From the UHGV virus genome UHGV-0023958: a DNA stretch of 64,000 bases; one strand, given 5' to 3'. The notes beneath the pieces are model-generated. The model saw nothing but the letters and a program-made list of their open reading frames with translations. It did no database searches and had not been told where the DNA came from. Below, in pieces: positions 1 through 64,000 of this stretch. How positions within the stretch are numbered: the first letter of the stretch is position 1; every line of letters starts with the position of its first letter. Made by a program: the position numbers and the translations under genes. Source of the stretch: a virus.

Positions 1-18
1 ATAAATCTTCCAGAAAAC

Positions 19-1044
19 GTGATAATTGTAGAAAATAAATATGGTCAAGGTTATGTAGTATCTGAAGGTAGTAGTCTTGATAATGCAAGAAATTGGGCTG
101 AAAGAAGTGATTGGGAACCTAAAGAATATAAATATAAAAATGGTACTTTTACTTTAAAGGTTACTAACGCTGCTGGTTATTCATCTCAAGGGGGCAAATT
201 ATCTTTCTGGAATTGTCAAATTAGAACAGAAGATGAAAAGGAATTTTTAATTGGAATTGCATCAGATTGTCTTGCTGAACTTATCATAAATAATACTTTG
301 ATAAATGGCAAATGTCAAAATAAGATATATTTTGCAAGATGTGGAAATTCTACTTGGGCTATAACAGAAAATATGCCATCATATAAAGCTGCTTTAGAAG
401 ATAAAAAGATTAAGGAAACTAAAACAACTATTAAATACGAACCAGGTGATCTTGTGGGAAGTTTAACATATACAGAATTATATCTTGGTGAAGTTTATGA
501 GTATATAAGTTTTTATCAACTTAACTCACGCGATAGATATTTCAAACACTTTGAGGTCAATGATAGAGCCTATGATAAACTTATAGTTATAAATGATAAA
601 CCTAGAAAATTTCACTGGCTTGTAAATGCTTATGATATTGATGAAGATTTCAATAATGAACCCACATTCTTCTGTACTTATTATCTATCTAAAAATAAGC
701 CAAAACGTAGAATTATAAAGAAGAGTTATGCTTTAAAAGATTATATAAATAACGCCTTAGAAGAATCTATAAAATATACTGCAAATAGATCAAGTGAATT
801 TAGTAGTGATGATCCTGTGCCTGAAATAGAAGTTTATTTAAGACAGTTTGTAAATGTCTATAGTCGTAAAGAAAATTTACCTCAGCCTAATAAAGAATTA
901 ATTCAAGAATTACTTACAAAATATCGCGCTATAGATCCATATAATTATACGATTAGGCATAATTGTAGTTATGTTATATATGAGCACGACTTAACTCCTG
1001 AATTATTAGAAGGTATCAAATCTGGCAAACTTGTTAAAGTTTAA
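19..1044 (+). CDS. hypothetical protein (5' boundary uncertain, window starts inside upstream context)
   Basis: 341-codon ORF from track; no recognisable motifs. Confidence 0.35.
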   Translation: MIIVENKYGQGYVVSEGSSLDNARNWAERSDWEPKEYKYKNGTFTLKVTNAAGYSSQGGKLSFWNCQIRTEDEKEFLIGIASDCLAELIINNTLINGKCQNKIYFARCGNSTWAITENMPSYKAALEDKKIKETKTTIKYEPGDLVGSLTYTELYLGEVYEYISFYQLNSRDRYFKHFEVNDRAYDKLIVINDKPRKFHWLVNAYDIDEDFNNEPTFFCTYYLSKNKPKRRIIKKSYALKDYINNALEESIKYTANRSSEFSSDDPVPEIEVYLRQFVNVYSRKENLPQPNKELIQELLTKYRAIDPYNYTIRHNCSYVIYEHDLTPELLEGIKSGKLVKV

Positions 1045-1075
1045 ATTGTAAAAATTATAATTGAATAATAAATTG

Positions 1076-1107
1076 AAAAAAGTCAACGAAATTAGTTGAC
1101 TTTTTTT
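1076..1107 (+). terminator. rho-independent terminator hairpin whose 3' half forms the -35 of the next promoter
   Basis: AAAAAGTCAAC-gaaatta-GTTGACTTTTTTT inverted repeat plus T-run. Confidence 0.55.
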
Positions 1108-1124
1108 CTGTTTTAGTATATAAT
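1096..1124 (+). promoter_or_regulatory. sigma70-type promoter
   Basis: TTGACT(1096-1101) -17bp- TATAAT(1119-1124); upstream gaaattag A-tract. Confidence 0.6.
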
Positions 1125-1160
1125 AGTATTGTAAATCAAAAAAAGAGAGGTATTTTATTT

Positions 1161-1688
1161 ATGAAAACACTTTTGATTGTAAATCTTATTGCCCTTGTAG
1201 TTCTTGTAGTATTTTTGACTTTGCTTTTAATTAATTATCTTAAAACTAATAAAGCACTATTTCACACTACAGCTGAGTTGGCTAGCGTTAAAGATGAAAA
1301 AGATAAGATTAAGTCAGAGCTTAATATTTATACTAAACCAAATCTAGCAGATATTTACCCCGAAGTTTATAACATAGTAGCTGCATGGTGCAAAGAAGTT
1401 GGGATTTATCAGGTAGCAATTAGGAATAGATATGACTCTAAATCAAATTGCTATAAATTCACCTTGTATACTGAAAGACCTGGAGCTTTTATCGGTAAAG
1501 CTGGAAGCACAATTGAGAAATATAAAAAGATGCTGTATGAATGTAGAGTCGGTTGCATGATTGGACAGATTGAGATAGAAGAAATCTCTGGCATAGTAAA
1601 TCAGAATCAAGTTGATGTAGAAGATTATTATAATTCTTATATGTCTAATTGGTTCGATTACGAGGAGGCGGGAGAGTATTATGAATGA
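1161..1688 (+). CDS. hypothetical membrane protein (N-terminal TM helix)
   Basis: ORF after promoter; SD AAAGAGAGG; hydrophobic N-terminus LLIVNLIALVVLVVFLTLLLI. Confidence 0.45.
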   Translation: MKTLLIVNLIALVVLVVFLTLLLINYLKTNKALFHTTAELASVKDEKDKIKSELNIYTKPNLADIYPEVYNIVAAWCKEVGIYQVAIRNRYDSKSNCYKFTLYTERPGAFIGKAGSTIEKYKKMLYECRVGCMIGQIEIEEISGIVNQNQVDVEDYYNSYMSNWFDYEEAGEYYE

Positions 1689-1909
1689 ATTAGAAGAAAT
1701 GCTTAAAAAATTATATGGTCTGCCGCCTTATGATAATTGGTCGAATATTTGTTACGGTGATGGATATTTTGCTAAATCCATTGAAGACAAATTTTCAGAG
1801 CAAGAAATTAAGCAGGCAAAAAAGAAATTAAAAATTTTTTGAAAATCTTGTAAAAACATTTGATATATATATGATATAATATACTTGTAAATAGAAAGAG
1901 GTGTTTAAA

Positions 1910-2143
1910 ATGAAAGTTGAGGAATTATTTAAAGTTATTGATACGAGGTTTTTCTACCCTGATATTCATATTGTTGACGATGCAAACTCAAGAAGCGTCC
2001 AAACATTTAAATATCTGCGGGATGGCGGAACTTACGTTAAAGAAATGCTTAATCAATTTGGAGACAGAACAATTGTACCACTTGGTGTTGATTTTGGTAC
2101 TGATGAATATGGAATTGACTACATTATAATCGAGGTAAAATAA
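1910..2143 (+). CDS. hypothetical protein
   Basis: SD GAAAGAGGTG then ATG 1910; preceded by extended -10 TGaTATAAT at 1872-1880. Confidence 0.4.
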   Translation: MKVEELFKVIDTRFFYPDIHIVDDANSRSVQTFKYLRDGGTYVKEMLNQFGDRTIVPLGVDFGTDEYGIDYIIIEVK

Positions 2144-2144
2144 T

Positions 2145-2444
2145 ATGTTTGTAATAAGTATAAAGAAAATATTTGACTGTTCAGGAAACAGATTAGAGAA
2201 ACCAGAATATGAATATTTTAGTTATGATAAATATGCGGGTTCTTTTAGTACTGGCTATCCTACTTGGGATGATTTTTATCATGCTGAAACTTTTAAAACT
2301 GCTGAACAAGCTAAAAAGGTTTATATGGAAAATTTACATATTCTTTATTGCAGTTGGAAAGACTATGACAGGGAAAGCGTAAGAATTTGTGAAATTAAAT
2401 TTAAGCCTATAGAAAAATTACCTTGGAAGGAAAGTGAAGACTAA
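2145..2444 (+). CDS. hypothetical protein
   Basis: ORF tightly packed with neighbours (ATGTTTG overlap). Confidence 0.4.
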   Translation: MFVISIKKIFDCSGNRLEKPEYEYFSYDKYAGSFSTGYPTWDDFYHAETFKTAEQAKKVYMENLHILYCSWKDYDRESVRICEIKFKPIEKLPWKESED

Positions 2445-2446
2445 TT

Positions 2447-2734
2447 ATGGAAATTAAAACTTATTATATAGAATTTAACTCTTGTAAAGATGGAGTAGTT
2501 TATTCTTTAGAGCAAACTGTAGAAGCAGCAGATATTTATAATGCTATGACAATAGTAGAGAATTACTGCCATGACAATTATGGAACTTGTGAAATTACTA
2601 GCGTTAAGAAAGTAAATAAAGATACTTTTACGTGTGAAGTTTGTAAAAGAAAATATCAATGGGCTTCTCCATGTACACCCGATGACTGCGAAGATAGATT
2701 TAAAGATTTTTGCAATAGAATAGAAGAAAATTGA
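2447..2734 (+). CDS. hypothetical Cys-rich protein
   Basis: ORF track; CxxC pairs. Confidence 0.4.
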   Translation: MEIKTYYIEFNSCKDGVVYSLEQTVEAADIYNAMTIVENYCHDNYGTCEITSVKKVNKDTFTCEVCKRKYQWASPCTPDDCEDRFKDFCNRIEEN

Positions 2735-2752
2735 ATTTGTGAGGATGAAAAA

Positions 2753-3040
2753 ATGATTGATATTAATACAGCTGTAAGGACTACTGAACGCAAACGAAAG
2801 AAATGTAAAAAAGATAATACAGAAAAAGATTATCAAAGATTTTTAAAATATTTAAATAAAAAAATTATTAAGGCGTGTAAAAAGGGAAGTTTTGATTATT
2901 GTTTTGATGTTGGTTGTGAAAGAAAGATTTTAGATAGATTAAAAACTGATTTAAACAATTTGGGTTACAAAGTAAATATTCGTGGACCTTTTTATAGTTT
3001 AGATACTTATTGGGAAATAAGAATTAGTTGGGAAAAGTAA
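2753..3040 (+). CDS. hypothetical protein
   Basis: ORF with SD GAGGATGAAAAA. Confidence 0.4.
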   Translation: MIDINTAVRTTERKRKKCKKDNTEKDYQRFLKYLNKKIIKACKKGSFDYCFDVGCERKILDRLKTDLNNLGYKVNIRGPFYSLDTYWEIRISWEK

Positions 3041-3069
3041 GGAAAGGATAAAAGAGGAAGAAATTTAAA

Positions 3070-3522
3070 ATGAAATTAAAAGGTAAACAAGCAGATGCGT
3101 TTGTGGATGCTTTGTCCAAAAGTGAAAAAATGAATGAAGAAAAAGAGAGTGGATTGTGTGCTTATAAATCGATGAATATAGAAGAGATTAAAAAAGAAAT
3201 TGATTACAAGCAAAAATACAATGATTTAATTGCACATATAAATACAGTACCGTTTATCACTAGCCCGATGGGAGACCTGCCAGTTACGTCAACAACTGTC
3301 AGAAATCTTTTAGACAAGTTGATAAAAACGGAAGAAGAAAACCATAGTTTAAGTAAACAGCTTTATGATTTAAATATTTATATCAATACCATCGAAGAAA
3401 TTCAAAATAATAACACAAAACATCTTGTAGATCTAATTAAAAAGGATATTCCCAAAGAATATCATAAACAGATTGATGAAACAACTAACATATTTCTTGG
3501 AGTGCAAAATGGAAAGATCTAA
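3070..3522 (+). CDS. hypothetical protein
   Basis: ORF with SD AAGAGGAAG. Confidence 0.4.
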   Translation: MKLKGKQADAFVDALSKSEKMNEEKESGLCAYKSMNIEEIKKEIDYKQKYNDLIAHINTVPFITSPMGDLPVTSTTVRNLLDKLIKTEEENHSLSKQLYDLNIYINTIEEIQNNNTKHLVDLIKKDIPKEYHKQIDETTNIFLGVQNGKI

Positions 3523-3921
3523 ATCTATTTCTGTGCGAATCATAAACAAAATCAAAAATTTAAAGATGAAGATTTTTGAATATGAAGACGAAGAACCAGA
3601 ATATGTAAACAGAAGGGCTGTTGCAATTTGCGATAGACACATTGAAAAATATCTTGCAAACGTTACACCTTATGAATCTGAAAGAAAAGAATTACGAGAA
3701 AATATTAAGTGGACTTGTGATAACTGCATGGAGAAATTAGAAAAACTTGGTTGGGAAGTTTATGGGCAATTATGAGTTTGAAGAATTTGTAAAAATTCTT
3801 AAGTGGGAAATACAAAAATATACCGTGAATCAAAAGATGAATGGAAAAGAGATAAATCCAGAAAACATTATTGATTTGATTGTCAAATGTGAAAATAAAG
3901 CAATAAAAAAATACTTTACAG

Positions 3922-4425
3922 GTGAAAATAATGAAAGGAATTGAAGTTTACAGAGGAAAAGTTGTTGACGAAGACGAATACGTGCAGGGTATATTAATCG
4001 GAGAAGATCAAATCTTTCAATATACAGAAGATGGTGAGTGGTCAGTAAATTGCGGCATCGGTTGTTTTTCTATCATACCAGAAACGATTGCGTATTGTGG
4101 AAAAATGGATATTGGAGATTTGACGGTTCTTCCGAGAACGGAAGAAGTGCAAGAATATCTGAAAAACCTTCCAAAATTTTATCTCGTTGCTTGTTGGGCG
4201 AGATATGGAGTTGTTGAATTTCCGTATAGCGGGAAAGATGTATTTGACGAAAAAGAGGGGTATGTTCCGTTGATATGGGAGTACGATGACCACAATGGGA
4301 CTTCCGACGAATATTATTTAAGAAAAATAACGGACACCACAACAGCTTCGATTTGGAATTGGTATAATAATAAATCAGTAGCAGAAGATGTAGCGAAAAA
4401 ACTTAACGAAAAATTCGATAAGTGA
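3922..4425 (+). CDS. hypothetical protein
   Basis: 167-codon ORF; antisense ORFs inside judged spurious. Confidence 0.45.
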   Translation: MKIMKGIEVYRGKVVDEDEYVQGILIGEDQIFQYTEDGEWSVNCGIGCFSIIPETIAYCGKMDIGDLTVLPRTEEVQEYLKNLPKFYLVACWARYGVVEFPYSGKDVFDEKEGYVPLIWEYDDHNGTSDEYYLRKITDTTTASIWNWYNNKSVAEDVAKKLNEKFDK

Positions 4426-4435
4426 AAATAATTTC

Positions 4436-4465
4436 AAAAAGTCAATCAAAATCGGTTGACTTTTT
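4436..4465 (+). terminator. terminator hairpin fused to the next promoter's -35
   Basis: AAAAAGTCAATC-aaaat-CGGTTGACTTTTT. Confidence 0.5.
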
Positions 4466-4484
4466 GTTTTGATTGTGCTATACT
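4456..4484 (+). promoter_or_regulatory. sigma70-type promoter
   Basis: TTGACT(4456-4461) -17- TATACT(4479-4484); SD AAAGGAGAG then ATG 4515. Confidence 0.6.
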
Positions 4485-4514
4485 AATTATAACGAATCTT
4501 AAAGGAGAGAGTTT

Positions 4515-4904
4515 ATGAAGAAAGAATATGGTTTCAGACACGCAGAATTCAATTGCGAGTATAGATATCCGATTATTTTTCATCCGATTCATAATTTCAA
4601 AGAATGGAAAGCTTATCGGTGGCGCAGAAAATATCTTTTAAAAAACGGTTTCGGACCAGAAGCATTTTGGGATACGGATCATTGGTTTGTTGATGTTATG
4701 CTTGAGATTTTAAAGAAACATTATGAATGGAGCAAAGAAAACCTGGATTCAAAAAATAATGAAGGTGTAGCAAATTTTCAAAAAGATCTTGCCCGTATGA
4801 TTGAAATTTTGGAATTTAAAAAAGATGAAAACGAAGCAGATGTGATTACTGACAGCGAATTTTTTAAATTACTTCAAAAGAGACTTCCTTTTTTATGGAA
4901 TTAG
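4515..4904 (+). CDS. hypothetical protein; the only gene I found that ends in TAG
   Basis: 129-codon ORF; stop TAG 4902-4904 abuts the left end of the IS element. Confidence 0.5.
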   Translation: MKKEYGFRHAEFNCEYRYPIIFHPIHNFKEWKAYRWRRKYLLKNGFGPEAFWDTDHWFVDVMLEILKKHYEWSKENLDSKNNEGVANFQKDLARMIEILEFKKDENEADVITDSEFFKLLQKRLPFLWN

Positions 4905-6235
4905 CGCAAGAAAATCCGTGACTTTAGTCGTGGGATGAATTGCGCGTAACAAGTTATGGAAGTAACTCGCGATAGAGAGTATGTTTACTCGATTCAATAT
5001 CACACAAAGAGGAGGTGAAGAATGTGGGAAAAGCTTATAAATATCGTATATATCCGAATGAAAAGCAGAAAGAGATAATAGCAAAGACATTTGGTTGTTG
5101 CCGTTTTGTATATAATAAGTATCTTGCGCAGAGAATTGAATTATATCAAACAAATAAATAGAGTTTGTCATACGTTAAGTGTGCAAAAGAAATATCTAAA
5201 TTAAAAGACGAACTTGAATGGCTTAAGGAAGTTGATTCCACGGCTCTTCAATCTTCCCTCAAAGATTTAGATAATACTTATCAGAAATTCTTTAAAGAAC
5301 ATACAGGATTTCCGAACTTCAAAAGTAAGAAAACGCACAGATATTCTTACAAATCTAGATATGTGAACGATAACATAAAATACCTCGGTAAATATATCAA
5401 ACTTCCAAAACTCGGATTGGTAAAAACGAAAAACAAGTTAATACCACAAGGAAGAATAGTAAATGTAACGATTTCTCAAGAACCAAGTGGTAAATATTAT
5501 GTTTCATTGTGTTGTGTAGATGTTGAAATAAAAGCATTACCAACAACTGGTAACACAATAGGCATAGATTTAGGAATTAAAGAATTTTGCATAACAAGTG
5601 ACGGAAAACTTGTGAACAATCCGAAATATCTTAAAAACTCGTTAAATAAACTTACAAAGTTGCAAAGAGAATTATCTCGAAAACCAAAAGATAGTTCTAA
5701 TCGTAACAAAGCAAGAATAAAAGTAGCAAGATTATACGAGAAAATTTCAAACCAGCGTAAAGACTTTTTACAAAAACTCTCAACCAATATCATTCGAGAA
5801 AACGATGTAATTTGCATTGAAGATTTGCAGGTGAAGAATATGGTTAAAAATCATAAGCTTGCACAGGCAATTAACGATGTTTCTTGGTCGGAATTTGTTC
5901 GAGAGTTAGAATATAAAGCACATTGGCATGGTAAGTTAGTTATTAAGGTTGATAGATTTTTTCCTAGTTCTCAAACTTGTAGTATTTGTGGATATAAGAA
6001 CGAGGAAACAAAAGATCTAAAAGTAAGAGAATGGGATTGTCCAGTTTGTCATACTCATCACGACAGAGATGTGAACGCTGCGATAAACATTCTTAATGAA
6101 GGACTAAAGCAATTAGCTTAAATATAAGAACCGCAGGAACTGTGGGGATAGCTTGGTAAATATTCTGACAGTAGTTGGAAGTTCCCAAGAATCTCACGGC
6201 TTTTAGCCGTGAGAGGTCCAAGGGATTAAAATAAT
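4905..6235 (+). mobile_element. IS200/IS605-family TnpB-only insertion element (no tnpA) with subterminal right-end hairpin
   Basis: TnpB ORF plus perfect 8-bp hairpin CTCACGGC-TTTTA-GCCGTGAG at 6193-6213 downstream of the stop, typical right-end/omegaRNA region; left boundary approximate. Confidence 0.55.
5024..6121 (+). CDS. tnpB: TnpB (IS605 OrfB, RuvC-like plus zinc finger) carrying one in-frame TAG at 5159-5161
   Basis: N-terminus [31 protein letters not shown] from GTG 5024, in frame through TAG into the 5165 ORF; RuvC motifs [27 protein letters not shown]; C-terminal CSICG..CPVCH zinc finger. Confidence 0.75.
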
Positions 6236-7051
6236 ATGACAGAACAAGAAATTTTTAATAGAGTAAAAGAGCACCACGAAGAAGCTAAATCATTAGGATA
6301 TAATGTCGTTGCAACTATTCTTCAAGGTTCACAGAATTACGGTCTTGAAATTGATTGCGAAGAATATCATTCTGATGTAGATACAAAATGTATCATAATT
6401 CCTAGTTTCGATGATTTTTGTTCTAATAAAGGTAGAATTTCTACTACGTATGTTCGGGCAAACAATGAACATATTGATTTAAAGGATGTTGGAACGTTAT
6501 TTGAATTGTTTAGGAAAGCAAATGTAAATATTCTTGAAATATTATTTTCAAAATATTATATTGTTGAATCAGATTACAAAGACTGGTTTGAAAAACTTCG
6601 TAGTTACGGAGAGCGTATTTGTAGTGCGAATAAGTGTCAAACATTCAGAACTATGTCTGGTTTGTCAATGGAAAAATACAAAGCACTTAAACATCCTTAT
6701 CCCTCAATTATTGATAAGATTGAAAAATATGGATATGACGGAAAACAACTTCATCATATTTTGCGTATAGCTAATTTCATCGGAAGATATTATCGTGGAG
6801 AAAGATTTAAAGATTGTCTGAAAGTCCATAAAAATTCTCGTGAGAATATGGATAAAGCAAAACTGAACTGGTTTTCTCTTGGTACGGCGGAATCTCTTGC
6901 AAAGATGTGGGACGATTTCACGAAAGAAATCAAAGATAAGTATTGCGAAGAACATAAAAACGATCCTATCGACGAAAAGATGTACGAAATTTTAAACAAA
7001 ATGAAAGTAGAAGCATACAAAGTGGCATTTAGAAAAGAATTGTCTCTGTAA
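6236..7051 (+). CDS. putative Pol-beta-superfamily nucleotidyltransferase
   Basis: GSQNYGLEIDCEEYHSDVDT resembles the GS..(D/E)xD nucleotidyltransferase signature; function not assignable. Confidence 0.35.
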   Translation: MTEQEIFNRVKEHHEEAKSLGYNVVATILQGSQNYGLEIDCEEYHSDVDTKCIIIPSFDDFCSNKGRISTTYVRANNEHIDLKDVGTLFELFRKANVNILEILFSKYYIVESDYKDWFEKLRSYGERICSANKCQTFRTMSGLSMEKYKALKHPYPSIIDKIEKYGYDGKQLHHILRIANFIGRYYRGERFKDCLKVHKNSRENMDKAKLNWFSLGTAESLAKMWDDFTKEIKDKYCEEHKNDPIDEKMYEILNKMKVEAYKVAFRKELSL

Positions 7052-7342
7052 AACAAGGTGAATTATTATGGAAAATGTAGTATTTTTTGAAACCGATAAA
7101 GATTTAAAGAAACTAACCGGTGTGAAAGATTTTAAAGAACTTTGGGATGAAGGCTGGGATTTGGATGATTGGGATTTCGGTATTCAGACTGAAGAAGAGT
7201 GGGATGAAATGAATCCAAATTCTAAATATTATGATGATTGGAAACATTTTTATCGCTGGTGCATGGAAAATATGATGAATACGTTCCAGGTAGGTCATTA
7301 TACGCATAATGGGAAACATTATTATTTTAAACATCATTAACT

Positions 7343-7771
7343 ATGTTTAGCGAGAAGAAAATAAATAAATATTTTGAGCTTGCAAAGAACGCTTCGAAGT
7401 TCTCGGATTTCCATAAACAGAAGATTGGTGCAATTATTGTAAATAAAAACCACGTTGTGTCTGTCGGTTGGAATACACAAAAAACTTCTACGATGCAAAA
7501 GCAATACAATAAAAGTATTTCAAAGCCTTGGATAGACACTTCACCGAATTGTATGCACGCCGAAATAAACGCGTTACAAAGATTACCAAAGCAACTACGC
7601 GATGATTTATCTAAGAGCCACCTGTTTGTTTATCGAGAAAGTAATGGCGTAAAGAGATTAGCGAAACCTTGTAAGGCATGTGAAAAAGCATTAAGAGATT
7701 TCGGGATTACGAATGTTCATTACACAGGATTGAATTCTTTTGTTTATGAAAAATATTTAGAGGGAGAATGA
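7343..7771 (+). CDS. dCMP (deoxycytidylate) deaminase
   Basis: zinc-deaminase motifs CMHAEINAL and PCKACEKAL; IGAIIV..GWN core. Confidence 0.65.
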   Translation: MFSEKKINKYFELAKNASKFSDFHKQKIGAIIVNKNHVVSVGWNTQKTSTMQKQYNKSISKPWIDTSPNCMHAEINALQRLPKQLRDDLSKSHLFVYRESNGVKRLAKPCKACEKALRDFGITNVHYTGLNSFVYEKYLEGE

Positions 7772-8139
7772 TGATTTTTGTTTTGAAAGATGATGTGTGG
7801 TGCGACACAGTATTTAGTTCTATTGATAGCAAAAGTTTAAATATTTGTGTTAGAAATTCTTATAAAATCAAATATTCCGATGATATTGAGAATTTATTAA
7901 AAATAATTAGCGATAGTCCTACTTTCACGGAATTTAAAATTGCTGGTTATAAACGAACATTGTTAAGTATGCGGCGAGAATGGGAAGCGCATAATCTTCT
8001 TTATAAACTCGGAATTTTTAAAGATAGCACAGGAAGCACAGATTTAGATAACAACGAAAGCTTTATACGAAAGGCTGGCTATACGGTTTTATCGTTTATT
8101 TATAGATTGTTTAATAGGAGAAAGAAAGTAAAAAAATGA
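7768..8139 (+). CDS. hypothetical protein
   Basis: ORF overlapping neighbours by 4 nt (operon). Confidence 0.4.
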   Translation: MMIFVLKDDVWCDTVFSSIDSKSLNICVRNSYKIKYSDDIENLLKIISDSPTFTEFKIAGYKRTLLSMRREWEAHNLLYKLGIFKDSTGSTDLDNNESFIRKAGYTVLSFIYRLFNRRKKVKK

Positions 8140-8822
8140 TTGAAGTTGAATTGATTTCATATACACAAAATCCAGTAAATGTAATTGAGAGCGCGGCATC
8201 GACTTGCTACGATTCTACGCCGACAGACGGAAGAATTATGAACCACTGCTACAAATCGGGGCATCATTCAGTTTTGGAATTTGCTGAATTTGCTTTTAAA
8301 ATCAAAGGTGTGAGCAGAGCTTTAACGCACCAACTGGTACGCCATAGATTGGCAAGTTTTGCACAGAGGTCGCAACGCTATTGTTCAGAAGACGGTTTTC
8401 AATACGTTATTCCCCCGAAGATTAAAAATGATCCGAAAGCGTTAGATTTATACGAAAATTTGATGAATTATATTTCTCGCACTTATAATGAATTGATAGA
8501 AAGAAATATTGAACCAGAAGATGCACGCTTTGTTTTACCGAACGCTTGCGAAACAGAAATTTGCGTAAAAATGGATCTGCGAGAACTTATTCATTTTTGC
8601 AACGAAAGACTTTGTGTGTGTGCACAGTGGGAAATTCGTCAACTTGCGAGTAAGATGAAAGAGAAAGTTATTGAGGTCGAACCAAAATTTGCACCTTATC
8701 TTGTTCCGAAATGTGAAAAACTTTCACCTTATAGCTTCTGCACAGAGAGCAAAAAGAGAAGTTGTGGTAGACACCCTGTTATCGGAGATATTTTTAAAAA
8801 GGCGGAAAATAAAAATGAGTGA
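8136..8822 (+). CDS. thyX: FAD-dependent thymidylate synthase ThyX
   Basis: ThyX signature RHRLASFAQRSQRY (RHR..S motif); about 228 aa. Confidence 0.8.
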   Translation: MIEVELISYTQNPVNVIESAASTCYDSTPTDGRIMNHCYKSGHHSVLEFAEFAFKIKGVSRALTHQLVRHRLASFAQRSQRYCSEDGFQYVIPPKIKNDPKALDLYENLMNYISRTYNELIERNIEPEDARFVLPNACETEICVKMDLRELIHFCNERLCVCAQWEIRQLASKMKEKVIEVEPKFAPYLVPKCEKLSPYSFCTESKKRSCGRHPVIGDIFKKAENKNE

Positions 8823-9082
8823 TTATAAGAGTTTCACCTATTCGGTTGGCGATGATACCGAAGTAACAAATTATTATTCTGCAGATACCATATATTATGC
8901 AATTGCCGACATTATTTTCGAAGATAATATTTATGATATTGTGAAAGACAAATTGACCGAACCAGAAATGGTTAGAATTATAACAAATCTTTCAAAAGAA
9001 ATTAAAGAGGCAAATATAAATATTGATTATTATATGGATTGCCTTAAAGAGTATTTTCACAACAAAGACAGCGAGGTTTAAA

Positions 9083-9493
9083 ATGAGATTTTCATTTAGA
9101 GTTTATGATTTAAATTATGATCATATTTTTTCTTATCACGAAATGTTTCATAAAAAAGATGATAGAAATAAAGTAGCTTATAAAATATATAAAAACATTG
9201 AAATGTTTTACATAACTCATAAAGACGAATTCCCAGCGATTATCGAAGTATGGAAATACAACGTTTCTTCGCATAATACACGTAAGTTGATGTGTGTTGC
9301 GAATTATGACGAAGAACAAAAAGAAGGGTTTTCGATTGCGTTCACAAATGAATTTATGAAAACATTAAAAGCGTACCCGCTTCCGAAGCCTGTGAGACGA
9401 GAGTTTAAAATGCAGTTCGGAGACCTCGTAAATATAATAGAAGATAGTATTTTAAAAAAAGACGGTGACGAAGATGCGGGACTGCTCTCCTAA
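9083..9493 (+). CDS. hypothetical protein
   Basis: SD AGCGAGG then ATG 9083. Confidence 0.4.
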   Translation: MRFSFRVYDLNYDHIFSYHEMFHKKDDRNKVAYKIYKNIEMFYITHKDEFPAIIEVWKYNVSSHNTRKLMCVANYDEEQKEGFSIAFTNEFMKTLKAYPLPKPVRREFKMQFGDLVNIIEDSILKKDGDEDAGLLS

Positions 9494-9887
9494 AAGATGT
9501 TTGTTTCCGAGTTGTGGCAAAGGTATTTGTTGTTCGTTATGCGATGATAAAAAATGCAAAGAAAGATGTGTAGATGATGCGACCGTTTGCAAATATATAA
9601 CAACAGACAACGGAACAATTATTAATCGAAAGAAACCAAAAATTGAAGTAAGGACACTTTCGTATTTAAAGGAAAATTCTTATACAAATTGTTTGCTCGA
9701 AGAAACACGTTGCCATTTAAAAATTTGTTGCAAGTTTTGTGAGAATTTCAAATCTTGTGAAAATGCTTGTCAGGAAAATCCTGCGCAATGCAAATATATC
9801 ACTATTAAACCAACACAGGTTGTAAAGCAAGAACCAAAGAAGCGTGGAAGAAAAAAGAAGGAGAATGTTGAAAATGCAGAACTTTGA
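9465..9887 (+). CDS. hypothetical Cys-rich protein with basic KKRGRKKK tail
   Basis: ORF track; repeated C-x2-C and CK motifs. Confidence 0.4.
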   Translation: MTKMRDCSPKRCLFPSCGKGICCSLCDDKKCKERCVDDATVCKYITTDNGTIINRKKPKIEVRTLSYLKENSYTNCLLEETRCHLKICCKFCENFKSCENACQENPAQCKYITIKPTQVVKQEPKKRGRKKKENVENAEL

Positions 9888-10311
9888 TATTGATTTTTTA
9901 GCGAGAGGTTTTCATCTTGATAAGAACGGAAGCGTTAAAATCAAAATTGATGATGAAACAGAAGTTAGTGGTTGGTGGGCATACGGAAATCTTGTTAAAC
10001 TTGGAACTAATTTTTATATTGTTAATGAAATAAATTCTTTTGTTGTAGAAGATTGGTCTGTTTGCAAATGTGTTGGAATTACAAATGGAGATCATCCAGT
10101 ATTCACGCATGATATTATTTCTTATACAATTCCAGAAACGCCGAAGGGCGAAACTGAAATTGGCGAAGTAGTTTCAATCAATCAGTTTGTTCGTATTGAC
10201 GGAAGATATTGGACACACTTATACGATATCAATATGGGCGATTACAAACTCGCTTGCGAAGTTATCGGGAATGTCTTCGAAACACCAGAAAAACTTGAAA
10301 TAAACGAATAA
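9874..10311 (+). CDS. hypothetical protein
   Basis: SD GAAGGAG then ATG 9874. Confidence 0.4.
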   Translation: MQNFDIDFLARGFHLDKNGSVKIKIDDETEVSGWWAYGNLVKLGTNFYIVNEINSFVVEDWSVCKCVGITNGDHPVFTHDIISYTIPETPKGETEIGEVVSINQFVRIDGRYWTHLYDINMGDYKLACEVIGNVFETPEKLEINE

Positions 10312-10321
10312 TTATTTTTAT

Positions 10322-10358
10322 AAAACCGTGCAAAATCACTTGACTATTGTACGGTTTT
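10322..10358 (+). terminator. hairpin AAAACCGTGC..GTACGGTTTT whose loop contains the -35 of the next promoter
   Basis: 10-bp inverted repeat flanking TTGACT, followed by TTTT. Confidence 0.45.
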
Positions 10359-10368
10359 ATGATATAAT
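10340..10368 (+). promoter_or_regulatory. sigma70-type promoter of the NAD operon
   Basis: TTGACT(10340-10345) -17- TATAAT(10363-10368). Confidence 0.6.
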
Positions 10369-10416
10369 ATGTGTAAAATCGACCACTGGTATGGTCGTTT
10401 TGAAAAGGTGGTAGGT

Positions 10417-11199
10417 ATGTCTCAATATTTCATAACATCAGATGTTCATGGTTTCTTCGACGAGCTTATGGTTGCCTTAAATTCAAAAGAGTTTGATGTG
10501 AATAATTCAGACCACAAACTGATTATTCTCGGAGATCTTTTCGATAGAGGACCAGACAATAGAAAAGTTTATGAATTTGTAAAATCACTCGGAGATAGAT
10601 TTATATACGTTCGAGGAAATCATGAAGATTTACTCAGAGAGTGCGTTAGAGAAATCGTTTCTGGAAGAGAGGTGTCGGAACATCATTGGCATAATAGAAC
10701 TGTAGACACTATCGCTGAATTTACGCAAATGAACACAAATGTGTTTCGAGGGTTTGTTCGTTGGGAAAGTGTAAATCAAACAACGTGGGAAGTTATGAAA
10801 CCGATTCTCGATTGGATTGATGAAAAGTCGGTTGATTGTTACGAACTCGATGATAATGTGTTTGTACACGGCTGGATTCCGTCAACTTTCAGAAAAAATT
10901 GGACGAAAGAAAACTGGAAGCGCGCCCGTTGGTACAATGGAATGGAAATGTGGAAGAATGGTTATTGTTTGGAAGACAAAATCATTTGGTGTGGACATTG
11001 GTGCTGTAGTTACGGTTGGTCGAAAATAAGACAGGACTACAAAGAATTTCCACAGAAAAATAGAAAAGGCTGGGAAAAATCGTTTCAACCGTTTATTGAT
11101 GACGGAATTGTGGCGTTAGATTCTGGTGTAACATATAGTAAATTTTTAAATTGTGTTGTTTACGACACACAAAACAAAGAGGTAAATATTTATGTTTGA
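10417..11199 (+). CDS. PPP-family metallophosphoesterase (Ser/Thr phosphatase or ApaH-like)
   Basis: DVHGFFDEL (GDxHG), LGDLFDRGPDN (GDxxDRG), RGNHE (GNHE); SD AAAAGGTGG then ATG 10417. Confidence 0.6.
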   Translation: MSQYFITSDVHGFFDELMVALNSKEFDVNNSDHKLIILGDLFDRGPDNRKVYEFVKSLGDRFIYVRGNHEDLLRECVREIVSGREVSEHHWHNRTVDTIAEFTQMNTNVFRGFVRWESVNQTTWEVMKPILDWIDEKSVDCYELDDNVFVHGWIPSTFRKNWTKENWKRARWYNGMEMWKNGYCLEDKIIWCGHWCCSYGWSKIRQDYKEFPQKNRKGWEKSFQPFIDDGIVALDSGVTYSKFLNCVVYDTQNKEVNIYV

Positions 11200-11938
11200 T
11201 GCAAAAAAAGTAAAATCTGAATTGGTAAACTGGATTAAGGAAACTGTTGGAGATTCTAATGTTGTTATTGGAATTAGTGGCGGTAAAGACTCTTCAATTA
11301 CAGCAGCATTATGTGTTGAAGCACTTGGTAAAGATAAGGTATATGGTGTTTTAATGCCACAGAACGTACAACTTGATATTGATAAAGCGCAACAGCTTGT
11401 TGATATTTTAGGTATTAAAAATTTTACTGTTAATATTGGTTCTACTTATAATGAATTGACTAAATGTGTTCACGAGGCATTTTGTTCATCTAAAGAAAAT
11501 TGCTATCTTCCAGATTTATATACCACTAATACTCCCGCAAGAATTAGAATGACTGTATTGTACGGTGTAGCAGCTTTAATTGGAAATTCTCGTGTTGCAA
11601 ATACCTGCAACCTGAGTGAAGATTATGTTGGTTATGCTACAAAATATGGTGATGGTGCAGGAGATTTTAGTCCTTTGAGCGATTTAACTGTAACAGAAGT
11701 TAAGCAAATTGGATATGAACTTGGATTACCGAAAGAACTTATTGAAAAGATTCCAGATGATGGTATGTGCGGGCAATCAGATGAGGAAAAACTTGGTTTT
11801 ACTTATGCTGTTTTGGATAAATATATTAGAACTGGTGAAATCGAAGATTTAAATACAAAGAACAAGATTGATAGACTGCATTTGGCTGGTCTTCATAAAC
11901 TTGTTCTTATGCCTAAGTTCATTCATAAAGAGTTATAA
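11192..11938 (+). CDS. nadE: NH3-dependent NAD+ synthetase NadE
   Basis: PP-loop GISGGKDSS; ARIRM; TKYGDGAGDFSPL; 248 aa. Confidence 0.75.
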   Translation: MFDAKKVKSELVNWIKETVGDSNVVIGISGGKDSSITAALCVEALGKDKVYGVLMPQNVQLDIDKAQQLVDILGIKNFTVNIGSTYNELTKCVHEAFCSSKENCYLPDLYTTNTPARIRMTVLYGVAALIGNSRVANTCNLSEDYVGYATKYGDGAGDFSPLSDLTVTEVKQIGYELGLPKELIEKIPDDGMCGQSDEEKLGFTYAVLDKYIRTGEIEDLNTKNKIDRLHLAGLHKLVLMPKFIHKEL

Positions 11939-12360
11939 TGCACAAAGTTTTTGAAAAAGATTATTTTTTGTATAAATTGATTAAACAATATCAAGAACAT
12001 GGCAATATCATTATTGCTTATGATTTTGACGATACAGTTCACGATTACCGCACTCATGAACCGATAAACGAGATAATTGATTTATTACAACAACTCAATA
12101 AAAATGCAAATGTAAAATTGATTTGTTATACATCTAGAATAGATAATGAAATAGAATATGTAAAAAACTTTTTATCCAATAACCAAATACCATATACAAC
12201 TATAAATGAACCAGTTTTTGTAGAGGGAATGACTTCTGGGAAAATATATTATAATATTTTAATTGATGACAAATCTGGAATTATAGAAACATATAGAATT
12301 TTAAATGATTTTTTGAATTATATAAAAGAAAATAAGGAGATTATTTATGAACAAAAATAA
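11938..12360 (+). CDS. HAD-superfamily phosphatase
   Basis: HAD motif I DFDDTV, motif II CYTSR, motif III IDDKSG. Confidence 0.5.
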   Translation: MHKVFEKDYFLYKLIKQYQEHGNIIIAYDFDDTVHDYRTHEPINEIIDLLQQLNKNANVKLICYTSRIDNEIEYVKNFLSNNQIPYTTINEPVFVEGMTSGKIYYNILIDDKSGIIETYRILNDFLNYIKENKEIIYEQK

Positions 12361-13582
12361 GTATGCTGAGCTTTGTCCGATTGATTATAATGACGGTTGG
12401 GCGGTCCATTATTTGACAGAAACAGATGTATACAAATTTAATATGGGTATGGTGATGTTTTTAAAATATCCTAATCTTTGGGGAAAATACATCTTTAAAT
12501 GCAGAACTAAGGATGTAAAATTTAATAAAGGAATTCTTTCTGAAATCAATCGTCAAATCGACCATTTGTGCTCTTTAAGATTCACAGAACCAGAATTACA
12601 GTATCTTAAAACAATTCGGTATCTTGGTGGCGCATATCCAGAATATATTGAATATTTGAGATTATGGCATCCAATTCGTGATTATGTAAAGACTTGGATC
12701 GAAGATGATATGCTTCATATTGAAGTAGACGGACCTATGTTCCAATGTATGCAATTTGAAATTTATCTTTTGGAAATTGTGGCACAATCATATAATTATA
12801 TCAATGGCAATATCGAAGAAATTGAAGCATCTGGTATCAAAAAACTCGATGAAAAATTAGAAAAGTTTAAGAATGGCACTTATACTTTTAACTTCGCTGA
12901 ATTTGGCGCGAGAAGAAGAGCTACTGCTCGTATGCAGGATATTGCCGTAGATAAATGTCTGCAAACAGGTCATTGTGTCGGAACTTCCAATGTATATCTT
13001 GCAATGGTTTATGGGGTGACTCCGATCGGAACTTATGCTCACGAGTATGTTCAAATGTTCCAAGGTATTGATGGAATTCAGCTTGCCTATACAAATAAAT
13101 ACGCTCTTAAAGAATGGTTTGAAGTATTTAATGGTGATAATGGTACGGCCTTAACTGATACTTTGTCTACTGATTTATTCCTTATGGATTTTGATAAGCT
13201 TCAAGCAACTATGTACACTGGTGTAAGACATGACTCTGGAGATCCGTATGTTTGGGGAGATAAAATTATTGAGCATTATAAAAAACTTGGAATTGATCCC
13301 AAAACAAAAACATTGTTGTTTAGTGATTCGTTAGATTTTAATAAGGCACAAGAAATCTACAATTATTTTAAAGACAAGTCCAAAGTTTCGTTTGGCATCG
13401 GAACATATATTTCAAATGATACGTGTATTGCTCCTTTGAATATTGTTGTCAAACTTCAATATGTAAATAATAAACCAGTTGCAAAACTTTCCGATGTGTC
13501 TGGTAAAACTATGTGTCAAGATAAAAATTATATTGAATATTTAAAAAATGCTGTTGAATACAGACTTGAAAGTGGGAGATAA
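12347..13582 (+). CDS. pncB: nicotinate phosphoribosyltransferase (PncB-like; NadV-like not excluded)
   Basis: N-terminal TETDVYKFNM (PRTase TDxYK motif), GTYAHEYVQMFQ (GTxAH), 411 aa. Confidence 0.65.
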   Translation: MNKNKYAELCPIDYNDGWAVHYLTETDVYKFNMGMVMFLKYPNLWGKYIFKCRTKDVKFNKGILSEINRQIDHLCSLRFTEPELQYLKTIRYLGGAYPEYIEYLRLWHPIRDYVKTWIEDDMLHIEVDGPMFQCMQFEIYLLEIVAQSYNYINGNIEEIEASGIKKLDEKLEKFKNGTYTFNFAEFGARRRATARMQDIAVDKCLQTGHCVGTSNVYLAMVYGVTPIGTYAHEYVQMFQGIDGIQLAYTNKYALKEWFEVFNGDNGTALTDTLSTDLFLMDFDKLQATMYTGVRHDSGDPYVWGDKIIEHYKKLGIDPKTKTLLFSDSLDFNKAQEIYNYFKDKSKVSFGIGTYISNDTCIAPLNIVVKLQYVNNKPVAKLSDVSGKTMCQDKNYIEYLKNAVEYRLESGR

Positions 13583-13588
13583 AGTATT

Positions 13589-14146
13589 ATGAATGTTAAT
13601 ATTATAATTGATATGCAAAACGATTTTATCGAAGGTTCTCTTAAAAATGATTCTGCAAAGGCAATTGTTCCAAAAATTTGCGAATTTATCAAAAAGAGAA
13701 AAGATGAGAATTTCGTAAGTACATTAGATACTCATCTTGACGAAAAATATCTTCAAACTCAAGAAGGTAAGATGCTTCCGATTAAGCATTGTATATATAA
13801 AACTTGGGGACATGAACTGAATTCATCAATACAAAATGTTTTATATGAGAATAATGTAAGTATAAAATATGCTTATAAGGAAACATTTGGAATGAATCCA
13901 GAAGGTTGGGAAAATATATTTAACAACACAGATTATAAAGAGAAAATTCATTTCTTTTTAACTGGCGTATGCACAGATATTTGCGTCGTATCAAATGCTA
14001 TGATTTTGAAATCTTTGTTCCCAGAAAATGAAATTACTGTATATTCTGATTTATGCGCTGGAACGACGCCAGAAAATCATCAAAAAGCACTTTGTGTTAT
14101 GCAAAGTTGCCAAATTAAGGTAGAGAAATTCTTTGATAATGTATAA
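13589..14146 (+). CDS. pncA: nicotinamidase, isochorismatase family (PncA)
   Basis: IDMQNDF and GVCTDICV cysteine-hydrolase motifs. Confidence 0.65.
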   Translation: MNVNIIIDMQNDFIEGSLKNDSAKAIVPKICEFIKKRKDENFVSTLDTHLDEKYLQTQEGKMLPIKHCIYKTWGHELNSSIQNVLYENNVSIKYAYKETFGMNPEGWENIFNNTDYKEKIHFFLTGVCTDICVVSNAMILKSLFPENEITVYSDLCAGTTPENHQKALCVMQSCQIKVEKFFDNV

Positions 14147-14669
14147 ATATAATTCTGGTTTGATAGTTGGAAGATTCCAATTCTTTCATAATGGACATAA
14201 ATCAATTCTTGATAAAGCATTAAAAGAATGTGAAATTGTAATTGTTTGTATTGGTAGTGTCGAAGAAAAACGAAATTATCGCAATCCATTTAATTATGAA
14301 GAACGTAAAAAATTTATTTTATCGGCTTATTCAAGAAAGGAAAGAAAAAGAATTAAATTTATTCCACTTGTATCTATAGGCGTTGGAGATAATCCTGTTT
14401 GGGGTAATTATATTTTAAATTCTTGCAAGTTTTATCATAATATTTCGCCCGAAGTATATTATACTGGAATGGAATCTGATAGAAATAATTGGTTTCCAAA
14501 TCAAAATATTAAAAACGTTTATATTGATAGAAATATAATTAATATTAGCGCAACAGAACTCAGAGAGGCTTTATTTATTAAAAAGGATTTATCTATAATT
14601 TTTCAGTATATGAATTATAAAGTTGCAAAAGGAATAATTAAAAAATGCAAAAATTATTTAAACATTTAA
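14133..14669 (+). CDS. nicotinamide/nicotinate mononucleotide adenylyltransferase (NadM-like)
   Basis: GRFQFFHNGH matches the GRFQPFHxGH motif of NadM/NadR NMNATs. Confidence 0.65.
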   Translation: MIMYKYNSGLIVGRFQFFHNGHKSILDKALKECEIVIVCIGSVEEKRNYRNPFNYEERKKFILSAYSRKERKRIKFIPLVSIGVGDNPVWGNYILNSCKFYHNISPEVYYTGMESDRNNWFPNQNIKNVYIDRNIINISATELREALFIKKDLSIIFQYMNYKVAKGIIKKCKNYLNI

Positions 14670-15202
14670 AATTAGTGCATCAGCATAGAAAATATGTTAG
14701 AAAAATATGTTTTAAAATGGGTATTTTCTGGAGAGGGATTGTACACGATTTAAGCAAATATTCGATTCAAGAATTAAAAATTGCTAAATACTACAATGGA
14801 AAGAAATCACCTCATCAACAATGTAGAGATGAAATCGGATATTCTCCCAGTTGGATTCATCATAAGCATAAAAACAAACATCATTATCAATATTGGCAAG
14901 ATGATGATGAAGATAATAAAATCATACCTATTAAAATGCCATATAAATATTGTATAGAAATGTTCTGTGATATGGTCGGCGCAGGAATGGCTTATTCGAA
15001 AGATAAGTGGAATACTGGCTCTCCTATTGAATATTGGGAAGAACATTGCATAGGAAAGGCTATTATTCATGAAGAAACAATCTCTCTGATGAATACACTG
15101 TTCTCTATTTTAAAACAATATAACACTATTGATGAATTTTATGTTTGGTATAAAAAACATAAAAAAGAAATTAAAAAAAGATATGAAACAGTAATTTTAT
15201 GA
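14645..15202 (+). CDS. putative HD-domain phosphohydrolase, last gene of the NAD operon
   Basis: H..H...HD arrangement (HQHRKY..GIVHDLSKY); weak. Confidence 0.3.
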   Translation: MQKLFKHLKLVHQHRKYVRKICFKMGIFWRGIVHDLSKYSIQELKIAKYYNGKKSPHQQCRDEIGYSPSWIHHKHKNKHHYQYWQDDDEDNKIIPIKMPYKYCIEMFCDMVGAGMAYSKDKWNTGSPIEYWEEHCIGKAIIHEETISLMNTLFSILKQYNTIDEFYVWYKKHKKEIKKRYETVIL

Positions 15203-15211
15203 AAATTTTCA

Positions 15212-15250
15212 AAATATCCTTGCGAAATTAGTTGACAAGGATATTTTTTT
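15212..15250 (+). terminator. terminator hairpin AAATATCCTTG..CAAGGATATTT plus T-run; loop and stem carry the next -35
   Basis: 11-bp inverted repeat followed by TTTTTTT. Confidence 0.55.
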
Positions 15251-15260
15251 GTGATATAAT
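15232..15260 (+). promoter_or_regulatory. sigma70-type promoter
   Basis: TTGACA(15232-15237) -17- TATAAT(15255-15260). Confidence 0.6.
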
Positions 15261-15291
15261 AAGTATACAAAATCAAAAAGAGGTAATAGTA

Positions 15292-15690
15292 ATGAGATTG
15301 TGGCACAAAGATTTAATCGAATATCTTCCAAAGTTACAGTTAGTAGCACAATGGAGGGAATTAAATTCTATTTATGTTCATCAGAATAATCATATTTTGA
15401 TTAATTATATCCATACTTATCCAAAAGAGTATTTATTATCTTATTCAAATTGTATTATAAATGAGATGAAAAAACGTGGAATTAAAATTAACAGTTATTT
15501 AAATTACGCAAAATATTTCAAAGACATTAAAAAAATTGATAATTTGAAATTCAAAGAGCATGATGATGATTATTTGAAAATTTGTTATTATAATTTATAC
15601 GAAAAATACCTACGTGGACAAAAAGATTTTAGTGAAAATATTTTTTCAAGATTAAATATTTATATAAACAATAGGATGGTATTAAAATGA
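15292..15690 (+). CDS. denV: pyrimidine-dimer DNA glycosylase (T4 endonuclease V / DenV-like)
   Basis: MRLWHKDLIEYLPKLQLVAQWRELNSIY parallels T4 endoV [27 protein letters not shown] including the catalytic-Glu context; KRGIKIN vs KRGFNIK. Confidence 0.5.
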   Translation: MRLWHKDLIEYLPKLQLVAQWRELNSIYVHQNNHILINYIHTYPKEYLLSYSNCIINEMKKRGIKINSYLNYAKYFKDIKKIDNLKFKEHDDDYLKICYYNLYEKYLRGQKDFSENIFSRLNIYINNRMVLK

Positions 15691-15992
15691 AATCTGCAAT
15701 TAAGTATTTTTTAAACACAATAGGACTTTCTTTTATGTTTTTGAGCTTTACCTGTGATTGTCCAGAAACAGCGAGTAAATTACTATGGTTCTTTGGTTTT
15801 ATGTTCTACTGTTCTGTGTGTTACTGGTCATGTGAAGATGAAGCAAAACAAGAAAGACAGATTAAAAAATTAGAAGAGAAAGTTGAAAAGTTGGAGAACA
15901 GATCGCGGAAGAAATATGTTAAACCAGAATTAAGTGTTGAAAATATTCCGTCGAATTATGAAGAATATTTGAAAAATAGAGGTGAATGGTAA
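15687..15992 (+). CDS. hypothetical membrane protein with coiled-coil tail
   Basis: two hydrophobic segments; ORF track. Confidence 0.4.
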   Translation: MKSAIKYFLNTIGLSFMFLSFTCDCPETASKLLWFFGFMFYCSVCYWSCEDEAKQERQIKKLEEKVEKLENRSRKKYVKPELSVENIPSNYEEYLKNRGEW

Positions 15993-15997
15993 ACAAT

Positions 15998-16309
15998 ATG
16001 ACAGATTTAGAATACGATCTTGATTTAGCTGCAGAATTTGGTAACGGTTTTATGCCAGAATCAGATGACGATGGTCTTGACTTTGAAGCAACGGCAAAAA
16101 ACCTTTCCAAAATGGGTTATCAAAAAATAATCTGGCGCGATGTAAATAAAAAACTACCAGATGGTAATTGGTATGTTTTGGGATATGACTATTACGGGCA
16201 AACGTATGCAGTGGTATCTTGGGATGGCACTGATTGGTCAGATGATAATGGAATGTGTTATAATGTAGATTATTGGGCAGAATTACCAGAAATTGAAATA
16301 GAGAAATAA
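15998..16309 (+). CDS. hypothetical protein
   Basis: SD AGGTGAATGG then ATG 15998. Confidence 0.4.
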   Translation: MTDLEYDLDLAAEFGNGFMPESDDDGLDFEATAKNLSKMGYQKIIWRDVNKKLPDGNWYVLGYDYYGQTYAVVSWDGTDWSDDNGMCYNVDYWAELPEIEIEK

Positions 16310-16814
16310 TTTCATTGAGAGGACATAACCATGATAAGAATATTAAATCCAAACAATCCCTGTAAAATATGCTATTACAATCATCTTAATCCTGATACCT
16401 GTGTAGACAAAGAATACGATTACGTTTGCGACGGATGCACCAGTTATCATTGCTGCCAAAACGTATCGGAGACAGAAGTGAGATGTCCCTATTATAAGGA
16501 AGAAAGGCTATGAATCGGAAAGAAGAATTTATCAAATTATTGGAAGCACAAACTTTTAAAACCAATTCCGAAATAGATGACTATGCTGACGAACACAATC
16601 TGTCAGCGGCCGAAGTTTGGCAATGGTTTTCGGAGTATAGAGATGATTGTTTAATCAAGCAATCAATTGGAACACCGTGCGAAGGATGTAAATACGTTAC
16701 AAGAGTAGAAGGTTTTGTGCCTTGTTATGAGTGTTGCAGGAGTAAGTCTGATTATTACGAAAAAATATAATAAAAAGCACGTTTTATTATTTGGTTGCGT
16801 AATGTTTATTATTA

Positions 16815-16843
16815 TTGACAAAAAGACAGAAATTGTTTAAAAT
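16815..16843 (+). promoter_or_regulatory. sigma70-type promoter
   Basis: TTGACA(16815-16820) -17- TAAAAT(16838-16843). Confidence 0.45.
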
Positions 16844-17323
16844 AATCGACATAAGATAAATATTGAAGGAATTATATATATGGAAACAGTAAAAATTAGA
16901 TTGATAATAGATGTACCAAAGAATAATTGTAACGAATGTCAGTTCAGAAGATATCATAGTGAAGAGGTTGGTTATCAAAGCTATAACGATTGGTATACTT
17001 GTTCTTTGTTTAAATGCAAACTCACCGATAACAAAAGATGTATAGCTTGTAAGTCTTTGGAGGTTGACTAAAAATGAAAATTATTTCGCAAGATGGATTA
17101 CATAAGTATGAAATAGCAGATTATTTCGTAGATCTTGAAAATGCAACGATATACGGTAATAGATATAGGGGAGAAATTATAGACAAAATTTTCCTTGGTA
17201 AATACGAAAATGAAGATTTAGCGACACGCGTATTCAAAGAAATGATCGATTATGATTCAGTAGTAGATGGTTGTTTCGAAATGTATCCTTATGATGGAAA
17301 TATTTTTGAAAAATAATTTTAGA

Positions 17324-17352
17324 AAAAGTCAGCAAAATTAGTTGACTTTTTC
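17324..17352 (+). terminator. terminator hairpin fused to promoter -35
   Basis: AAAAAGTCAGC..AGTTGACTTTTT. Confidence 0.5.
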
Positions 17353-17371
17353 TTTGTTTTCAGTTATAATA
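17343..17371 (+). promoter_or_regulatory. sigma70-type promoter
   Basis: TTGACT(17343-17348) -17- TATAAT(17366-17371). Confidence 0.6.
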
Positions 17372-17836
17372 TGAGTATAAAATCAAAGAAATGGCGATAA
17401 AAACAAGTTTAATTTGGAGGTAAATTATGAGCAAACTTGAAAGCTTAATTAAATTTAAAATTGGATATTATGACAGTCTGATTAATACTCTTTTTGTAGA
17501 AGATCCTGATAAAAACCAAAGAAATACGTTTATTTTAGAGACGAAAAAGAGAGCGTTAGAGCAAGTCTTAGAGGATTACCATAATGAAGAAATTTAAAAT
17601 CACAGAAACTAAACAACAGGTAGCAGTAGATATTTTAACAGAACTTGAAGTATGGATGATGGGATTGCCAGTAAATTCCGAACCAACTAAATTAGAACAA
17701 GGTGTAATTGACATCTATAATAAGATGTACAAGAAATATGGATTGAATAAAGATCCTTTCACACTTATGTGCTGTACTGATAAAGAATATTGGAAGAATT
17801 TGGCAGAGTATACAAGACAGGAAATGGAGAATAGAT

Positions 17837-18829
17837 TTGGATATGATGAGTCTTATTAATCAAGATATTTTGAAAGAAGTAGAAAGTAAGAAAGGTTTAA
17901 ATATCACACTGCAAAAAACATGGGAGAATTTAATCCGCCAAGTAAATAACGAATTTTGTGCTGGATATAAAGATAGATATGGTGTTCCAAAAGTTGATTT
18001 CTTTATGGAAGATAGTAATTGTTCAAAAGATTATTTCTATATTAGATTTAGAATTGAGCAAAACCCAGAATGGATGTTCGGTGTAGAGTGCGTGAAAAAA
18101 TCTGTGGAGAAGACTTATATTGATTTCAACTTCCGCTTTTGGGGACAATATTGGGATGTGGTAGACAAGTTTAGATATTCACGTGCAAAATATCGAGATG
18201 AAAGTACATTAAGAATTTTTACAGAAGAAGATACTGAATTTTCTTATGAAGAAGCAATCGATATTGGCGGTGTTTATAGTATTTGCAAGATTATAGATTT
18301 CATTATAAAAGAGCCAGAAATGGCATTTTGCAGAGATTATTATGGTTGGGATTACAACCTTGAATTGCATACTAAAAGAAGTGCTATCAATCAATATAAT
18401 AAATGGCGCAAAGAATTTATGGCGAAAAATTCAGCAAAAGAGATTTGTAGAGTAAAACTTCTTCATTTTATGAAAGACGAAGTTATGCCGTTTTACCCCG
18501 AAGATGCCTTCATTGTAGACAAAGGTGATAATGTAAGACCAAGATACGATATTTGTGTTTATGATGAAAAATGTATGGGACTTAATTGGGGAATCGACTT
18601 ATTAAAGAAAGAAGAAAAAGAAATTCGTCGAAAATACAAGGTATTTTTAAAAGAGTGTAGACAAGTTTTCAAAGAACATAAAGTAAATTTTGTTGATTAT
18701 GTGGATTTACCAAATGATGAATCAAGTTTTGGATGTTGCTATATTATTCCAAGAAAGCTTAAAGAGGCGGTAAAATATAAAAAAATCAACGATAACGGCA
18801 TTGAGTTGTATGTGGTGGACTATGAATAA
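17837..18829 (+). CDS. hypothetical protein
   Basis: 330-codon ORF. Confidence 0.45.
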   Translation: MDMMSLINQDILKEVESKKGLNITLQKTWENLIRQVNNEFCAGYKDRYGVPKVDFFMEDSNCSKDYFYIRFRIEQNPEWMFGVECVKKSVEKTYIDFNFRFWGQYWDVVDKFRYSRAKYRDESTLRIFTEEDTEFSYEEAIDIGGVYSICKIIDFIIKEPEMAFCRDYYGWDYNLELHTKRSAINQYNKWRKEFMAKNSAKEICRVKLLHFMKDEVMPFYPEDAFIVDKGDNVRPRYDICVYDEKCMGLNWGIDLLKKEEKEIRRKYKVFLKECRQVFKEHKVNFVDYVDLPNDESSFGCCYIIPRKLKEAVKYKKINDNGIELYVVDYE

Positions 18830-19528
18830 ATATGAAGGGTTATCAAAAGAACAGCTTATCTTTCTTTTACAGAGATACCAGCACAGTATGCTCATGATTG
18901 GGGAAATCTGTGTAAGTTCAAGCAAACAAGAAGTTTCGGCAGAAAGTGCATTGAATGAAATCAAAGATAATATTGTCAGCATACCTTATATGTCAGATAA
19001 AGAAAAATTATCTGCTTGGGTTGATTATATGCGCGGTAAAATATCTTCAAAAGAATATCGTAAAATTATACTTGGAGAAGAAGATGAGTAAATATAAGAG
19101 ATTAACTAAAACTGAACAGCTTATAGCAGTAACGCCAGTAAAACCAATTTATACAAGTATCACTTACGAAGAATTATATAGAAGACTTGAAGATATTGAA
19201 GATAAGATTGAATCTGGCGAATTAGTTAAATCCATAAAAAAAATAAGTAGGTGAATTATGAGTAGAGAAATAGATGTCCCATGCCAAACATTTATAAAAA
19301 CTATGCAATGTGATTGCGGCGGAGAATTAAGATTTACTTCAGATTTAAAAGATCTCAGAGAAGGACCTCCATATAAACATATTTGTAATAGATGTGGAAA
19401 AATAGAATGTTTTGAATCCACCTATCCCGTAACATTTTCAACTTATACCATGCCAGAAATTAAAGAGAATAAGAATGAATCAGAAAATTGAAAAATAATT
19501 TAAAATCTGAGTTTTATTATTAAAATTA

Positions 19529-19558
19529 GTTGACTTTTTGTTAAAAATACTATATAAT
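19529..19558 (+). promoter_or_regulatory. sigma70-type promoter
   Basis: TTGACT(19529-19534) -18- TATAAT(19553-19558); gene starts ATG 19580. Confidence 0.55.
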
Positions 19559-20681
19559 ATTAGTAACGAGGTAAAAAAAATGATTAAGTGTGATTTTTGT
19601 GTAGTTCCTTGGTATGATGAAAACGGGAGAATTTGTTTTAGCAGAAATAATTGCGATAAAGGTTATTGCTACGACGCAATACAAAGAATGACAGATGTAA
19701 TGAAAGAAGATTTTAAAACAAGAAATTCACGTAATATCAATAATAATTACAATTATAAAGGAAAAAAGAAATGATAATTGATTACATTGGACAAGAATTG
19801 ATTTGGAATCTTTTAGGAACAAATCCTTATCGTCAGAATAGTCCGCATTATTCTATTAAAATTAACTGCAAGACACAGATGCAGAATGAAGAGGCTACGA
19901 AGTTTATTCTTGCGCATATTCCATATTCCAAAGTAAAAGACGTGGTAATGGAATCAGATCACCTCGGAATTGCAACTGATAGAATAATAAAGAGAATTGA
20001 TATTAAGAATGTATTTGATGGTATCAGTTCTGTAGAATTTATAAACGAACGAATTGGAGTGGAATAAGAAAATTATGAAAAGTTGGAGAGATTTATTTGA
20101 TTGGATGGAAATGACATTTTACGCAGTTGTAAAAAAAAGTACATTTCACGTAAGACTTCAAGTAGTCGGTGAAAAGAAACCGTCTTATAGCATTACTGCA
20201 GACGGAATTTCTTATTTCCCCGTAACAAGAAAAATGGCAAAGAAACTTTTGAGAAATGGAATGGTGGTTGAAACTTTCAATGGATAATTATTGCGGTAAA
20301 CCAACAAAGAACGAAATCAGTAGGATAATATGGAAAGCGAAAAAGTGAAAGGAATTAAGGAAGCGATTGAAGTTTATAGCAAAGAGAATAAAAGCATTAC
20401 AATTTTGCGTGGTGTGGAAATACAAGCAATTCCTTATACCGATATTCTAACTCTAATCAATGAGTTGGAAAAGGAAAATAAAAGATTAAAAAGGGCTATA
20501 AACAATGTTCAAAAAAGTTTTGACAATGGAGAGTTTATAAGTAAAGATTGCAAAATAAGTGGATTAAAACAGTTTGCTGAAAGGCTGAAAGAAAGTGCAC
20601 AAACGAACTTAGACCATTTTATGGGATTTCAAAAAGTTGTTTTAGTAGAGCAAATAGACGAACTTTTGGAGGAATATAAAA

Positions 20682-21209
20682 ATGACTAAACAAGAACAAG
20701 TGGACGAAATGATGCTTGACGTCCCACAGACAATAGTTGCGTATGATGCAAACCCAAAAGGACAACATTTATATGGAGAACAACGGCTACAAATAGCAGA
20801 AGTTCTTTGTGATAAAGGTTATGGCAATGTGTCCGAGTACAGAGCTGAAATCAAACAGCTTGAAAAAGAAAACGCTCATTTGTTAAAAGCTTGTGAAGAA
20901 CAATTTACATTTAATACAACGACAAACAAAAAATTCAGTATTTTCAATTTGGTTAGAAAAGAATTTGCAGAGAAATTGAAAGAAGAGGTGGTTTGCAATT
21001 TATTTTGTAAAGGAACTGCTGTAAATAATACAGAAGAAATGAAAGCTTGCATTACAATGGCGCGGCAGTTACTTTATCGAATAAATAGACTTTTAAATGA
21101 AGATTATGGTTTTGATAAACCTTTGTGTGCAAGCGACCAGTTTAAAGTAGAACCAGAACTTGTAAAAAAGTATAAGATAGATAAATTATTAAAGGATTAT
21201 GGAATATGA
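20682..21209 (+). CDS. hypothetical protein
   Basis: ORF track, operon overlap ATGA. Confidence 0.4.
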   Translation: MTKQEQVDEMMLDVPQTIVAYDANPKGQHLYGEQRLQIAEVLCDKGYGNVSEYRAEIKQLEKENAHLLKACEEQFTFNTTTNKKFSIFNLVRKEFAEKLKEEVVCNLFCKGTAVNNTEEMKACITMARQLLYRINRLLNEDYGFDKPLCASDQFKVEPELVKKYKIDKLLKDYGI

Positions 21210-22787
21210 TTTATCTTGGTAATTTATATGTCGAGCAGATTGAAAGAGACTATTGTGTTTCCTTTTCTGAAGAAGATAAAAAATGGTTGTTAGCACACCA
21301 TCAAGATAAAGCGGAAGATATTGAAAAAGATAAATGGCATTTCTTTGATATACCAAGAGTTGCAATCGTTGGAAGTCAAGAATTCAGACAGGAATTATAC
21401 GACAGATTGATTAAATATGAATTTGTAGGTCAATTTGGAATAGGTGTGGAAGAATGAAAATGACTAAATCTGAACAACTTAATGATATTGAGCTTATATT
21501 AAGTCATTTATCACATTTTGCAACAAATGAGGATATTGCCAAAAAACTATTTGCTGCTGGATATCGTAAAATCAATAAAGGTGACATTATAACAACAAAG
21601 AGTAAAATGGCATCATTAAAACATAAATCTGTAAAAGATTTTTATGAGAAATTAAATGAAGAATGTATGAAAAATGGTGATTATGATGACGATGCGGAAG
21701 ATATGTCACTCGTATCAGGAAGAATAAGCATTGTTGATATTTATAATGTATTAAAGGAGTGGGAAAATGAAAACAGATAAGCAATTAAAACAAGAATTAT
21801 CAGATATTTTAGATCAAGCAAAAGTAGAAGCTTTGGCAACAATCGGTTCTTTAAATAATGGTTTTGGTGGTTGGTATTCAAAACCAGTTGCAAATTACAT
21901 TAAACTTTATACGCAGGAAGTAGTTAAAGAATACGCTGAAAGATTGAATAAAAGAGCTGTTTCATATTCATGGGTTTGTGGTAACGGAAGTGCAGTATTA
22001 CTTGAAACGGTGAACGAAGAAAAAGAAAAGATTTTAAAGGAATTGAAATGATAGTAGTAAAACAAGATTTGATAGATACTATGCCAAAAAATTGCCGCAA
22101 TTGTCTATACTCTGATAGTGATCCTTTTAAAGGAATCGTATGGTGTAAATTATTAAGTTCCGAACATTTTATGACATATTATTTACAAGCTGAGTATTGT
22201 GGATTTGATTGTGAAAACAGACCTGAAAAATGTCCATTATTAGAGGTGTTAAAATGATTAAAGATGAACACATTTATTTATGTCAGCTTGGTTTTGCAAG
22301 ACCAACAATTGTAGAGCATAAAGATTACAAAGGGGAAATTGAGAGAGTTCAAACTGTTAATCTGTCGATTGATTATCTTGTAAAGGTTTGGAGAAGATGT
22401 TTTTTAATAGATCCAGATGAGATTATCTTTTTGCACATGAAACCAGTTGACTATGAATGTTGCAGTAAAAAAGCTTTGTCTAATTCACATTCGGTTGTTG
22501 AGTTACTCCGTCAAGAGGGTGTGATTTGTTTAAAGGGAGAAAACAATGAAGAAAAGATTTGATATTATTGAGTATATTAAAGGTTATATTAAAATGTATG
22601 ATAAAGGTCGTTATTCTAAAACTGATTTGATTGATAATATATCTGATACACTTTCCAAGGGTTCTTGGCAGATGCGCTGTGATGGAAAAGAAGTAGTAAA
22701 TGGTTCAATTAAAGGATTTGATTTTGACGGAAATCCACAAACATACTATGTTGTGGGTGAATGGTGTAGAGAAGAGGAAGATTAAAT

Positions 22788-23240
22788 ATGAGAATTATTA
22801 AAAATGGTGTAAGTAAATTACAGGATATTCAGCAATATAAATGTCAGATTTGCGGATGTGTTTATGAGTTAAATTTATGCAAAGAAGAGGTTGGTGCATG
22901 CCCTTGTTGCAACGCGCACGTAGGTTATCAAGTTAAATTCAATGATGATGTTGAGTTGAATATGAAACAAGAAGAAAAACCTAAAACACCAGATGAAGTA
23001 TATCCAGAAGAGTTTTATAGCTTTAAAGACGGTTTAGATAAATCTGACGAAGAAATCAGAGAACTAATTAAAGAAACAATTAAACATTATAAACAGAGTA
23101 ATTGTGGATATGCGATGAGTGCCAGCGGTAGACTTTTAATTGCAGTTTTTCAATCAGATAAAGATAATATAGACGATTATCAAGTAATTGTTACAAAAAA
23201 TTATTCATCATTAGATTCCGTGGAGTTATCAATAGAATGA
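22788..23240 (+). CDS. hypothetical zinc-ribbon protein
   Basis: CQICGC...CPCCNAH motif. Confidence 0.4.
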   Translation: MRIIKNGVSKLQDIQQYKCQICGCVYELNLCKEEVGACPCCNAHVGYQVKFNDDVELNMKQEEKPKTPDEVYPEEFYSFKDGLDKSDEEIRELIKETIKHYKQSNCGYAMSASGRLLIAVFQSDKDNIDDYQVIVTKNYSSLDSVELSIE

Positions 23241-23674
23241 GTAAAGATATTTTGTATAAAGCAAAGAGAGTAGATAACGGCGAATGGGTTTGCGGCTTAC
23301 CAATTTACAAAAACTATATTAGAGTATTTACCGAACATGAATATGAAGATGAAGATGGTAGAAAAGTAAAATATAGTACAACTAAAGACTATCAAGTAGA
23401 TCCAAAAACAATGTGTGAATTTATCGGTCTTATTGATAAAAACAAAAATAAGATTTTCGAACATGACATTGTAGAGTACGAAGATTGTCCAGCGAGCGAT
23501 TACTATAGAGAAACCATTATTGTAAATCGCGGTGTAATTGAATTTGAGGACGGTGCATTTTTCGTAACAAACAGAGAAACCGTTGAAATGGGTGATTTGG
23601 TTTACAACGGAGTTATGGAATGTAGTGTAGTAGGAAATACTTTTGATAACCCAGAATTATTGGAGGAAGAATAA
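23237..23674 (+). CDS. hypothetical protein, possibly YopX-like
   Basis: KAKRVDNGEWVCGLP loosely resembles YopX-family N-termini; weak. Confidence 0.3.
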   Translation: MSKDILYKAKRVDNGEWVCGLPIYKNYIRVFTEHEYEDEDGRKVKYSTTKDYQVDPKTMCEFIGLIDKNKNKIFEHDIVEYEDCPASDYYRETIIVNRGVIEFEDGAFFVTNRETVEMGDLVYNGVMECSVVGNTFDNPELLEEE

Positions 23675-23693
23675 ATTTATAGATTTATTTTAA

Positions 23694-23725
23694 GAAAGTC
23701 ACTAAAATCAGTTGACTTTCTTTTT
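23694..23725 (+). terminator. terminator hairpin fused to promoter -35
   Basis: GAAAGTCAC..AGTTGACTTTC followed by TTTTT. Confidence 0.5.
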
Positions 23726-23740
23726 CGTTTGATGTATAAT
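23712..23740 (+). promoter_or_regulatory. sigma70-type promoter
   Basis: TTGACT(23712-23717) -17- TATAAT(23735-23740). Confidence 0.6.
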
Positions 23741-23772
23741 TAGAGTATCAAAAAATCAAGGAAGTAAAAAAT

Positions 23773-24171
23773 ATGAAAGTAAAAGAATTTTTAAAACCAT
23801 TTACAAACGGATCTATATTTAAATTTAGAGACAAATTGTATACAGCTCAATATCTAAAAGATTTATTTGGTGACTTTGAAGTTGTAACCGCTGATAATAA
23901 TCCTCTCGCTAGAGGTATAGTTACTATAGTAATTGATGAACCAACTTGCGATTGCTATGAAGTAACCAAAGAAAGGCGTTATCTCACCGAATATGAAAAA
24001 GGCTACTATTATGGAAAACACAACGAAAAGATTGAATATATTACCGAAGAAGTTACAAGATGTTTAGACACCAAAGAAAGAGAAACTTGTACTTGTGGTG
24101 GGCATAAATCTCAATGCAATTTTTATAAAGAAAAATTCATGAAGGATCTAGAAGATAAAGAAAAAAAGTAA
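23773..24171 (+). CDS. hypothetical protein
   Basis: ORF track, SD AAGGAAG. Confidence 0.4.
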   Translation: MKVKEFLKPFTNGSIFKFRDKLYTAQYLKDLFGDFEVVTADNNPLARGIVTIVIDEPTCDCYEVTKERRYLTEYEKGYYYGKHNEKIEYITEEVTRCLDTKERETCTCGGHKSQCNFYKEKFMKDLEDKEKK

Positions 24172-24212
24172 GTAAATTCATAGGAATATTTGTTATTTCT
24201 CTCTAAAATTAG

Positions 24213-24241
24213 TTGACATTTCTCTAAAAATGTATTATAAT
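24213..24241 (+). promoter_or_regulatory. sigma70-type promoter
   Basis: TTGACA(24213-24218) -17- TATAAT(24236-24241); gene ATG 24272. Confidence 0.6.
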
Positions 24242-24837
24242 ATATATGTAAATCAAAGAGAGGTAACAATTATGAGAAAAGACAAATGGGTTGTTTATGG
24301 AGAATGTGGTGGTTCTTTTACAAACCTTAAAGATGCTTGTGAATGTGCAAAGTTTGCGAGTGAAGAGTGTGGCGAAGCAAGCGTTGTTCTAATCAAAGAT
24401 GGTTGCAGCTATATTGATTATGAAAACGGTAAGAAAGTGTATGATGGCTGGAAGAGGTAATTTATAAAAGAGGTAAATATTATGGTAGTAATCGAAACTT
24501 TTGAAGGCGAAAAATTCAATCTGGAAGATGTTGAAGAAATCTGGCTTGTAGAAATTGACAACAATGATTATAACAAAAATATCGATGTAAAACGTTATAA
24601 TAGTGGTATTTATACGGATGAAGATTTCATGGATCTTTTGGAAGAAGTTTCGAAAGATATGATATGTATGCCACATAGATGCCGTAGACTTCTTGTAGAA
24701 CCTAATGATGGATATTATAATAGGAAAGAAATTAAAAGATTTATTGTAAACGGCAAATCTTATAGTGCAGATACTTTACTCTGTGGAAGATTGTAAGAAG
24801 AATATAGAAATCAAAGATAGAGAGAGGTATTTCTAAA

Positions 24838-25353
24838 ATGGAACTAAACGTAAGAATTGTAGATTATCACGCAGGTGTACCTTTTGAAACTAATGGTGGA
24901 AAAATTTCTTCTTATGAATTTTATACTGCACGAGTAAACTTAGCACAACCGATATTGAGATGGTTCGAAGTTAAAGGAAGAAATAAAGCTAAGAGAGCTG
25001 CAGAGTTTATCAAACAAGCGTTCAAAGATAATCTTGAAGTTTATACTTATGATTATTCTAAAGGAATTATTAGAGTTGTGGGGGTTGTCGGAATGACGAT
25101 AAAAGAATTATTTGATAAAAATAAAGATTCAAAAATTAAAGAATGGAATAGAGGCGTTTTACGAGAATTTTCTACCTATGAAGATTATATTACTTATTTA
25201 AATAATTATTTCGGAGATAAAGTTGTAATAGCAATTATTAACGGTGAGCTGAAAAAATATTCTGAAAATTCATATTCTCTTGATGTTGTAGTTGAAACGG
25301 AGATTCCTAAAATCTGTATTTACGAAGGTTTTTGGTGGGATGTGGAGAAGTAA
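24838..25353 (+). CDS. hypothetical protein
   Basis: SD GAGAGAGG then ATG. Confidence 0.4.
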   Translation: MELNVRIVDYHAGVPFETNGGKISSYEFYTARVNLAQPILRWFEVKGRNKAKRAAEFIKQAFKDNLEVYTYDYSKGIIRVVGVVGMTIKELFDKNKDSKIKEWNRGVLREFSTYEDYITYLNNYFGDKVVIAIINGELKKYSENSYSLDVVVETEIPKICIYEGFWWDVEK

Positions 25354-25885
25354 AATGGATAAATATTTAGCAGATAACAACGAAGTAAATTATGATCTTT
25401 GTAAGAATTATTGCGACGGATATTGCTGGGAAGATCCCGATTGGTACTGTCTTTGTGATTACGAAGGATGCCAACCAATTTGTGAAGAGTATGAAAAAGA
25501 TGAAGATTGATAAATATAATGATTTTTGTGACAGGCATTGTAAATGGTGCACATCTCTTGTTTGTGATGATATAAACGATGAAGAAGCAAGAGATGGTTG
25601 TCAATATTTCAGAGATGAATTTCCAGAAGAAGTTAAAGACGTTGAATATTGGAAAGTATTAGATAAGATTTTGAGGAATAAGTAAATGAAAAGAATATTT
25701 GACGAAAATTATAAAATATTTATCAAAACTTCTAATAAATGCGGATGCAGGTTTTCTTATGAAGTGGAAGATATATGTGGGAACTGGGATCATGTATACT
25801 GCCCACGCTGTGGAAAATATTTAACTACTTACGTTTTGAAGAAGATGGAAAATATTAAAATTGATTTTAAAGAGGATTTTGGTAA

Positions 25886-26716
25886 ATGAACGAACCAATT
25901 ATAATGTATGGAAAAGAAGTTGCGGATAATATGTTGAAAGATTTTAAGGCGAAAGAAGGTTCTTGTCTTTATATCTTTTCAAATCAGGCGGATCCAGCAA
26001 GTAAAGTATACGTAAATAATAAAAAGAAGAAATGCGAAGAACTCGGCGTTCCTTGTATTGTTTATGATATTTCAAACGCAACAATGGAAGAAATCGAAAG
26101 GTATTTTTCAGACATTGTAGTTTTGAATTGGGATAAATTTTATAATCCTTATATCATTGTTCAGCAGCCAATCCCAAAACACCTTAAGCAGTACGAGAGT
26201 AAATTTGAAGCCGTTATGAAAGCACTTTCAAGTTCCGACATCGATGCTTTCGACGGAGATTTATCGACAGAGTTTAAAACGCCAGCAACGCCGCTTGGAA
26301 TTATCAAAATGCTCGATTATTATGTAGGTCTTGATAAACTCGATGGGATGAACGTGGTTGTTATCGGTCGTTCTAAAATCGTTGGCAAACCGATGGCTGA
26401 TTTGCTTTTGAAATATAATTGTACCGTAACTATTTGCCACTCGCACACGAAAGATTTATCGCTTTATACGAAGAACGCAGATTTAATTGTAAGCGCAGTT
26501 GGTAAAGCAAAATTTCTTACAGCAGATTATATCGGAGAGAACAAACCGATTGTTGTTGATGTGGGAATTAATCGCGATGAAAACGGAAAGCTTTGCGGCG
26601 ATGTTGATTTTGAAGCAGTTGCACCGAAATGTTCGTTTATCAGTCCAGTACCAAAAGGCGTTGGAGTTTTGACGGTTGCAAGTTTGGTATATAAGATGGG
26701 AGAAAATATTGAATGA
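25886..26716 (+). CDS. folD: bifunctional methylene-THF dehydrogenase/cyclohydrolase FolD
   Basis: VVVIGRSKIVGKPMADLL, CTVTICHSHT, VVDVGINR, GDVDF, PVPKGVGVLTVASLV: classic FolD blocks. Confidence 0.75.
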   Translation: MNEPIIMYGKEVADNMLKDFKAKEGSCLYIFSNQADPASKVYVNNKKKKCEELGVPCIVYDISNATMEEIERYFSDIVVLNWDKFYNPYIIVQQPIPKHLKQYESKFEAVMKALSSSDIDAFDGDLSTEFKTPATPLGIIKMLDYYVGLDKLDGMNVVVIGRSKIVGKPMADLLLKYNCTVTICHSHTKDLSLYTKNADLIVSAVGKAKFLTADYIGENKPIVVDVGINRDENGKLCGDVDFEAVAPKCSFISPVPKGVGVLTVASLVYKMGENIE

Positions 26717-27183
26717 TAAAAGATAATCCAGATTTCAAATGGTTAGTAACCAATTTTGATTGTAACAAGCAAAAGATTGAGAAGTATAATATTCTTCGAT
26801 ATCGTGAAGAAGAGATTAAAAAGCTTAAAAAGAAATATCCGACAAAAGAAGAATTTAAGAAAGAACTTGAAATGCGGTGCAAATCTAGATTTTGGTCTCG
26901 CGCGGAGTATGAGCTTATTCTCGAAATCGGAGATGAGAACGTTTTGCTTAAACCTTGGTGCGGATGCAGAGATGATAATTATCGTATAGATGTAACATTC
27001 GAAGATGAAGATAATTTTGATTGGGTGCAATTTGCACTTAAACAAGTGGAAGATATTCCAGAACTTACAACTAATCCATATTCAGTAAAAATCGATGTTT
27101 GGGATCAACTCGAATATCGATGGGATGATTTTGTGGATTATGTTTGGAATTATCACCACAAATGGCAGAGGAAGAAAAAATGA
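26713..27183 (+). CDS. hypothetical protein
   Basis: ORF track. Confidence 0.4.
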   Translation: MIKDNPDFKWLVTNFDCNKQKIEKYNILRYREEEIKKLKKKYPTKEEFKKELEMRCKSRFWSRAEYELILEIGDENVLLKPWCGCRDDNYRIDVTFEDEDNFDWVQFALKQVEDIPELTTNPYSVKIDVWDQLEYRWDDFVDYVWNYHHKWQRKKK

Positions 27184-27352
27184 AAGTATTGGTTGTTATT
27201 CTTGGAATTTTGTCCGCAGTAATTATTTTAGGTTTGTTGGCATTTAGTTTTATTTTCGAAAGTGATTATCAACAGCCAAAAGAATGGGATAAAGATAAAA
27301 AAGCAAAAAGCAAAGATGATTTGCTAAATAATAACGAAAATAGGAACTGATT

Positions 27353-27901
27353 ATGTATAAAATTGATTTGAGACTGAAAACGCTTTTCCCAGCGATTATG
27401 GGAGCAAGGGACGAGACTACCGATATTGAATTTAGAGTGATTTCGGAAAACGGAATTAACATCGATAAAAGCGTGGTTGTTACAGCAACCGATATAACCG
27501 ACAATATTTATGGCGTAGAAAACATTTACGTATATAAAAATTGTATCGTTGTAGAAGTGAAGCGAGATCCAGATGAAGATTCTTTAGGTGAAGAGTACAT
27601 CACCGACGAAGATACAGATGGTGATGAAAATCCGTATTCTGATTTTGATACACACGATGACAAACCGTTTTATGACGGACCGAAGCTCGTTGTAAACAAT
27701 TTTGATAAAAAGTCGGAAGAAGATATTATAATCGATGGTTTGGACATGGTTTACGGAGCGACTACAAACAAAACCGAAATCACGATTGTTTACCATCTCA
27801 AAAACTCCGATAAACCTTTACAGGCACAATTTTATCTTAAAGGCGATAAGACAAATCTGTCGAAAGAAGAAATTCTTAAAGAGTTGAACGATACCCTTTA
27901 A
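27353..27901 (+). CDS. hypothetical acidic protein
   Basis: ORF track. Confidence 0.4.
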   Translation: MYKIDLRLKTLFPAIMGARDETTDIEFRVISENGINIDKSVVVTATDITDNIYGVENIYVYKNCIVVEVKRDPDEDSLGEEYITDEDTDGDENPYSDFDTHDDKPFYDGPKLVVNNFDKKSEEDIIIDGLDMVYGATTNKTEITIVYHLKNSDKPLQAQFYLKGDKTNLSKEEILKELNDTL

Positions 27902-27976
27902 AATTGCGTGTTAATAAAAGTACATTTTTATTTTTGAGAAATTTTTAAATTTTTTCGAAAAACCCCTCAAAATCGT

Positions 27977-28005
27977 TTGACAAATTTGTAACAATGGTTT
28001 ATAAT
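27977..28005 (+). promoter_or_regulatory. sigma70-type promoter
   Basis: TTGACA(27977-27982) -17- TATAAT(28000-28005). Confidence 0.6.
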
Positions 28006-28049
28006 ATTGTTATGAAAAACGAAAGGGTAACAGCCTGAGGGAGTTAAAA

Positions 28050-28313
28050 ATGAAAAAATTTGTGTATATGGTCGATTATCAATATGAGTACGGAGCAGAT
28101 CAAATGGAATGTGATGATATAAAAGATTTAACAACGCAATTGCGTTATTTGGCAAAAGATAAAGCAGTCGTTGAAAATGTTAAGCTGGTTGAAAATGAAT
28201 ACAGATGGAACGAAGAAGAAATTTCTTTTAGTTTAGCACAACAAGTAATTAGAATTTTGGGTTATAAACCAAAATATATGAGGTCAAGAAATAAAAAATC
28301 GAAAAACAAATAA
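28050..28313 (+). CDS. hypothetical protein
   Basis: SD GAGGGAG then ATG 28050. Confidence 0.4.
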   Translation: MKKFVYMVDYQYEYGADQMECDDIKDLTTQLRYLAKDKAVVENVKLVENEYRWNEEEISFSLAQQVIRILGYKPKYMRSRNKKSKNK

Positions 28314-28526
28314 GCCGAGCGAACGGAATATCTTGATTCATCTGATATGGACTTTTATGAAAAGACAAGAACCGTTGCGATTAGAAGGACGTTATCGTGG
28401 AGTTAAAACCGCTGTAGAGCCTACGCCGATACTCGATTATTGTACACCATCTTTCAAAGGATATTATACCAGCGCAAAAAAAATTACAATATTTCAAAAA
28501 AAATTTTGAAAAGTCTATAAAATCGT

Positions 28527-28555
28527 TTGACAAAATGATTTTAATATGATATAAT
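28527..28555 (+). promoter_or_regulatory. sigma70-type promoter firing into an ORF-free region
   Basis: TTGACA(28527-28532) -17- TATAAT(28550-28555); no ORF or SD for about 450 bp downstream. Confidence 0.55.
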
Positions 28556-28561
28556 ATACAC

Positions 28562-29010
28562 GTAATCAGTTGAAGACAAACACCTCCCTAAACATCAACC
28601 GATACTGATTGCAACATTTGTACCTCAAATAATAAGATGTAGTACGGAGCTAACCACTCCGTATGATGAGATGAGAATGACTTGACCTCCGCGTGGTTCA
28701 TCTTGGGTAATTCTAACAAAGTCAAAAATCGCGACAAAAAAATACGGACAGCTAATAGTGCTTACTTTTGCTTATAGCAACAAACTGTTAATTTGTATTA
28801 GTGCTATAATTCAGTCCTTAAAAATGTCGCAGCTAGCGGAACTTACTTTTTATAAATAGACGATGAATATATTTGATAGCTCCGCGACATAATTATTTTT
28901 TTTGAATCGAGATTTTCAGCTAGTCGAGCTTACTTTAATATAAACTGTTCCTATAAACGGATAATATAGCGCGACAATTACGAAAATCTTGATTCTTTTT
29001 TTTATTTTCG
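28562..29010 (+). ncRNA. candidate promoter-driven non-coding RNA region with three direct repeat units
   Basis: ORF-free; repeats CAGCTA(A/G)NNGNGCTTACTTT at about 28752, 28830 and 28918, each preceded by a CGCGACA-like motif; hairpin TACGGAG..CTCCGTA; anti-SD-like CACCTCC. Confidence 0.3.
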
Positions 29011-29022
29011 GTGTAAAATCGT

Positions 29023-29051
29023 TTGACATTATAAAAATAATATGCTATAAT
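29023..29051 (+). promoter_or_regulatory. sigma70-type promoter
   Basis: TTGACA(29023-29028) -17- TATAAT(29046-29051). Confidence 0.6.
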
Positions 29052-29084
29052 ATAATCAGCAAAAACGAAAGGAGACTTTTTACG

Positions 29085-31223
29085 ATGAAAGAAACTTTTA
29101 AAAAATATCTGTTTGACAAAAACATTCTTGTGAATGACGGTGCAGAAGAGAAAGACGAAGAGCTCGAATCTTTGCTTTGCACAGCTCTTATGGCTAAATA
29201 CGGCTATAACGTTGTTTCTGGGGCAGAACTTATGTCGAAGCCAGTACTTAATTACGTAGCGGAACAAATCCGTTATATCGCTAAGCCTACCGAGCCTTTT
29301 TATAGAGGATTTCCCGAAAGCGTTAAAAAACTTTGCCCAGAAGAGCGTTTATTTGACCAACTTTGGTCTTATTATAAAACTTATGGTCTTGGAGATTTCT
29401 CCGAAGAACAGCATTCGGTTTGCGAAAGTCCCGTTGAGAGAATTGCGCTTCTCAAATCTTTTACGACGAAGAACGTGAAAATCTTAAATGAAAAAGATGC
29501 GGAGAAAGAACTTGAAAGTTTGCTGCAGGGCTTGTGTGATCAGACAAGACCTATAAGCGAATATCAGTTCTCGGTGCTTGTTGAAGCTATTCGCGAATAT
29601 GATATGTTTACATTTAAATTTGCATCGTCGAATACGGCAATCAAAGTTTTGCTTGAAACGAGAAATTTGAGATATGCAGAAAAATCTTCCGTGCCGCTCG
29701 AATTAAGTCATTTCCCTAAAATCGTTGAAGAGCTTAATTATAAAGTTTATCACAACAATAATGTCAAAAAGCTCAATCTTAAAAACCAAGATAGAAAGTT
29801 TTTAATCAATGTTTTGAAAATTTTGATTAAAAACAGTTATAACGATTTCGATTTTATTTCCGCACCATATCAGGTGACATCCTGTGTTGAAAAGCGAGCT
29901 ATCTGGAAAGGAATTCTTTATCACCTGCATTATAAAGATGACAGACTCTCTTTCATTTACAGTTCGAAAGTATTTTCTGGAATGTCGGAATTCGAATGGT
30001 TTATGGAAGGCGAAAATACTTACGGTGCCGCTTCGATTTTAAAGTATCGAAAAGGAACGAGCGCGGTTCTTCGTCATCTTGATTATATCGTGTCAAGAAC
30101 GAAAGAGCTTTCGGAGATTGAAAAAGTTCTTGGTCTGCTCAAAGAAGATCTCAACCCGATCATCTTGATGCAACTTATTCAGCATTATAGTGATTATAAT
30201 CGCAAGCCAGATGAATCACGTAGTTTTTCTTTCAACAAATTCAATATGAAGAAAACCCACAGAGAAACTGGTTATGAAATCGAAAGAAGCAAATCACATC
30301 TTGACGAACTCGAAGTAAAATATCTTAAAGATTATTTCACCAAAGCTTTTTATGAACTGATGAGCAAGAAAAAAGCTGGTAAAGTTTATCTTGAAGACGG
30401 AATGAAAGACATCGCTGTGCCACTTGATATGGCTACCGCTAACGGTGGTGTTGGTTGTTTACCGACTGGCTCGCGTATGACAATTCCAAACGGTGCAATC
30501 GTTCGTGCTTTCACTTATTGGGAAAAGGTAAATGATGTCGATTTGTCTTGCTGGCTTGTAGATAAAGATTTTAACAATATTAGAGAATTCAATTGGAGTG
30601 AGTGGAGCAGTATCAGAAATTATCGCTATCAGACAAATTGGGATTTAAATTCCGTAAATTTCTCTGGTGATCAGACATCTGGTTATAACGGCGGTAGTGA
30701 GTATTTCGACATTGATATTGATAATGTTCTTAAAACTTATTCTACATCACGATATATGATTTTCTTTAACAACGTATATTCTGGCGTAAAATTCAAAGAT
30801 GTGTTCTGCAGAGCTGGTTATATGCTCCGCGACAAGTTTAACAGCGGTGAAGTTTATGAGCCTAAAACAGTCCAGACGGCTTTCAACATCACGTCAGATT
30901 CAACGTTTTGCGCTTTGTTTGCGATTGATTTACAAACCAGAGAGATGATTTGGCTTAATCAAAACGTTAATTCCAACGCCCGTTGCTCGTTCACCGAAGA
31001 TAATTCTTGGGTGAAGAAATATATTAATCTTACTCAATATCTGAACGTTTACAAGCTTTTTGAAAACGTCGGAGAAAGAGTAAGCGATCCGAAAGAATGT
31101 GTCAGCGAAGATGATTATATTATCACCAAAGAACCCATCGATACTAACTTCGATACAAAGGCAAATATAATCACAGCTTATACCACGGAGAAGATTATGT
31201 CGTTTATCGAGGGTAAGAAATGA
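29085..31223 (+). CDS. large hypothetical protein with C-terminal TerD-like domain (about 30465-30970)
   Basis: SD AAAGGAGAC then ATG 29085; C-terminal segment DVDLSCWLV..FSGDQTSGYNGGSEYFDIDIDNV..MIFFNNVYS..TFCALFAIDL parallels TerD blocks (DLDASAFLL..GDNRTGEGDGDDE..IIFVVTIHD..TAMLFGELY). Confidence 0.45.
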   Translation: MKETFKKYLFDKNILVNDGAEEKDEELESLLCTALMAKYGYNVVSGAELMSKPVLNYVAEQIRYIAKPTEPFYRGFPESVKKLCPEERLFDQLWSYYKTYGLGDFSEEQHSVCESPVERIALLKSFTTKNVKILNEKDAEKELESLLQGLCDQTRPISEYQFSVLVEAIREYDMFTFKFASSNTAIKVLLETRNLRYAEKSSVPLELSHFPKIVEELNYKVYHNNNVKKLNLKNQDRKFLINVLKILIKNSYNDFDFISAPYQVTSCVEKRAIWKGILYHLHYKDDRLSFIYSSKVFSGMSEFEWFMEGENTYGAASILKYRKGTSAVLRHLDYIVSRTKELSEIEKVLGLLKEDLNPIILMQLIQHYSDYNRKPDESRSFSFNKFNMKKTHRETGYEIERSKSHLDELEVKYLKDYFTKAFYELMSKKKAGKVYLEDGMKDIAVPLDMATANGGVGCLPTGSRMTIPNGAIVRAFTYWEKVNDVDLSCWLVDKDFNNIREFNWSEWSSIRNYRYQTNWDLNSVNFSGDQTSGYNGGSEYFDIDIDNVLKTYSTSRYMIFFNNVYSGVKFKDVFCRAGYMLRDKFNSGEVYEPKTVQTAFNITSDSTFCALFAIDLQTREMIWLNQNVNSNARCSFTEDNSWVKKYINLTQYLNVYKLFENVGERVSDPKECVSEDDYIITKEPIDTNFDTKANIITAYTTEKIMSFIEGKK

Positions 31224-31365
31224 AATATATTGTTGAAGTAAACGTTCCAAAATATATTGAAATCGAAGCCAACAGTGAAAATGAAGCGAGGGAGCGAGTA
31301 AAATCCTCCCTCGATCCAAAACAACGTGAAATAGCTGAAATCAAAGTTGCTAAGGAAGTTAAACT

Positions 31366-31803
31366 ATGAAGAATAAGTTTAAATGCGGTATGCGCGCTAA
31401 TTGTAAAACGATAGATGATGCGTGTATAATTAAATTTAATTTTAGTAAATATTATTTTGAAGATAAAGAATTGATTTATTATACGAATAAAGGTATTTAT
31501 AAATACAAAGAATTATTTCCGAAGTCAGAAGGTTACAAAAATCCTTTGAAAATTAAGGAACTAAAATTGATTTCAATTGATAGAATAGAATCATCCGACA
31601 ATATTTTTGGTGATTTAGAGAAAGAGGTTTTGTATAAATATAGATTGTGGTTTGTAGATAATAAAAATAAAGTATATAATGCTGCGGCTGGTGAGGGAGT
31701 ATTTATTTATTGTTCAGATGATGAATTGAGAGGTAGATATAACATCAATTATACTATCAAGAAAACACGTTTTGATTCATTGTATAAGCTTAATTGGGAA
31801 TAA
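31366..31803 (+). CDS. hypothetical protein
   Basis: ORF track. Confidence 0.4.
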   Translation: MKNKFKCGMRANCKTIDDACIIKFNFSKYYFEDKELIYYTNKGIYKYKELFPKSEGYKNPLKIKELKLISIDRIESSDNIFGDLEKEVLYKYRLWFVDNKNKVYNAAAGEGVFIYCSDDELRGRYNINYTIKKTRFDSLYKLNWE

Positions 31804-31897
31804 TCCAAGCGATGCGCACGCTTGATTATTTATATATTATTTCAGGGTTCGCGATGTAGCCATAATTGCATCAGCCCTTCAGAGCAAAGGAAATAGT

Positions 31898-32240
31898 TAT
31901 GGAAAAAGTTTTATTGAGTGCAAAGCAAGCAGCAGAGTTGTCATTGAACAAAGGGTATGAGTGGTTTAAAAACCAAGTTTTCAAACAGATTCGTGAAACA
32001 GCCGAGAGAGGCGAAAGTGAATTGCATTGGGGAATTTCTTACCCGTTCTTGAAAAAGTACCTTGAAGATACGTCCGATACAATTTTTAGCACGCCTTCTA
32101 TTGGGAATATCTATATTACAAATATTCGTAAAATCAAATCTCTTTTATTGGATTTTGGATATACGGTCAAATTCATAACATGCGAGGATGATGATTTTTA
32201 CGAACTAGTAACAGAACTTGTTATTACATGGTACAATTAA
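31898..32240 (+). CDS. hypothetical protein
   Basis: SD AAGGAAAT then ATG 31898. Confidence 0.4.
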
Positions 32241-32256
32241 ATAAAGCATAAAACAG

Positions 32257-32289
32257 GAAACGCTCTTAATCGGGCGTTTCTTTTATTTT
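32257..32289 (+). terminator. rho-independent terminator
   Basis: GAAACGC-tcttaatcgg-GCGTTTC then TTTTATTTT. Confidence 0.6.
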
Positions 32290-32634
32290 GCTCTGTAACA
32301 CGTCAAATTTAAACGATATACACAAATCGATAACTTATACCACTCAAACATTCTTGTGCAAATTTGGGGCTATTCTGTCAACGTAGGAAGGTTTTAAGCT
32401 AACAAGCGAGCAAGCTAATTATCTTAATCTCCCACTCTTTATTATAATCGCTTAAAATACTCTTAAATTGGGTGATATGACATTGGTCGATGGGATTTAT
32501 CGAGCGAAGCAAAGATATGCAAAATAAGTGCTATTTTGTAAGCCAGGATTGATTATAACATATATTCTTTATATATAACAAAATAAATGTTAAATGATGA
32601 GAAAAATATTTTTAGTGTATTTGCGTGAAATTAG

Positions 32635-32663
32635 TTGACATTTCTACTTTTATATGATATAAT
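32635..32663 (+). promoter_or_regulatory. sigma70-type promoter
   Basis: TTGACA(32635-32640) -17- TATAAT(32658-32663). Confidence 0.6.
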
Positions 32664-32687
32664 TGTATTATAAAAGAGGTATTAATT

Positions 32688-32939
32688 ATGGAACTCAAAG
32701 ATGCAAAGAAACTTATCAAAAAGATCGGTGTAAAATCCTGGATTGAATCAGGTACGAATGTTGTTATGGTTGGCGATAAACTTATTGATCCGACCGAATC
32801 TTTCTCAAGACTTGATTATTACACAAAACACCTGGGGATAAAGTTCTGCGGCGAAGATGAGCTTACTGTTCCGTGTGGTGAAATATGTCTTAATAACGAC
32901 ATGTTAATTTTTTATAATGTAATTACTGAGATATTGTGA
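32688..32939 (+). CDS. hypothetical protein
   Basis: SD AAAGAGGT then ATG. Confidence 0.4.
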   Translation: MELKDAKKLIKKIGVKSWIESGTNVVMVGDKLIDPTESFSRLDYYTKHLGIKFCGEDELTVPCGEICLNNDMLIFYNVITEIL

Positions 32940-32963
32940 AAATATTCGTTATCGCTCATTATT

Positions 32964-32998
32964 AATCCAGTTGGTGAGTGTTACTACCCAACTGGATT
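32964..32998 (+). terminator. terminator hairpin ending the left arm
   Basis: AATCCAGTTGG..CCAACTGGATT, 11-bp stem. Confidence 0.5.
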
Positions 32999-33239
32999 GT
33001 CTTAAAGGTTAATTTAAAGGTCTAAAGATACTGACTAAAATAAGTATAAAAAGGTAAAGGCAGTTGGTTTAACGAAGTAACAAGAAAATATTGTAACTTG
33101 GATTGAGAAAGATGTAATTTATAGAAGATAGTTTTATATAGGTTAAAATGGCTGAAACCCTTTATTTTAAAGGGATTGAAGCGTTTTTAGAAGTATAAAA
33201 ATTCTATAATATAGAAATTGTTTTTCAACAATTTCCGCG

Positions 33240-33540
33240 CAAGCGCAGAATAATTATTCTATATTTTTATATTTGCTGTGTGGTTTTAGCACGAAAAATA
33301 CCGGTGTATGTGAATTTATGATGTTTGTGTTGGTTTATGGTTGATTATTGTGTACTTGGCTTATATGAGTTTATAGGTGTTTGGTGTGAATTTATATGAT
33401 TATATATGGCTTATAGTTGATTTATATAGTTTTATGATGTGTGTTTATAATATATTTTATAATAGTTTTATAATAATTTAGTGATTTTATATGGTTTTAT
33501 GATATGTTCTCTTTTTCTTTATAAAAAAAAGAGAATCAAA
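33240..33540. repeat. AT/GT-rich iteron-like degenerate direct repeats (TTTATATG / TTTATGAT units)
   Basis: repeated gtgaatttat..gat, ggcttata..gatttata.., ttttatgatgtg units; flanked by palindromes at 33150-33260. Confidence 0.45.
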
Positions 33541-33685
33541 AACACCAAATTTTACCCTAAATCCAAAATTTCCAACTTTATCCCAACCCCGTCGGTTTAA
33601 GTTCAAACTAAAACCAAAATAATGTATAAAAAAATATCCGCCGCCCGAAAGGGCGAAGGATATTTGTCATATTTGTCTTTGAATA

Positions 33686-33762
33686 AAAAGTTGTCAAACG
33701 TTCCGGTATATAAGTGTTCTATTACTATATTATTATATACCCAGTAGTTTGACAACTTTTTT
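33686..33762. terminator. bidirectional terminator, 14-bp inverted repeat with T-runs on both sides
   Basis: AAAAGTTGTCAAAC..GTTTGACAACTTTTTT. Confidence 0.5.
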
Positions 33763-33772
33763 GTCTTAAATC

Positions 33773-35233
33773 TTAAAAATCTAAATCCTCAATCTCGTCT
33801 TTGTATAAAATTCCATCTTCAGTCTTCTCTAATAAATGTTTCAATTTCTTACCATTTGACATACCGCGTTCGAAAGCGTAACTACAAACCAGTTCGTTTA
33901 AACTCATGGTTGTATGTTGTAAGAATTCTTGAATTTTTACAAAAGACTCATCGGCATAAACCGTATCTGCTTTTGTAACATAAGCGTCATTTTTATAATC
34001 TTCTATCTCTTGAGCTTTTTCAAGCTTATTAAGATATTCTTTTGTTTGATCGTAAAAATAATCATTTATATTACGATTTTGAAGCATAAGACATTTTCGT
34101 TCTTGAGATTTACAATATTGGAAAAACTGTTCCTCTTCAACAGCTGATTTAACATCTTCTTTAATCGCTTTATTTAAAGAATCATTATGTTTTGATAAAG
34201 TTCTTTGTTTATGAGCTTCTTTGAATTTACCTTGAATAAATTTTCTTAAATCAGAATCGCTAATCATTCGTTTGGCTATGTCTTCACATTGTTGATCTTG
34301 TGAGACAATTACAATATAACTTGATAATCCGATTAATCCGAGATGTTTAAGAATTAATCTATCCAAATCATAATAGAATTGATCTCTGTTTTCTTGATTG
34401 AGTTCTGTTACATACTTAACGTTATATTTTTCCAGAAGTTTCTTTTGAATAAGAAGATATTTTCTCAGCTCTTCTTTTTCTTCAAGCATCACAAAGTTAT
34501 AATCTTTCTTAATCTTATTATCATAAACAGATCTGATTTTTCCGCTCTCCAAAGCTTCTAAAACCTTTTGTTGAGATTCTGGCGTAAGCTTATAAGCACC
34601 ATATCTTTCAGTTTTGAAAATAGCATGTTTATTTGTAAGCTTTGTGCAAGCAGATTGGAAAGCATGATCAAAAGACGAAGTTGTGTTTCGATAAAAGAAA
34701 TCAAGATTAATAACCGCGTTTTCACTATGTTCATCTTGGTATTCTTCGTAATTATTAAATCTTACGTCAATTGTAGAAAGTAATTGATTTCTGCTATCTT
34801 CGTCATAAGGTTTCCAATGGCTGTTCGCCATTCCGAGTAACTCATACCAATAACGTTTTGTTAAGGCAACTGGATTACATTCGGCTTGTGAAAGTATAAC
34901 GCTTAAAGTTAAAGCAACATAATCGGATAAAGGAATTTTTTTGTTGATTTGTTTTGTAATCGGAATTTCATTTGTTTTGATTTTGGTGAACTCTACAGAA
35001 TTACCACTTTTGATACAGTCGGTGTTTTTTAATATTAAGTCTTTGGTTTGCATCATCGCACCTCCTGTACAATATTTCAGTCCTAAATCTTCAAAAACTT
35101 CTTTCCAATTCTTGTAACGATAATTGATTTTGAGATTTGATAAATCAATCTTTCTCAATACTTGAGGATCGCTGATTTTTTGTTGAATAATGTAGTTGTC
35201 AATACGTTTTTGAATATCAGTCTACTACGTCAT
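33773..35233 (-). CDS. hypothetical protein whose codons 3 and 4 are both TAG
   Basis: minus-strand promoter TTGACA -17- TATAAT (35284-35312), SD AAAGGAG, ATG at 35233-35231, then ACG TAG TAG ACT in frame with the 461-codon ORF listed in the track. Confidence 0.55.
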
Positions 35234-35283
35234 GATAAACACTCCTTTTGGGCATAGTACACCCATTTAGATTTTATATAAAT

Positions 35284-35312
35284 ATTATAACACAAAATCA
35301 GAAAAATGTCAA
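35284..35312 (-). promoter_or_regulatory. sigma70-type promoter (minus strand)
   Basis: on the minus strand, TTGACA -17- TATAAT. Confidence 0.6.
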
Positions 35313-35501
35313 CTGATTTTGCGTGAAAAACAAAAGATTTTTAAATATTTCTTCCTTTAAGGGAAAATCGCTACAAGCCTTTAAAATAAAGGACTTTTTT
35401 GAAAGTTTAGGAGATTTGTATTTTTAAACACTAACTTATCCGCCGCCCGAACACCGATAAAAATAAATTCAAATAAATTCATAAAAACCCCTTAAAAATA
35501 C

Positions 35502-35530
35502 TTGACAAATTCAAATAAATATAGTATAAT
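35502..35530 (+). promoter_or_regulatory. sigma70-type promoter
   Basis: TTGACA(35502-35507) -17- TATAAT(35525-35530). Confidence 0.6.
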
Positions 35531-35577
35531 TAATATATAAATATTGGGCGGTCCGCCGCCCGAAAGGAGAAAAAAAA

Positions 35578-36611
35578 TGAAACTTGAAGACATGAGAGTC
35601 GGTGCATTTGTCAAGTGCACAAAGCCAGAATGGGATTGCTACGGCGATATGTTCGAAATCACAAAGAAATATCCAGACGGTAAATGGGAAAATGGAAAAT
35701 GGGAACTTGAAACAATAAAATGTGCCAGAGGAGCTTTAAAAGAAACTCTTAAAGGAGTGCAATATAAAACCGTTGTAACACAAAAGACTTTACAACATAA
35801 TTTTAAACTCGATAAAGAACATACGGCAAAAAGAGAACTTAAAATCGTTTGCCGCGCAGATGGTACAACATTTATTAGTGATGGCACGGTGTGTGAAAAT
35901 GTAGGTCTTTATCATGAAGACAAATACGATGAATTTGTCGGTGCTGTAGAAGCATTGGCAAAGTTTTATGGCAGGAAATCTCCGTTTGATGAAATCGAAG
36001 AATTGAAAGAAGCTGTACGGACGGCGGAAGAGCCTGTTGAAGCAACCGAAGTAAGCGACGAATGGTCAACCGTAGAGAAAGAAGAGCCGAAATCTCACTC
36101 ACCAGTAGACGATATGGATCTCACGCCGCCTTTGGAAGAAGGATGTCTGATTGAAGTTTTGAAACCACAAGTAACAGAGACCGGTGAAGACGTAACTGGA
36201 GCATGGCAATATGTCTATTTTCTTGAAGACGGGGGTAAATTCAAAGACGAAGAGGGATTTCCCCGTAAAGACTTAGAGGGCATTACACATGCTGTTGTAA
36301 ATGATGTTACTAAAATTGATAACCGTAAATATTATTGGTGTGGATTGCCTTTCGCGGAGAACGAAATTAAAGTTGTTAAAGAAAGCTATCGTGATATTTG
36401 GCCAGAAGATACGACTTATAAGTTTGGCAGTCGCGTTTTCTTAAACGATAAATCATATACTTCAAATCGTAAATGTCGTGGAACAGTATTTGATTGCAGA
36501 AAAAGCAATGGTCGCACTTATTACCATGTTCATTGGGATAAGAAAAACGTTCATCGCAGATGTGATGAAGAGTGGGTTGAAGAAATTTCTCTTCATTCAT
36601 CGCTTTATTAA
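35578..36611 (+). CDS. hypothetical protein
   Basis: SD AAAGGAGAA then ATG 35578; followed by terminator. Confidence 0.5.
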
Positions 36612-36620
36612 AATAATTAT

Positions 36621-36650
36621 AAGGGCGGCGGATAGCCGCCCTTTTTCTTT
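36621..36650 (+). terminator. rho-independent terminator
   Basis: AAGGGCGGC-ggata-GCCGCCCTT then TTTTTCTTT. Confidence 0.65.
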
Positions 36651-36867
36651 GTTTATTATCCGCCGCCCAAGGACGGCTTTAAATAAGCCTACATTGCGTA
36701 TCTTATCTTACCTGATAGATTATACCAGCAAATCGAAACGTACGAAATTAGACGATGTTTTGTAAGCCAAGGGTGATTATAATATCTTATGCGGGCGGCG
36801 GCTTAAAAAAATAATCGGTCAGCTCGAAAATTCTTTAAAAAATATTTTAAAAACATATCAAAATCAG

Positions 36868-36896
36868 TTGACTTTTTCCAAGAAATATGTTATACT
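36868..36896 (+). promoter_or_regulatory. sigma70-type promoter firing into an ORF-poor structured region
   Basis: TTGACT(36868-36873) -17- TATACT(36891-36896). Confidence 0.55.
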
Positions 36897-36902
36897 ATAC
36901 GT

Positions 36903-37421
36903 GTCGAAAGGTTGAGAGAGAAATCTCAAGATATTCTCATTGAATCCCCCATAAAACAACTACAAAATTAAATCAACCTTTCGACCATCATAGCTTATAG
37001 AAGAGAGGGATGAATCGATCCACACGTTCATAACAATCCTCCTAAAATTTTACATCCATTAAGTTTGATTTCTCCCTCTCTTAAATTTATCTACAGTGCC
37101 GTGCAGGAGCGTTTGCGATTCGTTCTTTGTTTGGTCTATTCATATTTGTTACTCCTTGGAAGACAGTCGGTCGAAAGATCGGCTGTTTTCTTGTTATATA
37201 TAAACAAACCGACGGTCAACCGTTTTTATCAATGGTTCAAGGGCGGCCTTCAACCCATCTTAGCGCGGCGCGGCGCGTAAATCCTCGCATAATAATCCCT
37301 CGCGTATCTTACTATTTGTATAGCGCAACTTTGGGGTTCGATGCGCTTGGGTGTTATTATATCCTTTAAAGAGTTTGTGAAGTTCTAAGGTTTGGCGGAT
37401 AAGATTATTCTCCTATCCGCC
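36903..37421 (+). ncRNA. candidate structured non-coding transcript
   Basis: starts at a 13-bp long-range inverted repeat GTCGAAAGGTTGA(36903-36915)/TCAACCTTTCGAC(36973-36985); second helix AAGAGAGGGA(37001-37010)/TCCCTCTCTT(37073-37082); ends near hairpin GGCGGATAAG..TATCCGCC (37393-37421); no convincing plus-strand ORF. Confidence 0.3.
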
Positions 37422-37433
37422 GCCCGTCAACTG

Positions 37434-37664
37434 CTAGTTAAGTATGATAACTTCTTGATATCCATCAATCATAAACGTCAAGATTCTTGCCTCCCCTATT
37501 TCAATTATATGAGTAGTTGGATCATTGAGAATTTCTTCTGCAATAATCTCTGCTTCGTATTCGCGCGCTTCTTTTCCGACAACGCCACGAATTTCGTTAA
37601 TCGTTTCTCCTGCTTCTTTACAAAACAGGTAAACACACCAACCGATAAGAATTAAAAGTATCAT
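37434..37664 (-). CDS. hypothetical small membrane protein, last ORF of the minus-strand block
   Basis: ORF track; hydrophobic N-terminus. Confidence 0.35.
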   Translation of the reverse strand: MILLILIGWCVYLFCKEAGETINEIRGVVGKEAREYEAEIIAEEILNDPTTHIIEIGEARILTFMIDGYQEVIILN

Positions 37665-37807
37665 AATTCACCTCAAATAATAAAATTTGTTCGAAGCCTC
37701 GCTCTTCGATAGCGGTTTGCTAATTTGGCGGATCTTTCGGTGGAAATGCACCATGGAGCCAAAGCCAAAAGCAAACAATAACAAATAGTAGACTAATTAG
37801 CATTAGC

Positions 37808-38260
37808 TTACATCACCTCCTTTCCGATTTTAATAATATTATCGATATTGAGCGTAAACATATTTCCGTTTGAGTGCAGAAGTTGTTTCGTGTTCAAATA
37901 TCCATAATTAACCAAAAATGACTTTCTCTCAATTTGGCCGTTGAGAAGATATTTCACCTTTGGTTTGTTTGGCGAAAGAAATGCTTGCAGATATAAACGG
38001 TTTTCATCGTAATTACTCTTCACGATACCGCTTATATTCGTCGGAGAGAACCATATATCAGAGGCTGTCGGTTTATAATTTAACCCGATACGAACCGTCA
38101 TTCTGACGAGCTTATTTACGCTGTAATGGTTCGCTTTCGCCTTGTCGGTTCTTACATCAATCTTATATAAGATCTTCACGTAAGAGCACTTTTTGTACGT
38201 TGAGAGAAATTTTACAAGTTTATCATAAGTCATAACTCCAACCCTCCTCGACTTTTTCAC
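37808..38260 (-). CDS. hypothetical protein
   Basis: ORF track. Confidence 0.4.
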   Translation of the reverse strand: MKKSRRVGVMTYDKLVKFLSTYKKCSYVKILYKIDVRTDKAKANHYSVNKLVRMTVRIGLNYKPTASDIWFSPTNISGIVKSNYDENRLYLQAFLSPNKPKVKYLLNGQIERKSFLVNYGYLNTKQLLHSNGNMFTLNIDNIIKIGKEVM

Positions 38261-38600
38261 GAATTTTAATAATTTGCGAACGTTTATCGCATTTCAAAGC
38301 GGCTTTATAATCTTTGACTTTCGGGAAAATTCTGAAATCAAACAAGAAATCCTTGAATTGATTCAAGATGAACATTTTCTTTTCTGGTGAAAGATTGTAT
38401 TTCACGCCTTCTGCTTCGAGCTCTGCTTTTGCTTGTTTGTAAAGCTTTTTGTTTTGATGTTTAAGAAGCTTTTCAATCTCGCTTTCAATGCGTACTTCAC
38501 AATCGTAAAGTTTGTCTACGTCAACCTTCGGTTTTTCACCGAAGGTTTCGCAAAGTTCTTTGTATTCGTCTTTGTAATTGTCATAACGTTCTTGTTTCAT
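38223..38600 (-). CDS. hypothetical protein
   Basis: ORF track. Confidence 0.4.
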   Translation of the reverse strand: MKQERYDNYKDEYKELCETFGEKPKVDVDKLYDCEVRIESEIEKLLKHQNKKLYKQAKAELEAEGVKYNLSPEKKMFILNQFKDFLFDFRIFPKVKDYKAALKCDKRSQIIKIREKVEEGWSYDL

Positions 38601-38614
38601 AATCTTATATCTCC

Positions 38615-38914
38615 TTAAACATTCAATGCTTCGATTTCACGGACAATAAGCTGACCGTCCCAACCAACTTCATATATGGCTTCTACCACATAATCCGTGT
38701 ACCTTGCTCCTGGCTGCACATAATAATCAGAACCGTCGTGCATACCGTATTCTTTTTCGAGATAATCTCTGATTTCGCCCAAAGATTTATCTTTCAAAAG
38801 ATTGTATTCTTCTTCGGGAACGTGAAAAACAATAATACTTTCGTTTCGTTCCCAGCCCTTGCGTTCTGCGTCTTCCAAGTTGTAAGTTAATTCTGTTCTT
38901 CCGATTTCGTACAT
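38615..38914 (-). CDS. hypothetical protein
   Basis: SD AAAGGAGAA then ATG on minus strand. Confidence 0.4.
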   Translation of the reverse strand: MYEIGRTELTYNLEDAERKGWERNESIIVFHVPEEEYNLLKDKSLGEIRDYLEKEYGMHDGSDYYVQPGARYTDYVVEAIYEVGWDGQLIVREIEALNV

Positions 38915-39342
38915 GATATTTATTCTCCTTTAAATTATTTCGTATTCATAATTTCCGAAAAGTTGCTTTGCTTCTTCGAGACTGATTTTGACAATATTCG
39001 GTTCAAAGCTCACGTCTCGTTCGTTTAAATAAGCGACCGCATTTTTCTTGCGTTTAAAGAGAACGAATTTCTTATTCTCTCCAAGTACGTGTATTCCTTC
39101 CTTGTCAAACCATTCACACATCCAAAACATTTTAAAGTACCTCCTTTAATTTACGTGCAAGTTCCGAATAAAACTCTTCCATTTCTTTTGCATGTTCCAG
39201 CTTTTTATCCAACTCTTCGTCATAATGACCGAGTTTGTCATATTCAACTTCGAGCTTATAACGGTCACATCTGAATTCTCCTTCAACGTAACCAACGCAA
39301 GCGATTACCTTTTGTATTTCGAGTTTCGTGAGTTTAATCATT

Positions 39343-39930
39343 TTATTTGTCCTCCAAAATAATTTTCTTTGATTGTAATTTGACTTTGCATTTTCCGCAT
39401 TGGTATCTCTGCGGATCTCTTACGATGCCGCATAAGCTTTTATATTTCCAAGTTGCGAGACAACAAGGACACCAAACCATATATTTAAACGTGGTTCTTT
39501 TTGGTGCTTCGAGAATGGCTTTATTAAACGTTTCGCTATCTGCACGAACAGTTGCTTTGTAGCCCCATTTCTCGCCGATTTTATCTGAACGAACTTTCCA
39601 CAAATACGAATGATGTTCTTTCGGTGTAACGAAATGACCGAGTTCATGGCAAATCGTTTTGCGAATTTGTTCATAATCTTGTTTAAGATTTGAACTAACC
39701 GTGATGATACACCGAGAATATCTGATTTTGTCAACACTCCTTTCATACGGATTAATCACGCTGTAAGCACATCTTCCAAGGTGTGAGCGAGAATTATCCA
39801 CATAAAGTTCTGGTGTGCAATTTTCGAAGTATCTCGGATAAAGCCGTTTGGCTTCTCCGAGACATTCATTCCAAATCTCGATGATTTTGCTGTCAGTTAC
39901 ATCTTTTTGTGTGCGTTTACGATAAATCAT
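39343..39930 (-). CDS. SprT-like zinc metallopeptidase domain protein
   Basis: HExxH motif ICHELGHFV plus C-terminal zinc ribbon CPCC..CGKC. Confidence 0.5.
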   Translation of the reverse strand: MIYRKRTQKDVTDSKIIEIWNECLGEAKRLYPRYFENCTPELYVDNSRSHLGRCAYSVINPYERSVDKIRYSRCIITVSSNLKQDYEQIRKTICHELGHFVTPKEHHSYLWKVRSDKIGEKWGYKATVRADSETFNKAILEAPKRTTFKYMVWCPCCLATWKYKSLCGIVRDPQRYQCGKCKVKLQSKKIILEDK

Positions 39931-39956
39931 AATCTATATCTCCTTAAAATTTAATT

Positions 39957-40298
39957 TTATCTTAACTCTGGAAAATATTGTTTCATTAACTTGAGAGTTA
40001 TTTTTCTATCCTCGAAAGCTTCCGTATTAAAACCAATACACATAGAACCATCTTTGGTCGATGTTTCCGTAATTGCGTAAGAGAGGATATAATTCTTATA
40101 TCCTCTCGGTCTTTCACCGTAGAAATAAGCGAAAGTGTTCCAGTATTCCACTTCGAATTCTTTCCCTCGAACGATGATTTTCGCACATTCTGTGCGTCCA
40201 TCGTTTGTATAGAATTTGTCAATCTCCATAAGATTTTGCATTTCTTCGTCGAAGCCTTTAAGAAACTGTTTTGCATTGAAATCGTTTTTGTTTACCAT
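39957..40298 (-). CDS. hypothetical protein
   Basis: ORF track. Confidence 0.4.
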   Translation of the reverse strand: MVNKNDFNAKQFLKGFDEEMQNLMEIDKFYTNDGRTECAKIIVRGKEFEVEYWNTFAYFYGERPRGYKNYILSYAITETSTKDGSMCIGFNTEAFEDRKITLKLMKQYFPELR

Positions 40299-40341
40299 AA
40301 TATTTATATCTCCTTTGATTTAATTTTTGTTACTTTAGATG

Positions 40342-40806
40342 TTAATTTCCAAGGATTTTATATACCTCACTGATAATATTAGGGATTACTGTCTTATTAA
40401 TTCTATTGTATTCTTCTTCGTTTTTAATGGAATCTTCTACTGGATTGGAAGAATAACCTGCAGAGCCTCTATAAATAAAATCAGAATAGTTTCTTGTAAC
40501 ATAAAAAGATTCCATAAGTTCTACTAATTTCCAAAGCTCATTATTGTTTACAGGAGTCTCTTTAAAGAATTTTTTAAAGGCATCATATCCGTTAGTATTT
40601 AAAAACATCATATCAAAATGCTGATGATTTCTTATATCTTTTGAGTTTTTTGGAGAGTTGTTATTAATAAAAGTTTCTACATAACCAAAACCCCAGTGCC
40701 AATCGCAATCCCAACTTGCTTCTTTTAAATAGTAATTAATTCCTTCACTATCTTTTCCAAGCAAATAATACTCCTTTCCATGCCAAGTAATAACTTTCTT
40801 TTCCAT
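40342..40806 (-). CDS. hypothetical protein
   Basis: ORF track. Confidence 0.4.
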   Translation of the reverse strand: MEKKVITWHGKEYYLLGKDSEGINYYLKEASWDCDWHWGFGYVETFINNNSPKNSKDIRNHQHFDMMFLNTNGYDAFKKFFKETPVNNNELWKLVELMESFYVTRNYSDFIYRGSAGYSSNPVEDSIKNEEEYNRINKTVIPNIISEVYKILGN

Positions 40807-41046
40807 AATTATTATTTACTCCTTAAAATTTAATCTTTTACATCCATTAAATATTCGTCACCAAGACAATCTGGACAACCTTTAAATATTTCATATCTTT
40901 CGGTATCTGTGTCTTTTGGAATATTTCCGTCGATTACAAATCTCTCTGTAGCTGCCAAAAACCATTGATTAATTCTTGTTTTTCACAAATAAGACTTAAA
41001 TCATTTTCGGTTTCAAACTCTTTTTCACAATTGCAACATTTAATCA
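40807..41046 (-). pseudogene. small zinc-ribbon gene split by a -1 frameshift (or a homopolymer sequencing error)
   Basis: MIKCCNCEKEF..ELINGFW in frame 0 hits TAA; the -1 frame continues ..ERFVIDGNIPKD..CPDCLGDEYLMDVKD; the switch lies near GGTTTTTGG. Confidence 0.3.
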
Positions 41047-41071
41047 TATTATTTACTCCTTAAAATTTAAA

Positions 41072-41674
41072 TCAATGTTTTTTAAACCAAACGGACATAC
41101 CTTTCTTTAATTGCCAGCATGCTTGACATTTATCGCAATGACCGACACATGGAATACTGTCCTGGGGTATTAACTCATTCCTGAAATCTTTCCCATAAAC
41201 ATAAGTCGTGGGAAGATGATAAGGATTTTCAGGAAGCCAACCGCTCCAGGCACTTAATACGATCGTCAAATTCTTTGGAATTTTCTTTCCAGAATCAAGA
41301 TAAGAATTTACGATTTCATATTTCTTTGTAAAACAAAGATAATGAGTTTCTTTGTTCTTTCTTGCAACTCTGCACATTCCTTCGAAGTATTCGGAGTCCA
41401 CGATATCTCCAGATGAATGGTATCTCACAAACCGTGATAAAGCGGTTTGCGTTGCAACACTATCAAAGAAAAGTTTCGGATTTTCTTTGTAGTGTTCAAG
41501 ATTTTCCTGCAGCGATTTTTGGACATTGTTATAAAGCCAATGTCCGTGTTTTGCATAACAACCTTTGTAACAAGGTGCGTCTGGTCTGCACGTAATTCCC
41601 GCTGGCATATTAATGCTGAGGATTTGTGCACTAAGTTTGCTATTCGTGTTACTAACATTTGCGTACTGTTTCAT
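41072..41674 (-). CDS. phage Gp37/Gp68-family (DUF5131-like) protein
   Basis: N-terminal GITCRPDAPCYKGCYA resembles the G..C....C..CYA signature of that family. Confidence 0.4.
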   Translation of the reverse strand: MKQYANVSNTNSKLSAQILSINMPAGITCRPDAPCYKGCYAKHGHWLYNNVQKSLQENLEHYKENPKLFFDSVATQTALSRFVRYHSSGDIVDSEYFEGMCRVARKNKETHYLCFTKKYEIVNSYLDSGKKIPKNLTIVLSAWSGWLPENPYHLPTTYVYGKDFRNELIPQDSIPCVGHCDKCQACWQLKKGMSVWFKKH

Positions 41675-41893
41675 CAGTCTTCGACCTCCTTATAACCTTG
41701 TTTTTTGTACTGCTCAATCATTTGTTTGATTTGAGTTTTCGGCATTTTGATTTGATCTTTCCCTCTGAAAAGGAAATAACCTTTTCTGATGGTTTTATTG
41801 TCGTTATCAACAATTGCCTGATAAGTGTTGCCGTTTTTGTCCGCGTTGGACGCGAAATACATTTTGTTTTCCATGATATTTATATCTCCTTAA

Positions 41894-42310
41894 TTAAAAA
41901 TTGCATTCCAAAACTGCGATAAGCAGCGAATCATGATCAACGAATTGAATATAAACATATCCATTGATGTCTTCGTTATACCACTTCAACGCTTCTTCAA
42001 AGTCGCAAGTACTGTCAATCGTGCAGATTTCTCCGTCAGGTGCGTCGAGCGTTACGACTTCATAATGAGCAGCGAATTCTGTGAAGTTGAATTCGAGTTT
42101 ATTGAGATATTCAAGCTCTTCTTTTGTCGGAATTCTGTCATCTTTATAGTATTCGAGTACTGTGGCGAAACGCCATTCCAACAAATCATCGTCGTCTGGT
42201 TCAGACGGGTAGCCCTTACATCTCTTGAGAAAGTCTGCACGATTTTTTATGCTTTCTTCTACAAAAATTTCAAGTGCGGTTTTAGTTTCCATAATATATT
42301 TTACCTCCAT
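41894..42310 (-). CDS. hypothetical protein
   Basis: ORF track. Confidence 0.4.
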   Translation of the reverse strand: MEVKYIMETKTALEIFVEESIKNRADFLKRCKGYPSEPDDDDLLEWRFATVLEYYKDDRIPTKEELEYLNKLEFNFTEFAAHYEVVTLDAPDGEICTIDSTCDFEEALKWYNEDINGYVYIQFVDHDSLLIAVLECNF

Positions 42311-42599
42311 TAATTAAAAATTTTTTCAAAAATTGCGTTTGAATCTTCCCAACATATCTCTCTTATTTCTTTAAGAGATTTACCTTGTTTTTGCAAACTG
42401 TTGAGATAATTCATGATTTCCCGATGTTGTTCTTCCGTATATTCCAAATCATCTGTTAATTCCCTTTCGATTTGCTCGACTGTGATTTCTGGTTTCATAA
42501 TAACTCCTTTCCTGCGGATATACCGCCGCAGGTCGGTTACAATTTTATTATAACAAATTAAATTTATTCTGTCAAGCGTTTGAAACAAAGTTTTTTAAA

Positions 42600-43235
42600 T
42601 TATTTTCCAAACGCAAGAATAATGTCGTGTTCGCAATATTCAAGTTCAAAATCAGAACCTTTTGCAGCCTGTCTAAAATCGTCAACCCATTTCCATTCAA
42701 TATGTGCACGTTCACATAAATCTTGGAAATGAGCTATGCTTCCAAACACACGATAACATTGTTTGCCGTCGTGAGAAACATATTCTGTTACGGTTTCTTC
42801 ACCCCAACTCTCTTTCATAAACGCAAGAATTTCTTCTTTCGTTTTAAAAGTCGGTTTGTGCGATTCGATTTCGCAAATATCGCTTCCGTCGTTTTCGCAA
42901 AGCCAAAGCATTACGTATTTGTTTTCAAGTGCGTATTTATTGAAGAATAATTTTGCATCTTTATATTCTTCATAGAATTCATGCGTATCTTGCAAACGAA
43001 TTCCTTTTTCGAATCTGTAAGTTTTAACACAATACTTACGTTTTTCGGTTACAGAATCGATAAAACAAAATTCCAAATTTCTTGTTCTGAGAATATGTAT
43101 CAAATGTACTTCGTCATAAGCTTCGATTTTAACGAATCTTACGCCTTCGATACCGTTGTTCAATGCAACTGCTACTTTGTAAATCTTCTTATTCATAATA
43201 TAAATTCCTTTTCCCTTATGGCTGGGAGCAACCAA
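42600..43235 (-). CDS. hypothetical protein
   Basis: ORF track. Confidence 0.4.
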   Translation of the reverse strand: MVAPSHKGKGIYIMNKKIYKVAVALNNGIEGVRFVKIEAYDEVHLIHILRTRNLEFCFIDSVTEKRKYCVKTYRFEKGIRLQDTHEFYEEYKDAKLFFNKYALENKYVMLWLCENDGSDICEIESHKPTFKTKEEILAFMKESWGEETVTEYVSHDGKQCYRVFGSIAHFQDLCERAHIEWKWVDDFRQAAKGSDFELEYCEHDIILAFGK

Positions 43236-43284
43236 ATTTATTTTAATTATTATTTATTTGGGCGGATTGCCCGCCGCCCACGGG

Positions 43285-43686
43285 TTAGACTTTATTTGCA
43301 ACAGTTTGTAATTTTATTGCAATCTCACATTCTTTCTTCGTTTTATACTTGCCGAAGCAAAGAAGAGGGCTGTATTGATGGCTAAATTTGTCGTAAACTA
43401 TCCACCATGTGTTACCATCAAGAGCGGTTCTTTTTCTGGGTTCAAACCGCTCTTCTTCTTTGTAGAACGTAATGCCCATTCCCACTTCCTTATTGCAGTT
43501 GTAGAAACGATATTCGTTTATGAATTTATCGAATCCTGTGTCTGTAGGAATGGCGGGAAGCGGTCTCCACCACGTTGAATTGGGATTTGCTTTACTTGGG
43601 AGAATATAAACCTGTTCTCCCTGCTTGTGCATCTTGCGAGCCTGTGCTTTCGTGATTTGTTCGTAAGTCATTTTGTTGTAGTTCAT
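43285..43686 (-). CDS. hypothetical protein
   Basis: ORF track. Confidence 0.4.
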   Translation of the reverse strand: MNYNKMTYEQITKAQARKMHKQGEQVYILPSKANPNSTWWRPLPAIPTDTGFDKFINEYRFYNCNKEVGMGITFYKEEERFEPRKRTALDGNTWWIVYDKFSHQYSPLLCFGKYKTKKECEIAIKLQTVANKV

Positions 43687-44021
43687 AATAATAATTCCTT
43701 TTTCGGCTCTTGACGTATGAGAGTGTCCCGACGTGATTATTTTAATTTTACTTTATGAATTTCTTTGTTACATACATGCTTCCGCCGCAATCGCACGTCC
43801 ACCAGTATCTACCTTTTTGGTCTTTTTTCGTGCCATATTCGTATTTAAACGATGCTTTTGCTGTCGGAATATGATTGGAAAAATAAACCGAAGATTTTTC
43901 AGACTTTCCACACTTCTCACATTTGAGAATAATCGGGAATTCGTGTTCATACAAGATTGCGTTGTCATTTTTGTCAAACATAGGGTATTTCATATTTTTA
44001 TCTCCTTTAAATTTTAATATT

Positions 44022-44408
44022 TTAATATTCGGTAATAAGAATATAGACGTTGCCGATTCTATTTATCCACTCATTGTCCTCTATATCTTTATCGTTGTTC
44101 ATTTTCCAATTACAGTAGTCGTATATTTCATTCCATTTCGCAACTACTTCTTCTTTTGAACCAATTAATGTATAGCAGATATATAACCAATCCATAAGAT
44201 CTTTGACCGTCTTGAACGATTCTAACATTTTAACATATTCTGTATATTGTTCTTCAAGCGACGGATCTGATTCGTCATATACTTCGAGCGAAAGATAATC
44301 AAGATATTCATAATCAGAATCGTAAATTTTTACTCTATCTTCTTCGCTTCTTTCTTCGAAATTTTCGATGTAAAGATTACCTAAATAGTTGTTGTTGATT
44401 TTACGCAT
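44022..44408 (-). CDS. hypothetical protein
   Basis: ORF track. Confidence 0.4.
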   Translation of the reverse strand: MRKINNNYLGNLYIENFEERSEEDRVKIYDSDYEYLDYLSLEVYDESDPSLEEQYTEYVKMLESFKTVKDLMDWLYICYTLIGSKEEVVAKWNEIYDYCNWKMNNDKDIEDNEWINRIGNVYILITEY

Positions 44409-44962
44409 GTTTTTTACCTCCTTTATGCGTTTTTGATTGTTTCGTCTGTAATTTTATAGTATTTGCCATCTATTTTCAGCAAATCCTCCCAATTACCGTC
44501 TTTGTATGTTCCAGCACACCACTCGTAATATCTACAAGAAATTCCATGTTGTTTTATACGCGGTAAAGCATATTGGATATTATATTGATGATTGCTGTTT
44601 TTATATTCTTTCATATTACACCTCATAATTTTATTTCTCTAAGTTCGAAGACAACCTCTTTGAACATTTCATCTACTTGTTCTTCTTCGACATCGCTGAT
44701 TGTTGCCAAAACACGGCTGTCTTCGTAGATTGTGAGTTCCCTTGTATCCTCATTATAAGAGTAGTTATATTCTTTCATATCTGTTTTCTCCTTATGAATT
44801 TTTTAGATTAACCGATAACTTCTTCAAGTGCTCTGTCGACTTGTTCTTTTTTAACATTATTGATTATTATAAGAACACGATCGTTTTTATAAATTATTAA
44901 ATCTTTTGTTTCTTCGTCGTAATAACAGCTATACATAATTACTCCTTAATTTTCCTTATAAA

Positions 44963-45598
44963 TTAATCTTTATCAATAAATTCATCGAGTTTGTCCTCGT
45001 AGAATTTAACAACATTTTGCTGTGCGAGATACTTTAAAAAGTTTCGAAGCGTTTCGAACGCAACCCAACCTTTTTCAGACAAATCACCGTTTTTCTTCAA
45101 TGGTCTCAATGCACCCATTTGTTTGAGTACGTCTTCAACAGTTGAGAATTGAGTTGCTTTCTGCTGCGCGGAATCAACTTTTTCGCTGTATTCCACGATT
45201 TCAAGTGTCCAAATTTCATTGATTAAACCGATAACCGTTTTTTTGCAGAAGTAATTCATCATAACGAAACTGTTCGTAGTGTAGATGTCATCGGCATCAG
45301 CTTCGTCATCGTAATTACAGTCTGAATCCATCCATTGAAGCGTTTCAAACGCCCAAGAACGCATTGAACCGTAACAGCCAACTGCGAAATCACTTCCTTG
45401 TCCATCATAAAGATTGATGAACTTGCGTTCCGTGCTTAAATTTTTCATAATCGCTTCATAGCTTTTCGGAAAACGGGTTTTATAATATTCTCTGTTTTCC
45501 TCTTTGTCCCACCACTCATCGATATTTGTGAGTTCTTTTTCTTCGAAACCAGGATAATTCTCTTGAATCTTTTTGATTGCATCTTTGAAACTATACAT
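44963..45598 (-). CDS. hypothetical protein
   Basis: ORF track. Confidence 0.4.
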   Translation of the reverse strand: MYSFKDAIKKIQENYPGFEEKELTNIDEWWDKEENREYYKTRFPKSYEAIMKNLSTERKFINLYDGQGSDFAVGCYGSMRSWAFETLQWMDSDCNYDDEADADDIYTTNSFVMMNYFCKKTVIGLINEIWTLEIVEYSEKVDSAQQKATQFSTVEDVLKQMGALRPLKKNGDLSEKGWVAFETLRNFLKYLAQQNVVKFYEDKLDEFIDKD

Positions 45599-45661
45599 AA
45601 TAAATTCCTTTTTCGGCTTTCTAAACAGGAAAGTGTCCCAAGGTAAGATTTGATTTGACGT

Positions 45662-46051
45662 TTAATATTTTCGAATACAACAGAATCTGTCATCGTCTTC
45701 ATCACGAAGATAAGAATAATGACCAATTTTGTCTGCTGCGGGTGCTTCATCTCTCGAATCCCAACCATCGTGAATGGTTGCAAGATTGAATAAATCAACA
45801 GTGTAAGCCTGTTGTTCATTTTCCCTGCACCATCCAAGATAGCTTTGAATCCGAGGGTTATCGAGGTAATTCAACTCGATGCCGCCTTTTCGAGAAATAA
45901 AGATAACCGTTTTTTCCTCGAATTCTTCGTGGTTGTCAATCCACTCGAACGCGAATACCAAATCGCCGAAATACGCTTCTGTGTTTTTTGCTGCGATTTC
46001 TGCAAGATTTTGTTTTAAGATACGTTTTTGGAAATTAGTAAGTTTAATCAT
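45662..46051 (-). CDS. hypothetical protein
   Basis: ORF track. Confidence 0.4.
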   Translation of the reverse strand: MIKLTNFQKRILKQNLAEIAAKNTEAYFGDLVFAFEWIDNHEEFEEKTVIFISRKGGIELNYLDNPRIQSYLGWCRENEQQAYTVDLFNLATIHDGWDSRDEAPAADKIGHYSYLRDEDDDRFCCIRKY

Positions 46052-47086
46052 TTCAATTCTCCTTTTAATTTAACGAGATAATTTCATCGGGCTCGTCTGA
46101 GCCCACTTTATAAATTAATGCTCTTGCTTCGCCCGTGTCTTTGAGAACGTCGAGAGCAATTTCGCTCTCGTTGCCGTCTTTGTCGGTGAGGATAAGGCGG
46201 ATTCCCTCCGCCATACCGTCATCGTAGTTTGCTACTTTTACCGTTCCGTTTTCGAGTTTTGCTTTTAACATATTATTAAACCTCCAAATTATTTTCTTCT
46301 GCAACGTCGCAAACAACGTTGTTATAAATCTGATTGTAAACATCATCGTTCGCAAGCCTGTTTTGTACTTCGTCGTTCATCCGCACAAGTTTATTACGGC
46401 TTATTTCTTCTGTCTTATATCCAAGACATTCCAAAGCGTTTTCGAAATCTTGAATATCAGATTCTTTTGCAATATCGAAAAACGCTCTACAGTTATCGAA
46501 TTCTGCATTGGGTTCCATTTTTGCCAAAACAGCTTGTAATTCTTTTACTTTCATTTTTTTTCTATCTCCTTATTGAATTTCATAAAATTTCGGCATTCCG
46601 CCAAGTTCGTAGTTGTAGATGGTTTCATCGGTTACGTCGTTGAACTGCGTATCGTACATATTATTGTAATTCGGTTCAAGATCTAACTCGCTGTTATAAT
46701 AAGCATTTTCTGCTTTAAATAAAGCTTCGTCTACATTTTCCGCATGAACCTCAACGGTTTGCGTACGCGTTTCTGTAACTTTGATGTAATAAGTTTTCAT
46801 AATATTCTCTCCTTAATTTTAATTTTGTTCAACTTTTGTTATAAAGTCTTCATCGCTTTCTTCATCACGCCAGTAAATGAATTGATTTCCTTTTACTGTC
46901 GTGAACACTTCAACCTTGTGTGCCATTTCGTTCCCTTCGTCGAGAACTTCTTCTTTGTAATCTTCCCACGAACGACGTTCGCCTCTCAAAAGGACATCAT
47001 CGCCATCGCAGACGATCACTTTATTCGGTTCTTTTCTCCGATACCAAATGACATAACCAACTTTTGCTTTGATAGTGTTGCGCATT

Positions 47087-47599
47087 TTATTTCACCTCCT
47101 TTTGTTTTGATTTCCATTCGCTTTCGGTAATTAACTTACCGAACACGCGTTTGTCGTCGCGACAGATGTTATTCTCTCTTGCTTGTAATGCCCAATCGAG
47201 AATTTCTTTTGCAGTTTCCTTGATTTGTTCATCGGTATATAACTGAAATTCGTTATATTTGAACAAATTCTTCGGAAGTATTGCCCCATACCGATTATTC
47301 CATTTATAATCTCGATTCGCTTTTGTAAAAGCGAAATCCATAAATGGATTGTCATCGAGTTCAATGTAATAATACATATTATCGATGACGAATTGCGTAT
47401 ATACGCCAAACGCGTCTGCGTGTTTCGATATAAATGTCGAACCGTCTTTCGCTTCAACTTCAATCGGCTCTTTTTTGAAATAATAATCGTGGCCGAGCTC
47501 GGCTGCGGGTTCTCCACCCAGTTCTTTCACTTGACGATCGATTTCGTCAAGAATTTTCGTTGCGTTTACGTTCCAGTTGTTTAAGTATAATTTTTTCAT
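47087..47599 (-). CDS. hypothetical protein
   Basis: ORF track. Confidence 0.4.
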   Translation of the reverse strand: MKKLYLNNWNVNATKILDEIDRQVKELGGEPAAELGHDYYFKKEPIEVEAKDGSTFISKHADAFGVYTQFVIDNMYYYIELDDNPFMDFAFTKANRDYKWNNRYGAILPKNLFKYNEFQLYTDEQIKETAKEILDWALQARENNICRDDKRVFGKLITESEWKSKQKEVK

Positions 47600-48901
47600 G
47601 ATCTTTACTCCTTATGATCAATTATTTCAAGTTTTTGAACTTTGACTGTATAGTGGTCACTGCAATAATAACCATTTTGATAAATTTCGTAAAAAAGTTC
47701 TTCTTTTTCACGAGTTTCAAGACACTCATAAATGTCTTCCCATTCTTCGGCAACACTGCCATCCGAATTTAAAACGTCTTCATATTCTGGATCTTTAACG
47801 ATGTCTTTCCTGCATTCCTCCCATTTCGCTTTCGCGTCTTCGAAGTTTGCATAAGCAAACGCAGTCGTGTTTGCATCGTCGCTGGTTGCCCAGTCAATAG
47901 TTAATAAATAGATATTTTTCATGATATTTATTCCTTATATTTTTTACCGTAATTAAAGATTTTAACCAAGATTTCATAATAAGATAAAACCGTCGTTAAA
48001 TCTTTGCTTTCGAATAAATCAGTTGTTATACTGATATATCCCTCCTCGCTTTCTTCAATCGATGCGTTATAAATCGATTCTTCTTTTTCGTTGATGTATT
48101 CCTGTACAATTATATAACTGTACTTTGCGATTTTCTTTCTTTTAACTGTTCTAAAGAATTCCAACATGATATTTTCTCCTTCGGTTTTTTATAACCAATT
48201 ATTTGCTTTATCGATGAAGTCCCATTTACCCATTTTAAGGATATCTTTAACGGTTTTACCTTCTTCCTCGACCAAATCGTTGATACAATAAGCAATTGCA
48301 TCTGTTGTCATTGTTTCAGCAGCGAGATAAACCTCAACGCTGAAAGCGCATAAACTTTCGAATTCCTCTTCGGTATATTCAAAGTCAAGAACTGCGTCAA
48401 GTTCGTTCGCGATTTCCAAATCGCAGATAGAGATTCCTAAATCTCTTACTTTGTCTAATTGTTCTCTGTACGTCATTTCCGTACACCTCCAAAAATATTT
48501 TTTACCCGTTTGTTTATGGTCGGTAGCGCAACCAGGTTTGTTAATAACGTTTGAAATACAGTTTTTGTTCCATTTTTTGCATATAGTATGTTTGTTTTTC
48601 ATCAAATGGATAAACTGTTTCATTGACGTTTCCATCTTCGTCTACGATTGTCAAACAATCGTAATCTTCGACAACAACGAGAACCGCTGTTTCTTCGGCG
48701 AAGAAAGACCAATTATTATCAATGATATTGATAATCTTATCAGCCTTCTCGCCGTTGTCGAGCTTCTCAGCGATGTACTGTTGAAGTTCATCGCGTTCGT
48801 TGTCGAAATCCGTCCAAGCATCGGGAACTTTAATGATTTCTGTGTAATTGGTAAACATATAAATCTCCTTTCCCCGTGTTGCCGTTAGGACAGCATAATT
48901 T

Positions 48902-49837
48902 TTAATCTTTAATTTCTTTAAGCGCATCTTTCCAACAATCGGAAGTTACGCCGTAACACTCTTTCATAGAGTAGTAAAGACATCCATCGGGAACTGCTTT
49001 ATGAATAAAATTGATAGGAAGTTCAATATCCTTTTCAAGTTCAATTCCCCAGCAACCACCGCCACCTGCACAAGAATCATAAAGCGCACAATCGACGTTT
49101 TTGTCGATTATTATCGAACCACAATCTTTTCGTTTGTAAGGTTCGTAAACATAACCGTTTTTGTCGCGAGCGTTGATAATTTTGTTGATTTTCAACAACT
49201 GTCTTACAGTCATTTTAATCGGAATAAATAACGCGGGACAAGATGTCGAGCAATTGATAACTTCCTGGTAAACGGTTTCCAAAAACCCTTTAACATCGAG
49301 TTTATCTTTCCCGTTCGTCAAGTAGTTTTGCAACTGTTCTTTTGTATAACCCTGCGTTTTCGCAAGCCATACAAGCGATGCTTTATTGTCGATTTCATCG
49401 TCTTCACAACCGTTGTAATGCGGATAAACCGCGTTGAGCGTATAATCGTAATTCATATCGCCCGTGTCAACAACGATATCGACATCGACTTCTTGTTTGA
49501 GATAATGCTCTTCTGGAACTTTGAAGTACCACATCTCCACGAGTTCGTCATCGACTTCATCGTAGCTGTATTTCGAACCTTCTGGTGTTTTGAGGAATTT
49601 GGAGACAATATCGTCTCGATATTGCCATTCACATCCCGTATAACAATCCCAAAGCATTTCTTCAAATGCTTTTTCAGGATCATCTGAATCAAGAACTTTT
49701 TCAAGTTCTTTGTCGCTTACCCGATCATTATAATCGGCGTAAGCTTCGTCGAAGAAACATTTGGTTTCTTCATCGAATTGATGGTAGTTTGCCTTTAAAA
49801 AGGCAGCGAGTTCATCGTGTAATTGTTGGTTTAACAT
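48902..49837 (-). CDS. hypothetical protein, Cys-rich C-terminus
   Basis: 311-codon ORF. Confidence 0.4.
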   Translation of the reverse strand: MLNQQLHDELAAFLKANYHQFDEETKCFFDEAYADYNDRVSDKELEKVLDSDDPEKAFEEMLWDCYTGCEWQYRDDIVSKFLKTPEGSKYSYDEVDDELVEMWYFKVPEEHYLKQEVDVDIVVDTGDMNYDYTLNAVYPHYNGCEDDEIDNKASLVWLAKTQGYTKEQLQNYLTNGKDKLDVKGFLETVYQEVINCSTSCPALFIPIKMTVRQLLKINKIINARDKNGYVYEPYKRKDCGSIIIDKNVDCALYDSCAGGGGCWGIELEKDIELPINFIHKAVPDGCLYYSMKECYGVTSDCWKDALKEIKD

Positions 49838-50260
49838 ATTAATATCCTCCTATGATTTATTTAATACTTTTAAGAATTTCTAAAACTGTTACTAACTGAT
49901 TTGAGTTAGCAACGTTCGTTTCGCGGCTGTGGTCGTATAAATTATACTCATTGAGTATTCTTTCAACCTCGTTCGTGATTTCTTCGCAATCTTCGTTCCA
50001 TTGCATCATCGAACAACCTGTGGGGTAGCAATCGATTTCATCAATAATCATATAAGTTTCTCCTTTGTCCGTATAGCCGATAACACAGCTTTAATTTTTA
50101 TTTGCGAATGTCTATCCATCCACCGTTCAATACACAATAGAGCTGAGCTATTGTGATTTTGCTTGATTTAAGGACTTGGTTTAAGTCCTTAACCGTCCGA
50201 ATATTTAGTTTCTTTTTACAAAGATAACTGAATTCATGAAAATCATAAACGCAAAGCATC

Positions 50261-50731
50261 TTATTTCACCTCCTTTGTGTTATCCACATATTTCCACCAA
50301 AGCCTTGCCAACTTAAAGTACAAGACTTCGTAGTTCTTCTTCAGCCTGTCGATCGCCGTTGTGTCGTTTAGACACAACTGAACAGTTACATCATCGATAA
50401 GATCTTTGAGTTCATCATCGTCCGTCTTATCGTAAACCCGATCCAAAAATCGAACACAGGCTTTCGCAGCCTTCTCTTCGGCTGTTTTCGGTTTGGGTTG
50501 CTGCTTCGGTTTTTCTTCGGGGAAAACGATATGCAGATGCACGAGCATCTTATCGTTTTCTTTCAGACGCTGAATGGACATATCTTTTGCCCACGTAACG
50601 CCACAAAGACGTTCTTTGCACATAAACCTGTATGTGCAATTTGAACAACATTGATCATAAAGCTGTTCAACGAGCTCTCTGTTGTTTGCCTTGTTTATCA
50701 TGTTGGCAAATTTCTCTTGATAAGTATTCAT
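50261..50731 (-). CDS. hypothetical Cys-rich protein preceded by a long structured leader
   Basis: SD AATGGAGGT then ATG 50731-50729; the track's N-terminal extension lacks an SD. Confidence 0.4.
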   Translation of the reverse strand: MNTYQEKFANMINKANNRELVEQLYDQCCSNCTYRFMCKERLCGVTWAKDMSIQRLKENDKMLVHLHIVFPEEKPKQQPKPKTAEEKAAKACVRFLDRVYDKTDDDELKDLIDDVTVQLCLNDTTAIDRLKKNYEVLYFKLARLWWKYVDNTKEVK

Positions 50732-50733
50732 AA

Positions 50734-51295
50734 CAAACCTCCATTGGTTGTGCGAGGTGCGTTGCCCTTTATCGCAGTCAACCGATTTGTTTATTGGAAC
50801 ATCCGTATTGTTAAGCGGTACGGATGCAAATTCCGATTTGCCTTCAGCAGACAACACTGTTACATATTTTCAATGCAAACGCATTGGTTTTCTCCACTTA
50901 CGCTGGTACTTCCCTCGTGTTTCCTGCTCGCAAACGCACCGTTTTTTGTATCGCAACGTGCGCAGGAAATCCATACGAGGTATCACCCAACGTATTGGAA
51001 CGGAAATGCAACTGTTCCGCGAAACCGACTTTCTTTTTCTTCCTCTCGGTTAGTCTTACGGGAATACCCAAGTTCTACATCCACCAGCTTGAGACGGTGT
51101 TTCTTACATAACGAGATGTAAGTCCCATTGAAGATACTTAACGCTTGCTTCAACACAAACGAGGCTCAACCCTACCTGAAGGGGATACGCTCAACAGCTT
51201 CGTATCATCCTGTCCTCTGCATTTACACGGGCTTGGAACCGTCTTTGGCTGCATTACAGAGTGTTTTTAACGTGGTTATCACTTCCACGTGTTTT
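50734..51295 (-). ncRNA. candidate large structured RNA (long 5' leader, ORF-less intron or ncRNA)
   Basis: about 560 bp at roughly 50 percent GC versus about 33 percent in the window; no SD-preceded ORF on either strand; many local inverted repeats (ACGTGG..CCACGT, CCCCTTCAGGTAGGG, direct GTTGAGC repeat). Confidence 0.3.
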
Positions 51296-51460
51296 TCACC
51301 AACGAGTCGAGTATTTGATTACTCGAACGTTCGTATGTGTATAGTGAACAGTTCGAAGAGCTCGTTCGCCATAGCGACATTCATCTTTCAACAAGGATTT
51401 TAAATCCTCGTTGGAAGCCAAACGACCGTTGATATAGATAAGATTCATCATCTTAAGCAT
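51296..51460 (-). CDS. small ORF (54 codons) with strong SD immediately upstream of the structured region
   Basis: AAAGGAGGT -7 nt- ATG (minus strand); MLKMMNLIYINGRLASNEDLKSLLKDE..; stop TGA. Confidence 0.35.
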   Translation of the reverse strand: MLKMMNLIYINGRLASNEDLKSLLKDECRYGERALRTVHYTHTNVRVIKYSTRW

Positions 51461-51720
51461 AGGTGATACCTCCTTTAAAGTAGTGTATTACGTTACAGAG
51501 AAGAGAAAGTAACGTAATGTAATATACATTTTTTAATATATATTACACTTAAAAAAGAATATGTAGTGATCTACATCCCTTTTGAAATCCAAAAAACTCA
51601 AATTTCCAAAAAAACCGAAAATTTTTCGCTCCCGCTCACCCCACCCAAAAATTTCCAAAAAATCCCAAAAAATTCGAAATTTCCCAACCTCGTTTTCTTT
51701 CGTGCCTCCCGAACACGAGC

Positions 51721-51753
51721 GTAAATAAAAAGCCCGCACATCTTGTGCGAGCC
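51721..51753 (-). terminator. rho-independent terminator (minus strand)
   Basis: minus-strand GCUCGCACA-AGA-UGUGCGGGC then UUUUUAUUU. Confidence 0.6.
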
Positions 51754-52040
51754 TCATAAATATTTAATTTAAACTCTATCCATTTCGATTTTTACATCTC
51801 TGTTATTATCATTTAAAACTTTAAAAAACAACAAAAGATTTTCCGCTCTTGCTTCAGGCGTTTTAAAATAAATAGGATTAGAATTGGAAACAAAATCATC
51901 ATTTTTATATAAATAAATATCAATATAATACGTATTCGTTTTTACATCTTGAGCTGTACAATCATAATTTATTCTACAAATCCCGTCTTCGCCTTCTGTA
52001 AACACACAAAATCTATCTTTTCGTTCACAATATCCCTTCA

Positions 52041-52553
52041 TTAAATTTTCTCCATAATAATTTGTTTCGGTAAAAAATTCCAACAATAATACGCGCTTGA
52101 AAACGTAATCTTGTTTTGAACAACTCCGTGGTTTAAAAACTTAATACGTTTATCAAACATCAAAAGCTGCAAATCTTTTTTCATAAACAACTGTTTCGGA
52201 GCAGAATCATTAAGCCACGTAAGTGCCATAAGTAACGCGAACGGTTTATTGAAACTCAACGCTCTCTCAAAAATATGTCTCTTTCCAGAAAACGGAGGGT
52301 TTGAAATAATACAATCCCAATGTTCAGACGGCTCATATTCATAAAAATTTTCATTATTTTCGATATGCGTTGCAATTACTTTATTGCCATTTGCTTTGAT
52401 TTGTTTTACAAACTCACTATCTTCTTTGTCGAACGGGCACCAAACCGCCCAATCTTTCGGGACATATTTAATAATTGGTTTCACGGCGTAATCAGGAGTA
52501 TAACATTCATTATTGTTTCCCTGACTATATAAAACTTTCTGACTATCAATCAT
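52041..52553 (-). CDS. small phage-type DNA N6-adenine methyltransferase
   Basis: motif IV IISNPPFSGK; CYTPDYAV N-terminal region; about 170 aa, as in small phage Dam-type MTases. Confidence 0.5.
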   Translation of the reverse strand: MIDSQKVLYSQGNNNECYTPDYAVKPIIKYVPKDWAVWCPFDKEDSEFVKQIKANGNKVIATHIENNENFYEYEPSEHWDCIISNPPFSGKRHIFERALSFNKPFALLMALTWLNDSAPKQLFMKKDLQLLMFDKRIKFLNHGVVQNKITFSSAYYCWNFLPKQIIMEKI

Positions 52554-53202
52554 TATTTCTTACCGTCCAATTCGCAAATGATTTTGTCTTTATATTTAAA
52601 TTTATAACCTTTATGCGATTTAAATTTTTCCAAATTTCTTCCTTATTGTTCATTTGGAACCCACCCGTATTCAGTATCATAGACAAATGAAACATCTTCT
52701 GTTTTATCTTTCTTCATCCATTCTGGATGATCGGAATGATCTTCGCCTTTATTACGATTAATATTATTCATAATCGTTTCGATTTCTTCCTGCGTAACGT
52801 TATATTTCTTTAAATTTTGCTTTTGTTTTTCTCTGTAATCTTTAAAAAAATTAGCCATATAAAATTATTTTTCCCACCATGTTTTCTTGACATTTACAAT
52901 ATAATCTATTTCACATCCCAGTCCTTCGAGCATTGACAAAACTCTGTCAAATCTTTGTCGCGGAGTCATATCGCAATTTGGAATAACTCCCATGTCGCGC
53001 AACGATTGCTCGTAATTGAGTTGCTCTTCTGATTTTTGATAAGATTTTTTAAAACCATTATTTCCGTTTTTACTCCAGCGGTTTTGTTGGTTTGAGTTAT
53101 TATTTTTATGAGTAAATTCGGAAATCCCGAATTTATTATATTGTCTGTTCTTATTATTATATTGATATGCCATGAAAACCTCTCTTGACTTTCGTCCCTT
53201 AT

Positions 53203-53231
53203 ATTATATCATAAATATAAGGGATTGTCAA
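53203..53231 (-). promoter_or_regulatory. sigma70-type promoter (minus strand) inside the central block, embedded in a palindrome
   Basis: minus strand TTGACA -17(atcccttatatttatga)- TATAAT; mirror CTTGAC..GTCAAG and CCCTTATAT..ATATAAGGG. Confidence 0.5.
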
Positions 53232-53518
53232 GCAATTTTAAATATATTTTTTAATTTTCTTCGGAAATTTCTTCTCTTCTGTCGAGAATGATTTCTGATT
53301 CGTCGGCTGTAACATACATGAATCTGTCTGAACCCCACTCTTCATACTGTGGATCGTGGGCGTAATCGATACAATAAATACCAAAACCTTCGTATGTTAA
53401 TAAAAGTTGATTTTCATTTTCAAGAAGAACTTTACAAACGCTTGCGATTGCTTTCCATAATTCTTCTTCCGACTTATATTTTTCGTGGTCTACTACAACG
53501 CAAGGTGTATTAATTTTA

Positions 53519-56329
53519 TTATTCATAAACAATTTCTCCGTCTTCGTTTATTAAGAAACTTTGCGCCTCTTTTGAAATAAGCATAAGTTTATACTTTCTT
53601 CCAAGGAATTCTTCGCCGTCTTCACATTCAATTGGCACGTATGTTTGTTTTTGTTCGATACAGTCGAGTATGTCATCACCAAGTATCTGCCAGGCAAAAT
53701 CCCAATTGAATTTCGTATATGATTGCGATAAAGCTTTAATATATGTCAACGTTTCCATCGTGGTAAGTTCGAGCGTCATCAAATCATTTTGAATTTCTTC
53801 TTTGATGATGTCGAGATAACCAAATCTTATGTCTTTAAAATCTTCATCGTCAACATCGAAATAAATGCTGTTAATAAGAGTGATTGCTTTTTTATTGCAG
53901 TATTTACGATACATATCGCGGAACTTTTGAAGAATATCTGGAATTATGATATAAGAATTTAAATCGTAATATGGAAGCATGCTTGTGCAGTTTTTATTAT
54001 ATTTAATATCAAAATCGATAGATTCGATATCACGACATAATAAATTCATCGTACAGTTTGTATTGATAAGTGGAAGAAACTTATGATATTTTTTTACAAA
54101 ATCATTCTCTTCTTTTGTTTTATTCTCTTTTATAAGAAGTTTTTTAAGTTTCTTTCCGAACATACATTTTGATGTTTCGTTATACGTATTTTCGTATTTC
54201 TTATATTTTTCGTTTAATTCTGGATATAAGTATCTAAAGAAATAAGGTTTTTTGGAAATAACGAGTGAATTATGATAATATTTTTCTTTTCTTTGCTCTT
54301 CTGTATCATCTTTGTCGATTTTCCAGATTTTAAGCCATTCGTCCTTCGGAGGACCTTTGGCTTCAACGCCTTTAATTCTGTCAATTTCCTGACCGTTGAT
54401 TTCTCGAAGAAGTTTTATGCGAAGCAGAAGCTCTTCCCGTTGCTTTTTTTGCTCTGGACGCTGGAACATCGGTAACATTGCTTCAATAATCGTTGAATAA
54501 TTACTGTAAGTTCCAACTTTTGTACCGAACCCACGAATATCTGTTTCTATGAAGTTTCTATGACAAATTTTGTGAGAAGGTGCCGGTTGTTTTTTATATG
54601 TGATAGGATTTGTATAATCTTTCATCGAACCTTTTAAAAATATCGGATTATTTGTGCTCATACAAATATCACCGTCAAAATCACTGTCTGAGTGTCGGAG
54701 TGTACTTAAATCATATATTGAATAAACAATCCCGCTTTCAATCCATTTGTACCATTTTGTTGTTTCTTCATTATCAAACAATTTGCAATGATTTATCTCG
54801 TGTTTATCAAGAAGTGGAGAGCGACAGAGAACTATTTCATCGCCAATATTTGCGCGATTTTTCCAGAAATTCGAATAAAAATGCTCACCGGGTAACACTC
54901 CGACGGGTGGCAATCCTAACGCGCTTTGACACTGTGCTATCGGATCGGAAATCATAAACGAATAATTTCCTTTAACCCATATTTTTCCAATTTTCGATTT
55001 ATTGATTGATTCAACTATGTTTTTGTAAATTTTTCTTTGGACATAAGAATCTTTTAAAAATTCTGGATTTTTTACAACCGCTTTCATAGCAAGGTTTTGC
55101 GCTCTTGTGTATACGTCAGAATATTCAATTTCCATATCTTGATTGAACCCACCGAGCGAATATAACATAGCATATAAATCATCTCCGCTACAAACTTTCT
55201 GAAGCCAATCGATGGTAGGTTGAATTAATTCTTTAACATCTTGTTCTTTTATATTTAAAACTTGAATATATTGATAATTTGCAAGAACCCATTCGTCATC
55301 ATATTTTTTGTTGTATCTAGATACACCCCATCCGATGTTATATTTAGTGGCATATGAATCAAAATCTTCCCAACTTGAATAAGCTTTGTATTCTTTAAAT
55401 TGACTTTCTGAAATCAAACAGTCTATATCTTCTATTTTATGTGGTATTCCCCATCTATCATAAATAACAGATATATTATACTCAGCTGCATACGCTTTAA
55501 AATCGAACGGAACGAGATTTCCTTTGATAAACACGGAGCGAACAACGTACGAACTGGCAACATAATCAAGCCCCATTTCCTCAGACCATTTCATTGCCAT
55601 TTCTGGAGAAACAAGCCCCTGTCCGTCACAGCTATTCATTGTTACGTCTTGGACTCTTTCCTCTACTGCCTTTTTCCCATCTTCTGTGTTTATAATCCAA
55701 TCGATTTTTTGATCTTTCAGTGTTGTTTCAAAATCTTTGATTATACAAACACGTGGTTTCGAAACCCACATTATCGAAGATGTTGAAAGAGAGAAATACG
55801 CAGACAGTTTGGCAATATTTGTTTCTTCGAGACGATTATTCAAATCGCACATCAAACGCGTAAATAATTCTTCGTAAATGCGCTCCGAACAGAATTGTAC
55901 CGTATTGTGTCTGATTTGTCCTGCACTGGCACTAAAACGAACATATCTTACACCGTTTAAATAAAACCCTGCTTTTGCAAGCCTTCTATATTCCGATTTT
56001 TTATTTACGGTAACAAGAACAAAATCTTTAACAAATAACTTATTTAAAATTGCATACCAGAATATTCTCGCATCTTTTGCTCTACCTTCTTTCTTTGCAC
56101 GTCTCATCGATCCACGAAGAAATTCTATTTCTTTAAATATCTCATGATGATTTCGATTATCGCCATTGATAAAACGAGCTTGTTGAAAAGCGATGTTATC
56201 TCCGAGTGAAACAAGATTTCCGTCCAAAGCAGCCTGTCTAGCATCGTATGATGGTATATCGAGGTTGTTTTCACAAATAAACTTTGAAGACAACTTTATA
56301 ATTTGATATAAAACTTGTTCGCGAGCCAT
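53519..56329 (-). CDS. putative YonO-like / two-barrel single-subunit RNA polymerase
   Basis: 936-aa protein with HSDSDFDGD (plus coords 54668-54682), matching the DxDGD metal-binding motif (NADFDGD in beta-prime; DxDGD in YonO/QDE-1-type RNAPs); translationally coupled TAATG with the upstream kinase. Confidence 0.5.
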   Translation of the reverse strand: MAREQVLYQIIKLSSKFICENNLDIPSYDARQAALDGNLVSLGDNIAFQQARFINGDNRNHHEIFKEIEFLRGSMRRAKKEGRAKDARIFWYAILNKLFVKDFVLVTVNKKSEYRRLAKAGFYLNGVRYVRFSASAGQIRHNTVQFCSERIYEELFTRLMCDLNNRLEETNIAKLSAYFSLSTSSIMWVSKPRVCIIKDFETTLKDQKIDWIINTEDGKKAVEERVQDVTMNSCDGQGLVSPEMAMKWSEEMGLDYVASSYVVRSVFIKGNLVPFDFKAYAAEYNISVIYDRWGIPHKIEDIDCLISESQFKEYKAYSSWEDFDSYATKYNIGWGVSRYNKKYDDEWVLANYQYIQVLNIKEQDVKELIQPTIDWLQKVCSGDDLYAMLYSLGGFNQDMEIEYSDVYTRAQNLAMKAVVKNPEFLKDSYVQRKIYKNIVESINKSKIGKIWVKGNYSFMISDPIAQCQSALGLPPVGVLPGEHFYSNFWKNRANIGDEIVLCRSPLLDKHEINHCKLFDNEETTKWYKWIESGIVYSIYDLSTLRHSDSDFDGDICMSTNNPIFLKGSMKDYTNPITYKKQPAPSHKICHRNFIETDIRGFGTKVGTYSNYSTIIEAMLPMFQRPEQKKQREELLLRIKLLREINGQEIDRIKGVEAKGPPKDEWLKIWKIDKDDTEEQRKEKYYHNSLVISKKPYFFRYLYPELNEKYKKYENTYNETSKCMFGKKLKKLLIKENKTKEENDFVKKYHKFLPLINTNCTMNLLCRDIESIDFDIKYNKNCTSMLPYYDLNSYIIIPDILQKFRDMYRKYCNKKAITLINSIYFDVDDEDFKDIRFGYLDIIKEEIQNDLMTLELTTMETLTYIKALSQSYTKFNWDFAWQILGDDILDCIEQKQTYVPIECEDGEEFLGRKYKLMLISKEAQSFLINEDGEIVYE

Positions 56330-56868
56330 TACACGCCCCTTTCTTTATATCTTTGTTCAATCAATTCATATAATTTAAAGCTTAAATCTTCGAGATCTTC
56401 GAGTGTACCGTCATTTTCGATATAAAAATCAAAATCATAATCATTCATCGCATTTTCAGAAGAATGTTTTCTTTGTTCTTCTGTCAAATCGTTTTCGATT
56501 GGTCTATCAACGAACAATGTAATAATTTCTTCCTTATCCGCAACGTTTGTCTCATTTGGATATCTACAGTCTGGAATAATTACTACTTCTTCTGGACAAC
56601 CAAGAACAAATTCTTTTGCGATTTTTACCCAACAATCAGATTTGTTGCTTCTATAAATATCTCCCGTGTGTTGAAGAATTGTTCTTCCAACAGGGCCTTT
56701 GTCACCTCGTGTCCAATGATAAGCGTTTTCGCAAATCATTTTCAGCGGATCGGCGAAATGATAAATCAAAACGCGTTTTCCTTCTTCTTCATATCTTCTT
56801 CTAAGAGCTTCTGCGGTACTATCCTTACCATGCCGCCCTTTACCAGAGATTAAAATAATCTTTTTCAC
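56329..56868 (-). CDS. deoxynucleoside monophosphate kinase (T4 gp1-like)
   Basis: MKKIILISGKGRHGKDSTAEAL parallels T4 gp1 MKLIFLSGVKRSGKDTTADFI (P-loop). Confidence 0.5.
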   Translation of the reverse strand: MKKIILISGKGRHGKDSTAEALRRRYEEEGKRVLIYHFADPLKMICENAYHWTRGDKGPVGRTILQHTGDIYRSNKSDCWVKIAKEFVLGCPEEVVIIPDCRYPNETNVADKEEIITLFVDRPIENDLTEEQRKHSSENAMNDYDFDFYIENDGTLEDLEDLSFKLYELIEQRYKERGV

Positions 56869-56883
56869 TATATAAGGTTCTCC

Positions 56884-57489
56884 TTAATTTATAAATTCTG
56901 GATGTTCATAAAAGAAAAGTAAACTTTCTTCAATTAAATCCCAGTTTTCTAAAATGTATACGCTTTCTTTATCGTATTCGCCAAGATATTGATTCCAAGG
57001 GAGCTGCATACCGTGTGTAATTAAAATTTTAATCGGTGCGTTTGTATTTAAAGAATCTGTTCTATCGTCAATCTGAATTCCGCCAGTCATATCAATATGA
57101 CCTTTACCAAAATCTGAAAGCGTATCTGTTCTAAATCCAACCCCAACGACTTCGGCCTCTGGAAGATATTTTGAAAAATACTCTTCTTTTCTCCGAAGAT
57201 TTTCAGAAGTTCCTTTTGTTACAATTTTTAAAGAAAATTTATCTTTATGTTTTCTCCAAAAGTTTTCAAATCCTTTTTTTATCTTTACTCTGTCAAAAAA
57301 ATCTTTGGAGTTATAAATTTCTGTAACTTCTGCTGGTGTTACTTCGTCGCAAATGGAATGGTAATTCCAATCTTCTAAATCCAAAATAGTTTTTGCAGGA
57401 GAAAGATTGTATTTTTCGTTGAGTATTTCAATTACAGCTTTAGACGAATCTAAAATTGTATCATCTGCATCAACATATAGAGTTACCAT
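56884..57489 (-). CDS. HAD-family 5'(3')-deoxyribonucleotidase-like protein
   Basis: HAD motif I LYVDADDTI; SD AAAGGAGAA; first gene of the minus-strand block. Confidence 0.45.
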   Translation of the reverse strand: MVTLYVDADDTILDSSKAVIEILNEKYNLSPAKTILDLEDWNYHSICDEVTPAEVTEIYNSKDFFDRVKIKKGFENFWRKHKDKFSLKIVTKGTSENLRRKEEYFSKYLPEAEVVGVGFRTDTLSDFGKGHIDMTGGIQIDDRTDSLNTNAPIKILITHGMQLPWNQYLGEYDKESVYILENWDLIEESLLFFYEHPEFIN

Positions 57490-57541
57490 CTCATTTTCTC
57501 CTTTATTTTAATTTCTGTGGCTTCATCTTAACCACGATGTT

Positions 57542-57570
57542 ATTATACCACATTTTACAAAATTTGTCAA
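57542..57570 (-). promoter_or_regulatory. sigma70-type promoter (minus strand) heading the central block
   Basis: minus strand TTGACA -17(aattttgtaaaatgtgg)- TATAAT. Confidence 0.6.
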
Positions 57571-58251
57571 CTATTTTCGACGTATATTGTAAAATATTTT
57601 CACAATTTTTATTTTTATTTATTGACACATGTATATACGCGTGCGTACGCGCGTTTTTATTATATTATTATATTTATTATATATTATTATAAATATCTTA
57701 TATATTATAATATTTTTTAATTTATTTTAGATTCCCCACCCAAAGAAAAACCCACCCAATAATTCCTTCGAAAAATTTTCGAAGTTCATATTTCCAAATC
57801 CAAAAACAAAAATAGAATTGAAATCAAAATTAGAAATATGAAAATAAGATAATCATTCATTACATTCTGCCCATAATATAGATTATATTTTAAATTATTA
57901 TAATCACGATTATCTTTATTCACAGACACATTACTTAAAGTTTAAGTAATTCCTCCTCCCGTCTTTTTTATTTGAGGTATAGTTTGGGAACCACGGTCCT
58001 CTAACGGCAATTATTCATTAGCCGAGCGAATATCTCTTGTCAGGCTCGCAACACCAATTAGTTTTGTATTCGGGACCTATATAAGCAAACCGATACTTGT
58101 GAAAGGGAAGATAAACATTTTTGCTACCCTTGATCAACGTGGACCTATTTAGTTTGTGATTATTATAACATATATCTAAAAATAAGTCAAGCGATTTTGT
58201 ACTAGTTTCAGGAAATTTTTTAAATATTTTTTTAAAATCATTTGAATTAAC

Positions 58252-58280
58252 TTGACAAATATTTAATAATATGTTATAAT
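58252..58280 (+). promoter_or_regulatory. sigma70-type promoter heading the right arm
   Basis: TTGACA(58252-58257) -17- TATAAT(58275-58280); SD AAAGGAGG then ATG 58308. Confidence 0.6.
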
Positions 58281-58307
58281 ATATTATGAATAAAGGAGGT
58301 TTTCTTT

Positions 58308-58868
58308 ATGAAAGATAAAAAAATGGAAAAAGAAATTTTAGATGTATATGATATATTCGAAAAACATAAAGATGAAAATTTTGAAGAAATCTTTACAAAT
58401 TATAAAGAAGAATTTGAAAAATCTTTACCTTCGTTGCCAGATGGAGATTATAAAGTAAAGATTTTAAATAAACTTTACGATAATTATGTAAATGTTGAAA
58501 ATCAAGAACATAAATTGATAAAGTTTTATAAAGAGGAAGATGATTTCATAAAAACAATTGAAAATAAAGATATGAAAGCACTCTTTTATTCATTCTATGC
58601 GCTCCATAAATTAAATATGCACGAGAGCGGTTGGGATAGTTATGATATAGACAAATTGCGCGAATTATCGGGCATTGAGAAGCTCAAATGCGAAGATTTG
58701 CCGCCAGTTTTGAAATATGGAATTCAACTTCGTGTGAGCGGAAGCAAAAAACCGACGCAAACCTTTCATATTGATAACGGAGTTGAAGGAAAGGAAATTT
58801 CGTGGAGTTGCTTCGACGATACTTTTAAAGAACGAATGAGGAGGCTGGTTTATGGAGATTGTAAATAA
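58308..58868 (+). CDS. hypothetical protein
   Basis: ORF track. Confidence 0.45.
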   Translation: MKDKKMEKEILDVYDIFEKHKDENFEEIFTNYKEEFEKSLPSLPDGDYKVKILNKLYDNYVNVENQEHKLIKFYKEEDDFIKTIENKDMKALFYSFYALHKLNMHESGWDSYDIDKLRELSGIEKLKCEDLPPVLKYGIQLRVSGSKKPTQTFHIDNGVEGKEISWSCFDDTFKERMRRLVYGDCK

Positions 58869-59625
58869 ATTAGAAGCAATTAAATATATGCTGAATAATA
58901 AATCTTACATTCCCGAATTGAGTACAAATAAATAGGATGCCTGGCTCTTATATTATTTAAGAAAGAAGAAGGGAAAAGATAAAGACGAAGCATATAAGAT
59001 TTGGCTTCCGATTTATGAAACAGTACACGAAAAATCTTCCAAGGGCGAATACCTTGGTGTCTTTTGGAATAAGTGGAAAACTTCCGCTTCAACCGTCCGT
59101 TTAAACAAACAAAATATTGCAACGATTTATCAAGAAGAGATTGATAGAATAAATAAATGCGACGTTAAAGCAACTTGGCAGAAGCAGTTATTGTTATTGA
59201 TTTTGGTTTATGCGAAAATGACAAACAATTTCAGATTAAGCGAAATTAATCTCGGCCTTTTCGCGAAATATATCGGAAAGAAAACGAAAGATATTACCGA
59301 AAATCTTTCTTACTCAATGACGCAAGAAGCGATTAAAAACGAGATATTCGAAATGGTTGAAATAAAGGAGTGGGATGATATTGAAGGTTGCTGGGAAACG
59401 AGTAGATATTTCAATATTCACGAATTTAAGAATGGCGAAGTCATTTGTAATATATGGAACGGCTATCAAGTAAAAGAATTAGATCATTTGTTTCCTATTA
59501 TTAAAACTTGCGAGAATTGCGGAAGCGAGTTTCGACCGAGTTCTCGTGGAAAAACTTGTTTATGTGAAAGATGTTATAAGAGAAAAAGATATGATTTCCA
59601 AAACTCTTTTCATATTGTTAAGTAA
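58852..59625 (+). CDS. hypothetical protein with C-terminal zinc ribbon; one in-frame TAG at 58933-58935
   Basis: SD GAGGAGG then ATG 58852; reading frame open from 58852 to 59625 except the single TAG (codon 28); C-terminal CENCG..CLCERC. Confidence 0.5.
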
Positions 59626-59760
59626 TTAAAATTACAACAGGAAATCCCCTCTCCTTTATGAGTAAAGAAATAGAAAACACAAAATGTGAATAAAACGTTT
59701 CTTTCAAAATAACAGAACTCCGCACGCGTATAAGATAAGCGGACCACGCGGAGTCGATTT

Positions 59761-59836
59761 GCTTTCATGGCTCAATTGGTAGAGCATTTGATTTGTAATC
59801 AAAGGATTCTCGGTTCAAGTCCGAGTGGAAGCTCCA
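59761..59836 (+). tRNA. tRNA-Thr (anticodon UGU), CCA encoded
   Basis: cloverleaf: acceptor GCTTTCA/TGGAAGC, D-stem GCTC/GAGC, anticodon stem TTTGA/TCAAA with loop TTTGTAA, T-arm CTCGG-TTCAAGT-CCGAG, discriminator T then CCA. Confidence 0.7.
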
Positions 59837-59890
59837 TTTATAAATGGTTTCCGCCGTCTGGTGGATTGAGATTAAAAGGAGATAGAAGTA

Positions 59891-61108
59891 ATGATTGAAG
59901 AAAAATTTCAAATGTTAGACGGCGAGAATACCGATGAATACACAATTCGTATTTGTTCAATGCGTGAAGACGAGAATTTAACTTGGCAGGAAGTTGCTGA
60001 TATAATCAACGAAGAAACAGATAGAAGTTATTCTGAGAAAAAGTATCGCACTGATTATAAGCGTTTTTGCGAAGGCATGAATAAAGGTTATGAAATTGCG
60101 AAAGAGGAAAGTGATAATTCTTCTTTGTCGCAAGAAGAAATCACTGTTAAGCTTCGAGAATTCGAAAAAGCAAAAATCAAAATGCGCGACGAGCGTATTG
60201 ATTATATGCGGATTATTCGAGAGGAAGCGCGTAAAGAATCTTTTGTTGATTTGGTTCGTCGTGTAATTCAAGAAGAAGTTAAGCCATACGATAACGGTGT
60301 TTATATTCTTCCAGAAGAAACGTACGATGACGATATGATTGTTTGTTTGAGTGATTTACACACTGGAATGGTGTGTGATAATTACTGGAACAAATTTAAT
60401 ACCGATATTTTAAAGCAAAGACTCGATAGATATTTGGTTGAAATATTAAAAATTCAAAAATTGCACAAGTGCAAAAATTGTTATATTGCACTTGGTGGCG
60501 ATAATATTAGTGGTTTAATTCATGTTAATATGCGCTTGCAAAATAATGAAGATGTTATTAGACAAGTGAAAATTGCTTCTTTACTTATTGGCGATTTTAT
60601 TAAAGCACTCGATGATTCTAATTTGTTTGAAAGAATTCAGGTAAATAGTGTTGCAGGAAATCACTCAAGAATTTCTCCGAACAAACAAGATCATTTAAAA
60701 GGCGAAGAACTCGACGATTTAATTCCTTTTTATTTGAATGTTATGTTTATGAACAGACCAAATGTAAAAGTGTATGAAGATTGTTCGATTGATTCTACTA
60801 TAGATAGTATTGTAACACGCGCGGGAAGATTGTTCTATATAACCCACGGAGATAAAGACTCGGAAAAGGGTGTTGCCTCACGACTTACAATGATGTTGGG
60901 AAGAAAACCTGACGGTGTAATTATGGGACATAGACATCATAACGCGTATAATACTATCGATAATGTAAAAATTATACAAAACGGCAGTTTTGAAGGCGTT
61001 GATGACCATTGTATCAATATGCGTATTTCTGGTTCTCCAGAACAAGTCGTATTCCTTACAAACGCAGACAGAGTTGTTAAATGTTTGTATGATATAAATT
61101 TGGGCTAA
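59891..61108 (+). CDS. calcineurin-like metallophosphoesterase (Mre11/SbcD-like nuclease or phosphatase)
   Basis: ordered motifs LSDLHTG, ALGGDNISG, AGNHSRIS, MGHRHH. Confidence 0.4.
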   Translation: MIEEKFQMLDGENTDEYTIRICSMREDENLTWQEVADIINEETDRSYSEKKYRTDYKRFCEGMNKGYEIAKEESDNSSLSQEEITVKLREFEKAKIKMRDERIDYMRIIREEARKESFVDLVRRVIQEEVKPYDNGVYILPEETYDDDMIVCLSDLHTGMVCDNYWNKFNTDILKQRLDRYLVEILKIQKLHKCKNCYIALGGDNISGLIHVNMRLQNNEDVIRQVKIASLLIGDFIKALDDSNLFERIQVNSVAGNHSRISPNKQDHLKGEELDDLIPFYLNVMFMNRPNVKVYEDCSIDSTIDSIVTRAGRLFYITHGDKDSEKGVASRLTMMLGRKPDGVIMGHRHHNAYNTIDNVKIIQNGSFEGVDDHCINMRISGSPEQVVFLTNADRVVKCLYDINLG

Positions 61109-61172
61109 TAACCTCAAATAACCCCTCTTTATGAGGGGTTATAATTTTAATATATTAAAAGGTGGATAGAAG

Positions 61173-62453
61173 ATGATTTTTAAAAAAACACCAGTAGATA
61201 AAAAGTATGATGCTGCTGGCGATGATGAAGATGGTTTATCTTCTGAAAAATACCCTCCTCTTGGGAATTTTAACACCGTAAGACAACAAGGCGGTTGTTT
61301 TGGGTGTGGGGCAATACGAAAAATCTCATCTTATCCCATCGTTCATCCAAAAAGCGGCTGGGGTTTGATGGATAAAAACGGCAAAAAACACTTTGTGTTT
61401 TGTGAAAATTGTTTTGCAAAGTTAATAGATCAATATACCGAAGAGGCGCATGGAAATAAATATAAAGCTTTATATCGTATGTGTATGTATACAGGTTATT
61501 ATTACGATGATAAGCTTGCACACAGGGTTATAGAAGAAGAACATAAATATGACGATAACACTCCAGTTCCAAAATCCTATCACTGGGGCTTGCTTTATAA
61601 TAAAGCAGTTCGCGAAGATTTGATACTTTCTGATAAGACATTTTACGATTCCGATAATATTATGTTTGAGGAAGTTGTAAAATATCATAATCAACACAGC
61701 GTTGAAGATTTAATGTCTGACGAAGATAAAAACAATAGAATTACAATTTTGTCAGTCTTTCACTGTGATCCGTTTGAAGACGAAGAATTATTGGATAGAG
61801 TTAAATTACAAAACGACCTTGTAACAATGATTGACGATTCAATGGCGGACGATATGGTTCGTCAAAAGGCGGCAATCGAAATCGTTCGTTCGTTTCATCG
61901 TATCGATAAAATTAGTAAAGCTTTACAAGAATTACAAACAGATAAAGATACAATGCTCGAACATACAAAAGAGATTAAAGAGTTGTCTGAAACTAAACAA
62001 AAAGAAACAAGCTTGGTAACTCAATTCTCAAAAGACCACGGGTTTGCCGAAAAATACGCCACTGCAAAATCAAGAGGTTCTGGTTCACTTGGTTATATTA
62101 TAAAAGAAATGAACGAGAAAGGATATGATAGGGGTGCTGTCAATAAATTTGATATAGACACGGCAGCGGCAATGAAACAGGTTGCGGATATAAGTTCTTC
62201 ATCAATGGCGAAACAAGTTGCGCTTAGTGATTCTGATAAAGCTGCTATGATAAAAGATCAATCGATAATGATTAATCGAATGAGAGAAACGATGGAAAAA
62301 CAAGCTGAAGAATTAAGACTACTTCGTGAAAAACATTTGAAATCTGAATTATTAGACGAGTATAAAAAAGATTTGAAAGATAAAGGTTTAAATGAAGAAC
62401 AAATAGATAGAGCTGTTAAAGAAGAATTAGATAGAAGGATACCAGTTGTATAA
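61173..62453 (+). CDS. hypothetical zinc-ribbon/coiled-coil protein; possible terminase small subunit by position
   Basis: immediately upstream of and coupled (TAATG) to terL; N-terminal CFGCG..CENCF, long charged C-terminal helix. Confidence 0.3.
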   Translation: MIFKKTPVDKKYDAAGDDEDGLSSEKYPPLGNFNTVRQQGGCFGCGAIRKISSYPIVHPKSGWGLMDKNGKKHFVFCENCFAKLIDQYTEEAHGNKYKALYRMCMYTGYYYDDKLAHRVIEEEHKYDDNTPVPKSYHWGLLYNKAVREDLILSDKTFYDSDNIMFEEVVKYHNQHSVEDLMSDEDKNNRITILSVFHCDPFEDEELLDRVKLQNDLVTMIDDSMADDMVRQKAAIEIVRSFHRIDKISKALQELQTDKDTMLEHTKEIKELSETKQKETSLVTQFSKDHGFAEKYATAKSRGSGSLGYIIKEMNEKGYDRGAVNKFDIDTAAAMKQVADISSSSMAKQVALSDSDKAAMIKDQSIMINRMRETMEKQAEELRLLREKHLKSELLDEYKKDLKDKGLNEEQIDRAVKEELDRRIPVV

Positions 62454-64000
62454 TGATAAGTGTATATAAGAATTCTACCGAAATAGAAGTAACTACTCGT
62501 CGTGCTGAAATTTTTGAAAAATATAATAAAGTAATTCAATACGGAAGAAGAAACCCAGTGTGGTTTATAGAAGAGATTTTTAAAGTTCCACTTTTGGATT
62601 ATCAAAAATATATTATAATGAACTCCTGGACTAAATAGCGTGCGATATGGGTATGTTCTCGTAACGCGGGTAAGTCCATGATGGGTGCATTATATACTAT
62701 GACAAAAGCATTATTGTTTCCGTCTTTTGAATGTTGGTTTATGTCTTTGAGTGCAAATCAGGCACAGACAACATTTAAAAAATTGGAAGATATTGCTAAA
62801 AAGAATATACCCTCACTTATTGGTTCAAGTGATGTTTTTATGAATGAAACCGTAAAATTACAAGCAAATTCTGACGGTTTCACACATCAAAAATCAAACC
62901 ATGAAGTAAAACTTTATAACGGTTCTCATATTACAACGTTGGCTGGTAAACCAGAAACAACCGTTGGTATGCGAAGCCATTTGAGCGTATATGATGAAGC
63001 TGGTAAAATTTCTGCTGAATATTATGGTTTAACAGAACCATTTGCAACGCAAGATACCAACTTCAAAACTGGTGAAAAAATTGATTTGAACGTTATTCCA
63101 AAAATGATTCCAACACAACTTCTTTATATGTCTTCTGCGGAAGATACCTCTTCATATTTATGGGATATTTATAAAGAAGGCGCGAAGAGAATGATGATGG
63201 GTGATAACACTTGGTTTGTCGCAGATATAAATTGTGAAATTCCGTTACACCCTACAAAAGGCGGTAAGCCGTATGCTCCACTGTTAAATCAACAGGTTGT
63301 TGATGACGCTATGCGTGTAAACGAATATAAAGCATTGAGAGAATATTATAATATATTTGATACTACTGGTGGTAACGATGCTGTTATCAATAGAACTATT
63401 ATTATGAGAAACGAAGAAGAGTATCTTCCTGTTTTTGCTAACGATAACACGGTTACGCCAGGAGACAGAATATATGCTTTGTGTTTCGATCCTGCTTTGA
63501 TGTCGGATAACTCAATTATCTTGATTGGAGAACTGACGAAAAAAGACGGAGTTGGTTGGACTGGAAGAATAGTAAATTGCATCAACCTTATTGAATCTTT
63601 AAATAACGGAGAGAAGAAAATTTTGACAGCAGTTGAACAAGTCGAGCGTTTAAAGAAATTGATTATTGATTATAATGGAAACGCACCAGAGTATAAGAAT
63701 TTAACAATATTTATAGATCCTGGTTCTGGTGGTGGCGGACATATATATTCAGATATTCTTATGCAGAATTTTGTTGATGAATATGGAATTAGACACTTTG
63801 GTTTAATCGACCTGGAAGATGAGAAATCTGCTTTGGAACAAAACAAATTCCCACTCGCTGTAAGAGATGTTTTACATTTGTATACTGCAACAAAATATAA
63901 AAATGAGTTTTACAGTGCGGTAACAACAATGTGCGAACAGGATTTGGTTAAATTTCCTTACACAGATTCGTTCGGTTCTAAAAACTTTACTATAAACGGA
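62453..64000 (+). CDS. terL: terminase large subunit (partial, runs off window) with one in-frame TAG at 62636-62638
   Basis: 61-codon N-terminal ORF ends at TAG; same frame continues RAIWVCSRNAGKSMMGALY (Walker A) .. HLSVYDEAGKI (Walker B) to the window end. Confidence 0.7.

Follow-up and report, generated by a model that had tools for sequence, protein, structure and literature searches.

TAG very probably encodes glutamine in a lineage of large tailed phages

The window analyzed here, a stretch of 64,000 nucleotides from the virus genome UHGV-0023958, closes its genes almost entirely with TAA and TGA. This raises the question of whether TAG is still a stop codon in this virus and, if not, what it now encodes. 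For a census of stops we used a greedy map of non-overlapping open reading frames (ORFs) of at least 45 aa; its 125 ORFs take up 88% of the window. One ORF is open at the window end, and the 124 closed ORFs end in TAA (88), TGA (33) or TAG (3). Counting both strands of the window, TAG makes up 13.1% of stop trinucleotides (933 of 7130). Under a binomial model with p = 0.131, a TAG count of no more than three among 124 ends has a probability of 3e-5; p = 0.10 gives 1e-3 and p = 0.07 gives 0.02. The depletion of TAG ends is real, with a significance that varies with the null chosen for this genome of 33% GC. The three TAG ends are:

4902-4904, + strand: end of the ORF 4515-4904, the sole plausible real gene end of the three
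62636-62638, + strand: the in-frame TAG of the terminase gene
28588-28737, - strand: 49-aa intergenic ORF ending in TAG, probably not a gene

With one plausible TAG end among 124 ORFs, the sequence-only reading that genes end in TAA and TGA and almost never in TAG was borne out. The five in-frame TAGs that it had located are all present in the sequence and lie in four genes, namely TnpB, 35233-33773, 58852-59625 and terminase.

A comparison of coding density with and without read-through was uninformative for choosing a stop-codon model from the window alone because there are just five TAGs in it. Scanning the window for read-through ORFs gave no robust in-frame TAG besides these five, and the claim that the early operons of the left arm have none thus held up.

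1089-32663, + strand: left arm of small rightward operons, with genes for thymidylate synthase, NAD synthetase, a NAMPT-like protein, a FolD-like protein and others

These operons serve nucleotide and NAD metabolism and have no robust in-frame TAG outside an IS element. Every left-arm candidate that we rejected sits ahead of the standard start, within the overlap shared with the gene before it, or inside a short antisense ORF. One of them, at 3738, is next to 3776-3920, a segment that makes up most of the downstream ORF and that one relative lacks.

The single plausible TAG end lies next to this IS element.

4515-4904, + strand: 129-aa ORF whose TAG, 4902-4904, coincides with the left junction of the TnpB element
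4905-6222, + strand: IS200/IS605-type element with TnpB only, the gene running from GTG at 5024 to TAA at 6121

TnpB has the HTH domain (Pfam HTH_OrfB_IS605, 2e-21), the RuvC-like OrfB domain (OrfB_IS605, 2e-31) and the zinc-ribbon TNB domain (Cas12f1-like_TNB, 4e-26) of the IS200/IS605 family, and the element shows presence/absence polymorphism, with an empty site in the relative L153 and copies elsewhere in the genomes L015 and L186. In L153 the empty-site allele reads ...TGG GAT TAA, with TAA at the 4902 codon. If TAG is read as glutamine, the ORF gains 14 codons and ends at TAA 4947-4949. The TAG end at 4902 was thus probably created by insertion of the IS and is not a retained TAG terminator. 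Within TnpB the in-frame TAG (5159-5161) is codon 46, directly after the N-terminal HTH domain, and paralogous copies in relatives have GAA or AAA at this codon.

To learn what TAG stands for, we turned to about a dozen IMG/VR relatives that are 88-98% identical, a set in which exchanges between CAA/CAG and TAG can be traced site by site. TAG sites were tallied from alignments of these relatives, with one overlapping set left out, and only within long frames free of TAA and TGA. The tally contains 328 TAG sites, of which 122 (37%) are variable. At 79 of the 122 the only alternatives are CAA or CAG and 10 more include one of these (89 of 122), with 33 sites alternating solely with non-Gln codons. 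The alternatives seen were CAA (67) and CAG (60), the next being GAG and AAA at 8 each. These data argue for a reassignment of TAG to glutamine, and translation table 15 very probably applies. They are difficult to reconcile with the idea that the in-frame TAGs stem from nonsense mutation, pseudogenization or assembly error and that TAG ends are rare simply through AT-richness. TAG swaps with CAA/CAG far above any other codon, the same TAGs are found in 10-12 independent assemblies that differ at nearby synonymous sites, a tape-measure frame of 3042 codons is otherwise open across 36 TAGs, and a dedicated CUA tRNA is conserved. We regard this idea as extremely improbable, even though in-frame TAGs number only five per 64 kb, the TnpB copy may be a decaying IS given GAA or AAA in its paralogues, low-GC phages generally favor TAA (Borges et al., bioRxiv 10.1101/2021.08.26.457843) and the depletion is merely P = 0.02 under a null of 7% TAG.

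The terminase gene lies at the right end of the window.

62453-64000, + strand: large terminase subunit, first 516 of 630 aa, running off the window end

This gene was recognized by tblastn to annotated phage terminases; its match to Pfam TerL_ATPase is weak. The TAG at 62636-62638 is codon 62, directly ahead of the Walker A motif. Ten relatives share this TAG, and the more distant L008 and L009 have CAA or CAG there. Beyond the window, downstream of terminase, the tape-measure ORF (PF10145, 122 bits) has 30-36 TAGs per ~3000 codons in four genomes, a 1232-aa ORF near it in the tail region has 12, and the portal and other structural genes of relatives also carry in-frame TAG. The packaging/head/tail module has 75 TAGs in 16,406 codons (4.6 per 1000), and 5-kb bins of tail genes reach 6.6-14.9 per 1000 codons with essentially none in the left arm. 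Positions 1-57,700 of the window (~17,000 codons) hold 4 in-frame TAGs (TnpB, gene 35233-33773), with the 4902 terminator. Per gene, TAG occurs in 15 of the 43 genes of the packaging/head/tail module and in only a handful elsewhere, out of ~213 predicted genes. The expectation that TAG counts would follow predicted expression timing agrees with this concentration in packaging, head and above all tail genes just beyond the window. In relatives TAG is also carried by a few genes of the replication module, one of which directly follows the suppressor tRNA and has TAG at codons 3 and 13. Under the standard code, gene calling leaves at least four genes of the window cut short or split, including terminase, and would shatter the tail module; table 15 is therefore needed.

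We then considered how TAG could be decoded. The window has a single tRNA gene, as had been claimed (ARAGORN, Rfam).

59761-59836, + strand: tRNA-Thr(UGU) (ARAGORN; Rfam tRNA 70.1 bits), not a suppressor

Some relatives have a 129-nt tRNA-like insert within this tRNA-Thr, which we rejected as a suppressor since it has no recognizable anticodon arm. The prediction that a suppressor would lie outside the window fits what is seen in relatives. A tRNA with anticodon CUA was found by ARAGORN in 11 of 11 relatives sampled, at one conserved locus. In the relatives this locus opens the DNA-replication module, ~27 kb beyond the left end of the window. No CUA tRNA was found in relatives near terminase or in the stretches of head and tail genes. 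The CUA tRNA scores 52.8-54.4 bits (Rfam tRNA) and has canonical D and T loops (D loop of 7 nt with GG; T loop TTCGAGC), U1 opposite C72, and G73. It is preceded by a sigma-70 promoter that matches the consensus at 12 of 12 positions, has a TG extension and lies ~70 nt upstream. The locus has a promoter-palindrome-tRNA arrangement. A suppressor with a host-type consensus promoter among replication genes may be expressed early, not late. By analogy with the 11 relatives, the window's own genome presumably has the CUA suppressor as well.

On this reading the tRNA would carry glutamine. Its U1/C72 mismatch and G73 are, in our view, reminiscent of bacterial tRNA-Gln, and CAA/CAG overwhelm other alternatives at TAG sites. 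It is very hard to believe that TAG stands for pyrrolysine or another residue. ARAGORN does label the gene 'tRNA-Pyl(cta)', and a comparison with 130 phage tRNAs was uninformative as to isotype, the closest being Gly and Ala at an identity of ~0.68-0.70. The ARAGORN label, however, reflects the anticodon alone, and we take the 7-nt GG D loop and the TTCGAGC T loop to differ from the architecture of tRNA-Pyl. An unsystematic look at the genes turned up no pyl genes.

A further possibility is that TAG is still a stop and is subject to leaky, regulatory read-through by a near-cognate tRNA-Gln(UUG/CUG) of the host or phage. Near-cognate insertion of Gln at UAG occurs in other systems, the TAGs of the window are sparse and near gene starts, and relatives carry 1-3 tRNA-Gln(UUG) genes, some with non-canonical T loops. 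We had considered suppression by such a tRNA-Gln(UUG) and dropped it after the CUA tRNA turned up. Leaky read-through is very improbable on three grounds. At least 30 TAGs in one essential gene demand near-complete decoding, as a read-through of 90% per site would leave less than 3% full-length product with 30 or more TAGs; a cognate CUA tRNA is in every relative sampled; and genes practically never end in TAG.

If reassignment of TAG to glutamine is accepted, the host might itself read TAG as sense, with the phage mirroring its host and no code switch in infection. Avoidance of TAG in early genes, whether as terminator or as sense codon, would by itself fit a host with any code. The nearest genome match, a terminase of 40% identity, is on a contig from a Tissierellia metagenome-assembled genome. 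By contrast, the skew of TAG by module (6.6-14.9 per 1000 tail codons vs almost none in the left arm), the phage-encoded suppressor of the relatives and the distant relative on the Tissierellia contig, with 1 TAG in 5955 codons of long frames, speak against a recoded host. We know of no bacterium in which TAG encodes Gln. In phages matched to a recoded host ~90% of genes have in-frame recoded stops (Borges et al., bioRxiv 10.1101/2021.08.26.457843). A recoded host is thus very improbable. Together, these results make it highly likely that the window is part of a tailed phage genome of ~135-148 kb in which TAG no longer means stop and is read as glutamine instead. The sequence-only interpretation as a recoded phage is supported by TAG exchange with CAA/CAG, the module skew and the CUA tRNA in relatives.

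The distribution of TAG suggests how such a code might be used. Left-arm genes lack TAG and end in TAA or TGA, and therefore read the same under the standard code, so they would be readable by the host before any suppressor is made. The phage-borne CUA tRNA would be made from the sigma-70 promoter at the head of the replication module, and once it is present ribosomes would read through TAG. Before then, no full-length terminase, head or tail proteins, above all no tape-measure, would be expected. Genes of the window, two of unrecognized function and TnpB, would likewise be held back until the suppressor appears. We infer from this that the recoding arrangement could act as a translational timer. 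The left arm also shares a promoter:

Starts 1089, 15225, 17335, 19523, 24206 and 32628, + strand: six copies of a repeated sigma-70-type promoter, AAATTAGTTGAC-N18-TATAAT

This early-promoter motif is absent from every head and tail locus of the relatives. The 'late' status of TAG genes is suggested by gene function and promoter motifs. The claim that TAGs are confined to late, packaging or mobile genes holds for terminase and TnpB. For the two genes below, which have no recognizable function and have consensus sigma-70 promoters ahead of them, calling them late is unjustified.

58252-58280, + strand: consensus sigma-70 promoter (TTGACA-17 nt-TATAAT) heading a rightward operon that runs into terminase
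58852-59625, + strand: 257-aa gene of unrecognized function with a C-terminal Cys-rich motif and no family match (Pfam, PHROG)
35284-35312, - strand: consensus sigma-70 promoter (TTGACA-17 nt-TATAAT) ahead of the double-amber gene and kept in L192
33773-35233, - strand: 486-aa gene of unrecognized function that starts ATG ACG TAG TAG, with no Pfam or PHROG match

In the gene at 58852 the TAG (58933-58935) is codon 28, and the following 86 codons are open and have no ATG, GTG or TTG. This TAG is invariant in 12 genomes and the upstream 27 codons vary mostly synonymously, at third positions, which indicates that selection has kept the site. A general AAA-TAG context was also considered, as ACAAATAAATAG is common to TnpB and this gene, yet Lys precedes just 2 of 36 tape-measure TAGs. 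The double amber (35222-35227) is codons 3-4 of the gene that starts with ATG at 35233, 8 nt after a strong SD (AAAGGAG). In the relative L192, an independent ENA contig, the start is ATG ACG TAG CAG, so that the second TAG exchanges with CAG. This gene has its TAGs despite an early-type promoter. It is conceivable, though doubtful, that single or double ambers directly behind starts serve as translational locks in this gene, the gene after the suppressor, the gene at 58852 and terminase. Amber-locked genes with strong host-type promoters would then yield their proteins, including the TnpB nuclease, only once the suppressor accumulates. If such locks exist, the fast turnover among TAG, CAA and CAG, with 37% of sites polymorphic between strains ~95% identical, would be continuing tuning. 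The double amber after a start and the promoter-palindrome-tRNA arrangement offer handles on the idea of recoding as a timer.

The recoding of TAG to Gln is real in this lineage and of a kind already described; the lineage is new among recoded phages. Code 15 is known from gut phages, including the crAss-like, Lak, Garnet, Amethyst, Sapphire, Agate and Topaz groups (bioRxiv 10.1101/2021.08.26.457843; Yutin et al., PMC7886860), and has been validated by proteomics (PMC9523058). By published description, these clades are like the present lineage in having in-frame TAG at Gln of homologs, a low-GC genome that has given up TAG as a terminator, a phage-encoded tRNA(CUA), recoded codons mostly in structural genes with replication genes variably affected, and differences between close relatives in the sites recoded. 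TAG-bearing genes form a small share here by comparison with a lowest clade mean of 26% (bioRxiv 10.1101/2021.08.26.457843), and the suppressor is at the head of the replication module with a sigma-70 promoter, not beside a lysis cassette. No RF2 or aminoacyl-tRNA synthetase came up here in an unsystematic look. The resemblance to the recoded-phage pattern that had been pointed out earlier is thus confirmed (bioRxiv 10.1101/2021.08.26.457843; PMC10607447), and the established view of phage stop-codon recoding is unchanged by this case.

The Phassvirus group (phAss-1 OQ749652, BK046881, BK025033; Babkin et al. 2023, PMC10607447) resembles the present lineage in a genome of ~135 kb, a siphovirus-type layout, a tape-measure of ~3100-3200 aa, TAG in terminase, portal, tape-measure and tail-fiber genes, and tRNA-Sup-CTA. 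That group has no dedicated synthetase for its suppressor (PMC10607447). Megablast of 25 kb of the window gave no match to OQ749652, BK046881 or BK025033, and tblastn of terminase and portal gave no match to Phassvirus records in a collection that contained OQ749652. Membership in Phassvirus was rejected on these absent matches. No close relative of the lineage was found among the ~50,700 deposited phage records searched. SPbeta-type phages gave no match in the phage collection beyond distant terminases (Bacillus, Clostridioides and Thomasclavelia phages). SPbeta-like large phages and the present lineage are alike in size class, low GC, sigma-70 promoters and AGGAGG ribosome-binding sites as Gram-positive-type signals, and a protein of ~900 aa of the RdRP/YonO family; they differ in that SPbeta uses the standard code.

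53519-56329, - strand: RdRP-family protein of 936 aa (Pfam PF05183, 2e-10; phrog_8308, 2e-95), no TAG

We take this protein to be a YonO-like single-subunit RNA polymerase, and it is a candidate late-gene transcriptase. The gene signals suggest a phage of a Gram-positive-type host. The lineage would thus add to the recoded phages a group of large phages with Gram-positive-type signals and a YonO-like polymerase. Relatives have about 5-7 tRNAs with one suppressor, in contrast to the 36 tRNAs and three suppressors of phAss-1. They include a variable cluster (Asn, Trp, Gln-UUG, Ala and others) in which no CUA anticodon was found. Just 3 genomes carry an unusual tRNA-like gene whose anticodon loop is 6 nt long (CTTATG or CTTGTG).

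We counted the ends of ORFs of 45 aa or more in a greedy map of the window and found 88 TAA, 33 TGA and 3 TAG. Because TAG makes up 13% of the stop trinucleotides in the window, this is a low number (P = 3e-5 for three or fewer TAG ends out of 124), and it remains so with a conservative null of 7% (P = 0.02). Of the three, one coincides with the in-frame TAG in the terminase gene, and another closes an intergenic ORF of 49 aa that is doubtful. With these two set aside only 4902-4904 is left, which upholds the claim of the sequence-only reading that TAG is hardly used as a stop.

The exception at 4902-4904 ends the ORF 4515-4904 and falls exactly on the left end of a TnpB-only IS200/IS605-type element (4905-6222). 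In L153, a contig from a relative that lacks the element (empty site at ~18050), the corresponding sequence is ...TGG GAT TAA, and the sequence 3' of this empty site resumes in the window at 6223, past the element's right end. We infer from this that the TAG at 4902 arose with insertion of the element, the stop before insertion probably being TAA. Copies of the element occur at other sites in other strains (L015:17622-18829 and L186:13922-15237), and together with the empty site in L153 this indicates that it was recently mobile within the phage population. The right end of the element and its flank, GATTAAAATAATATG, look like an omega-RNA scaffold plus guide. TnpB paralogues at other sites in other strains have GAA or AAA at the position of the in-frame TAG; this is uninformative about the meaning of TAG.

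The window has a GC content of 33% and is laid out as follows, with the first three entries taken from the ORF map.

1-33 kb, plus strand: left arm of small rightward operons
33.8-57.5 kb, minus strand: leftward block
Right-hand part, plus strand: rightward operon leading to the large terminase gene at the right edge of the window
1089, 15225, 17335, 19523, 24206 and 32628: copies of the promoter AAATTAGTTGAC-N18-TATAAT at the heads of left-arm operons
53519-56329, minus strand: 936-aa protein (Pfam RdRP PF05183, 2e-10; phrog_8308, 2e-95)
59761-59836: tRNA-Thr(UGU), the sole tRNA of the window

Among others, the left arm encodes thymidylate synthase, NAD synthetase, a nicotinamide phosphoribosyltransferase-like protein and a FolD-like enzyme. 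A dNMP kinase is encoded in the leftward block, and an SbcD-type exonuclease in the right operon with the terminase. All five in-frame TAGs of the sequence-only reading were confirmed (5159 in TnpB, the double TAG at 35222-35227, 58933 and 62636). On the minus strand, a gene of 486 aa has the double amber as its codons 3-4; a consensus TTGACA-17-TATAAT promoter and a strong ribosome-binding site precede its ATG at 35233. In the gene with the TAG at 58933, this TAG is codon 28; the ATG lies within the last bases of the gene before it, and none of the 86 open codons 3' of the TAG could serve as a start. A read-through ORF caller flagged further TAGs in the left arm, but these are artefacts of N-terminal over-extension or antisense ORFs. 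Apart from the IS-element TAGs, the left-arm operons are without robust in-frame TAG, as had been proposed, and across the first 57.7 kb of the window (~17,000 codons) the only robust TAGs are those of TnpB, the IS junction and the double amber. We also noted a 12-mer, TATCCGCCGCCC, that occurs four times in intergenic sequence of the strand-switch region (33635, 35437, 36657 and 37414), flanking the double-amber gene.

To compare these sites between strains, we used 12 IMG/VR contigs of 94-148 kb that were retrieved via the terminase and are 88-98% identical to the window, none of them identical to it. Codon 62 of the terminase is TAG in 10 of the 12 and CAA and CAG in the two most distant. 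The TAG of gene 58852 is unchanged in all 12, while most of the variation in the preceding 27 codons is synonymous, as is typical of sequence that is translated. In an ENA metagenome contig the double-amber gene reads ATG ACG TAG CAG and shares its promoter and ribosome-binding site with the window. We then tallied TAGs inside long TAA/TGA-free frames of aligned relatives, leaving out one overlapping set. TAG was present in all aligned genomes at 206 of the 328 sites; among the variable sites, 79 exchanged with CAA/CAG only, 10 with CAA/CAG and another codon, and 33 with other codons only. The commonest alternatives were CAA (67) and CAG (60), followed by GAG and AAA (8 each). CAA is two substitutions away from TAG, and its frequency is that expected from synonymous exchange in the Gln codon family rather than from random nonsense mutation. 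These data contradict pseudogenes and assembly errors as sources of the in-frame TAGs; leaky near-cognate read-through of TAG is contradicted as well. At one site, codon 353 of 356 in a phrog_4088 gene (L013:8725), TAG alternates with TCG or TCA (Ser) and not with Gln codons; here TAG may have arisen near the C-terminus without much consequence.

The simplest account is that TAG is reassigned to Gln by a phage tRNA(CUA), as is known from many gut phages (Borges et al., bioRxiv 10.1101/2021.08.26.457843). Near the terminase, in the head and tail modules and in the variable tRNA cluster, the relatives have no tRNA with this anticodon. A scan of viral contigs revealed a 75-nt tRNA with anticodon CTA at one conserved position in 11 of 11 relatives. 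On a 147,968-bp contig it lies at 2260-2334, ~27.5 kb left of the equivalent of the window start, which bears out, in the relatives, the earlier suggestion that the suppressor is outside the window. It has canonical D and T loops, unpaired U1/C72 and G73. ARAGORN labels it 'Pyl', but this reflects the anticodon only, and a pyrrolysine meaning of TAG is contradicted; at least two independent observations stand against this rival, as they do against each of the others considered. A sigma-70 promoter that matches the consensus at 12 of 12 positions and has a TG extension lies ~70 nt upstream, and between it and the tRNA is an 18-bp perfect palindrome, GTCAAATCT(A/G)(A/G)ATTTGAC (L183:8340-8360; all of L180-L190), that could be an operator or processing signal. 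The upstream neighbours are genes for an anaerobic ribonucleotide reductase, a tail protein and a DNA methyltransferase; downstream are a Sak4-like protein, a DnaB-like helicase, a putative primase and a DNA polymerase with a group I intron. The gene directly 3' of the suppressor starts ATG TCG TAG, with another TAG as codon 13. Group I introns (Rfam RF00028, 61-78 bits) were located at L183:17306-17614 (also in L180 and L182) and L021:9497-9789, and the polymerase gene is split by such an intron into parts of 562 and 548 aa.

Downstream of the terminase, the relatives encode portal, structural and neck proteins and then a tail module. The tape-measure gene (PF10145, 122 bits) has 3042 codons with 36 TAGs and no other stop, compared with 30-31 TAGs in three other genomes, and its 1232-aa neighbour has 12 TAGs. 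In a composite genome made of the window and contig 170376, 75 TAGs fall within the 16,406 codons of the packaging, head and tail module, in 15 of its 43 genes. The density in this module agrees with the proposed restriction of TAG to late, packaging or mobile genes, but two TAG-bearing genes of the window sit behind consensus host-type promoters and gave no Pfam or PHROG hit. The promoter shared by six left-arm operons is highly conserved, with an extended upstream element; this early motif recurs in the replication module of the relatives and is present in none of their head and tail loci. On a regulatory reading, early genes would be translated correctly under the host code, whereas recoded genes would be held back until the suppressor accumulates. 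This reading fits the distribution of TAG and of the promoter motif, but the suppressor has a host-type promoter in the replication module and may be expressed early rather than late. We read the 936-aa protein as a YonO-like single-subunit RNA polymerase and a candidate late-gene transcriptase.

A 12-mer encoding Thr-Asn-Lys-amber, ACAAATAAATAG, is identical in TnpB (5150-5161) and gene 58852 (58924-58935), and AAA also precedes the terminase TAG. As a rule of context this does not generalize: Lys precedes only 2 of the 36 tape-measure TAGs.

The recoding phenomenon is already known; the lineage is absent from the deposited phage genomes. In searches of these, neither a megablast search with 25 kb of the window nor a search with the suppressor tRNA gave a match. 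Terminase matches among deposited phages reach at most 26.5% identity (Bacillus, Clostridioides and Thomasclavelia phages), and the portal has one match, at 24%. By megablast and by terminase and portal tblastn, the Phassvirus group shows no relation to this lineage, although phAss-1 (OQ749652) was in the collection searched. The nearest genome-collection match is a 40% identical terminase encoded by a contig from a Tissierellia MAG, where the locus has almost no in-frame TAG; that the host itself reads TAG as sense is contradicted. Most worth following up are the ambers right behind start codons, the strain-level TAG/CAA/CAG polymorphism and the TnpB with an in-frame TAG.

Left of the window, the relatives' variable tRNA cluster comprises Asn, Trp, Ala, one to three Gln(UUG) and sometimes Tyr, Val or Leu tRNAs. 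It lies ~1-2.5 kb upstream of a gene for a 234-aa protein, and its content differs among ~95% identical strains (L144-L159; e.g. L146:7312-9031). Two types of tRNA-Gln(UUG) have non-canonical T loops (AGCAUAA and AUCAUAC), one of which was missed by ARAGORN. In a third tRNA-like gene, the anticodon loop is 6 nt long (CTTGTG or CTTATG) in two genomes, and one genome has a normal UUG loop there. In three relatives (L007:7180-7384, L004 and L005), 129 nt are inserted into the tRNA-Thr(UGU) gene, between positions 35 and 36 of the anticodon. This insert scores as a tRNA in its own right (33.8 bits with Rfam), with an acceptor stem, a D arm, a perfect T arm and a CCA end, and 66 nt replacing the 18-nt anticodon arm; one tRNA-like element thus sits inside a tRNA.

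Follow-up and report, generated by a model that had tools for sequence, protein, structure and literature searches.

A tnpB-only IS605-type element with an in-frame TAG in a gut phage clade predicted to read TAG as glutamine

The window analysed here is a 64,000-nt stretch of the virus genome UHGV-0023958, with a GC content of 33%; all the features described below lie on its + strand. An IS200/IS605-family element of 1325 bp, from which tnpA has been deleted and in which only tnpB is left, occupies positions 4897..6221, as established by empty alleles and family alignments. An earlier note, prepared from the letters of the window only, had described a TnpB-only IS605-like element, and this identification is borne out: tnpB is the only gene between IS605-like ends, and three TnpB domains are matched. 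The extent proposed there, 4905-6235, is not, as the inserted block corresponds to 4897-6221 or, equivalently, to 4904-6228, because 7 nt are repeated at both junctions. The ends were defined by comparison with relatives: a 1325-bp copy is found in each of five occupied alleles (L013, L014, L016, L018 and L223), and the same site is empty in three others (L015, L017 and L019). The 4904-6228 parse, with ATTA as the target, was the initial one; it was replaced when family alignments identified TTTAT as the TAM and 6221 as the right end. A megablast search of positions 3900-7400 against GenBank phages returned no match. The phage clade is known from metagenomes only.

The motif TTTAT (4892..4896), TAM and TnpA target of the family, abuts the left end on its 5' side. 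Among the family copies whose left end can be identified, which lie at unrelated sites, nearly all have it, with a spacing of about 33-35 nt to the left-end hairpin; the orthologous insertion of L223 has TTTGT instead. The right end was placed at 6221, where conservation stops in the family alignment, at ...GAGAGGTTCAA: family conservation ends at TTCAA, the window right end finishes in TCCAA, and the bases right after TTCAA differ at every insertion site of the family. Both ends feature subterminal imperfect hairpins, and no terminal inverted repeats are present. The left hairpin (4904..4946) is composed of an outer stem, GCGCAA/TTGCGC, and an inner one, CCGTGAC/GTCGTGG (4916-4933), and is kept across copies with compensating changes, such as ATCAC/GTGAT and GCCAC/GTGGT (assessed by eye, with no formal count); the right one spans positions 6192-6214.

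The left-end tip, GGAATTA (4897..4903), duplicates the 7 nt with which the right flank begins (GGGATTA, 6222-6228; GGAATTA in L223). The insertion is not, therefore, one devoid of target-site duplication, 7 nt of the target being found at both junctions. Target-derived tips are also observed in L040/L042 (8 nt) and L062 (5 nt); tabulation of tips against right flanks, evaluated by eye, revealed tips of this kind, 5-8 nt in length, at 3 of the roughly 19 distinct sites where family members are inserted. The 7-nt repeat is read as a secondary trait of the left-end tip, and not as the product of a different transposition chemistry.

The upstream gene (4515..4904), coding for 129 aa with no Pfam match, ends with a TAG at 4902-4904. 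It had been singled out as the one TAG-terminated gene, located at the left boundary of the element, and it is indeed the only credible one among the 130 ORFs of a greedy set. In the empty alleles, the same gene ends with TGG AAT TAA, TGG GAT TAA or TGG AAC TAA. The TAG is produced because the 7-nt target copy rebuilds Trp-Asn-TA, after which the element continues with a G; it is thus a by-product of the insertion, not an independent property of the gene. If this TAG were read as glutamine, the protein would be extended by 15 aa, up to the TAA at 4947-4949.

Within the element, a tnpA remnant, limited to the first 16 codons (MEVTRDREYVYSIQYH, 4957..5004), was identified by its match to the N-terminus of the intact TnpA of copy L043, a protein of 133 aa starting with MEVTHGRGYVYSIQYH... 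and scoring 149 bits against Y1_Tnp. Beyond the remnant, no tnpA was found in the window, nor in the sampled loci of the clade; intact tnpA-tnpB sister copies are located on other phage contigs (L043-L046). Since the Y1 (HUH) TnpA is absent, save for these 16 codons, the element is a non-autonomous derivative, whose transposition would be possible only in trans, by TnpA supplied from elsewhere.

The tnpB coding sequence (5024..6121) spans 365 codons, on the evidence of Pfam matches, structure search and homologue length. It starts with GTG, located 9 nt after a ribosome binding site, AGGAGG (5009-5014), and the start agrees with 365-aa homologues and with the family alignment. The TAG reported earlier at 5159-5161 is confirmed as codon 46; it splits the gene into a 48-aa N-terminal piece (5015/5024..5158) and a 318-aa remainder (5165..6121), both in one frame. 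The read-through protein matches HTH_OrfB_IS605 (PF12323, 75.7 bits, the match ending exactly at the TAG), OrfB_IS605 (PF01385, 109 bits) and Cas12f1-like_TNB (PF07282, 91.3 bits), each above its own cut-off, and aligns end to end (residues 2-361, E 3.7e-102) with the ISDra2 TnpB structures 8exa/8h1j. TnpB proteins of C. difficile are found among its homologues. The RuvC residues and the zinc finger had been described as complete, and they are: D182, E266 and D349 fall on D191, E278 and D361, which we take to be the numbers of the RuvC catalytic residues of ISDra2 TnpB, and C319, C322, C339 and C342 are kept. The catalytic residues were read from the alignment to a close AI-designed homologue, sharing the ISDra2 numbering. 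As the triad is intact, a nuclease-dead, TldR-type repressor is ruled out.

The perfect right-end hairpin previously noticed at 6193-6213 (CTCACGGCT/AGCCGTGAG) is present, and turns out to be the last helix of a covarying RNA structure. Folding of the right end predicts a 3' omegaRNA scaffold (6131..6221), ending in GGTCCAA and composed of four helices: 6131-6136/6140-6145, 6152-6156/6185-6189, 6163-6169/6174-6180 and 6192-6199/6207-6214. RNAalifold, run on 24 family sequences, produced 26 consensus pairs, 14 of them with compensatory double changes. The scaffold may reach further 5', into the tnpB ORF. No Rfam family was above threshold, the only match being a weak one to the Enterococcus sRNA Ref70 (27 bits, where the gathering score is 115). 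The putative guide template, GGGATTAAAATAATAT (6222..6237), coincides with the right flank, as suggested by the divergence of the family right after TTCAA; its length was set at about 16 nt following ISDra2 (PMC13565253). The template overlaps the ribosome binding site and the start of an RlaP-like gene (6236..7051). All three empty alleles deviate from a perfect TAM-plus-guide target, L015 by a TTTGT TAM, L017 by two mismatches in the seed and L019 by an insertion of 3 nt, and current homing is therefore not demonstrable from them.

Phages in which TAG is recoded to glutamine (code 15) have reportedly been described by Ivanova in 2014, Borges in 2021/2022 and Peters in 2022. The phages carrying or lacking the insertion belong to a clade of SPbeta-like gut phages of roughly 95-148 kb, probably hosted by Bacillota, for which decoding of TAG as glutamine is predicted from comparisons among genomes. 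Three in-frame TAGs are found in the 64 kb of the window. One is located in the gene for the large terminase TerL (62453..64000, running off the window), at 62636-62638, just before Walker A; the tblastn alignment to Bacillus phage TerL spans it, and the column holds TAG in 10 of 12 relatives, CAA in L008 and CAG in L009. Another one (58933-58935) lies in a gene at 58852..59625: it is kept in 11 relatives, synonymous changes occur on both sides of it, and no start codon is found in the 85 codons that follow. About 48 in-frame TAG sites were listed in late genes of the relatives, some redundancy between two locus sets being included in this number; the alternative codon is CAA at 25 of them and CAG at 24, every other codon being found at 3 sites at most. 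As for termination, the 130 ORFs of the greedy set end with TAA in 92 cases, TGA in 35 and TAG in 3, the latter being the stop made by the IS in 4515..4904, the end of the N-terminal fragment of TerL and that of a doubtful 51-aa ORF, none of them native.

All 10 relatives sampled at the relevant locus (L234-L243) carry a tRNA(CUA) of 75 nt, of the glutamine type (U1.C72, G73, encoded CCA), with a compensatory T-stem change in L241. In those loci its neighbours are methylase, AAA_24 and DnaB-type replication genes of the same strand. No suppressor tRNA is found inside the window, where only a tRNA-Thr is located; on the basis of the 10 relatives, this genome probably encodes the tRNA(CUA) outside the window. 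The search for it had been extended to the surroundings of TerL, of the RlaP-like gene and of other tnpB copies, and to the tRNA cluster following a RecD-like gene, which includes tRNA-Gln(UUG), Asn, Ala and similar ones, and no tRNA(CUA). The possibility that the tRNA-Gln(UUG) genes of the phage read UAG as a near-cognate codon was considered, and dropped when the genuine tRNA(CUA) was found further upstream. A candidate TAG in the early region of L016 (16220) proved to be a gene boundary followed by a ribosome binding site. An ENA contig carrying P0033 has a RecD-like gene only 44% identical to that of the clade, and is therefore assigned to a different SPbeta-like clade.

The TAG at codon 46 of tnpB (5159..5161) is common to the window and to four of the occupied relatives (L013, L014, L016 and L018). 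In L223, a more divergent relative with the same insertion, the column holds GAG; the TAG therefore originated in the phage, through one G-to-T change, substituting Glu with an inferred Gln. The column is mostly Glu or Lys in homologues, with Gln in L088 and in the L232 paralogue; since the closest homologues have Glu or Lys, codon 46 alone is no proof of decoding as Gln. Since TAG is decoded as Gln in this clade, which also has a gene for a tRNA(CUA), a simple knock-out is very unlikely, and codon 46 is most likely a sense codon, not a break. The central proposal of the earlier note, namely that this tnpB can be translated only under the recoded code, holds on these grounds; residence in recoded phages, as it suggested, is supported by the GAG of L223 at the same insertion, by the location on viral contigs of all copies of at least 85% identity, and by the finding of in-frame TAGs, several of them at Gln columns that are conserved, in no fewer than three further phage tnpB genes. 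In particular, the tnpB of L061 contains two TAGs, one at the Gln of YQKFF, with a tRNA(CUA) 1.2 kb downstream; that of L080 has a TAG at the Gln of KLQR; and a paralogue, 43% identical, in the clade member L232/L009 has two. Most phage copies of the tnpB family contain no TAG. Each of the three in-frame TAGs of the window is preceded by AAA, and the 12-mer ACAAATAAATAG is common to two of them; this was rejected as a required context for read-through, as it is not shared by the TAG sites of relatives. With TAG read as Gln, the predicted peptide across codon 46 is ...LYQTNKQSLSYVK...; metaproteomics has been used as a source of peptide evidence for Gln at TAG (PMC9523058).

Taken together, the locus is best interpreted, with a probability of about three in four, as a tnpA-less IS200/IS605 element, made of tnpB and its omegaRNA, residing in a clade that reads TAG as Gln, codon 46 being a Glu-to-Gln substitution. 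The element would have entered a phage gene at its extreme end, behind a TTTAT motif, and the change from GAG to TAG would have followed once it had settled at the site, amounting to the exchange of Glu for Gln at a variable column. Given the TAG, full-length TnpB is to be expected only in the presence of the suppressor tRNA. The analogy with ISDra2 and similar elements suggests that TnpB and omegaRNA would perform RNA-guided, TAM-dependent cleavage of genomes carrying TTTAT followed by GGGATTAAAATAATAT, i.e. the empty site, and that such cutting would promote the spread or the retention of the insertion, in co-infection or once it has been excised.

A tentative alternative, to which we assign a low probability, is that the TAG is kept as a putative gate or attenuator, full-length TnpB being made only once the suppressor tRNA accumulates, or at the efficiency of suppression; the nuclease would then be limited to lytic replication, when empty-site genomes could be converted, and off in a lysogen or in a standard-code cell. 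All five sub-clade genomes have the TAG, which is early enough that termination leaves only a 45-residue N-terminal fragment; moreover, regulation of late genes has been proposed as a role of stop-codon recoding (bioRxiv 10.1101/2021.08.26.457843). However, fixation in five close relatives is accounted for by common descent, and most sister tnpB copies have no TAG. The location of the suppressor tRNA in the replication module, on the same strand and not adjoining the late genes, implies no clear temporal separation, and somewhat weakens a reading based on timing.

A broader generalization, equally doubtful and taken as a single joint reading, is that mobile guide-RNA nucleases become code-locked in recoded phages, TAG having entered at least four phage tnpB genes independently. 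They would act as code-gated homing drives, active in lytic co-infection and silent in standard-code cells or lysogens, and the target-derived tips observed here, in L040 and in L062 would be scars of recombination-based insertion triggered by TnpB, rather than of TnpA transposition.

It is improbable, in our estimate, that the TAG is an inactivating nonsense mutation, in a tnpB drifting as a pseudogene within an element that persists as harmless and unable to excise. One random transversion suffices to turn GAG into TAG, tnpA is missing from the element, and, apart from tnpB, no gene in the early and middle part of the window contains a TAG. The window copy itself has accumulated three or four derived nonsynonymous changes, three of them clustered at 5466-5555, and no synonymous one, which could reflect relaxed constraint or gene conversion. 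On the other hand, the clade tolerates TAG in TerL and at dozens of late-gene sites and encodes the tRNA(CUA), so that the ribosome of an infected cell should read the TAG of tnpB too. Other disrupting lesions, indicated at the outset as evidence of true inactivation, are absent: none of the five copies has a further stop or frameshift, and both ends and the omegaRNA are intact. The dN/dS of tnpB against L223 is 0.09-0.11; among the TAG-bearing copies, 8 synonymous and 10 nonsynonymous polymorphic sites correspond to a dN/dS of about 0.3, a bias to synonymous sites with a binomial P of 0.017 against neutrality, calculated on small counts. The element is also less diverged (4.2%) than its flanks (15.6% and 6.7%).

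Least probable is the view that the element is no longer a selfish homer and serves the phage as an RNA-guided weapon against insertion-free relatives, or as a regulator: the insertion is polymorphic among co-occurring relatives from one sample, different tnpB insertions are found in different members of the clade, and killing of competitors by phage homing endonucleases is known (PMC13565253), but the catalytic triad is intact, at odds with a TldR-type repressor, the guide is the adjacent flank as in any IS605 element, and killing and homing are indistinguishable from sequence.

With codon 46 taken as a Glu-to-Gln substitution, the locus provides a clean and datable case of a selfish element taking on the alternative code of its host phage, the same insertion having GAG in one relative and TAG in five genomes. 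Once moved into a bacterium or a phage with the standard code, a recoded tnpB is nonfunctional, which bears on recoding as a proposed means of isolating phage genes from standard-code cells. Gene callers using code 11 split such tnpB genes, as well as TerL, so that surveys of TnpB in viromes overlook them or take them for pseudogenes. As both occupied and empty alleles occur in nature, and the TAM (TTTAT) and the guide are defined, TnpB-driven homing from phage to phage is directly testable.

The element is of an ordinary kind, and the recoding of a known one; no report of a TnpB element combined with TAG recoding was found in the literature consulted. Elements of the ISDra2/IS608 type share with it the fold family of TnpB, an omegaRNA derived from the 3' end of the gene and the right end, an AT-rich TAM of 5 nt abutting the left end, a TCAA-like right end (TTCAA/TCCAA) and subterminal hairpins at both ends. 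Here, in contrast, tnpA is reduced to a 16-codon remnant, the TAM is TTTAT, not TTGAT or TTAC, the element is phage-borne, its gene has a TAG that needs a suppressor tRNA, and the left tip carries 7 nt of the target, whereas canonical peel-and-paste yields none. Closer to it are the IS1341-type, tnpB-only derivatives of IS605, which have only tnpB between IS605-like ends and need TnpA in trans; unlike in those, the internal deletion is visible here, in the remnant at 4957-5004, and intact tnpA-tnpB sisters are at hand (L043-L046).

Gut phages with code 15 (crAss-like, Lak, Agate and others) resemble this clade in their low GC (33% here), in having abandoned TAG as a stop, in the in-frame TAGs of terminase and structural genes, alternating with CAA or CAG, in the phage tRNA(CUA) of the Gln type and in the TAG-free replication module. 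The differences are the very light recoding (3 in-frame TAGs per 64 kb), the SPbeta-like clade, and the occurrence of a TAG in an early/middle gene of a mobile element as well. IStrons, such as CdISt1 and its relatives in Clostridioides/Clostridium, are clostridial IS605-type tnpB elements that also minimise the damage to the interrupted gene. Identity with them is ruled out, as only about 127 nt separate the left boundary from the start of tnpB, and Rfam (E up to 1) returned no intron in 4800-6400; here damage is avoided, with no group I intron, by insertion at a stop codon that is rebuilt. Finally, the free-standing homing endonuclease genes of phages, such as Seg and Mob of T-even phages, are likewise selfish nuclease genes placed between conserved phage genes and polymorphic among close relatives, and, as we infer for this element, spread would be expected in co-infection by cutting of the allele that has no insertion; the difference is that recognition is predicted here to proceed through a guide RNA and a TAM, not through the protein.

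Read in a single frame, positions 4976-6123 encode a TnpB protein interrupted only once, by the TAG at 5159-5161 that the earlier note had pointed out. The start was placed at GTG 5024, 9 nt after AGGAGG; the resulting length of 365 codons matches that of the homologues, and the TAG is then codon 46. When the TAG is read through, the protein shows Pfam matches above cut-off to OrfB_IS605, the Cas12f1-like TNB zinc ribbon and HTH_OrfB_IS605, the last covering residues 1-48 and stopping precisely at the TAG. It can also be aligned from end to end with ISDra2 TnpB of known structure (8exa/8h1j, E 3.7e-102). The claim of an intact RuvC site and zinc finger is borne out by alignment to TnpB structures, where D182, E266 and D349, as well as all four zinc cysteines, are kept; we take the three acidic residues to be the counterparts of D191, E278 and D361 of ISDra2 TnpB. 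Apart from the one TAG, the gene is intact.

The ends of the element were established, as the earlier note had proposed, by comparison with uninterrupted alleles, using seven close relatives fetched around the RlaP-like gene. The site is occupied in four of them (L013, L014, L016, L018) and empty in the other three, where the upstream gene ends with TGG-AAT/GAT/AAC-TAA, directly followed by AAATAATATG. The insert measures 1325 bp in every occupied genome. Because 7 nt recur at both junctions (GGAATTA left, GGGATTA right), it may be written as 4904-6228 or as 4897-6221, and the choice was settled by aligning about 25-50 copies of the family inserted at unrelated sites. Family conservation stops on the 3' side at ...GAGAGGTTCAA (GGTCCAA in the window, ending at 6221), every site being different beyond it, and TTTAT is found directly 5' of the left end in nearly all copies; the target motif (TAM) TTTAT is therefore placed at 4892-4896 and the element at 4897-6221, with the guide template in the right flank, at 6222-6237. 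The left end contains an imperfect hairpin (4904-4946) and a remnant of the first 16 codons of tnpA (MEVTRDREYVYSIQYH, 4957-5004). Since sister copies on other phage contigs encode an intact TnpA of 133 aa (Y1_Tnp, 149 bits), the element is a tnpA-deletion derivative. The window contains no second tnpB and no tnpA.

The 3' untranslated region was folded by RNAalifold on 24 sequences into four helices, and 14 of the 26 pairs show compensatory double changes; the predicted structure corresponds to the expected omegaRNA scaffold, its last helix being the previously described hairpin at 6193-6213. Rfam holds no model for this scaffold, and gave only a weak match, at 6125-6260, to Ref70, Enterococcus sRNA 70 (27 bits, E 0.039), a family whose members could themselves be TnpB omegaRNAs. 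In the right-end hairpin, the loop (6200-6206) is inverted with respect to that of contig L223, a more divergent relative (GGC TTTTA GCC vs GGC TAAAA GCC), while the stem is the same. Directly downstream, at 6236-7051, lies the RlaP-like nucleotidyltransferase gene (RNA repair pathway DNA polymerase beta family, PF10127, 31.6 bits), whose ribosome binding site and start codon fall inside the guide template.

The TAG stop of the upstream gene is indeed located at the left boundary, at 4902-4904. In empty alleles this gene ends with ...TTA TGG AAT TAA, and a canonical IS605 insertion after TTTAT would deprive it of its two final codons and its stop. In the occupied allele the left end opens with GGAATTA, a copy of the 7 nt with which the target begins, and TGG AAT TA is thereby restored; as the next base of the element is G, the stop becomes TAG. 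If this TAG is read as Gln, the protein gains 15 residues and stops at TAA 4947-4949. Besides the tip at 4897-4903 (compare 6222-6228), tips of 5-8 nt copied from the element's own right flank were recognized, on reading the tip table by eye, in L040/L042 (8 nt) and L062 (5 nt). With the window's site, this makes 3 out of about 19 distinct sites of insertion, against an expectation by chance of far less than one. Both kinds of tip exist at the L038/L040 site, where the sister allele L038 has an ordinary one. Such tips could be the scar of recombination-based insertion, possibly where a break made by TnpB was resolved imprecisely, via microhomology, at the left side, or could possibly reflect later selection for restoring the end of the gene.

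Since the interpretation of the TAG within tnpB depends on whether the phage is recoded, this was examined without recourse to tnpB. Under the standard code, the window (33% GC) has a high coding density, and a greedy set of 130 ORFs ends with TAA in 92 cases, TGA in 35 and TAG in 3, namely the gene adjoining the element, a fragment of 61 aa and a doubtful ORF of 51 aa. The fragment proved to be the N-terminal part of the large terminase (TerL), whose frame runs on through the TAG at 62636 directly into the Walker A motif (...NSWTK#RAIWVCSRNAGKS, # marking the TAG); Bacillus phage terminases align in one piece across it. Among 12 related IMG/VR contigs (95-148 kb, mostly from one sample), this column holds TAG in 10, and CAA and CAG in the two most divergent. 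A third gene with an in-frame TAG, besides tnpB and TerL, is 58852..59625; its TAG at 58933 is kept in 11 of 11 relatives with synonymous changes on both sides. At 48 in-frame TAG sites in the relatives' late genes downstream of TerL, a partly redundant list drawn from two overlapping locus sets, the alternative codons are CAA at 25 sites and CAG at 24, any other being found at no more than 3 sites (GAG at 2). Elsewhere in the relatives' genomes, a tRNA of 75 nt carrying the anticodon CUA was found in 10 of 10, with a DNA methylase gene on one side and replication genes of AAA_24/DnaB type on the other. Its first pair is mismatched (U1.C72), position 73 is G and the CCA end is encoded; L241 shows one compensatory change in the T stem. 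Stop usage, in-frame TAGs at Gln columns and the tRNA(CUA) together identify the clade as lightly recoded, TAG to Gln, of the kind described by Borges et al. (bioRxiv 10.1101/2021.08.26.457843), where low GC, loss of TAG as a stop, a suppressor tRNA and recoded late-gene codons go together. For the window's own genome, the suppressor tRNA would lie outside the window, its presence being deduced from the relatives.

Each of the window's three in-frame TAGs (the last codon of 5150-5161, 58924-58935 and 62627-62638) comes directly after AAA, for Lys, and the 12-mer ACAAATAAATAG occurs at two of them; this context may be a coincidence, since it was not seen at the TAG sites of the relatives' late genes. 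The only tRNA in the window is tRNA-Thr(UGU), at 59761-59836, just upstream of the gene block containing TerL. In three relatives (L004:6993-7197, L006, L007) a 129-nt insert interrupts its gene within the anticodon loop. Rfam recognises this insert, too, as a tRNA (33.8 bits, higher than the gathering score), and it has acceptor, D and T arms, with a 65-nt hairpin replacing the anticodon arm; in L005 an unrelated gene replaces the 5' half. Each clade genome contains between one and three genes for tRNA-Gln(UUG) (L207-L216, L222, about 15.6-17.4 kb in the locus); they fall into three types unrelated in sequence, two of which have non-canonical T loops, and L214 and L222 also carry a degenerate Gln-like tRNA with a 6-nt anticodon loop. 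Such an excess of Gln tRNAs is unusual for a phage also reading TAG as Gln.

The closest protein in the big database, P0001, is 96% identical and has Glu at the TAG column. Its 2.5-kb contig, L223, carries the same insertion at the same site with a GAG codon, and diverges from the window by 15.6% in the left flank, 6.7% in the right flank and 4.2% in the element; the TAG is thus a single G-to-T change, arisen after the element was already in this phage lineage. Compared with L223, tnpB differs by 32-35 synonymous and 12-15 nonsynonymous changes (dN/dS 0.09-0.11). Among the five TAG-bearing copies, 8 polymorphic sites are synonymous and 10 nonsynonymous (dN/dS about 0.3), about 14 of 18 nonsynonymous being the neutral expectation (binomial P 0.017), and none of these copies has a second stop or a frameshift, the lesions that would have spoken for inactivation. 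This is modest evidence that tnpB remained constrained after gaining the TAG. Caution is called for, as all of the three or four derived changes in the copy of the window are nonsynonymous, with a cluster of three at 5466-5555. The column itself, whose residue the earlier note had proposed to identify, is variable, mostly Glu or Lys, with Gln in L088 and in a paralogue, and Gln should therefore be tolerated.

Most of the about 80 phage-borne family copies have no in-frame stop. In L061, tnpB has a TAG at the Gln of the conserved YQKFF and a second TAG, with a tRNA(CUA) gene 1.2 kb downstream; in L080, the TAG is at the Gln of KLQR; and a paralogue (43% identical) in a member of the same clade (L232/L009) has two TAGs and intact catalytic motifs. 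In amber-recoded phages, tnpB thus repeatedly carries TAG as an apparent sense codon. The paralogue (L232:1963-3048, L009:14392-15477) represents a second tnpB family, inserted in the late-gene region of this one clade member. Copies with at least 85% protein identity to the window's TnpB are all on viral contigs; among 185,579 genomes of bacterial species, identity reaches 76% at best, in MAGs of Clostridia and Lachnospiraceae and in C. difficile. In the 193-kb contig IMGVR_UViG_3300045988_150231 (L059:3001-3954), a TGA at the invariant Trp of EWLKEVD suggests a phage reading TGA as Trp, in which case phages of two distinct recodings would harbour this one tnpB family. Contig L181:1-21098 (ENA ERZ15610551 NODE_107), from a related SPbeta-like clade, has three full-length tnpB genes within 21 kb, among replication genes (with DnaB, Thy1 and Pol III alpha close by), and an HNH gene splitting an AAA_24 gene; this region is therefore heavily colonised by selfish nucleases.

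The TAM, both ends and the covarying omegaRNA are intact, the insertion is polymorphic among co-occurring phages, and the TAG-to-Gln code, with its suppressor tRNA, is clade-wide. Cutting by TnpB, followed by copying through repair, is taken from work on ISDra2 and related elements (PMC10055086; PMC13565253). By analogy, TnpB and its omegaRNA would cut TTTAT + GGGATTAAAATAATAT, i.e. the empty site, and repair from an occupied genome would then copy the element in. The transcript probably starts before the upstream gene, at a promoter-like site (4456-4484); the left end offered no superior match, in a scan which overall performed no better than chance. Full-length TnpB needs the suppressor tRNA, and there are good grounds for thinking that the nuclease can be produced only in infected cells, or in cells where the suppressor is expressed in some other way. 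As the tRNA(CUA) lies in the replication module, late timing is not strongly supported. None of the three empty alleles has the perfect target (L015 has TTTGT for TTTAT, L017 two TAM-proximal mismatches, L019 CTTAT and a 3-nt insertion); resistance to homing would look like this, but three alleles prove nothing.

Among the papers covered by a full-text search, none linked TnpB with recoding; even so, the combination is to be expected once a mobile element lives in a recoded genome. The locus provides a well-documented, datable case of tnpB with TAG that matters in practice for gene calling, and a natural system in which RNA-guided homing from phage to phage can be tested. By every sequence-level criterion tested, the element belongs to the IS200/IS605 TnpB family, from which it departs in having no TnpA, as a non-autonomous derivative, and in its short target-derived repeat; the phage itself fits the known code-15 recoded phages.

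Follow-up and report, generated by a model that had tools for sequence, protein, structure and literature searches.

The depletion of NAD+ is among the commonest outputs of bacterial immunity, and the cleavage of NAD+ releases its nicotinamide base. In the literature searched, experimental validation exists for three phage routes of NAD+ rebuilding. NARP1, formed by Adps and Namat, to which NARP1-AP adds the Macro-domain phosphatase Adpp, is described as primarily phage-encoded by its authors, who validated it as counter-defence (10.1101/2024.02.11.579819). NARP2 (Nampt and Nmnat, from Vibrio phage KVP40) is a PRPP-dependent pathway starting from nicotinamide that overcomes Thoeris and DSR2, and it increases NAD+ even when no defence system is present (Osterman et al., 10.1101/2024.02.11.579819), while NARP3 consists of PnuC and NadR (PMC13464706). 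Furthermore, phage gene clusters for the Preiss-Handler route were reported bioinformatically in 2024 in the so-called “NAD-jumbo phages”, where they were read as a supply of NAD+ complementing the host pathways (Li et al., Microbiome, PMC11662467), and a 2026 paper speculated that phage pncB, nadM, nadD and nadE may counter NAD+ depletion (PMC13384950). Phage PA5oct, for its part, up-regulates the pncA-pncB1-nadE operon of its host (PMC7318152).

The locus described here belongs to a 64-kb window (the whole stretch of viral DNA that was analysed, 64,000 nucleotides) whose phage-type genes include ThyX, dCMP deaminase, YopX, a DenV-like protein and a YonO-like RNAP, in addition to PHROG matches. 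It comprises seven co-directional ORFs on the plus strand (10369/10417-15202; Table 1), all found where a previous sequence-only reading of this DNA had placed them. The proposal that they form a single-promoter transcription unit holds as well. The motif TTGAC-N17-19-TATAAT occurs 18 times in the 64-kb window, versus 0.33 expected by chance, and the sites at 10340 and 15232 bracket the operon and are consecutive on the plus strand, so that the NAD cluster contains no comparable internal promoter. The coordinate 10340, previously given as the start of the operon, is in fact the -35 box of its promoter. After the last stop codon (15202), that of the DUF5662 gene, there is a terminator-like hairpin which, together with its T-run, extends over the -35 box of the promoter that follows. 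In between, successive genes overlap by 8 (PPP/NadE), 1, 14, 8 and 25 nt (NMNAT/DUF5662), with a single 6-nt gap. For the first gene, ATG 10417 is the most likely start rather than 10369: the -10 box ends at 10368, position 10417 has the Shine-Dalgarno sequence AAAGGTGG in front of it, and residue 17 is where the profile matches set in. For the NMNAT gene, the probable start is ATG 14139 (alternatively, TTG 14133).

Table 1. Features of the predicted NAD+ salvage operon and its borders (window coordinates).
Feature	Coordinates	Strand	Details
Sigma-A/sigma-70 type promoter	10340..10368	+	-35 TTGACT, 17-nt spacer with TG, -10 TATAAT; 11/12 match
Metallophosphoesterase (PPP), lambda-PP/ApaH/PrpE type, 260 aa	10417..11199 (alternative ATG 10369)	+	PF00149 6.7e-14; phrog_246 2.7e-26
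NadE, NH3-dependent NAD+ synthetase, 248 aa, without glutaminase domain	11192..11938	+	TIGR00552 168 bits (cut-off 63.65); PF02540 2.4e-51
Capless HAD-superfamily phosphatase, 140 aa, PHROG 1238 family	11938..12360	+	
PncB, nicotinate phosphoribosyltransferase, 411 aa	12347..13582	+	NF003704 426 bits (cut-off 379); TIGR01514 377 (cut-off 269)
PncA nicotinamidase, 185 aa	13589..14146	+	Isochorismatase PF00857 1.3e-16
NadM-type NMN/NaMN adenylyltransferase (NMNAT), 176 aa, without Nudix domain	14139..14669	+	CTP_transf_like PF01467 1.4e-13
DUF5662 protein, HD-superfamily-like metal-dependent phosphohydrolase, 185 aa	14645..15202	+	PF18907 4.7e-31
Terminator-like hairpin and T-run	15212..15253 (hairpin 15212-15246)	+	dG -14.5 kcal/mol, z -3.3
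Next promoter	15232-15260	+	12/12 match; in front of DenV-like gene 15292-15690

The seven family assignments of the sequence-only reading were upheld by profile, motif and fold checks. NadE is of the single-domain form, with its SGGKDS P-loop at residues 29-34, and its nearest PDB entries are 2E18 and 3FIU. PncB matches PDB 1YIR (1.5e-75), and its residues A231-H232-E233 are invariant across the phage homologues. All seven PDB matches of PncA at E <= 0.001 are nicotinamidases, the best of them being P. horikoshii PncA (1IM5, 1e-10), whose alignment with the phage protein points to D8, K97 and C132 as the catalytic triad and to D47, H49 and H67 as metal ligands. The adenylyltransferase carries the HxGH (H17-N-G-H20) and ISxTxxR (ISATELR, 136-142) motifs, and NadM-type NMNATs are its best PDB matches (2QJO, 1EJ2 and 1F9A); its top NCBIfam matches are NadM-Nudix and archaeal NMNAT, with every curated equivalog score below the cut-off. 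With this last enzyme as a predicted NadM-type NMNAT, the claim that the four proteins would make up the complete deamidated (Preiss-Handler) route from nicotinamide to NAD+ is sound.

The reading that we prefer, and regard as moderately probable, is that a tailed phage of roughly 160 kb, infecting gut or rumen Bacillota, carries an early operon read by the host RNA polymerase for a self-sufficient nicotinamide-to-NAD+ salvage, which keeps NAD+ up and offsets NAD+-depleting defence. The sequences show which genes are present, their catalytic residues, the layout of the operon and its recurrence in other phages, whereas the enzymatic activities, the biological role and which of the last two steps comes first are inferred. 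Once transcribed early by the host RNA polymerase, PncA would deamidate nicotinamide to nicotinate, PncB would convert nicotinate and PRPP into NaMN, the NadM-type adenylyltransferase would produce NaAD, and the NH3-dependent NadE would amidate NaAD to NAD+. The entry point would be nicotinamide because PncA belongs to the operon, and as nicotinamide is the base freed on NAD+ cleavage, the operon would thereby keep NAD+ up in the infected cell. It would then offset NAD+-depleting defence (TIR, SIR2, DSR, SEFIR, RES), as NARP2 does; a counter-defence role is plausible, and such compensation is most likely the selective value of the operon. Among the genes and ORFs scanned in the window, no recognised anti-defence gene was seen beside it. 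Should the operon work in this way, phages would also be using the ordinary bacterial four-step deamidated route, which requires neither ADPR nor Nampt and should therefore escape defences that spoil the ADPR moiety, such as aRES.

As had been claimed, the operon is neither NARP1 nor NARP2. It resembles NARP2 in that it is predicted to rebuild NAD+ from nicotinamide, PRPP and ATP independently of ADPR, in the NadM lineage of its NMNAT, and in that NAD+ production would be expected irrespective of an active defence system. Nonetheless, it contains no Nampt: despite the presence of an Nmnat, identity with NARP2 was rejected, given that the sole phosphoribosyltransferase is a bona fide PncB (NAPRTase_N, no NAMPT_N). 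Moreover, its NMNAT has no Nudix domain, and PncA and NadE add two steps, at the cost of one extra ATP and of ammonia. NARP1 was discarded on account of the absence of adjacent genes for a Prs-like Adps and a Nampt-like Namat; PF14572 and PF18127 had no match in the operon, in the called genes of 2347-23582 or in the scanned ORFs of at least 150 aa elsewhere in the window. With neither a Prs-like nor a Nampt-like gene in the window, ADPR would therefore not be re-used through ADPR-PP. NARP3 was likewise rejected, neither PnuC nor NadR domains being found in the operon or its flanks; both pathways are built from ordinary salvage enzymes, but here there is no transporter or NadR and the precursor would be intracellular nicotinamide instead of imported nicotinamide riboside. 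The same four enzyme families, and the same chemistry, are found in the bacterial pncA-pncB-nadE salvage and in the NadM/NadE networks of Francisella, Acinetobacter and archaea, where the pairing of NadM with NadE likewise leads one to ask which of the final two steps comes first. Unlike them, the locus is viral and condensed into one compact, overlapping operon with a phage early promoter and phage-specific accessory hydrolases.

The novelty attributed to the operon as a distinct variant is weakened by the phage Preiss-Handler clusters already reported (PMC11662467), by the published depletion idea (PMC13384950) and by a NadE-PncB-Nudix-NMNAT cluster in the cultured Sinorhizobium phage Phosso. 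As in the clusters of Li et al. (e.g., pncB-nadD-nadE of Kuafu_71; PMC11662467), all the Preiss-Handler genes are clustered on one gut or rumen phage genome around a PncB and NadE core. The differences lie in the adenylyltransferase, of NadM type and not NadD, in the inclusion of PncA within the operon and in the co-transcription of three phosphohydrolases. In addition, an identical PncB was found on a metagenome scaffold of 159,917 bp, the longest one matching (about 160 kb, possibly partial), below the 200 kb threshold of jumbo phages. IMG/VR holds many PncB+NadE(+PncA) clusters (337 hits), and there the relatives carrying the NAD module are contigs of about 135-300 kb. Of the best 80 PncB loci, 69 have NadE within 8 kb, 60 have PncA, 20 a NadM-type NMNAT and 20 the full set of four, in at least six different gene orders among the relatives; that is, the module is conserved and its order shuffled. 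In the majority of phage PncB+NadE clusters no NadM-type NMNAT is detectable; their NadE, 50-64% identical to the present one, would have to use NaAD made by the host enzyme. The core idea having thus been published as a bioinformatic observation, the value of this locus resides in its testable accessory enzymes and its modular link to NARP1, rather than in a new principle.

That link is provided by the HAD phosphatase, which shows motifs I-IV (DxDxT, S/T, K, DD) on a Rossmannoid fold; the label of PHROG 1238, “phosphoheptose isomerase”, is a mislabel. When the HAD-like family was de-replicated to 70% identity, 34 of the 48 resulting IMG/VR clusters had NAD genes within 6 kb, and 31 a Prs-like and/or a Nampt-like gene. 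The order Prs-like > HAD > Nampt-like is present in 24 loci, and the trio also occurs in the cultured Bacillus phage Belinda (gp68-gp67-gp66) and in the crAss-like gut phage genome cr126_1. Locus L289 encodes PncA, Prs-like, Nampt-like, HAD, NadE and two Metallophos proteins; its Prs-like product shares 30% identity (6e-28) with the Adps, and its Nampt-like product 35% (1e-98) with the Namat, of Pseudomonas phage JG004, listed by the NARP1 authors. Two other phages, L174 and L175, harbour HAD::NadE fusions; in L174, an Acb2/Tad1-like gene is located 3.6 kb downstream. The HAD phosphatase is a genuine accessory of phage NAD+ reconstitution, for which NARP1-AP offers a precedent, with a Macro instead of a HAD fold, of a phosphatase extending such a pathway. 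This companionship, and the accessory set PncA-HAD-NadE-(PPP) that also flanks NARP1-type pairs, count among the new findings, and they provide a widespread phage family with a testable function class. The substrate might be PPi, or else a phosphorylated form of NAD or ADPR (e.g., NADP+, 2'-P- or 1''-P-ADPR).

The other two hydrolases are less clearly part of the pathway. The sequence-only reading had counted two extra phosphohydrolases besides the HD-like protein, and had suggested that the phosphoesterases might act on ADPR or cADPR-type signals. The three behave differently: the HAD enzyme is strongly tied to phage NAD+ operons, and the tie of the PPP gene to NAD genes is weak. The PPP protein has all the motifs of its family (DVHG 9-12, GDLFDRG 39-45, GNHE 67-70, VHGW 150-153 and GHW 193-195, corresponding to DxH, GDxxDRG, GNH[ED], H and GH), and its N-terminus resembles ApaH, PrpE and bacterial Pnkp. 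DUF5662 shows the H..HD..D metal-binding motif on a helical HD fold. Co-transcribed with the rest, both could stand in for the Nudix ADPR pyrophosphatase domain missing from NadM or, alternatively, act in nucleotide metabolism. It is only slightly less than an even bet that the functional unit comprises four or five of the seven genes, and that these two are passengers engaged in RNA-end repair, protein dephosphorylation or dNTP-pool metabolism. The PPP protein is akin to the phosphatase domains found in lambda-PP, in ApaH and in bacterial Pnkp. Its homologues are common in phages of Enterococcus, Listeria and Bacillus, as generic “Ser/Thr phosphatase” genes, and lie near the NAD module in just two of the 80 PncB loci and two of the 48 HAD clusters (IMG/VR). 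A HAD-like homologue is located near a kinase-Metallophos-RNA ligase gene in L093, and an RlaP-like gene lies at 6236-7051 of the window. As for DUF5662, it has no NAD neighbours in 61 of 80 viral and 80 of 80 bacterial loci, and its commonest neighbours are ThyA, DHFR and dCMP deaminase, which makes it a general resident of nucleotide-metabolism islands. Against a passenger status, both genes overlap their NAD neighbours, the order HAD > NadE > Metallophos recurs in L289-type loci of otherwise unrelated arrangement, and 26 of the best 80 PncB loci have DUF5662 no more than 8 kb away, interposed among NAD genes in several orders (NadE > DUF5662 > PncB; PncA > DUF5662 > PncB).

A purely auxiliary metabolic module, with no specific role against immunity, that provides NAD+ for phage replication in gut or rumen Clostridia dependent on niacin (e.g., to folate and nucleotide enzymes that use NAD(P)), appears rather unlikely, although several observations favour it. 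The operon is located in a nucleotide-metabolism region (ThyX, dCMP deaminase, FolD, dNMP kinase, NT5C-like), and in relatives DUF5662 and NAD genes co-localise with ThyA, DHFR and dCMP deaminase; a supply role is also how Li et al. read their clusters (PMC11662467). Furthermore, NARP2 raises NAD+ without any defence (10.1101/2024.02.11.579819), for which reason metabolic benefit and counter-defence are inseparable on sequence grounds. Nevertheless, the inclusion of PncA points to nicotinamide, a product of NAD+ cleavage, as the expected input instead of an environmental vitamin, the HAD enzyme and the PncA/NadE/PPP set also accompany NARP1-type pairs (NARP1 itself having been validated as counter-defence), and the two roles are not mutually exclusive.

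Going beyond the preferred reading, it is tempting, though rather doubtful, to regard PncA, HAD phosphatase and NadE (with or without the metallophosphoesterase) as a portable deamidated branch that plugs into either a PncB+NadM or an Adps+Namat core (L289, L174, L175). The operon would then be an experimentally unrecognised fourth NAD+ reconstitution pathway, with the PHROG 1238 phosphatase as a dedicated component, perhaps along with the PPP and HD-like enzymes. Their task could be to make usable precursors out of NADP(H) or of phosphorylated products of NAD+ breakdown, to pull forward the three steps that release PPi, or to eliminate immune signals of nucleotide type.

Still less likely is the Francisella order, which would leave the net pathway unchanged but have NadE act first, as an NMN synthetase that turns NaMN into NMN, with the NadM-type enzyme last, adenylylating NMN to NAD+: NadM-type enzymes use NMN well, NadM replaces NadD alongside such a NadE in Francisella (PMC3376133), and the Francisella NMN synthetase 3FIU (111.7 bits) scores close to the best match, P. 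horikoshii 2E18 (115.6), with E. coli and B. subtilis NadE at 60-72, but 2E18 is an archaeal NadE, the bifunctional (NMN/NaMN) NadM of archaea and Acinetobacter is paired with ordinary NAD synthetases (PMC3376133), and NaAD as the substrate of NadE agrees with the excess of NadE over NadM-type NMNAT near PncB (69/80 versus 20/80, within 8 kb), so that the canonical order of these steps is favoured.

According to profile, motif and PDB comparisons, all the family labels given to the operon by the sequence-only reading hold. The NaPRTase PncB scores above two curated NCBIfam cut-offs (426 vs 379 bits and 377 vs 269 bits), can be aligned over its full length with NaPRTases of known structure (1YIR, 1.5e-75) and carries an AHE motif (231-233) that does not vary across eight aligned phage homologues, and NadE, which is of the short NH3-dependent form and contains an SGGKDS loop, exceeds the TIGR00552 cut-off (168 vs 63.65 bits). 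PncA has an isochorismatase fold, with nicotinamidases making up 7 of its 7 PDB matches at E <= 0.001, and its D8/K97/C132 line up with the catalytic triad of the P. horikoshii PncA and D47/H49/H67 with the metal ligands. The adenylyltransferase bears the HxGH and ISxTxxR motifs and finds its best matches in NadM-Nudix proteins and archaeal NMNATs; it has no Nudix domain and stays under all equivalog cut-offs. The first gene encodes a metallophosphoesterase (PPP) with the full set of motifs and, at its N-terminus, similarity to ApaH, PrpE, lambda phosphatase and the phosphatase domain of Pnkp. These assignments support the proposal that PncA, PncB, the adenylyltransferase and NadE would together cover every step from nicotinamide to NAD+. 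The operon is thus a real and well-described observation, and its interpretation as a pathway is supported.

The two final steps of this pathway could run in either order. NadM enzymes can be bifunctional and partner ordinary NAD synthetases. The NadM of Francisella has as its partner a NadE that amidates NaMN (PMC3376133), and the phage NadE matches this NadE and an archaeal one with almost equal scores. However, among the best 80 IMG/VR PncB loci, NadE is found near PncB in 69 and a NadM-type NMNAT in only 20, so most related phage NadE enzymes would have to use NaAD made by the host. Because most of them occur without a NadM-type NMNAT, the canonical order, in which NadE would act on NaAD, is favoured.

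The claim that a single promoter drives the seven genes is borne out by the promoter spacing, the terminal hairpin and the gene junctions, which consist of overlaps of 8, 1, 14, 8 and 25 nt and a single 6-nt gap (the features are collected in the table). Since the -10 box ends at 10368, the ATG at 10369 would lie outside the mRNA leader, and the first gene probably starts at the ATG at 10417, which is preceded by AAAGGTGG and agrees with all profile matches beginning at residue 17. No riboswitch or other Rfam element was found in or near the operon. The TTGAC-N17-19-TATAAT pattern has 18 perfect sites in the window vs 0.33 expected, many of them with the extended TG, and the strand they lie on changes with the GC skew, which switches near 37 kb and 58 kb. 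Although it encodes an RNA polymerase of its own, the phage seems to depend to a large extent on transcription of the host sigma-A type.

Features of the operon and its surroundings in the window
Feature	Position	Strand	Remarks
TnpB/IS605 OrfB-type gene	5165-6121	+	phrog_506 7e-121; PF01385 and PF07282 on identical contig
RlaP-like nucleotidyltransferase	6236-7051		just downstream of TnpB/IS605 gene
ThyX	8136-8822		near operon
Small cysteine-rich protein	9474-9887	+	repeated CxxC-type motifs; no family match; directly upstream of YopX-like gene and operon
Near-consensus promoter, extended -10	10340-10368	+	TTGACT-17-TGnTATAAT
Seven operon ORFs	10369-15202	+	
Hairpin and T-run	15212-15253		3' of last stop codon; -14.5 kcal/mol, z = -3.3
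Promoter site	15232	+	consecutive on + strand with 10340 in pattern scan of window
DenV-like pyrimidine-dimer DNA glycosylase	15292-15690	+	PF03013 3.2e-15; own 12/12 consensus promoter right after NAD operon
936-aa protein	53519-56329	-	RdRP fold family PF05183 (2e-10), phrog_8308 (2e-95); likely single-subunit phage RNA polymerase, YonO-like
tRNA-Thr (TGT)	59761-59836	+	sole Rfam/ARAGORN match in window

The three accessory hydrolases (the HAD-like protein, PPP and the HD-like protein DUF5662) differ in their genomic behaviour. At the sequence level neither the HAD-like protein nor DUF5662 had a meaningful match in the PDB, and fold searches were therefore used for both. The HAD-like protein, which belongs to the PHROG 1238 family, combines a HAD fold with the complete motif set of HAD phosphatases, so the "phosphoheptose isomerase" annotation carried by a member of its family, gp66 of Bacillus phage Belinda (NC_031024), is probably wrong. 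In that phage the gene stands with others annotated as Prs (gp68) and Nampt (gp67), and the same trio is annotated in the crAss-like cr126_1 (NC_055884, gp044-046). In a set of 80 IMG/VR loci that contain a homologue of the HAD-like gene, a Prs-like gene lies within 6 kb in 50 and a Nampt-like one in 47, Prs-like > HAD > Nampt-like being the commonest order (24 loci), and after de-replication at 70% identity a nearby NAD gene is kept in 34 of 48 clusters. Moreover, two loci encode HAD::NadE fusions as single in-frame ORFs (L174 6001-7236, 411 aa; L175 2970-4076, 368 aa), with NadE parts showing 46-48% identity to that of the window, and both sit in PncA-(Prs)-NAMPT clusters (L174:3184-7236; L175:930-4076). 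On the basis of these fusions, neighbours and trios, together with the gene order of the extended operons described below, members of the HAD-like family repeatedly accompany the NAD+ reconstitution genes of phages. A few kb downstream of its fusion, L174 also encodes an RtcB ligase and an Acb2/Tad1-hairpin protein (10842-11198) resembling anti-CBASS/Thoeris sponges.

What the HAD enzyme does can only be guessed at: one candidate activity is PPi hydrolysis, which would fit both the Preiss-Handler and the NARP1 cores since each coupling step releases PPi, and another that would fit both is the dephosphorylation of NADP(H) or phosphorylated ADPR. Homology of PPP or HAD to the NARP1 phosphatase Adpp was rejected, Adpp being a Macro-domain protein; only Macro neighbours are listed in the part of the NARP1 authors' Table S1 that was covered.

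PPP is a weak candidate for a conserved pathway member, as it has homologues close to 2 of the 80 best PncB loci (out of 337) and to 2 of the 48 HAD clusters, and its homologues elsewhere are generic phage phosphoesterases. In 26 of the best 80 PncB loci a DUF5662 gene is found no more than 8 kb from PncB, sometimes between NAD genes, and yet it was rejected as a NAD-specific gene, given that NAD genes are absent from the surroundings of 61/80 viral and 80/80 bacterial copies. It is usually accompanied by ThyA, DHFR and dCMP deaminase, its bacterial loci are mostly from rumen or gut Clostridia (Ruminococcus, Oscillospiraceae, Lachnospiraceae), and no mention of it was found in the literature searched. 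One copy (L011:6283-8552) is near genes for a nucleoside 2-deoxyribosyltransferase and "Sequestin" (PF21825), with no NAD genes, and at another locus (L039:448-1338) a longer, 296-aa paralogue adjoins the standard copy. A Nudix ADPR-pyrophosphatase domain accompanies NadM in bacteria, KVP40 and Phosso, whereas the NMNAT of the window lacks it; that PPP or the HD-like enzyme might supply the missing activity is only a hypothesis.

Part of the accessory set also appears around a different core. The IMG/VR locus 3300045988_060821 (L289:2842-8850) holds an extended operon of the NARP1 type, in the order PncA, Prs-like, Nampt-like, HAD-like, NadE, Metallophos, Metallophos, and similar arrangements are found in L287, L294, L298, L299 and L303. 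Its Prs-like protein shows 30% identity (6e-28) to Adps and its Nampt-like protein 35% (1e-98) to Namat of the Pseudomonas phage JG004, whose two genes are listed as NARP1 by the NARP1 authors. Against deposited structures, the Prs-like gene of L174 matches canonical PRPP synthetases only, and no Adps structure. The PncA/HAD/NadE(/PPP) set thus occurs with two different cores. The L289-type operon suggests a deamidated branch attached to NARP1, perhaps one converting nicotinate and ADPR-PP to NaAD and then to NAD+.

PncB relatives are present on 337 IMG/VR stretches, in at least six gene orders; in the best 80 loci, PncA is encoded no farther than 8 kb away in 60 and the full set of four enzymes in 20. 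There are also cultured jumbo phages with such genes, namely Sinorhizobium phage Phosso (NadE-x-PncB...MutT-NMNAT) and Agrobacterium phage Atu_ph07 (PncB and an "ADP-ribose pyrophosphatase" with NMNAT similarity). Li et al. (PMC11662467) described 174 "NAD-jumbo phages" in which a salvage or Preiss-Handler pathway is complete, their examples including a pncB-nadD-nadE cluster, and a 2026 phage genome paper (PMC13384950) proposed that such genes may counter NAD+ depletion, so the phage Preiss-Handler idea is already in print as annotation and speculation. The Preiss-Handler route is not treated in the NARP1/2, NARP3 and aRES papers, and no NARP4 pathway is described in the literature searched, where the lone "NARP4" text match is an unrelated paper. 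The claim to a distinct new variant is only partly right, since Preiss-Handler clusters of phages were in print before. What marks the variant is an adenylyltransferase of NadM type, the presence of PncA within the operon and, most of all, the HAD phosphatase associated with NARP genes, together with the fusion of this phosphatase to NadE. Neither the phosphatase nor the fusion was found mentioned in the literature searched, and both are directly testable. As a side observation, the 735-kb uncultured phage LR756501.1 encodes a PncB homologue (430263-431432, 38% identity, 3e-63) about 4 kb from a HAD-like one (425725-426078, 39.5% identity, 3e-20); in Li et al. (PMC11662467) the 735-kb phage has only nadD of the NAD pathway.

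Expressed early from its host-type promoter, the operon would recycle nicotinamide and keep NAD+ available in the infected cell, and such upkeep is its most likely role. A counter-defence role is plausible by comparison with NARP2, which likewise draws on nicotinamide and PRPP and has been validated against Thoeris and DSR2 (10.1101/2024.02.11.579819). This reading also draws on PncA, whose presence would make nicotinamide, the cleavage product of NAD+, the input, and on the accessory genes shared with NARP1-type operons. Alternatively, the operon may bring a general metabolic benefit, which sequence alone does not separate from counter-defence.

The window is AT-rich and phage-like (GC about 27-39% in 2-kb windows), and the genes around the operon further include dCMP deaminase, FolD and a dNMP kinase. 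The only match among 50,697 GenBank phage records in the nucleotide search was weak (206 bp), so the operon has no close cultured relative there; an identical PncB protein is encoded by a metagenome scaffold of 159,917 bp (ENA ERZ28615470) and by a 14-kb Logan contig. From the Shine-Dalgarno and sigma-A type promoter signals, the IMG/VR relatives on contigs of 135-300 kb and the DUF5662 homologues in Clostridia MAGs, we infer a phage of about 160-175 kb infecting gut or rumen Bacillota.

What the first reader, a model, noticed from the sequence alone, without database searches (positions are those of the whole stretch)
33773..35312. Gene opening ATG-ACG-TAG-TAG behind a perfect promoter and SD: possible suppressor-dependent translational gate
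A textbook minus-strand promoter (TTGACA-17-TATAAT) and SD (AAAGGAG) lead to ATG at 35233. Codons 3 and 4 are both TAG, and then the frame runs uninterrupted for about 480 codons (..TDIQKRIDNYIIQQKISDPQVLRKIDLSNLK..). Two consecutive amber codons at the very start would block translation whenever TAG is still read as stop. The product could then only be made once TAG suppression is active, which would be a built-in timing switch. Function is unknown.
Basis: partly seen in the sequence, partly recalled or inferred. Interest (0 to 1): 0.85.

Follow-up and report, generated by a model that had tools for sequence, protein, structure and literature searches.

The report
Phage gene gated by two amber codons
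This is a real phage gene whose third and fourth codons are TAG, in a virus that reads TAG as glutamine through its own suppressor tRNA, so the protein can only be made once that tRNA is working; it is a clear example of a recoding strategy already described in phages.

Summary
On the minus strand, TTGACA-17-TATAAT (35312-35284) and AAAGGAG (35248-35242) precede ATG 35233. ACG, TAG, TAG follow, then 482 open codons run to TAA 33773.

Nine related contigs from other samples all keep ATG-ACN-TAG-TAG. Four carry a third TAG at codon 8, where the window has CAA (Gln). The downstream ATG that looks like a start is missing in four relatives, and variation falls mostly on third codon positions. Translation therefore starts at 35233 and passes through the TAGs.

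The window belongs to an uncultivated phage lineage (related contigs 94-148 kb) absent from GenBank phages. Its tail genes hold up to 36 in-frame TAGs, and TAG aligns mostly with CAA/CAG. TerL and a TnpB-like gene in the window also contain in-frame TAGs. The window has no suppressor tRNA. Close relatives encode a Gln-like tRNA(CUA) behind a perfect consensus promoter.

It is the published model of stop-codon recoding in phages. The tandem placement at the very start is a new detail, and its timing role is inferred, not shown. The protein's function remains unknown.

The parts
35284..35312 (-). Consensus sigma-70/sigma-A type promoter: TTGACA, 17 nt, TATAAT, with TG two bases upstream of the -10
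   Evidence: One of 12 perfect sites in the window (0.05 expected). Identical hexamers in all 9 relatives.
35249..35265 (-). Small hairpin in the 5' leader (UGGGUGU-ACU-AUGCCCA)
   Evidence: RNAalifold consensus of 7 sequences. One pair is kept as U-A, U-G or C-G. Weak evidence; its function is not tested.
35242..35248 (-). Shine-Dalgarno AAAGGAG, 8 nt before the ATG
   Evidence: Conserved in all relatives.
35231..35233 (-). Start codon ATG
   Evidence: It is the only start with an SD that is conserved in all 10 sequences. Gene callers using TAG=Gln produced MTQQTDIQ... for 7 homologues.
35222..35227 (-). Tandem amber codons TAG TAG (codons 3 and 4), read as Gln-Gln
   Evidence: Invariant in 10/10 sequences. 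They are the first two of the gene's 30 Gln-type codons.
35210..35212 (-). Codon 8: CAA here, TAG in four relatives (L001, L002, L003, L006)
   Evidence: This is a direct TAG/Gln codon exchange between close relatives.
33773..35233 (-). Coding sequence of a 486-residue protein of unknown function (with stop codon). The N-terminal domain, about residues 23-88, is conserved in 25-30% identical homologues.
   Evidence: No Pfam or PHROG family and no PDB relative.
33641..33656 (-). Terminator-like hairpin and T-run after the stop. It contains the recurring motif GGGCGGCGGA.
   Evidence: predicted fold -19.8 kcal/mol.
35439..35448 (-). Second copy of GGGCGGCGGA just upstream of the promoter. With the downstream copy it brackets the gene as a self-contained cassette.
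   Evidence: 6 exact copies between 33.6 and 37.4 kb, with 0.26 expected in the whole window at up to one mismatch.
62453..64000 (+). Large terminase gene (runs off the window) with an in-frame TAG at 62636-62638 (codon 62), just before the Walker A motif. It shows that this genome needs TAG read-through.
   Evidence: Two relatives have CAA or CAG at that codon.
5024..6121 (+). TnpB-like (IS605 OrfB) gene with an in-frame TAG at 5159-5161 (codon 46)
   Evidence: Pfam HTH_OrfB_IS605 covers residues 1-45 before the TAG. OrfB_IS605 and the TNB domain lie after it. Other copies have CAA, AAA or GAA at that codon.
58852..59625 (+). Gene with AGGAGG-7-ATG and an in-frame TAG at 58933-58935 (codon 28)
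   Evidence: The TAG is conserved in 12 related loci.

Best explanation
The gene is an ordinary protein-coding gene of a phage that reads TAG as glutamine (genetic code 15).

Shown by comparison: translation starts at ATG 35233, and codons 3 and 4 (TAG TAG) are part of the reading frame.

Inferred: they are decoded as Gln-Gln by a phage-encoded, glutamine-type tRNA with anticodon CUA. That tRNA was seen in close relatives, outside this window.

Inferred from the consensus promoter: the gene is a stand-alone cassette transcribed by the host RNA polymerase, so its mRNA is probably present early.

Inferred from established knowledge of RF1 and amber suppression: as long as the host's release factor 1 wins at UAG, ribosomes release Met-Thr and the 486-residue protein is not made. 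Once the suppressor tRNA has built up, the protein is made.

Inferred: two ambers in a row make output depend roughly on the square of suppression efficiency (the cube in relatives with a third TAG at codon 8). Placing them at the very start means an aborted round costs only two codons. The arrangement would therefore act as an AND condition (promoter active AND suppressor abundant) with low leak.

Whether selection put the TAGs there for that purpose is not shown. The function of the protein is unknown. It has a moderately confident N-terminal helix-plus-hairpin domain, and I read that domain only tentatively as DNA-binding.
For: Reading frame and start:
- All 10 sequences keep the promoter, SD and ATG-ACN-TAG-TAG.
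- Variable sites in codons 1-59 fall 7/4/19 on codon positions 1/2/3. In codons 2-26 the split is 1/1/5.
- The internal AGGAGG-ATGATG is missing in L004, L005, L007 and L008. The TTG at 35158 has no SD.
- Homologues at 25-30% identity align across the N-terminal region.

TAG as a sense codon read as Gln:
- Codon 8 is CAA or TAG.
- TerL codon 62 is TAG, CAA or CAG.
- At 61 variable TAG sites the commonest replacements are CAG (22) and CAA (21).
- Tail genes of the lineage carry 9-36 in-frame TAGs.
- TAG is almost unused as a stop: 1 of 51 long ORFs in the window and at most 4 of 211 predicted genes.
- The TnpB-like gene's HTH domain lies before its TAG and the other two domains after it.

Suppressor tRNA:
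- tRNA(CUA) is found in L078, L079 and L080 (ARAGORN; Rfam tRNA 54.4 bits).
- It has U1, G2-C71, G3-C70, G10, U35 and G73, like bacterial tRNA-Gln (sequence; the identity rules are from my own knowledge).
- A perfect TTGACA-17-TATAAT lies 70 nt upstream of it.

Placement:
- The TAGs are the first 2 (or first 3) of 30 Gln-type codons. Under random placement P = 0.0023 (or 0.00025).
- The gene lies in the TAG-poor part of the genome, behind one of 12 consensus promoters.

Published model: bioRxiv 10.1101/2021.08.26.457843.
Against: - No suppressor tRNA is in the window. The 10 kb of the nearest IMG/VR contig where it should lie was not read, so linkage rests on relatives with 94% nucleotide identity in the flanking DNA.
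- The suppressor has the same kind of consensus promoter as the target, so a long delay is not guaranteed.
- Across the genome, enrichment of TAG in the first codons is weak. Four genes have a TAG within codon 7, against 1.1 expected (P about 0.03, threshold chosen after looking).
- Late genes carry TAGs throughout their length.
- The within-gene statistic concerns a gene that was picked because it looked odd.
- More distant homologues (26% identity) have no TAG at the start.
- The host and its genetic code are unknown.
- Nothing here measures expression.
Confidence: 0.7

Rival explanations
1. Neutral by-product. The gene depends on the suppressor like every TAG-containing gene of this phage, but the position of the two TAGs has no regulatory meaning. 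In this genome TAG is just one more glutamine codon that happened to fix at codons 3 and 4.
For: About 7% of Gln-type codons in predicted genes are TAG. Late genes carry them all along their length. Genome-wide N-terminal enrichment is only marginal. There is no special nucleotide context after TAG. Distant homologues have no TAG at the start.
Against: The TAGs occupy exactly the first 2-3 of 30 Gln-type codons, and the other 27-28 are CAA or CAG. TAG TAG is invariant in 10 sequences, although neighbouring codons vary synonymously and codon 8 toggles. The gene lies in the otherwise TAG-poor block behind a consensus promoter. Three other genes of the lineage keep a TAG at codon 3, 5 or 7, one of them directly after the suppressor tRNA.
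Confidence: 0.22
2. Wrong start. The protein begins downstream, at TTG 35158 or ATG 35056/35053, and ATG-ACG-TAG is a two-codon upstream ORF or leader that plays no part in the protein.
For: Code-11 gene callers chose the TTG (six 461-residue products) or later starts (456 and 426 residues) in eight database entries. In the window the internal ATG ATG has a strong AGGAGG in front of it.
Against: The AGGAGG-ATGATG is absent in four relatives, where the sequence encodes ...QSGPPSEKNK.... The TTG has no SD. The frame between the TAGs and the TTG is open in all 10 sequences and varies mostly at third positions. Remote homologues have 38-105 residues N-terminal of the conserved DL..LK.NY.YKNWKEV motif.
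Confidence: 0.05
3. Minigene. The strongly expressed two-codon ORF ATG-ACG-TAG acts on its own, like the lambda bar minigenes (recalled from my own knowledge). It would drive peptidyl-tRNA drop-off and disturb host translation early in infection.
For: A consensus promoter and strong SD sit in front of a start-codon-stop arrangement. The phage carries a tRNA-Thr(UGU).
Against: Codon 2 is ACG or ACT, which different tRNAs read, so no particular tRNA is targeted. The downstream frame is under protein-level constraint and continuous with the ATG. Some relatives lack the tRNA-Thr.
Confidence: 0.02
4. Dead gene or assembly error. The TAGs are nonsense mutations or sequencing artefacts.
For: Under the standard code the gene is interrupted at codon 3.
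Against: The same two TAGs occur in 9 independent assemblies from different samples. The 486-codon frame is intact and 88-97% identical at the protein level. One 90%-identity cluster holds 403 member sequences.
Confidence: 0.01

Closest known systems
TAG-to-glutamine recoded phages (genetic code 15): crAss-like, Lak, Garnet and Amethyst clades, and phAss-1 (bioRxiv 10.1101/2021.08.26.457843; PMC9523058; PMC10607447)
   Same: In-frame TAG in structural genes, TAG aligning with Gln, a phage-encoded suppressor tRNA, TAG rare as a stop, a low-GC genome, and a replication/early region largely in the standard code. The proposed role is also the same: recoded genes cannot be translated until the code change takes effect.
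   Different: This lineage is not in the GenBank phage collection searched. There was no nucleotide match, and TerL is at most 26% identical to Bacillus and Clostridioides phages. The gated gene is a stand-alone cassette with a consensus host-type promoter inside the TAG-poor region. Its TAGs are tandem at codons 3-4. The words 'tandem' and 'consecutive' do not occur in the preprint, and N-terminal in-frame stops seen there in integrases were put down to start-site errors.
Recoded homing endonuclease inside an early gene of TGA-recoded Agate phages (same preprint)
   Same: A single recoded gene embedded in otherwise standard-code early DNA, interpreted as being held back until late by in-frame stops.
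   Different: That case involves TGA/Trp, an intron-encoded endonuclease, and stops spread through the gene. Here it is TAG/Gln, a protein of unknown function, and stops only at the very start.
Classical amber suppression: supE-type tRNA-Gln(CUA) and conditional-lethal amber mutants of phages (my own knowledge)
   Same: The same logic. A UAG-containing gene is silent unless a tRNA with anticodon CUA is present. The tRNA found here has the hallmarks of tRNA-Gln.
   Different: Here both the amber codons and the suppressor belong to the wild-type phage and are conserved. They are not laboratory mutations.
Synthetic AND gate made of a polymerase gene with two amber codons plus a separately controlled suppressor tRNA (Anderson, Voigt and Arkin 2007, recalled from memory, not checked here)
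   Same: Two inputs are needed for one output: a promoter driving an mRNA that carries two ambers, and a promoter driving the suppressor tRNA.
   Different: That system is engineered. Here the arrangement is natural, and whether the two promoters are regulated differently is unknown.

Membership tests
Phage using genetic code 15 (TAG = Gln) | In-frame TAG inside conserved, essential phage genes | tested here: met
   TerL has a TAG at codon 62, before the Walker A motif. Tail genes of the same lineage have 9-36 TAGs. In the TnpB-like gene, Pfam domains lie on both sides of its TAG.
Phage using genetic code 15 (TAG = Gln) | TAG aligns with glutamine codons in homologues | tested here: met
   Target codon 8 is CAA or TAG. 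TerL codon 62 is TAG, CAA or CAG. Over 61 variable TAG sites, CAG (22) and CAA (21) are the commonest alternatives, followed by Ser, Lys and Glu.
Phage using genetic code 15 (TAG = Gln) | Suppressor tRNA with anticodon CUA encoded by the phage | tested here: inconclusive
   Absent from the window. Present in three close relatives: L078 6678-6752, L079 and L080. It lies 6 kb beyond the end of the late-gene block, in DNA 94% identical to contig 168342, whose TerL is 100% identical to the window's. The same stretch of a genome that carries the target gene was not read.
Phage using genetic code 15 (TAG = Gln) | TAG depleted as a terminator | tested here: met
   Stops of long ORFs in the window: TAA 36, TGA 13, TAG 1. 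At most 4 of 211 predicted genes could end in TAG.
Phage using genetic code 15 (TAG = Gln) | Host reads TAG as stop | not testable with these tools
   The host is unknown. No relative was found in 185,579 representative bacterial and archaeal genomes. SD use, sigma-A type promoters and distant TerL hits to Bacillus and Clostridioides phages suggest a Firmicutes host.
Recoded stop as a temporal gate (Borges et al. model) | The mRNA is present before suppression is effective, and the protein appears only afterwards | not testable with these tools
   There is only indirect support. The target has a consensus host-type promoter. The suppressor has one too.
Recoded stop as a temporal gate (Borges et al. 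model) | The gene uses TAG in preference to CAA/CAG, beyond chance | tested here: not met
   Only 2 of 30 Gln-type codons are TAG (3 in four relatives). The gene is not TAG-rich. What is unusual is the position of the TAGs (the first 2-3 Gln sites, P = 0.0023 or 0.00025), not their number.
Upstream ORF / leader peptide control | The short ORF is separate from the main ORF, which has its own conserved start | tested here: not met
   No conserved start with an SD lies downstream. The frame is continuous and under coding constraint from the ATG onward.
bar-type minigene | A two-codon ORF with a fixed sense codon that targets one tRNA, acting on its own | tested here: not met
   Codon 2 varies between ACG and ACT. 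The downstream frame is conserved as protein.

The most novel reading that the evidence does not exclude
Tandem amber codons in the first few codons would be a selected design, not an accident. They would turn a constitutively transcribed cassette into a thresholded AND gate that fires only when the phage's own tRNA-Gln(CUA) has passed a critical level.

The same lineage uses the trick repeatedly. TAG sits at codon 3 of the gene co-transcribed with the suppressor tRNA, and at codons 5 and 7 of two late genes. More distant homologues of the target, which lack the TAGs, have a roughly 300-nt leader instead. That suggests this protein family always needs tight post-transcriptional control.
Probability: 0.3. 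Interest if true: 0.6.

Novelty: new member of a known kind. Interest (0 to 1): 0.45.

Why it matters
The finding gives a clean, compact test case for the idea that phages use stop-codon recoding to time protein production. It is one gene with one consensus promoter, two adjacent ambers at codons 3-4, and a matching Gln-type tRNA(CUA) in the lineage. A reporter with the native leader and first ten codons, with and without the tRNA, would test the idea directly.

It also matters for annotation. Standard-code gene callers truncated this protein in eight database entries: to 461 residues in six, and to 456 and 426 in two more. N-terminal in-frame stops have been dismissed elsewhere as start-site errors, and here they are real.

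The phage lineage itself combines a YonO-like RNA polymerase with consensus sigma-A promoters, has related contigs of 94-148 kb, and is absent from the GenBank phage set searched.

Tried and rejected
- TGA or TAA reassignment. Reading through TGA only adds overlapping spurious ORFs.
- Nucleotide and protein searches of the GenBank phage collection. There was no match for the region or the target protein, and only 25-26% TerL hits.
- Function of the protein. There is no Pfam family and only insignificant PHROG hits. There is no PDB sequence relative. Single-sequence AlphaFold gave pLDDT 38. With a 12-sequence alignment it gave pLDDT 54, with only residues 23-88 confident. Foldseek against the PDB returned nothing below E = 0.7. 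Against viral models it returned only uncharacterised siphovirus proteins.
- Search for the suppressor tRNA. I walked along related IMG/VR contigs with all 8 viral-contig scans. This turned up a cluster of ordinary tRNAs about 10 kb upstream of the window but no CUA. The tRNA(CUA) appeared only with the metagenome scan.
- Ribozymes next to the tRNAs. None was found.
- An RNA structure that could explain why TAG TAG is conserved. There is only a weak AU/GU stem around the start codon, with no covariation.
- Nucleotide context after TAG. It does not differ from the context after CAA/CAG.
- Prophage or host search in representative genomes with the protein family and with TerL. Nothing was found.
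- Linking the tRNA and the target on one contig through the neighbouring methylase. That family is too widespread, and the nearest entry sits on a 4.7-kb contig.
Full report
**1. The observation.**
- The -35 TTGACA is at 35312-35307, followed by a 17-nt spacer ending in TGT.
- The -10 TATAAT is at 35289-35284, followed by a 50-nt leader.
- AAAGGAG is at 35248-35242, 8 nt before ATG 35233.
- Then come ACG, TAG (35227-35225) and TAG (35224-35222).
- 482 sense codons follow, down to TAA 33775-33773.
- A GC-rich hairpin with a T-run lies at 33656-33641.

The promoter is not a chance match. The window contains 12 exact TTGACA-N17-TATAAT sites against 0.05 expected, each on the strand of the local gene block.

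ARAGORN and Rfam find a single tRNA in the window, tRNA-Thr(UGU) at 59761-59836, and no suppressor.

**2. Is the ATG the real start?**
The window offers an attractive alternative, AGGAGG followed by ATG ATG at 35056/35053, plus a TTG at 35158 that the mechanical ORF list uses.

A protein search found 14 close homologues (88-97% identity, no Pfam domain). Seven begin MTQQTDIQKRIDNY (one of them MMTQQ...). Six begin at the TTG (MRKIDLSN), and one begins at the internal ATG. For the MTQQ entries, the DNA 'does not translate to the query' under the standard code. Those callers had therefore read TAG as Q.

I aligned the DNA of nine contigs from different samples with the window.
- Promoter, SD and ATG-ACN-TAG-TAG are present in all ten sequences.
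- Codon 2 is ACG or ACT, which is synonymous.
- Codon 8 is CAA in six sequences and TAG in four.
- The AGGAGG-ATGATG is replaced in four relatives by sequence that encodes QSGPPSEKNK and contains no ATG.
- Variable sites in codons 1-59 fall 7/4/19 on codon positions 1/2/3. In the stretch upstream of the TTG (codons 2-26) the split is 1/1/5.

Homologues at 25-30% identity, found by an exhaustive profile search and a second word-index search, align along almost the whole protein. They have 38-105 residues ahead of the invariant motif DL..LK.NY.YKNWKEV, which starts at residue 30 of the full protein.

The gene starts at 35233 and runs through the two TAGs.

**3. What kind of genome is this?**
Reading TAG as sense hardly changes the ORF map of the window, but three more genes need it.
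- The large terminase starts at 62453. Its TAG at 62636 falls between LLDYQKYIIMNSWTK and RAIWVCSRNAGKS, the Walker A region. Two relatives have CAA or CAG at that codon.
- A TnpB-like gene (5024-6121) has a TAG at codon 46. Pfam's HTH_OrfB_IS605 domain covers residues 1-45, and the OrfB_IS605 and TNB domains lie after the TAG.
- A gene at 58852-59625 has a TAG at codon 28 that is conserved in 12 loci.

TAG is almost never a terminator. Among long ORFs the stops are TAA 36, TGA 13 and TAG 1.

Using TerL as a probe, I found twelve IMG/VR contigs, eleven of them 94-148 kb, with 95-100% identical TerL. I walked along them.
- The late genes downstream of TerL are heavily recoded. Predicted tail genes of 1457, 494, 1242 and 1343 residues carry 14, 9, 12 and 12 in-frame TAGs. 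One 3034-codon ORF carries 36.
- Over 82 TAG sites in predicted genes, 61 vary among homologues. The commonest alternatives are CAG (22 sites) and CAA (21), ahead of Ser, Lys and Glu codons.

This is genetic code 15.

The lineage is not in the GenBank phage collection. Megablast finds nothing. The target protein finds nothing. TerL finds only 25-26% hits to Bacillus phage Stills and to 113-134 kb Clostridioides phages.

A 941-residue protein at 53519-56344 matches Pfam PF05183. That is the family I recall as including the YonO single-subunit RNA polymerase of SPbeta. SD use, sigma-A type promoters and these relatives point to a Firmicutes host. That is an inference, because two scans of representative genomes found no prophage.

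**4. The suppressor.**
About 10 kb upstream of the window's start, related contigs carry a variable cluster of ordinary tRNAs (Asn, Gln-UUG, Ala, Trp, Tyr, Val, Leu). None has anticodon CUA.

The last unread stretch lies beyond the end of the late-gene block. I reached it in three metagenome contigs whose flanking gene is 93-99% identical in protein to the IMG/VR contig. For L078 the overlapping DNA is 94% identical. All three carry a 75-nt tRNA with anticodon CUA and an encoded CCA (L078 6678-6752). It scores 54.4 bits on the Rfam tRNA model.

Its sequence is UGGGGAAUAGC...CUCUAAA...CCCCCGCCA. This gives U1, G2-C71, G3-C70, G10, U35 and G73. I recognise that set as the identity set of bacterial tRNA-Gln and of supE-type suppressors. 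That is my own knowledge and was not tested here.

The tRNA lies among nucleotide-metabolism and replication genes that contain no TAG. I identified dUTPase, NrdD and NrdG by eye from the sequences. The DNA methylase carries PF01555. A perfect TTGACA-17-TATAAT lies 70 nt upstream of the tRNA.

Immediately downstream, GGAGG-n8-ATG TCG TAG ATA opens a 118-codon gene with TAG at codons 3 and 13.

**5. How it most likely works.**
Shown: the TAGs are inside the reading frame, the lineage reads TAG as a sense codon that corresponds to Gln, and close relatives encode a Gln-type tRNA(CUA).

The next step follows from established knowledge of UAG termination by RF1. Without enough suppressor, ribosomes starting at 35233 terminate after Met-Thr, and no full-length protein is made.

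Inferred:
- The gene has its own consensus host-type promoter and its own terminator. It sits in the TAG-poor block that also encodes the phage RNA polymerase. Its mRNA is therefore probably available early, and translation waits for the tRNA.
- Two ambers in series make output scale roughly with the square of suppression efficiency, or the cube where codon 8 is also TAG. They also multiply down any leak.
- With the ambers at codons 3-4, a failed attempt costs almost nothing.
- The suppressor has the same promoter class, so the expected behaviour is a delay or threshold set by tRNA build-up, not a strictly late switch.

This is the model of Borges and colleagues. [quoted passage not shown]

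**6. Is the position meaningful?**
Within the gene there are 30 Gln-type codons: 27 CAA, 1 CAG and 2 TAG. The TAGs are the first two, and in four relatives the first three. Under random placement the probabilities are 0.0023 and 0.00025. The caveat is that the gene was picked because it looked odd.

Across my own rough gene calls for about 150 kb of the lineage (211 genes, 24 with TAG, 82 TAGs), four genes have a TAG within codon 7 against 1.1 expected. That gives P about 0.03, with the threshold chosen after looking.

Those other early TAGs, at codon 3, codon 5 (M-A-L-S-TAG) and codon 7 (M-I-Y-N-S-S-TAG), are conserved among relatives.

Late genes have TAGs throughout, and the base after TAG shows no preference.

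I therefore treat selected early placement as plausible but unproven. The main rival is that the placement is neutral.

**7. The protein.**
Its function is unknown.
- There is no Pfam family and no significant PHROG.
- There is no PDB sequence relative.
- The family is small and confined to phage contigs of similar size.
- With a 12-sequence alignment AlphaFold reaches pLDDT 54. Only residues 23-88 are confident, with two helices followed by a beta-hairpin. I read that tentatively as a winged-helix-like DNA-binding domain.
- Fold searches gave nothing interpretable.

The 26%-identical homologues have no TAG at the start. They do have a perfect TTGACA-17-TATAAT followed by a leader of roughly 270-290 nt with inverted repeats.

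**8. Verdict.**
It is a new, well-documented member of a known kind: a code-15 phage with suppressor-dependent genes. It has one neat extra detail, tandem ambers at codons 3-4 of a self-contained, consensus-promoter cassette.

Timing, host and protein function remain open.

Noticed in passing
window 53519-56344 (-): A 941-residue protein matches Pfam PF05183 (RdRP family, E = 2e-10) and PHROG 8308. It resembles the YonO-type single-subunit RNA polymerase of SPbeta-like phages (my recollection). Perfect sigma-A promoters are almost absent from the late-gene block (1 in about 53 kb beyond the part that overlaps the window). That would fit late transcription by this enzyme.
   Followed up: partly
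window 15232, 24213, 27977, 28527, 29023, 32635, 35502, 58252 (+); 35312, 42575, 53231, 57570 (-): There are twelve exact TTGACA-N17-TATAAT promoters in 64 kb (0.05 expected), each on the strand of the local gene block. By my reading of the sequences, most have TG two bases upstream of the -10.
   Followed up: partly
window 33637-37425: The GC-rich motif GGGCGGCGGA occurs 6 times exactly, plus 3 near copies in the window (0.26 expected). Several copies lie in terminator-like hairpins. They bracket the target gene and the neighbouring 356-codon ORF (35541-36611, +). Gene content in this region differs between relatives (L001, L005, L007, L009). It looks like a set of exchangeable cassettes, each with hairpin, promoter, gene and hairpin.
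   Followed up: partly
window 5024-6121 (+): A TnpB-like / IS605 OrfB gene in a phage, with an in-frame TAG at codon 46. Other copies among the loci have CAA, AAA or GAA at that codon.
   Followed up: partly
L057 7733-7806; L061 8389-8463; L066 8485-8555: A Gln-like tRNA in the relatives' tRNA cluster has a normal 7-nt anticodon loop (CUUUGUG, anticodon UUG) in one contig. In others it has a 6-nt loop (CUUGUG or CUUAUG), so ARAGORN cannot assign an anticodon. Whether these are decaying genes or unusual decoders is unknown.
   Followed up: no
L078 6786-7142 (+): A 118-codon gene starts 34 nt after the suppressor tRNA(CUA), with GGAGG and ATG TCG TAG (TAG at codons 3 and 13). It is probably co-transcribed with the tRNA that it needs for its own translation.
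   Followed up: partly
window 59761-59836 (+): The tRNA-Thr(UGU) with encoded CCA is present in 7 of the 12 TerL-linked relatives and absent from the other 5 (L013-L017). L017 holds only 250 bases upstream of TerL, so the site lies outside it.
   Followed up: no
window 12326-13582 and 14124-14669 (+): These look like NAD salvage genes. One is a nicotinamide phosphoribosyltransferase-like protein (PHROG 448). The other is an ORF with the GRFQFFHNGH motif typical of NMN adenylyltransferases (motif recognised by eye).
   Followed up: no
L105 about 5695-5725; L107 about 5725-5755: Distant homologues of the target (26% identity) have no TAG at the start. They lie roughly 270-290 nt downstream of a perfect TTGACA-17-TATAAT, and the leader contains CCTATAG...CTATAGG inverted repeats. 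It may be a different post-transcriptional control of the same protein family.
   Followed up: no
window 4515-4949 (+); 168342 composite sequences assembled: upstream 2779-3813 and 17922-18173, late block 14825-15595: In a few genes the last TAG lies 6-14 codons before the next TAA or TGA. If TAG is their normal stop early in infection, suppression later would add a short C-terminal extension.
   Followed up: no
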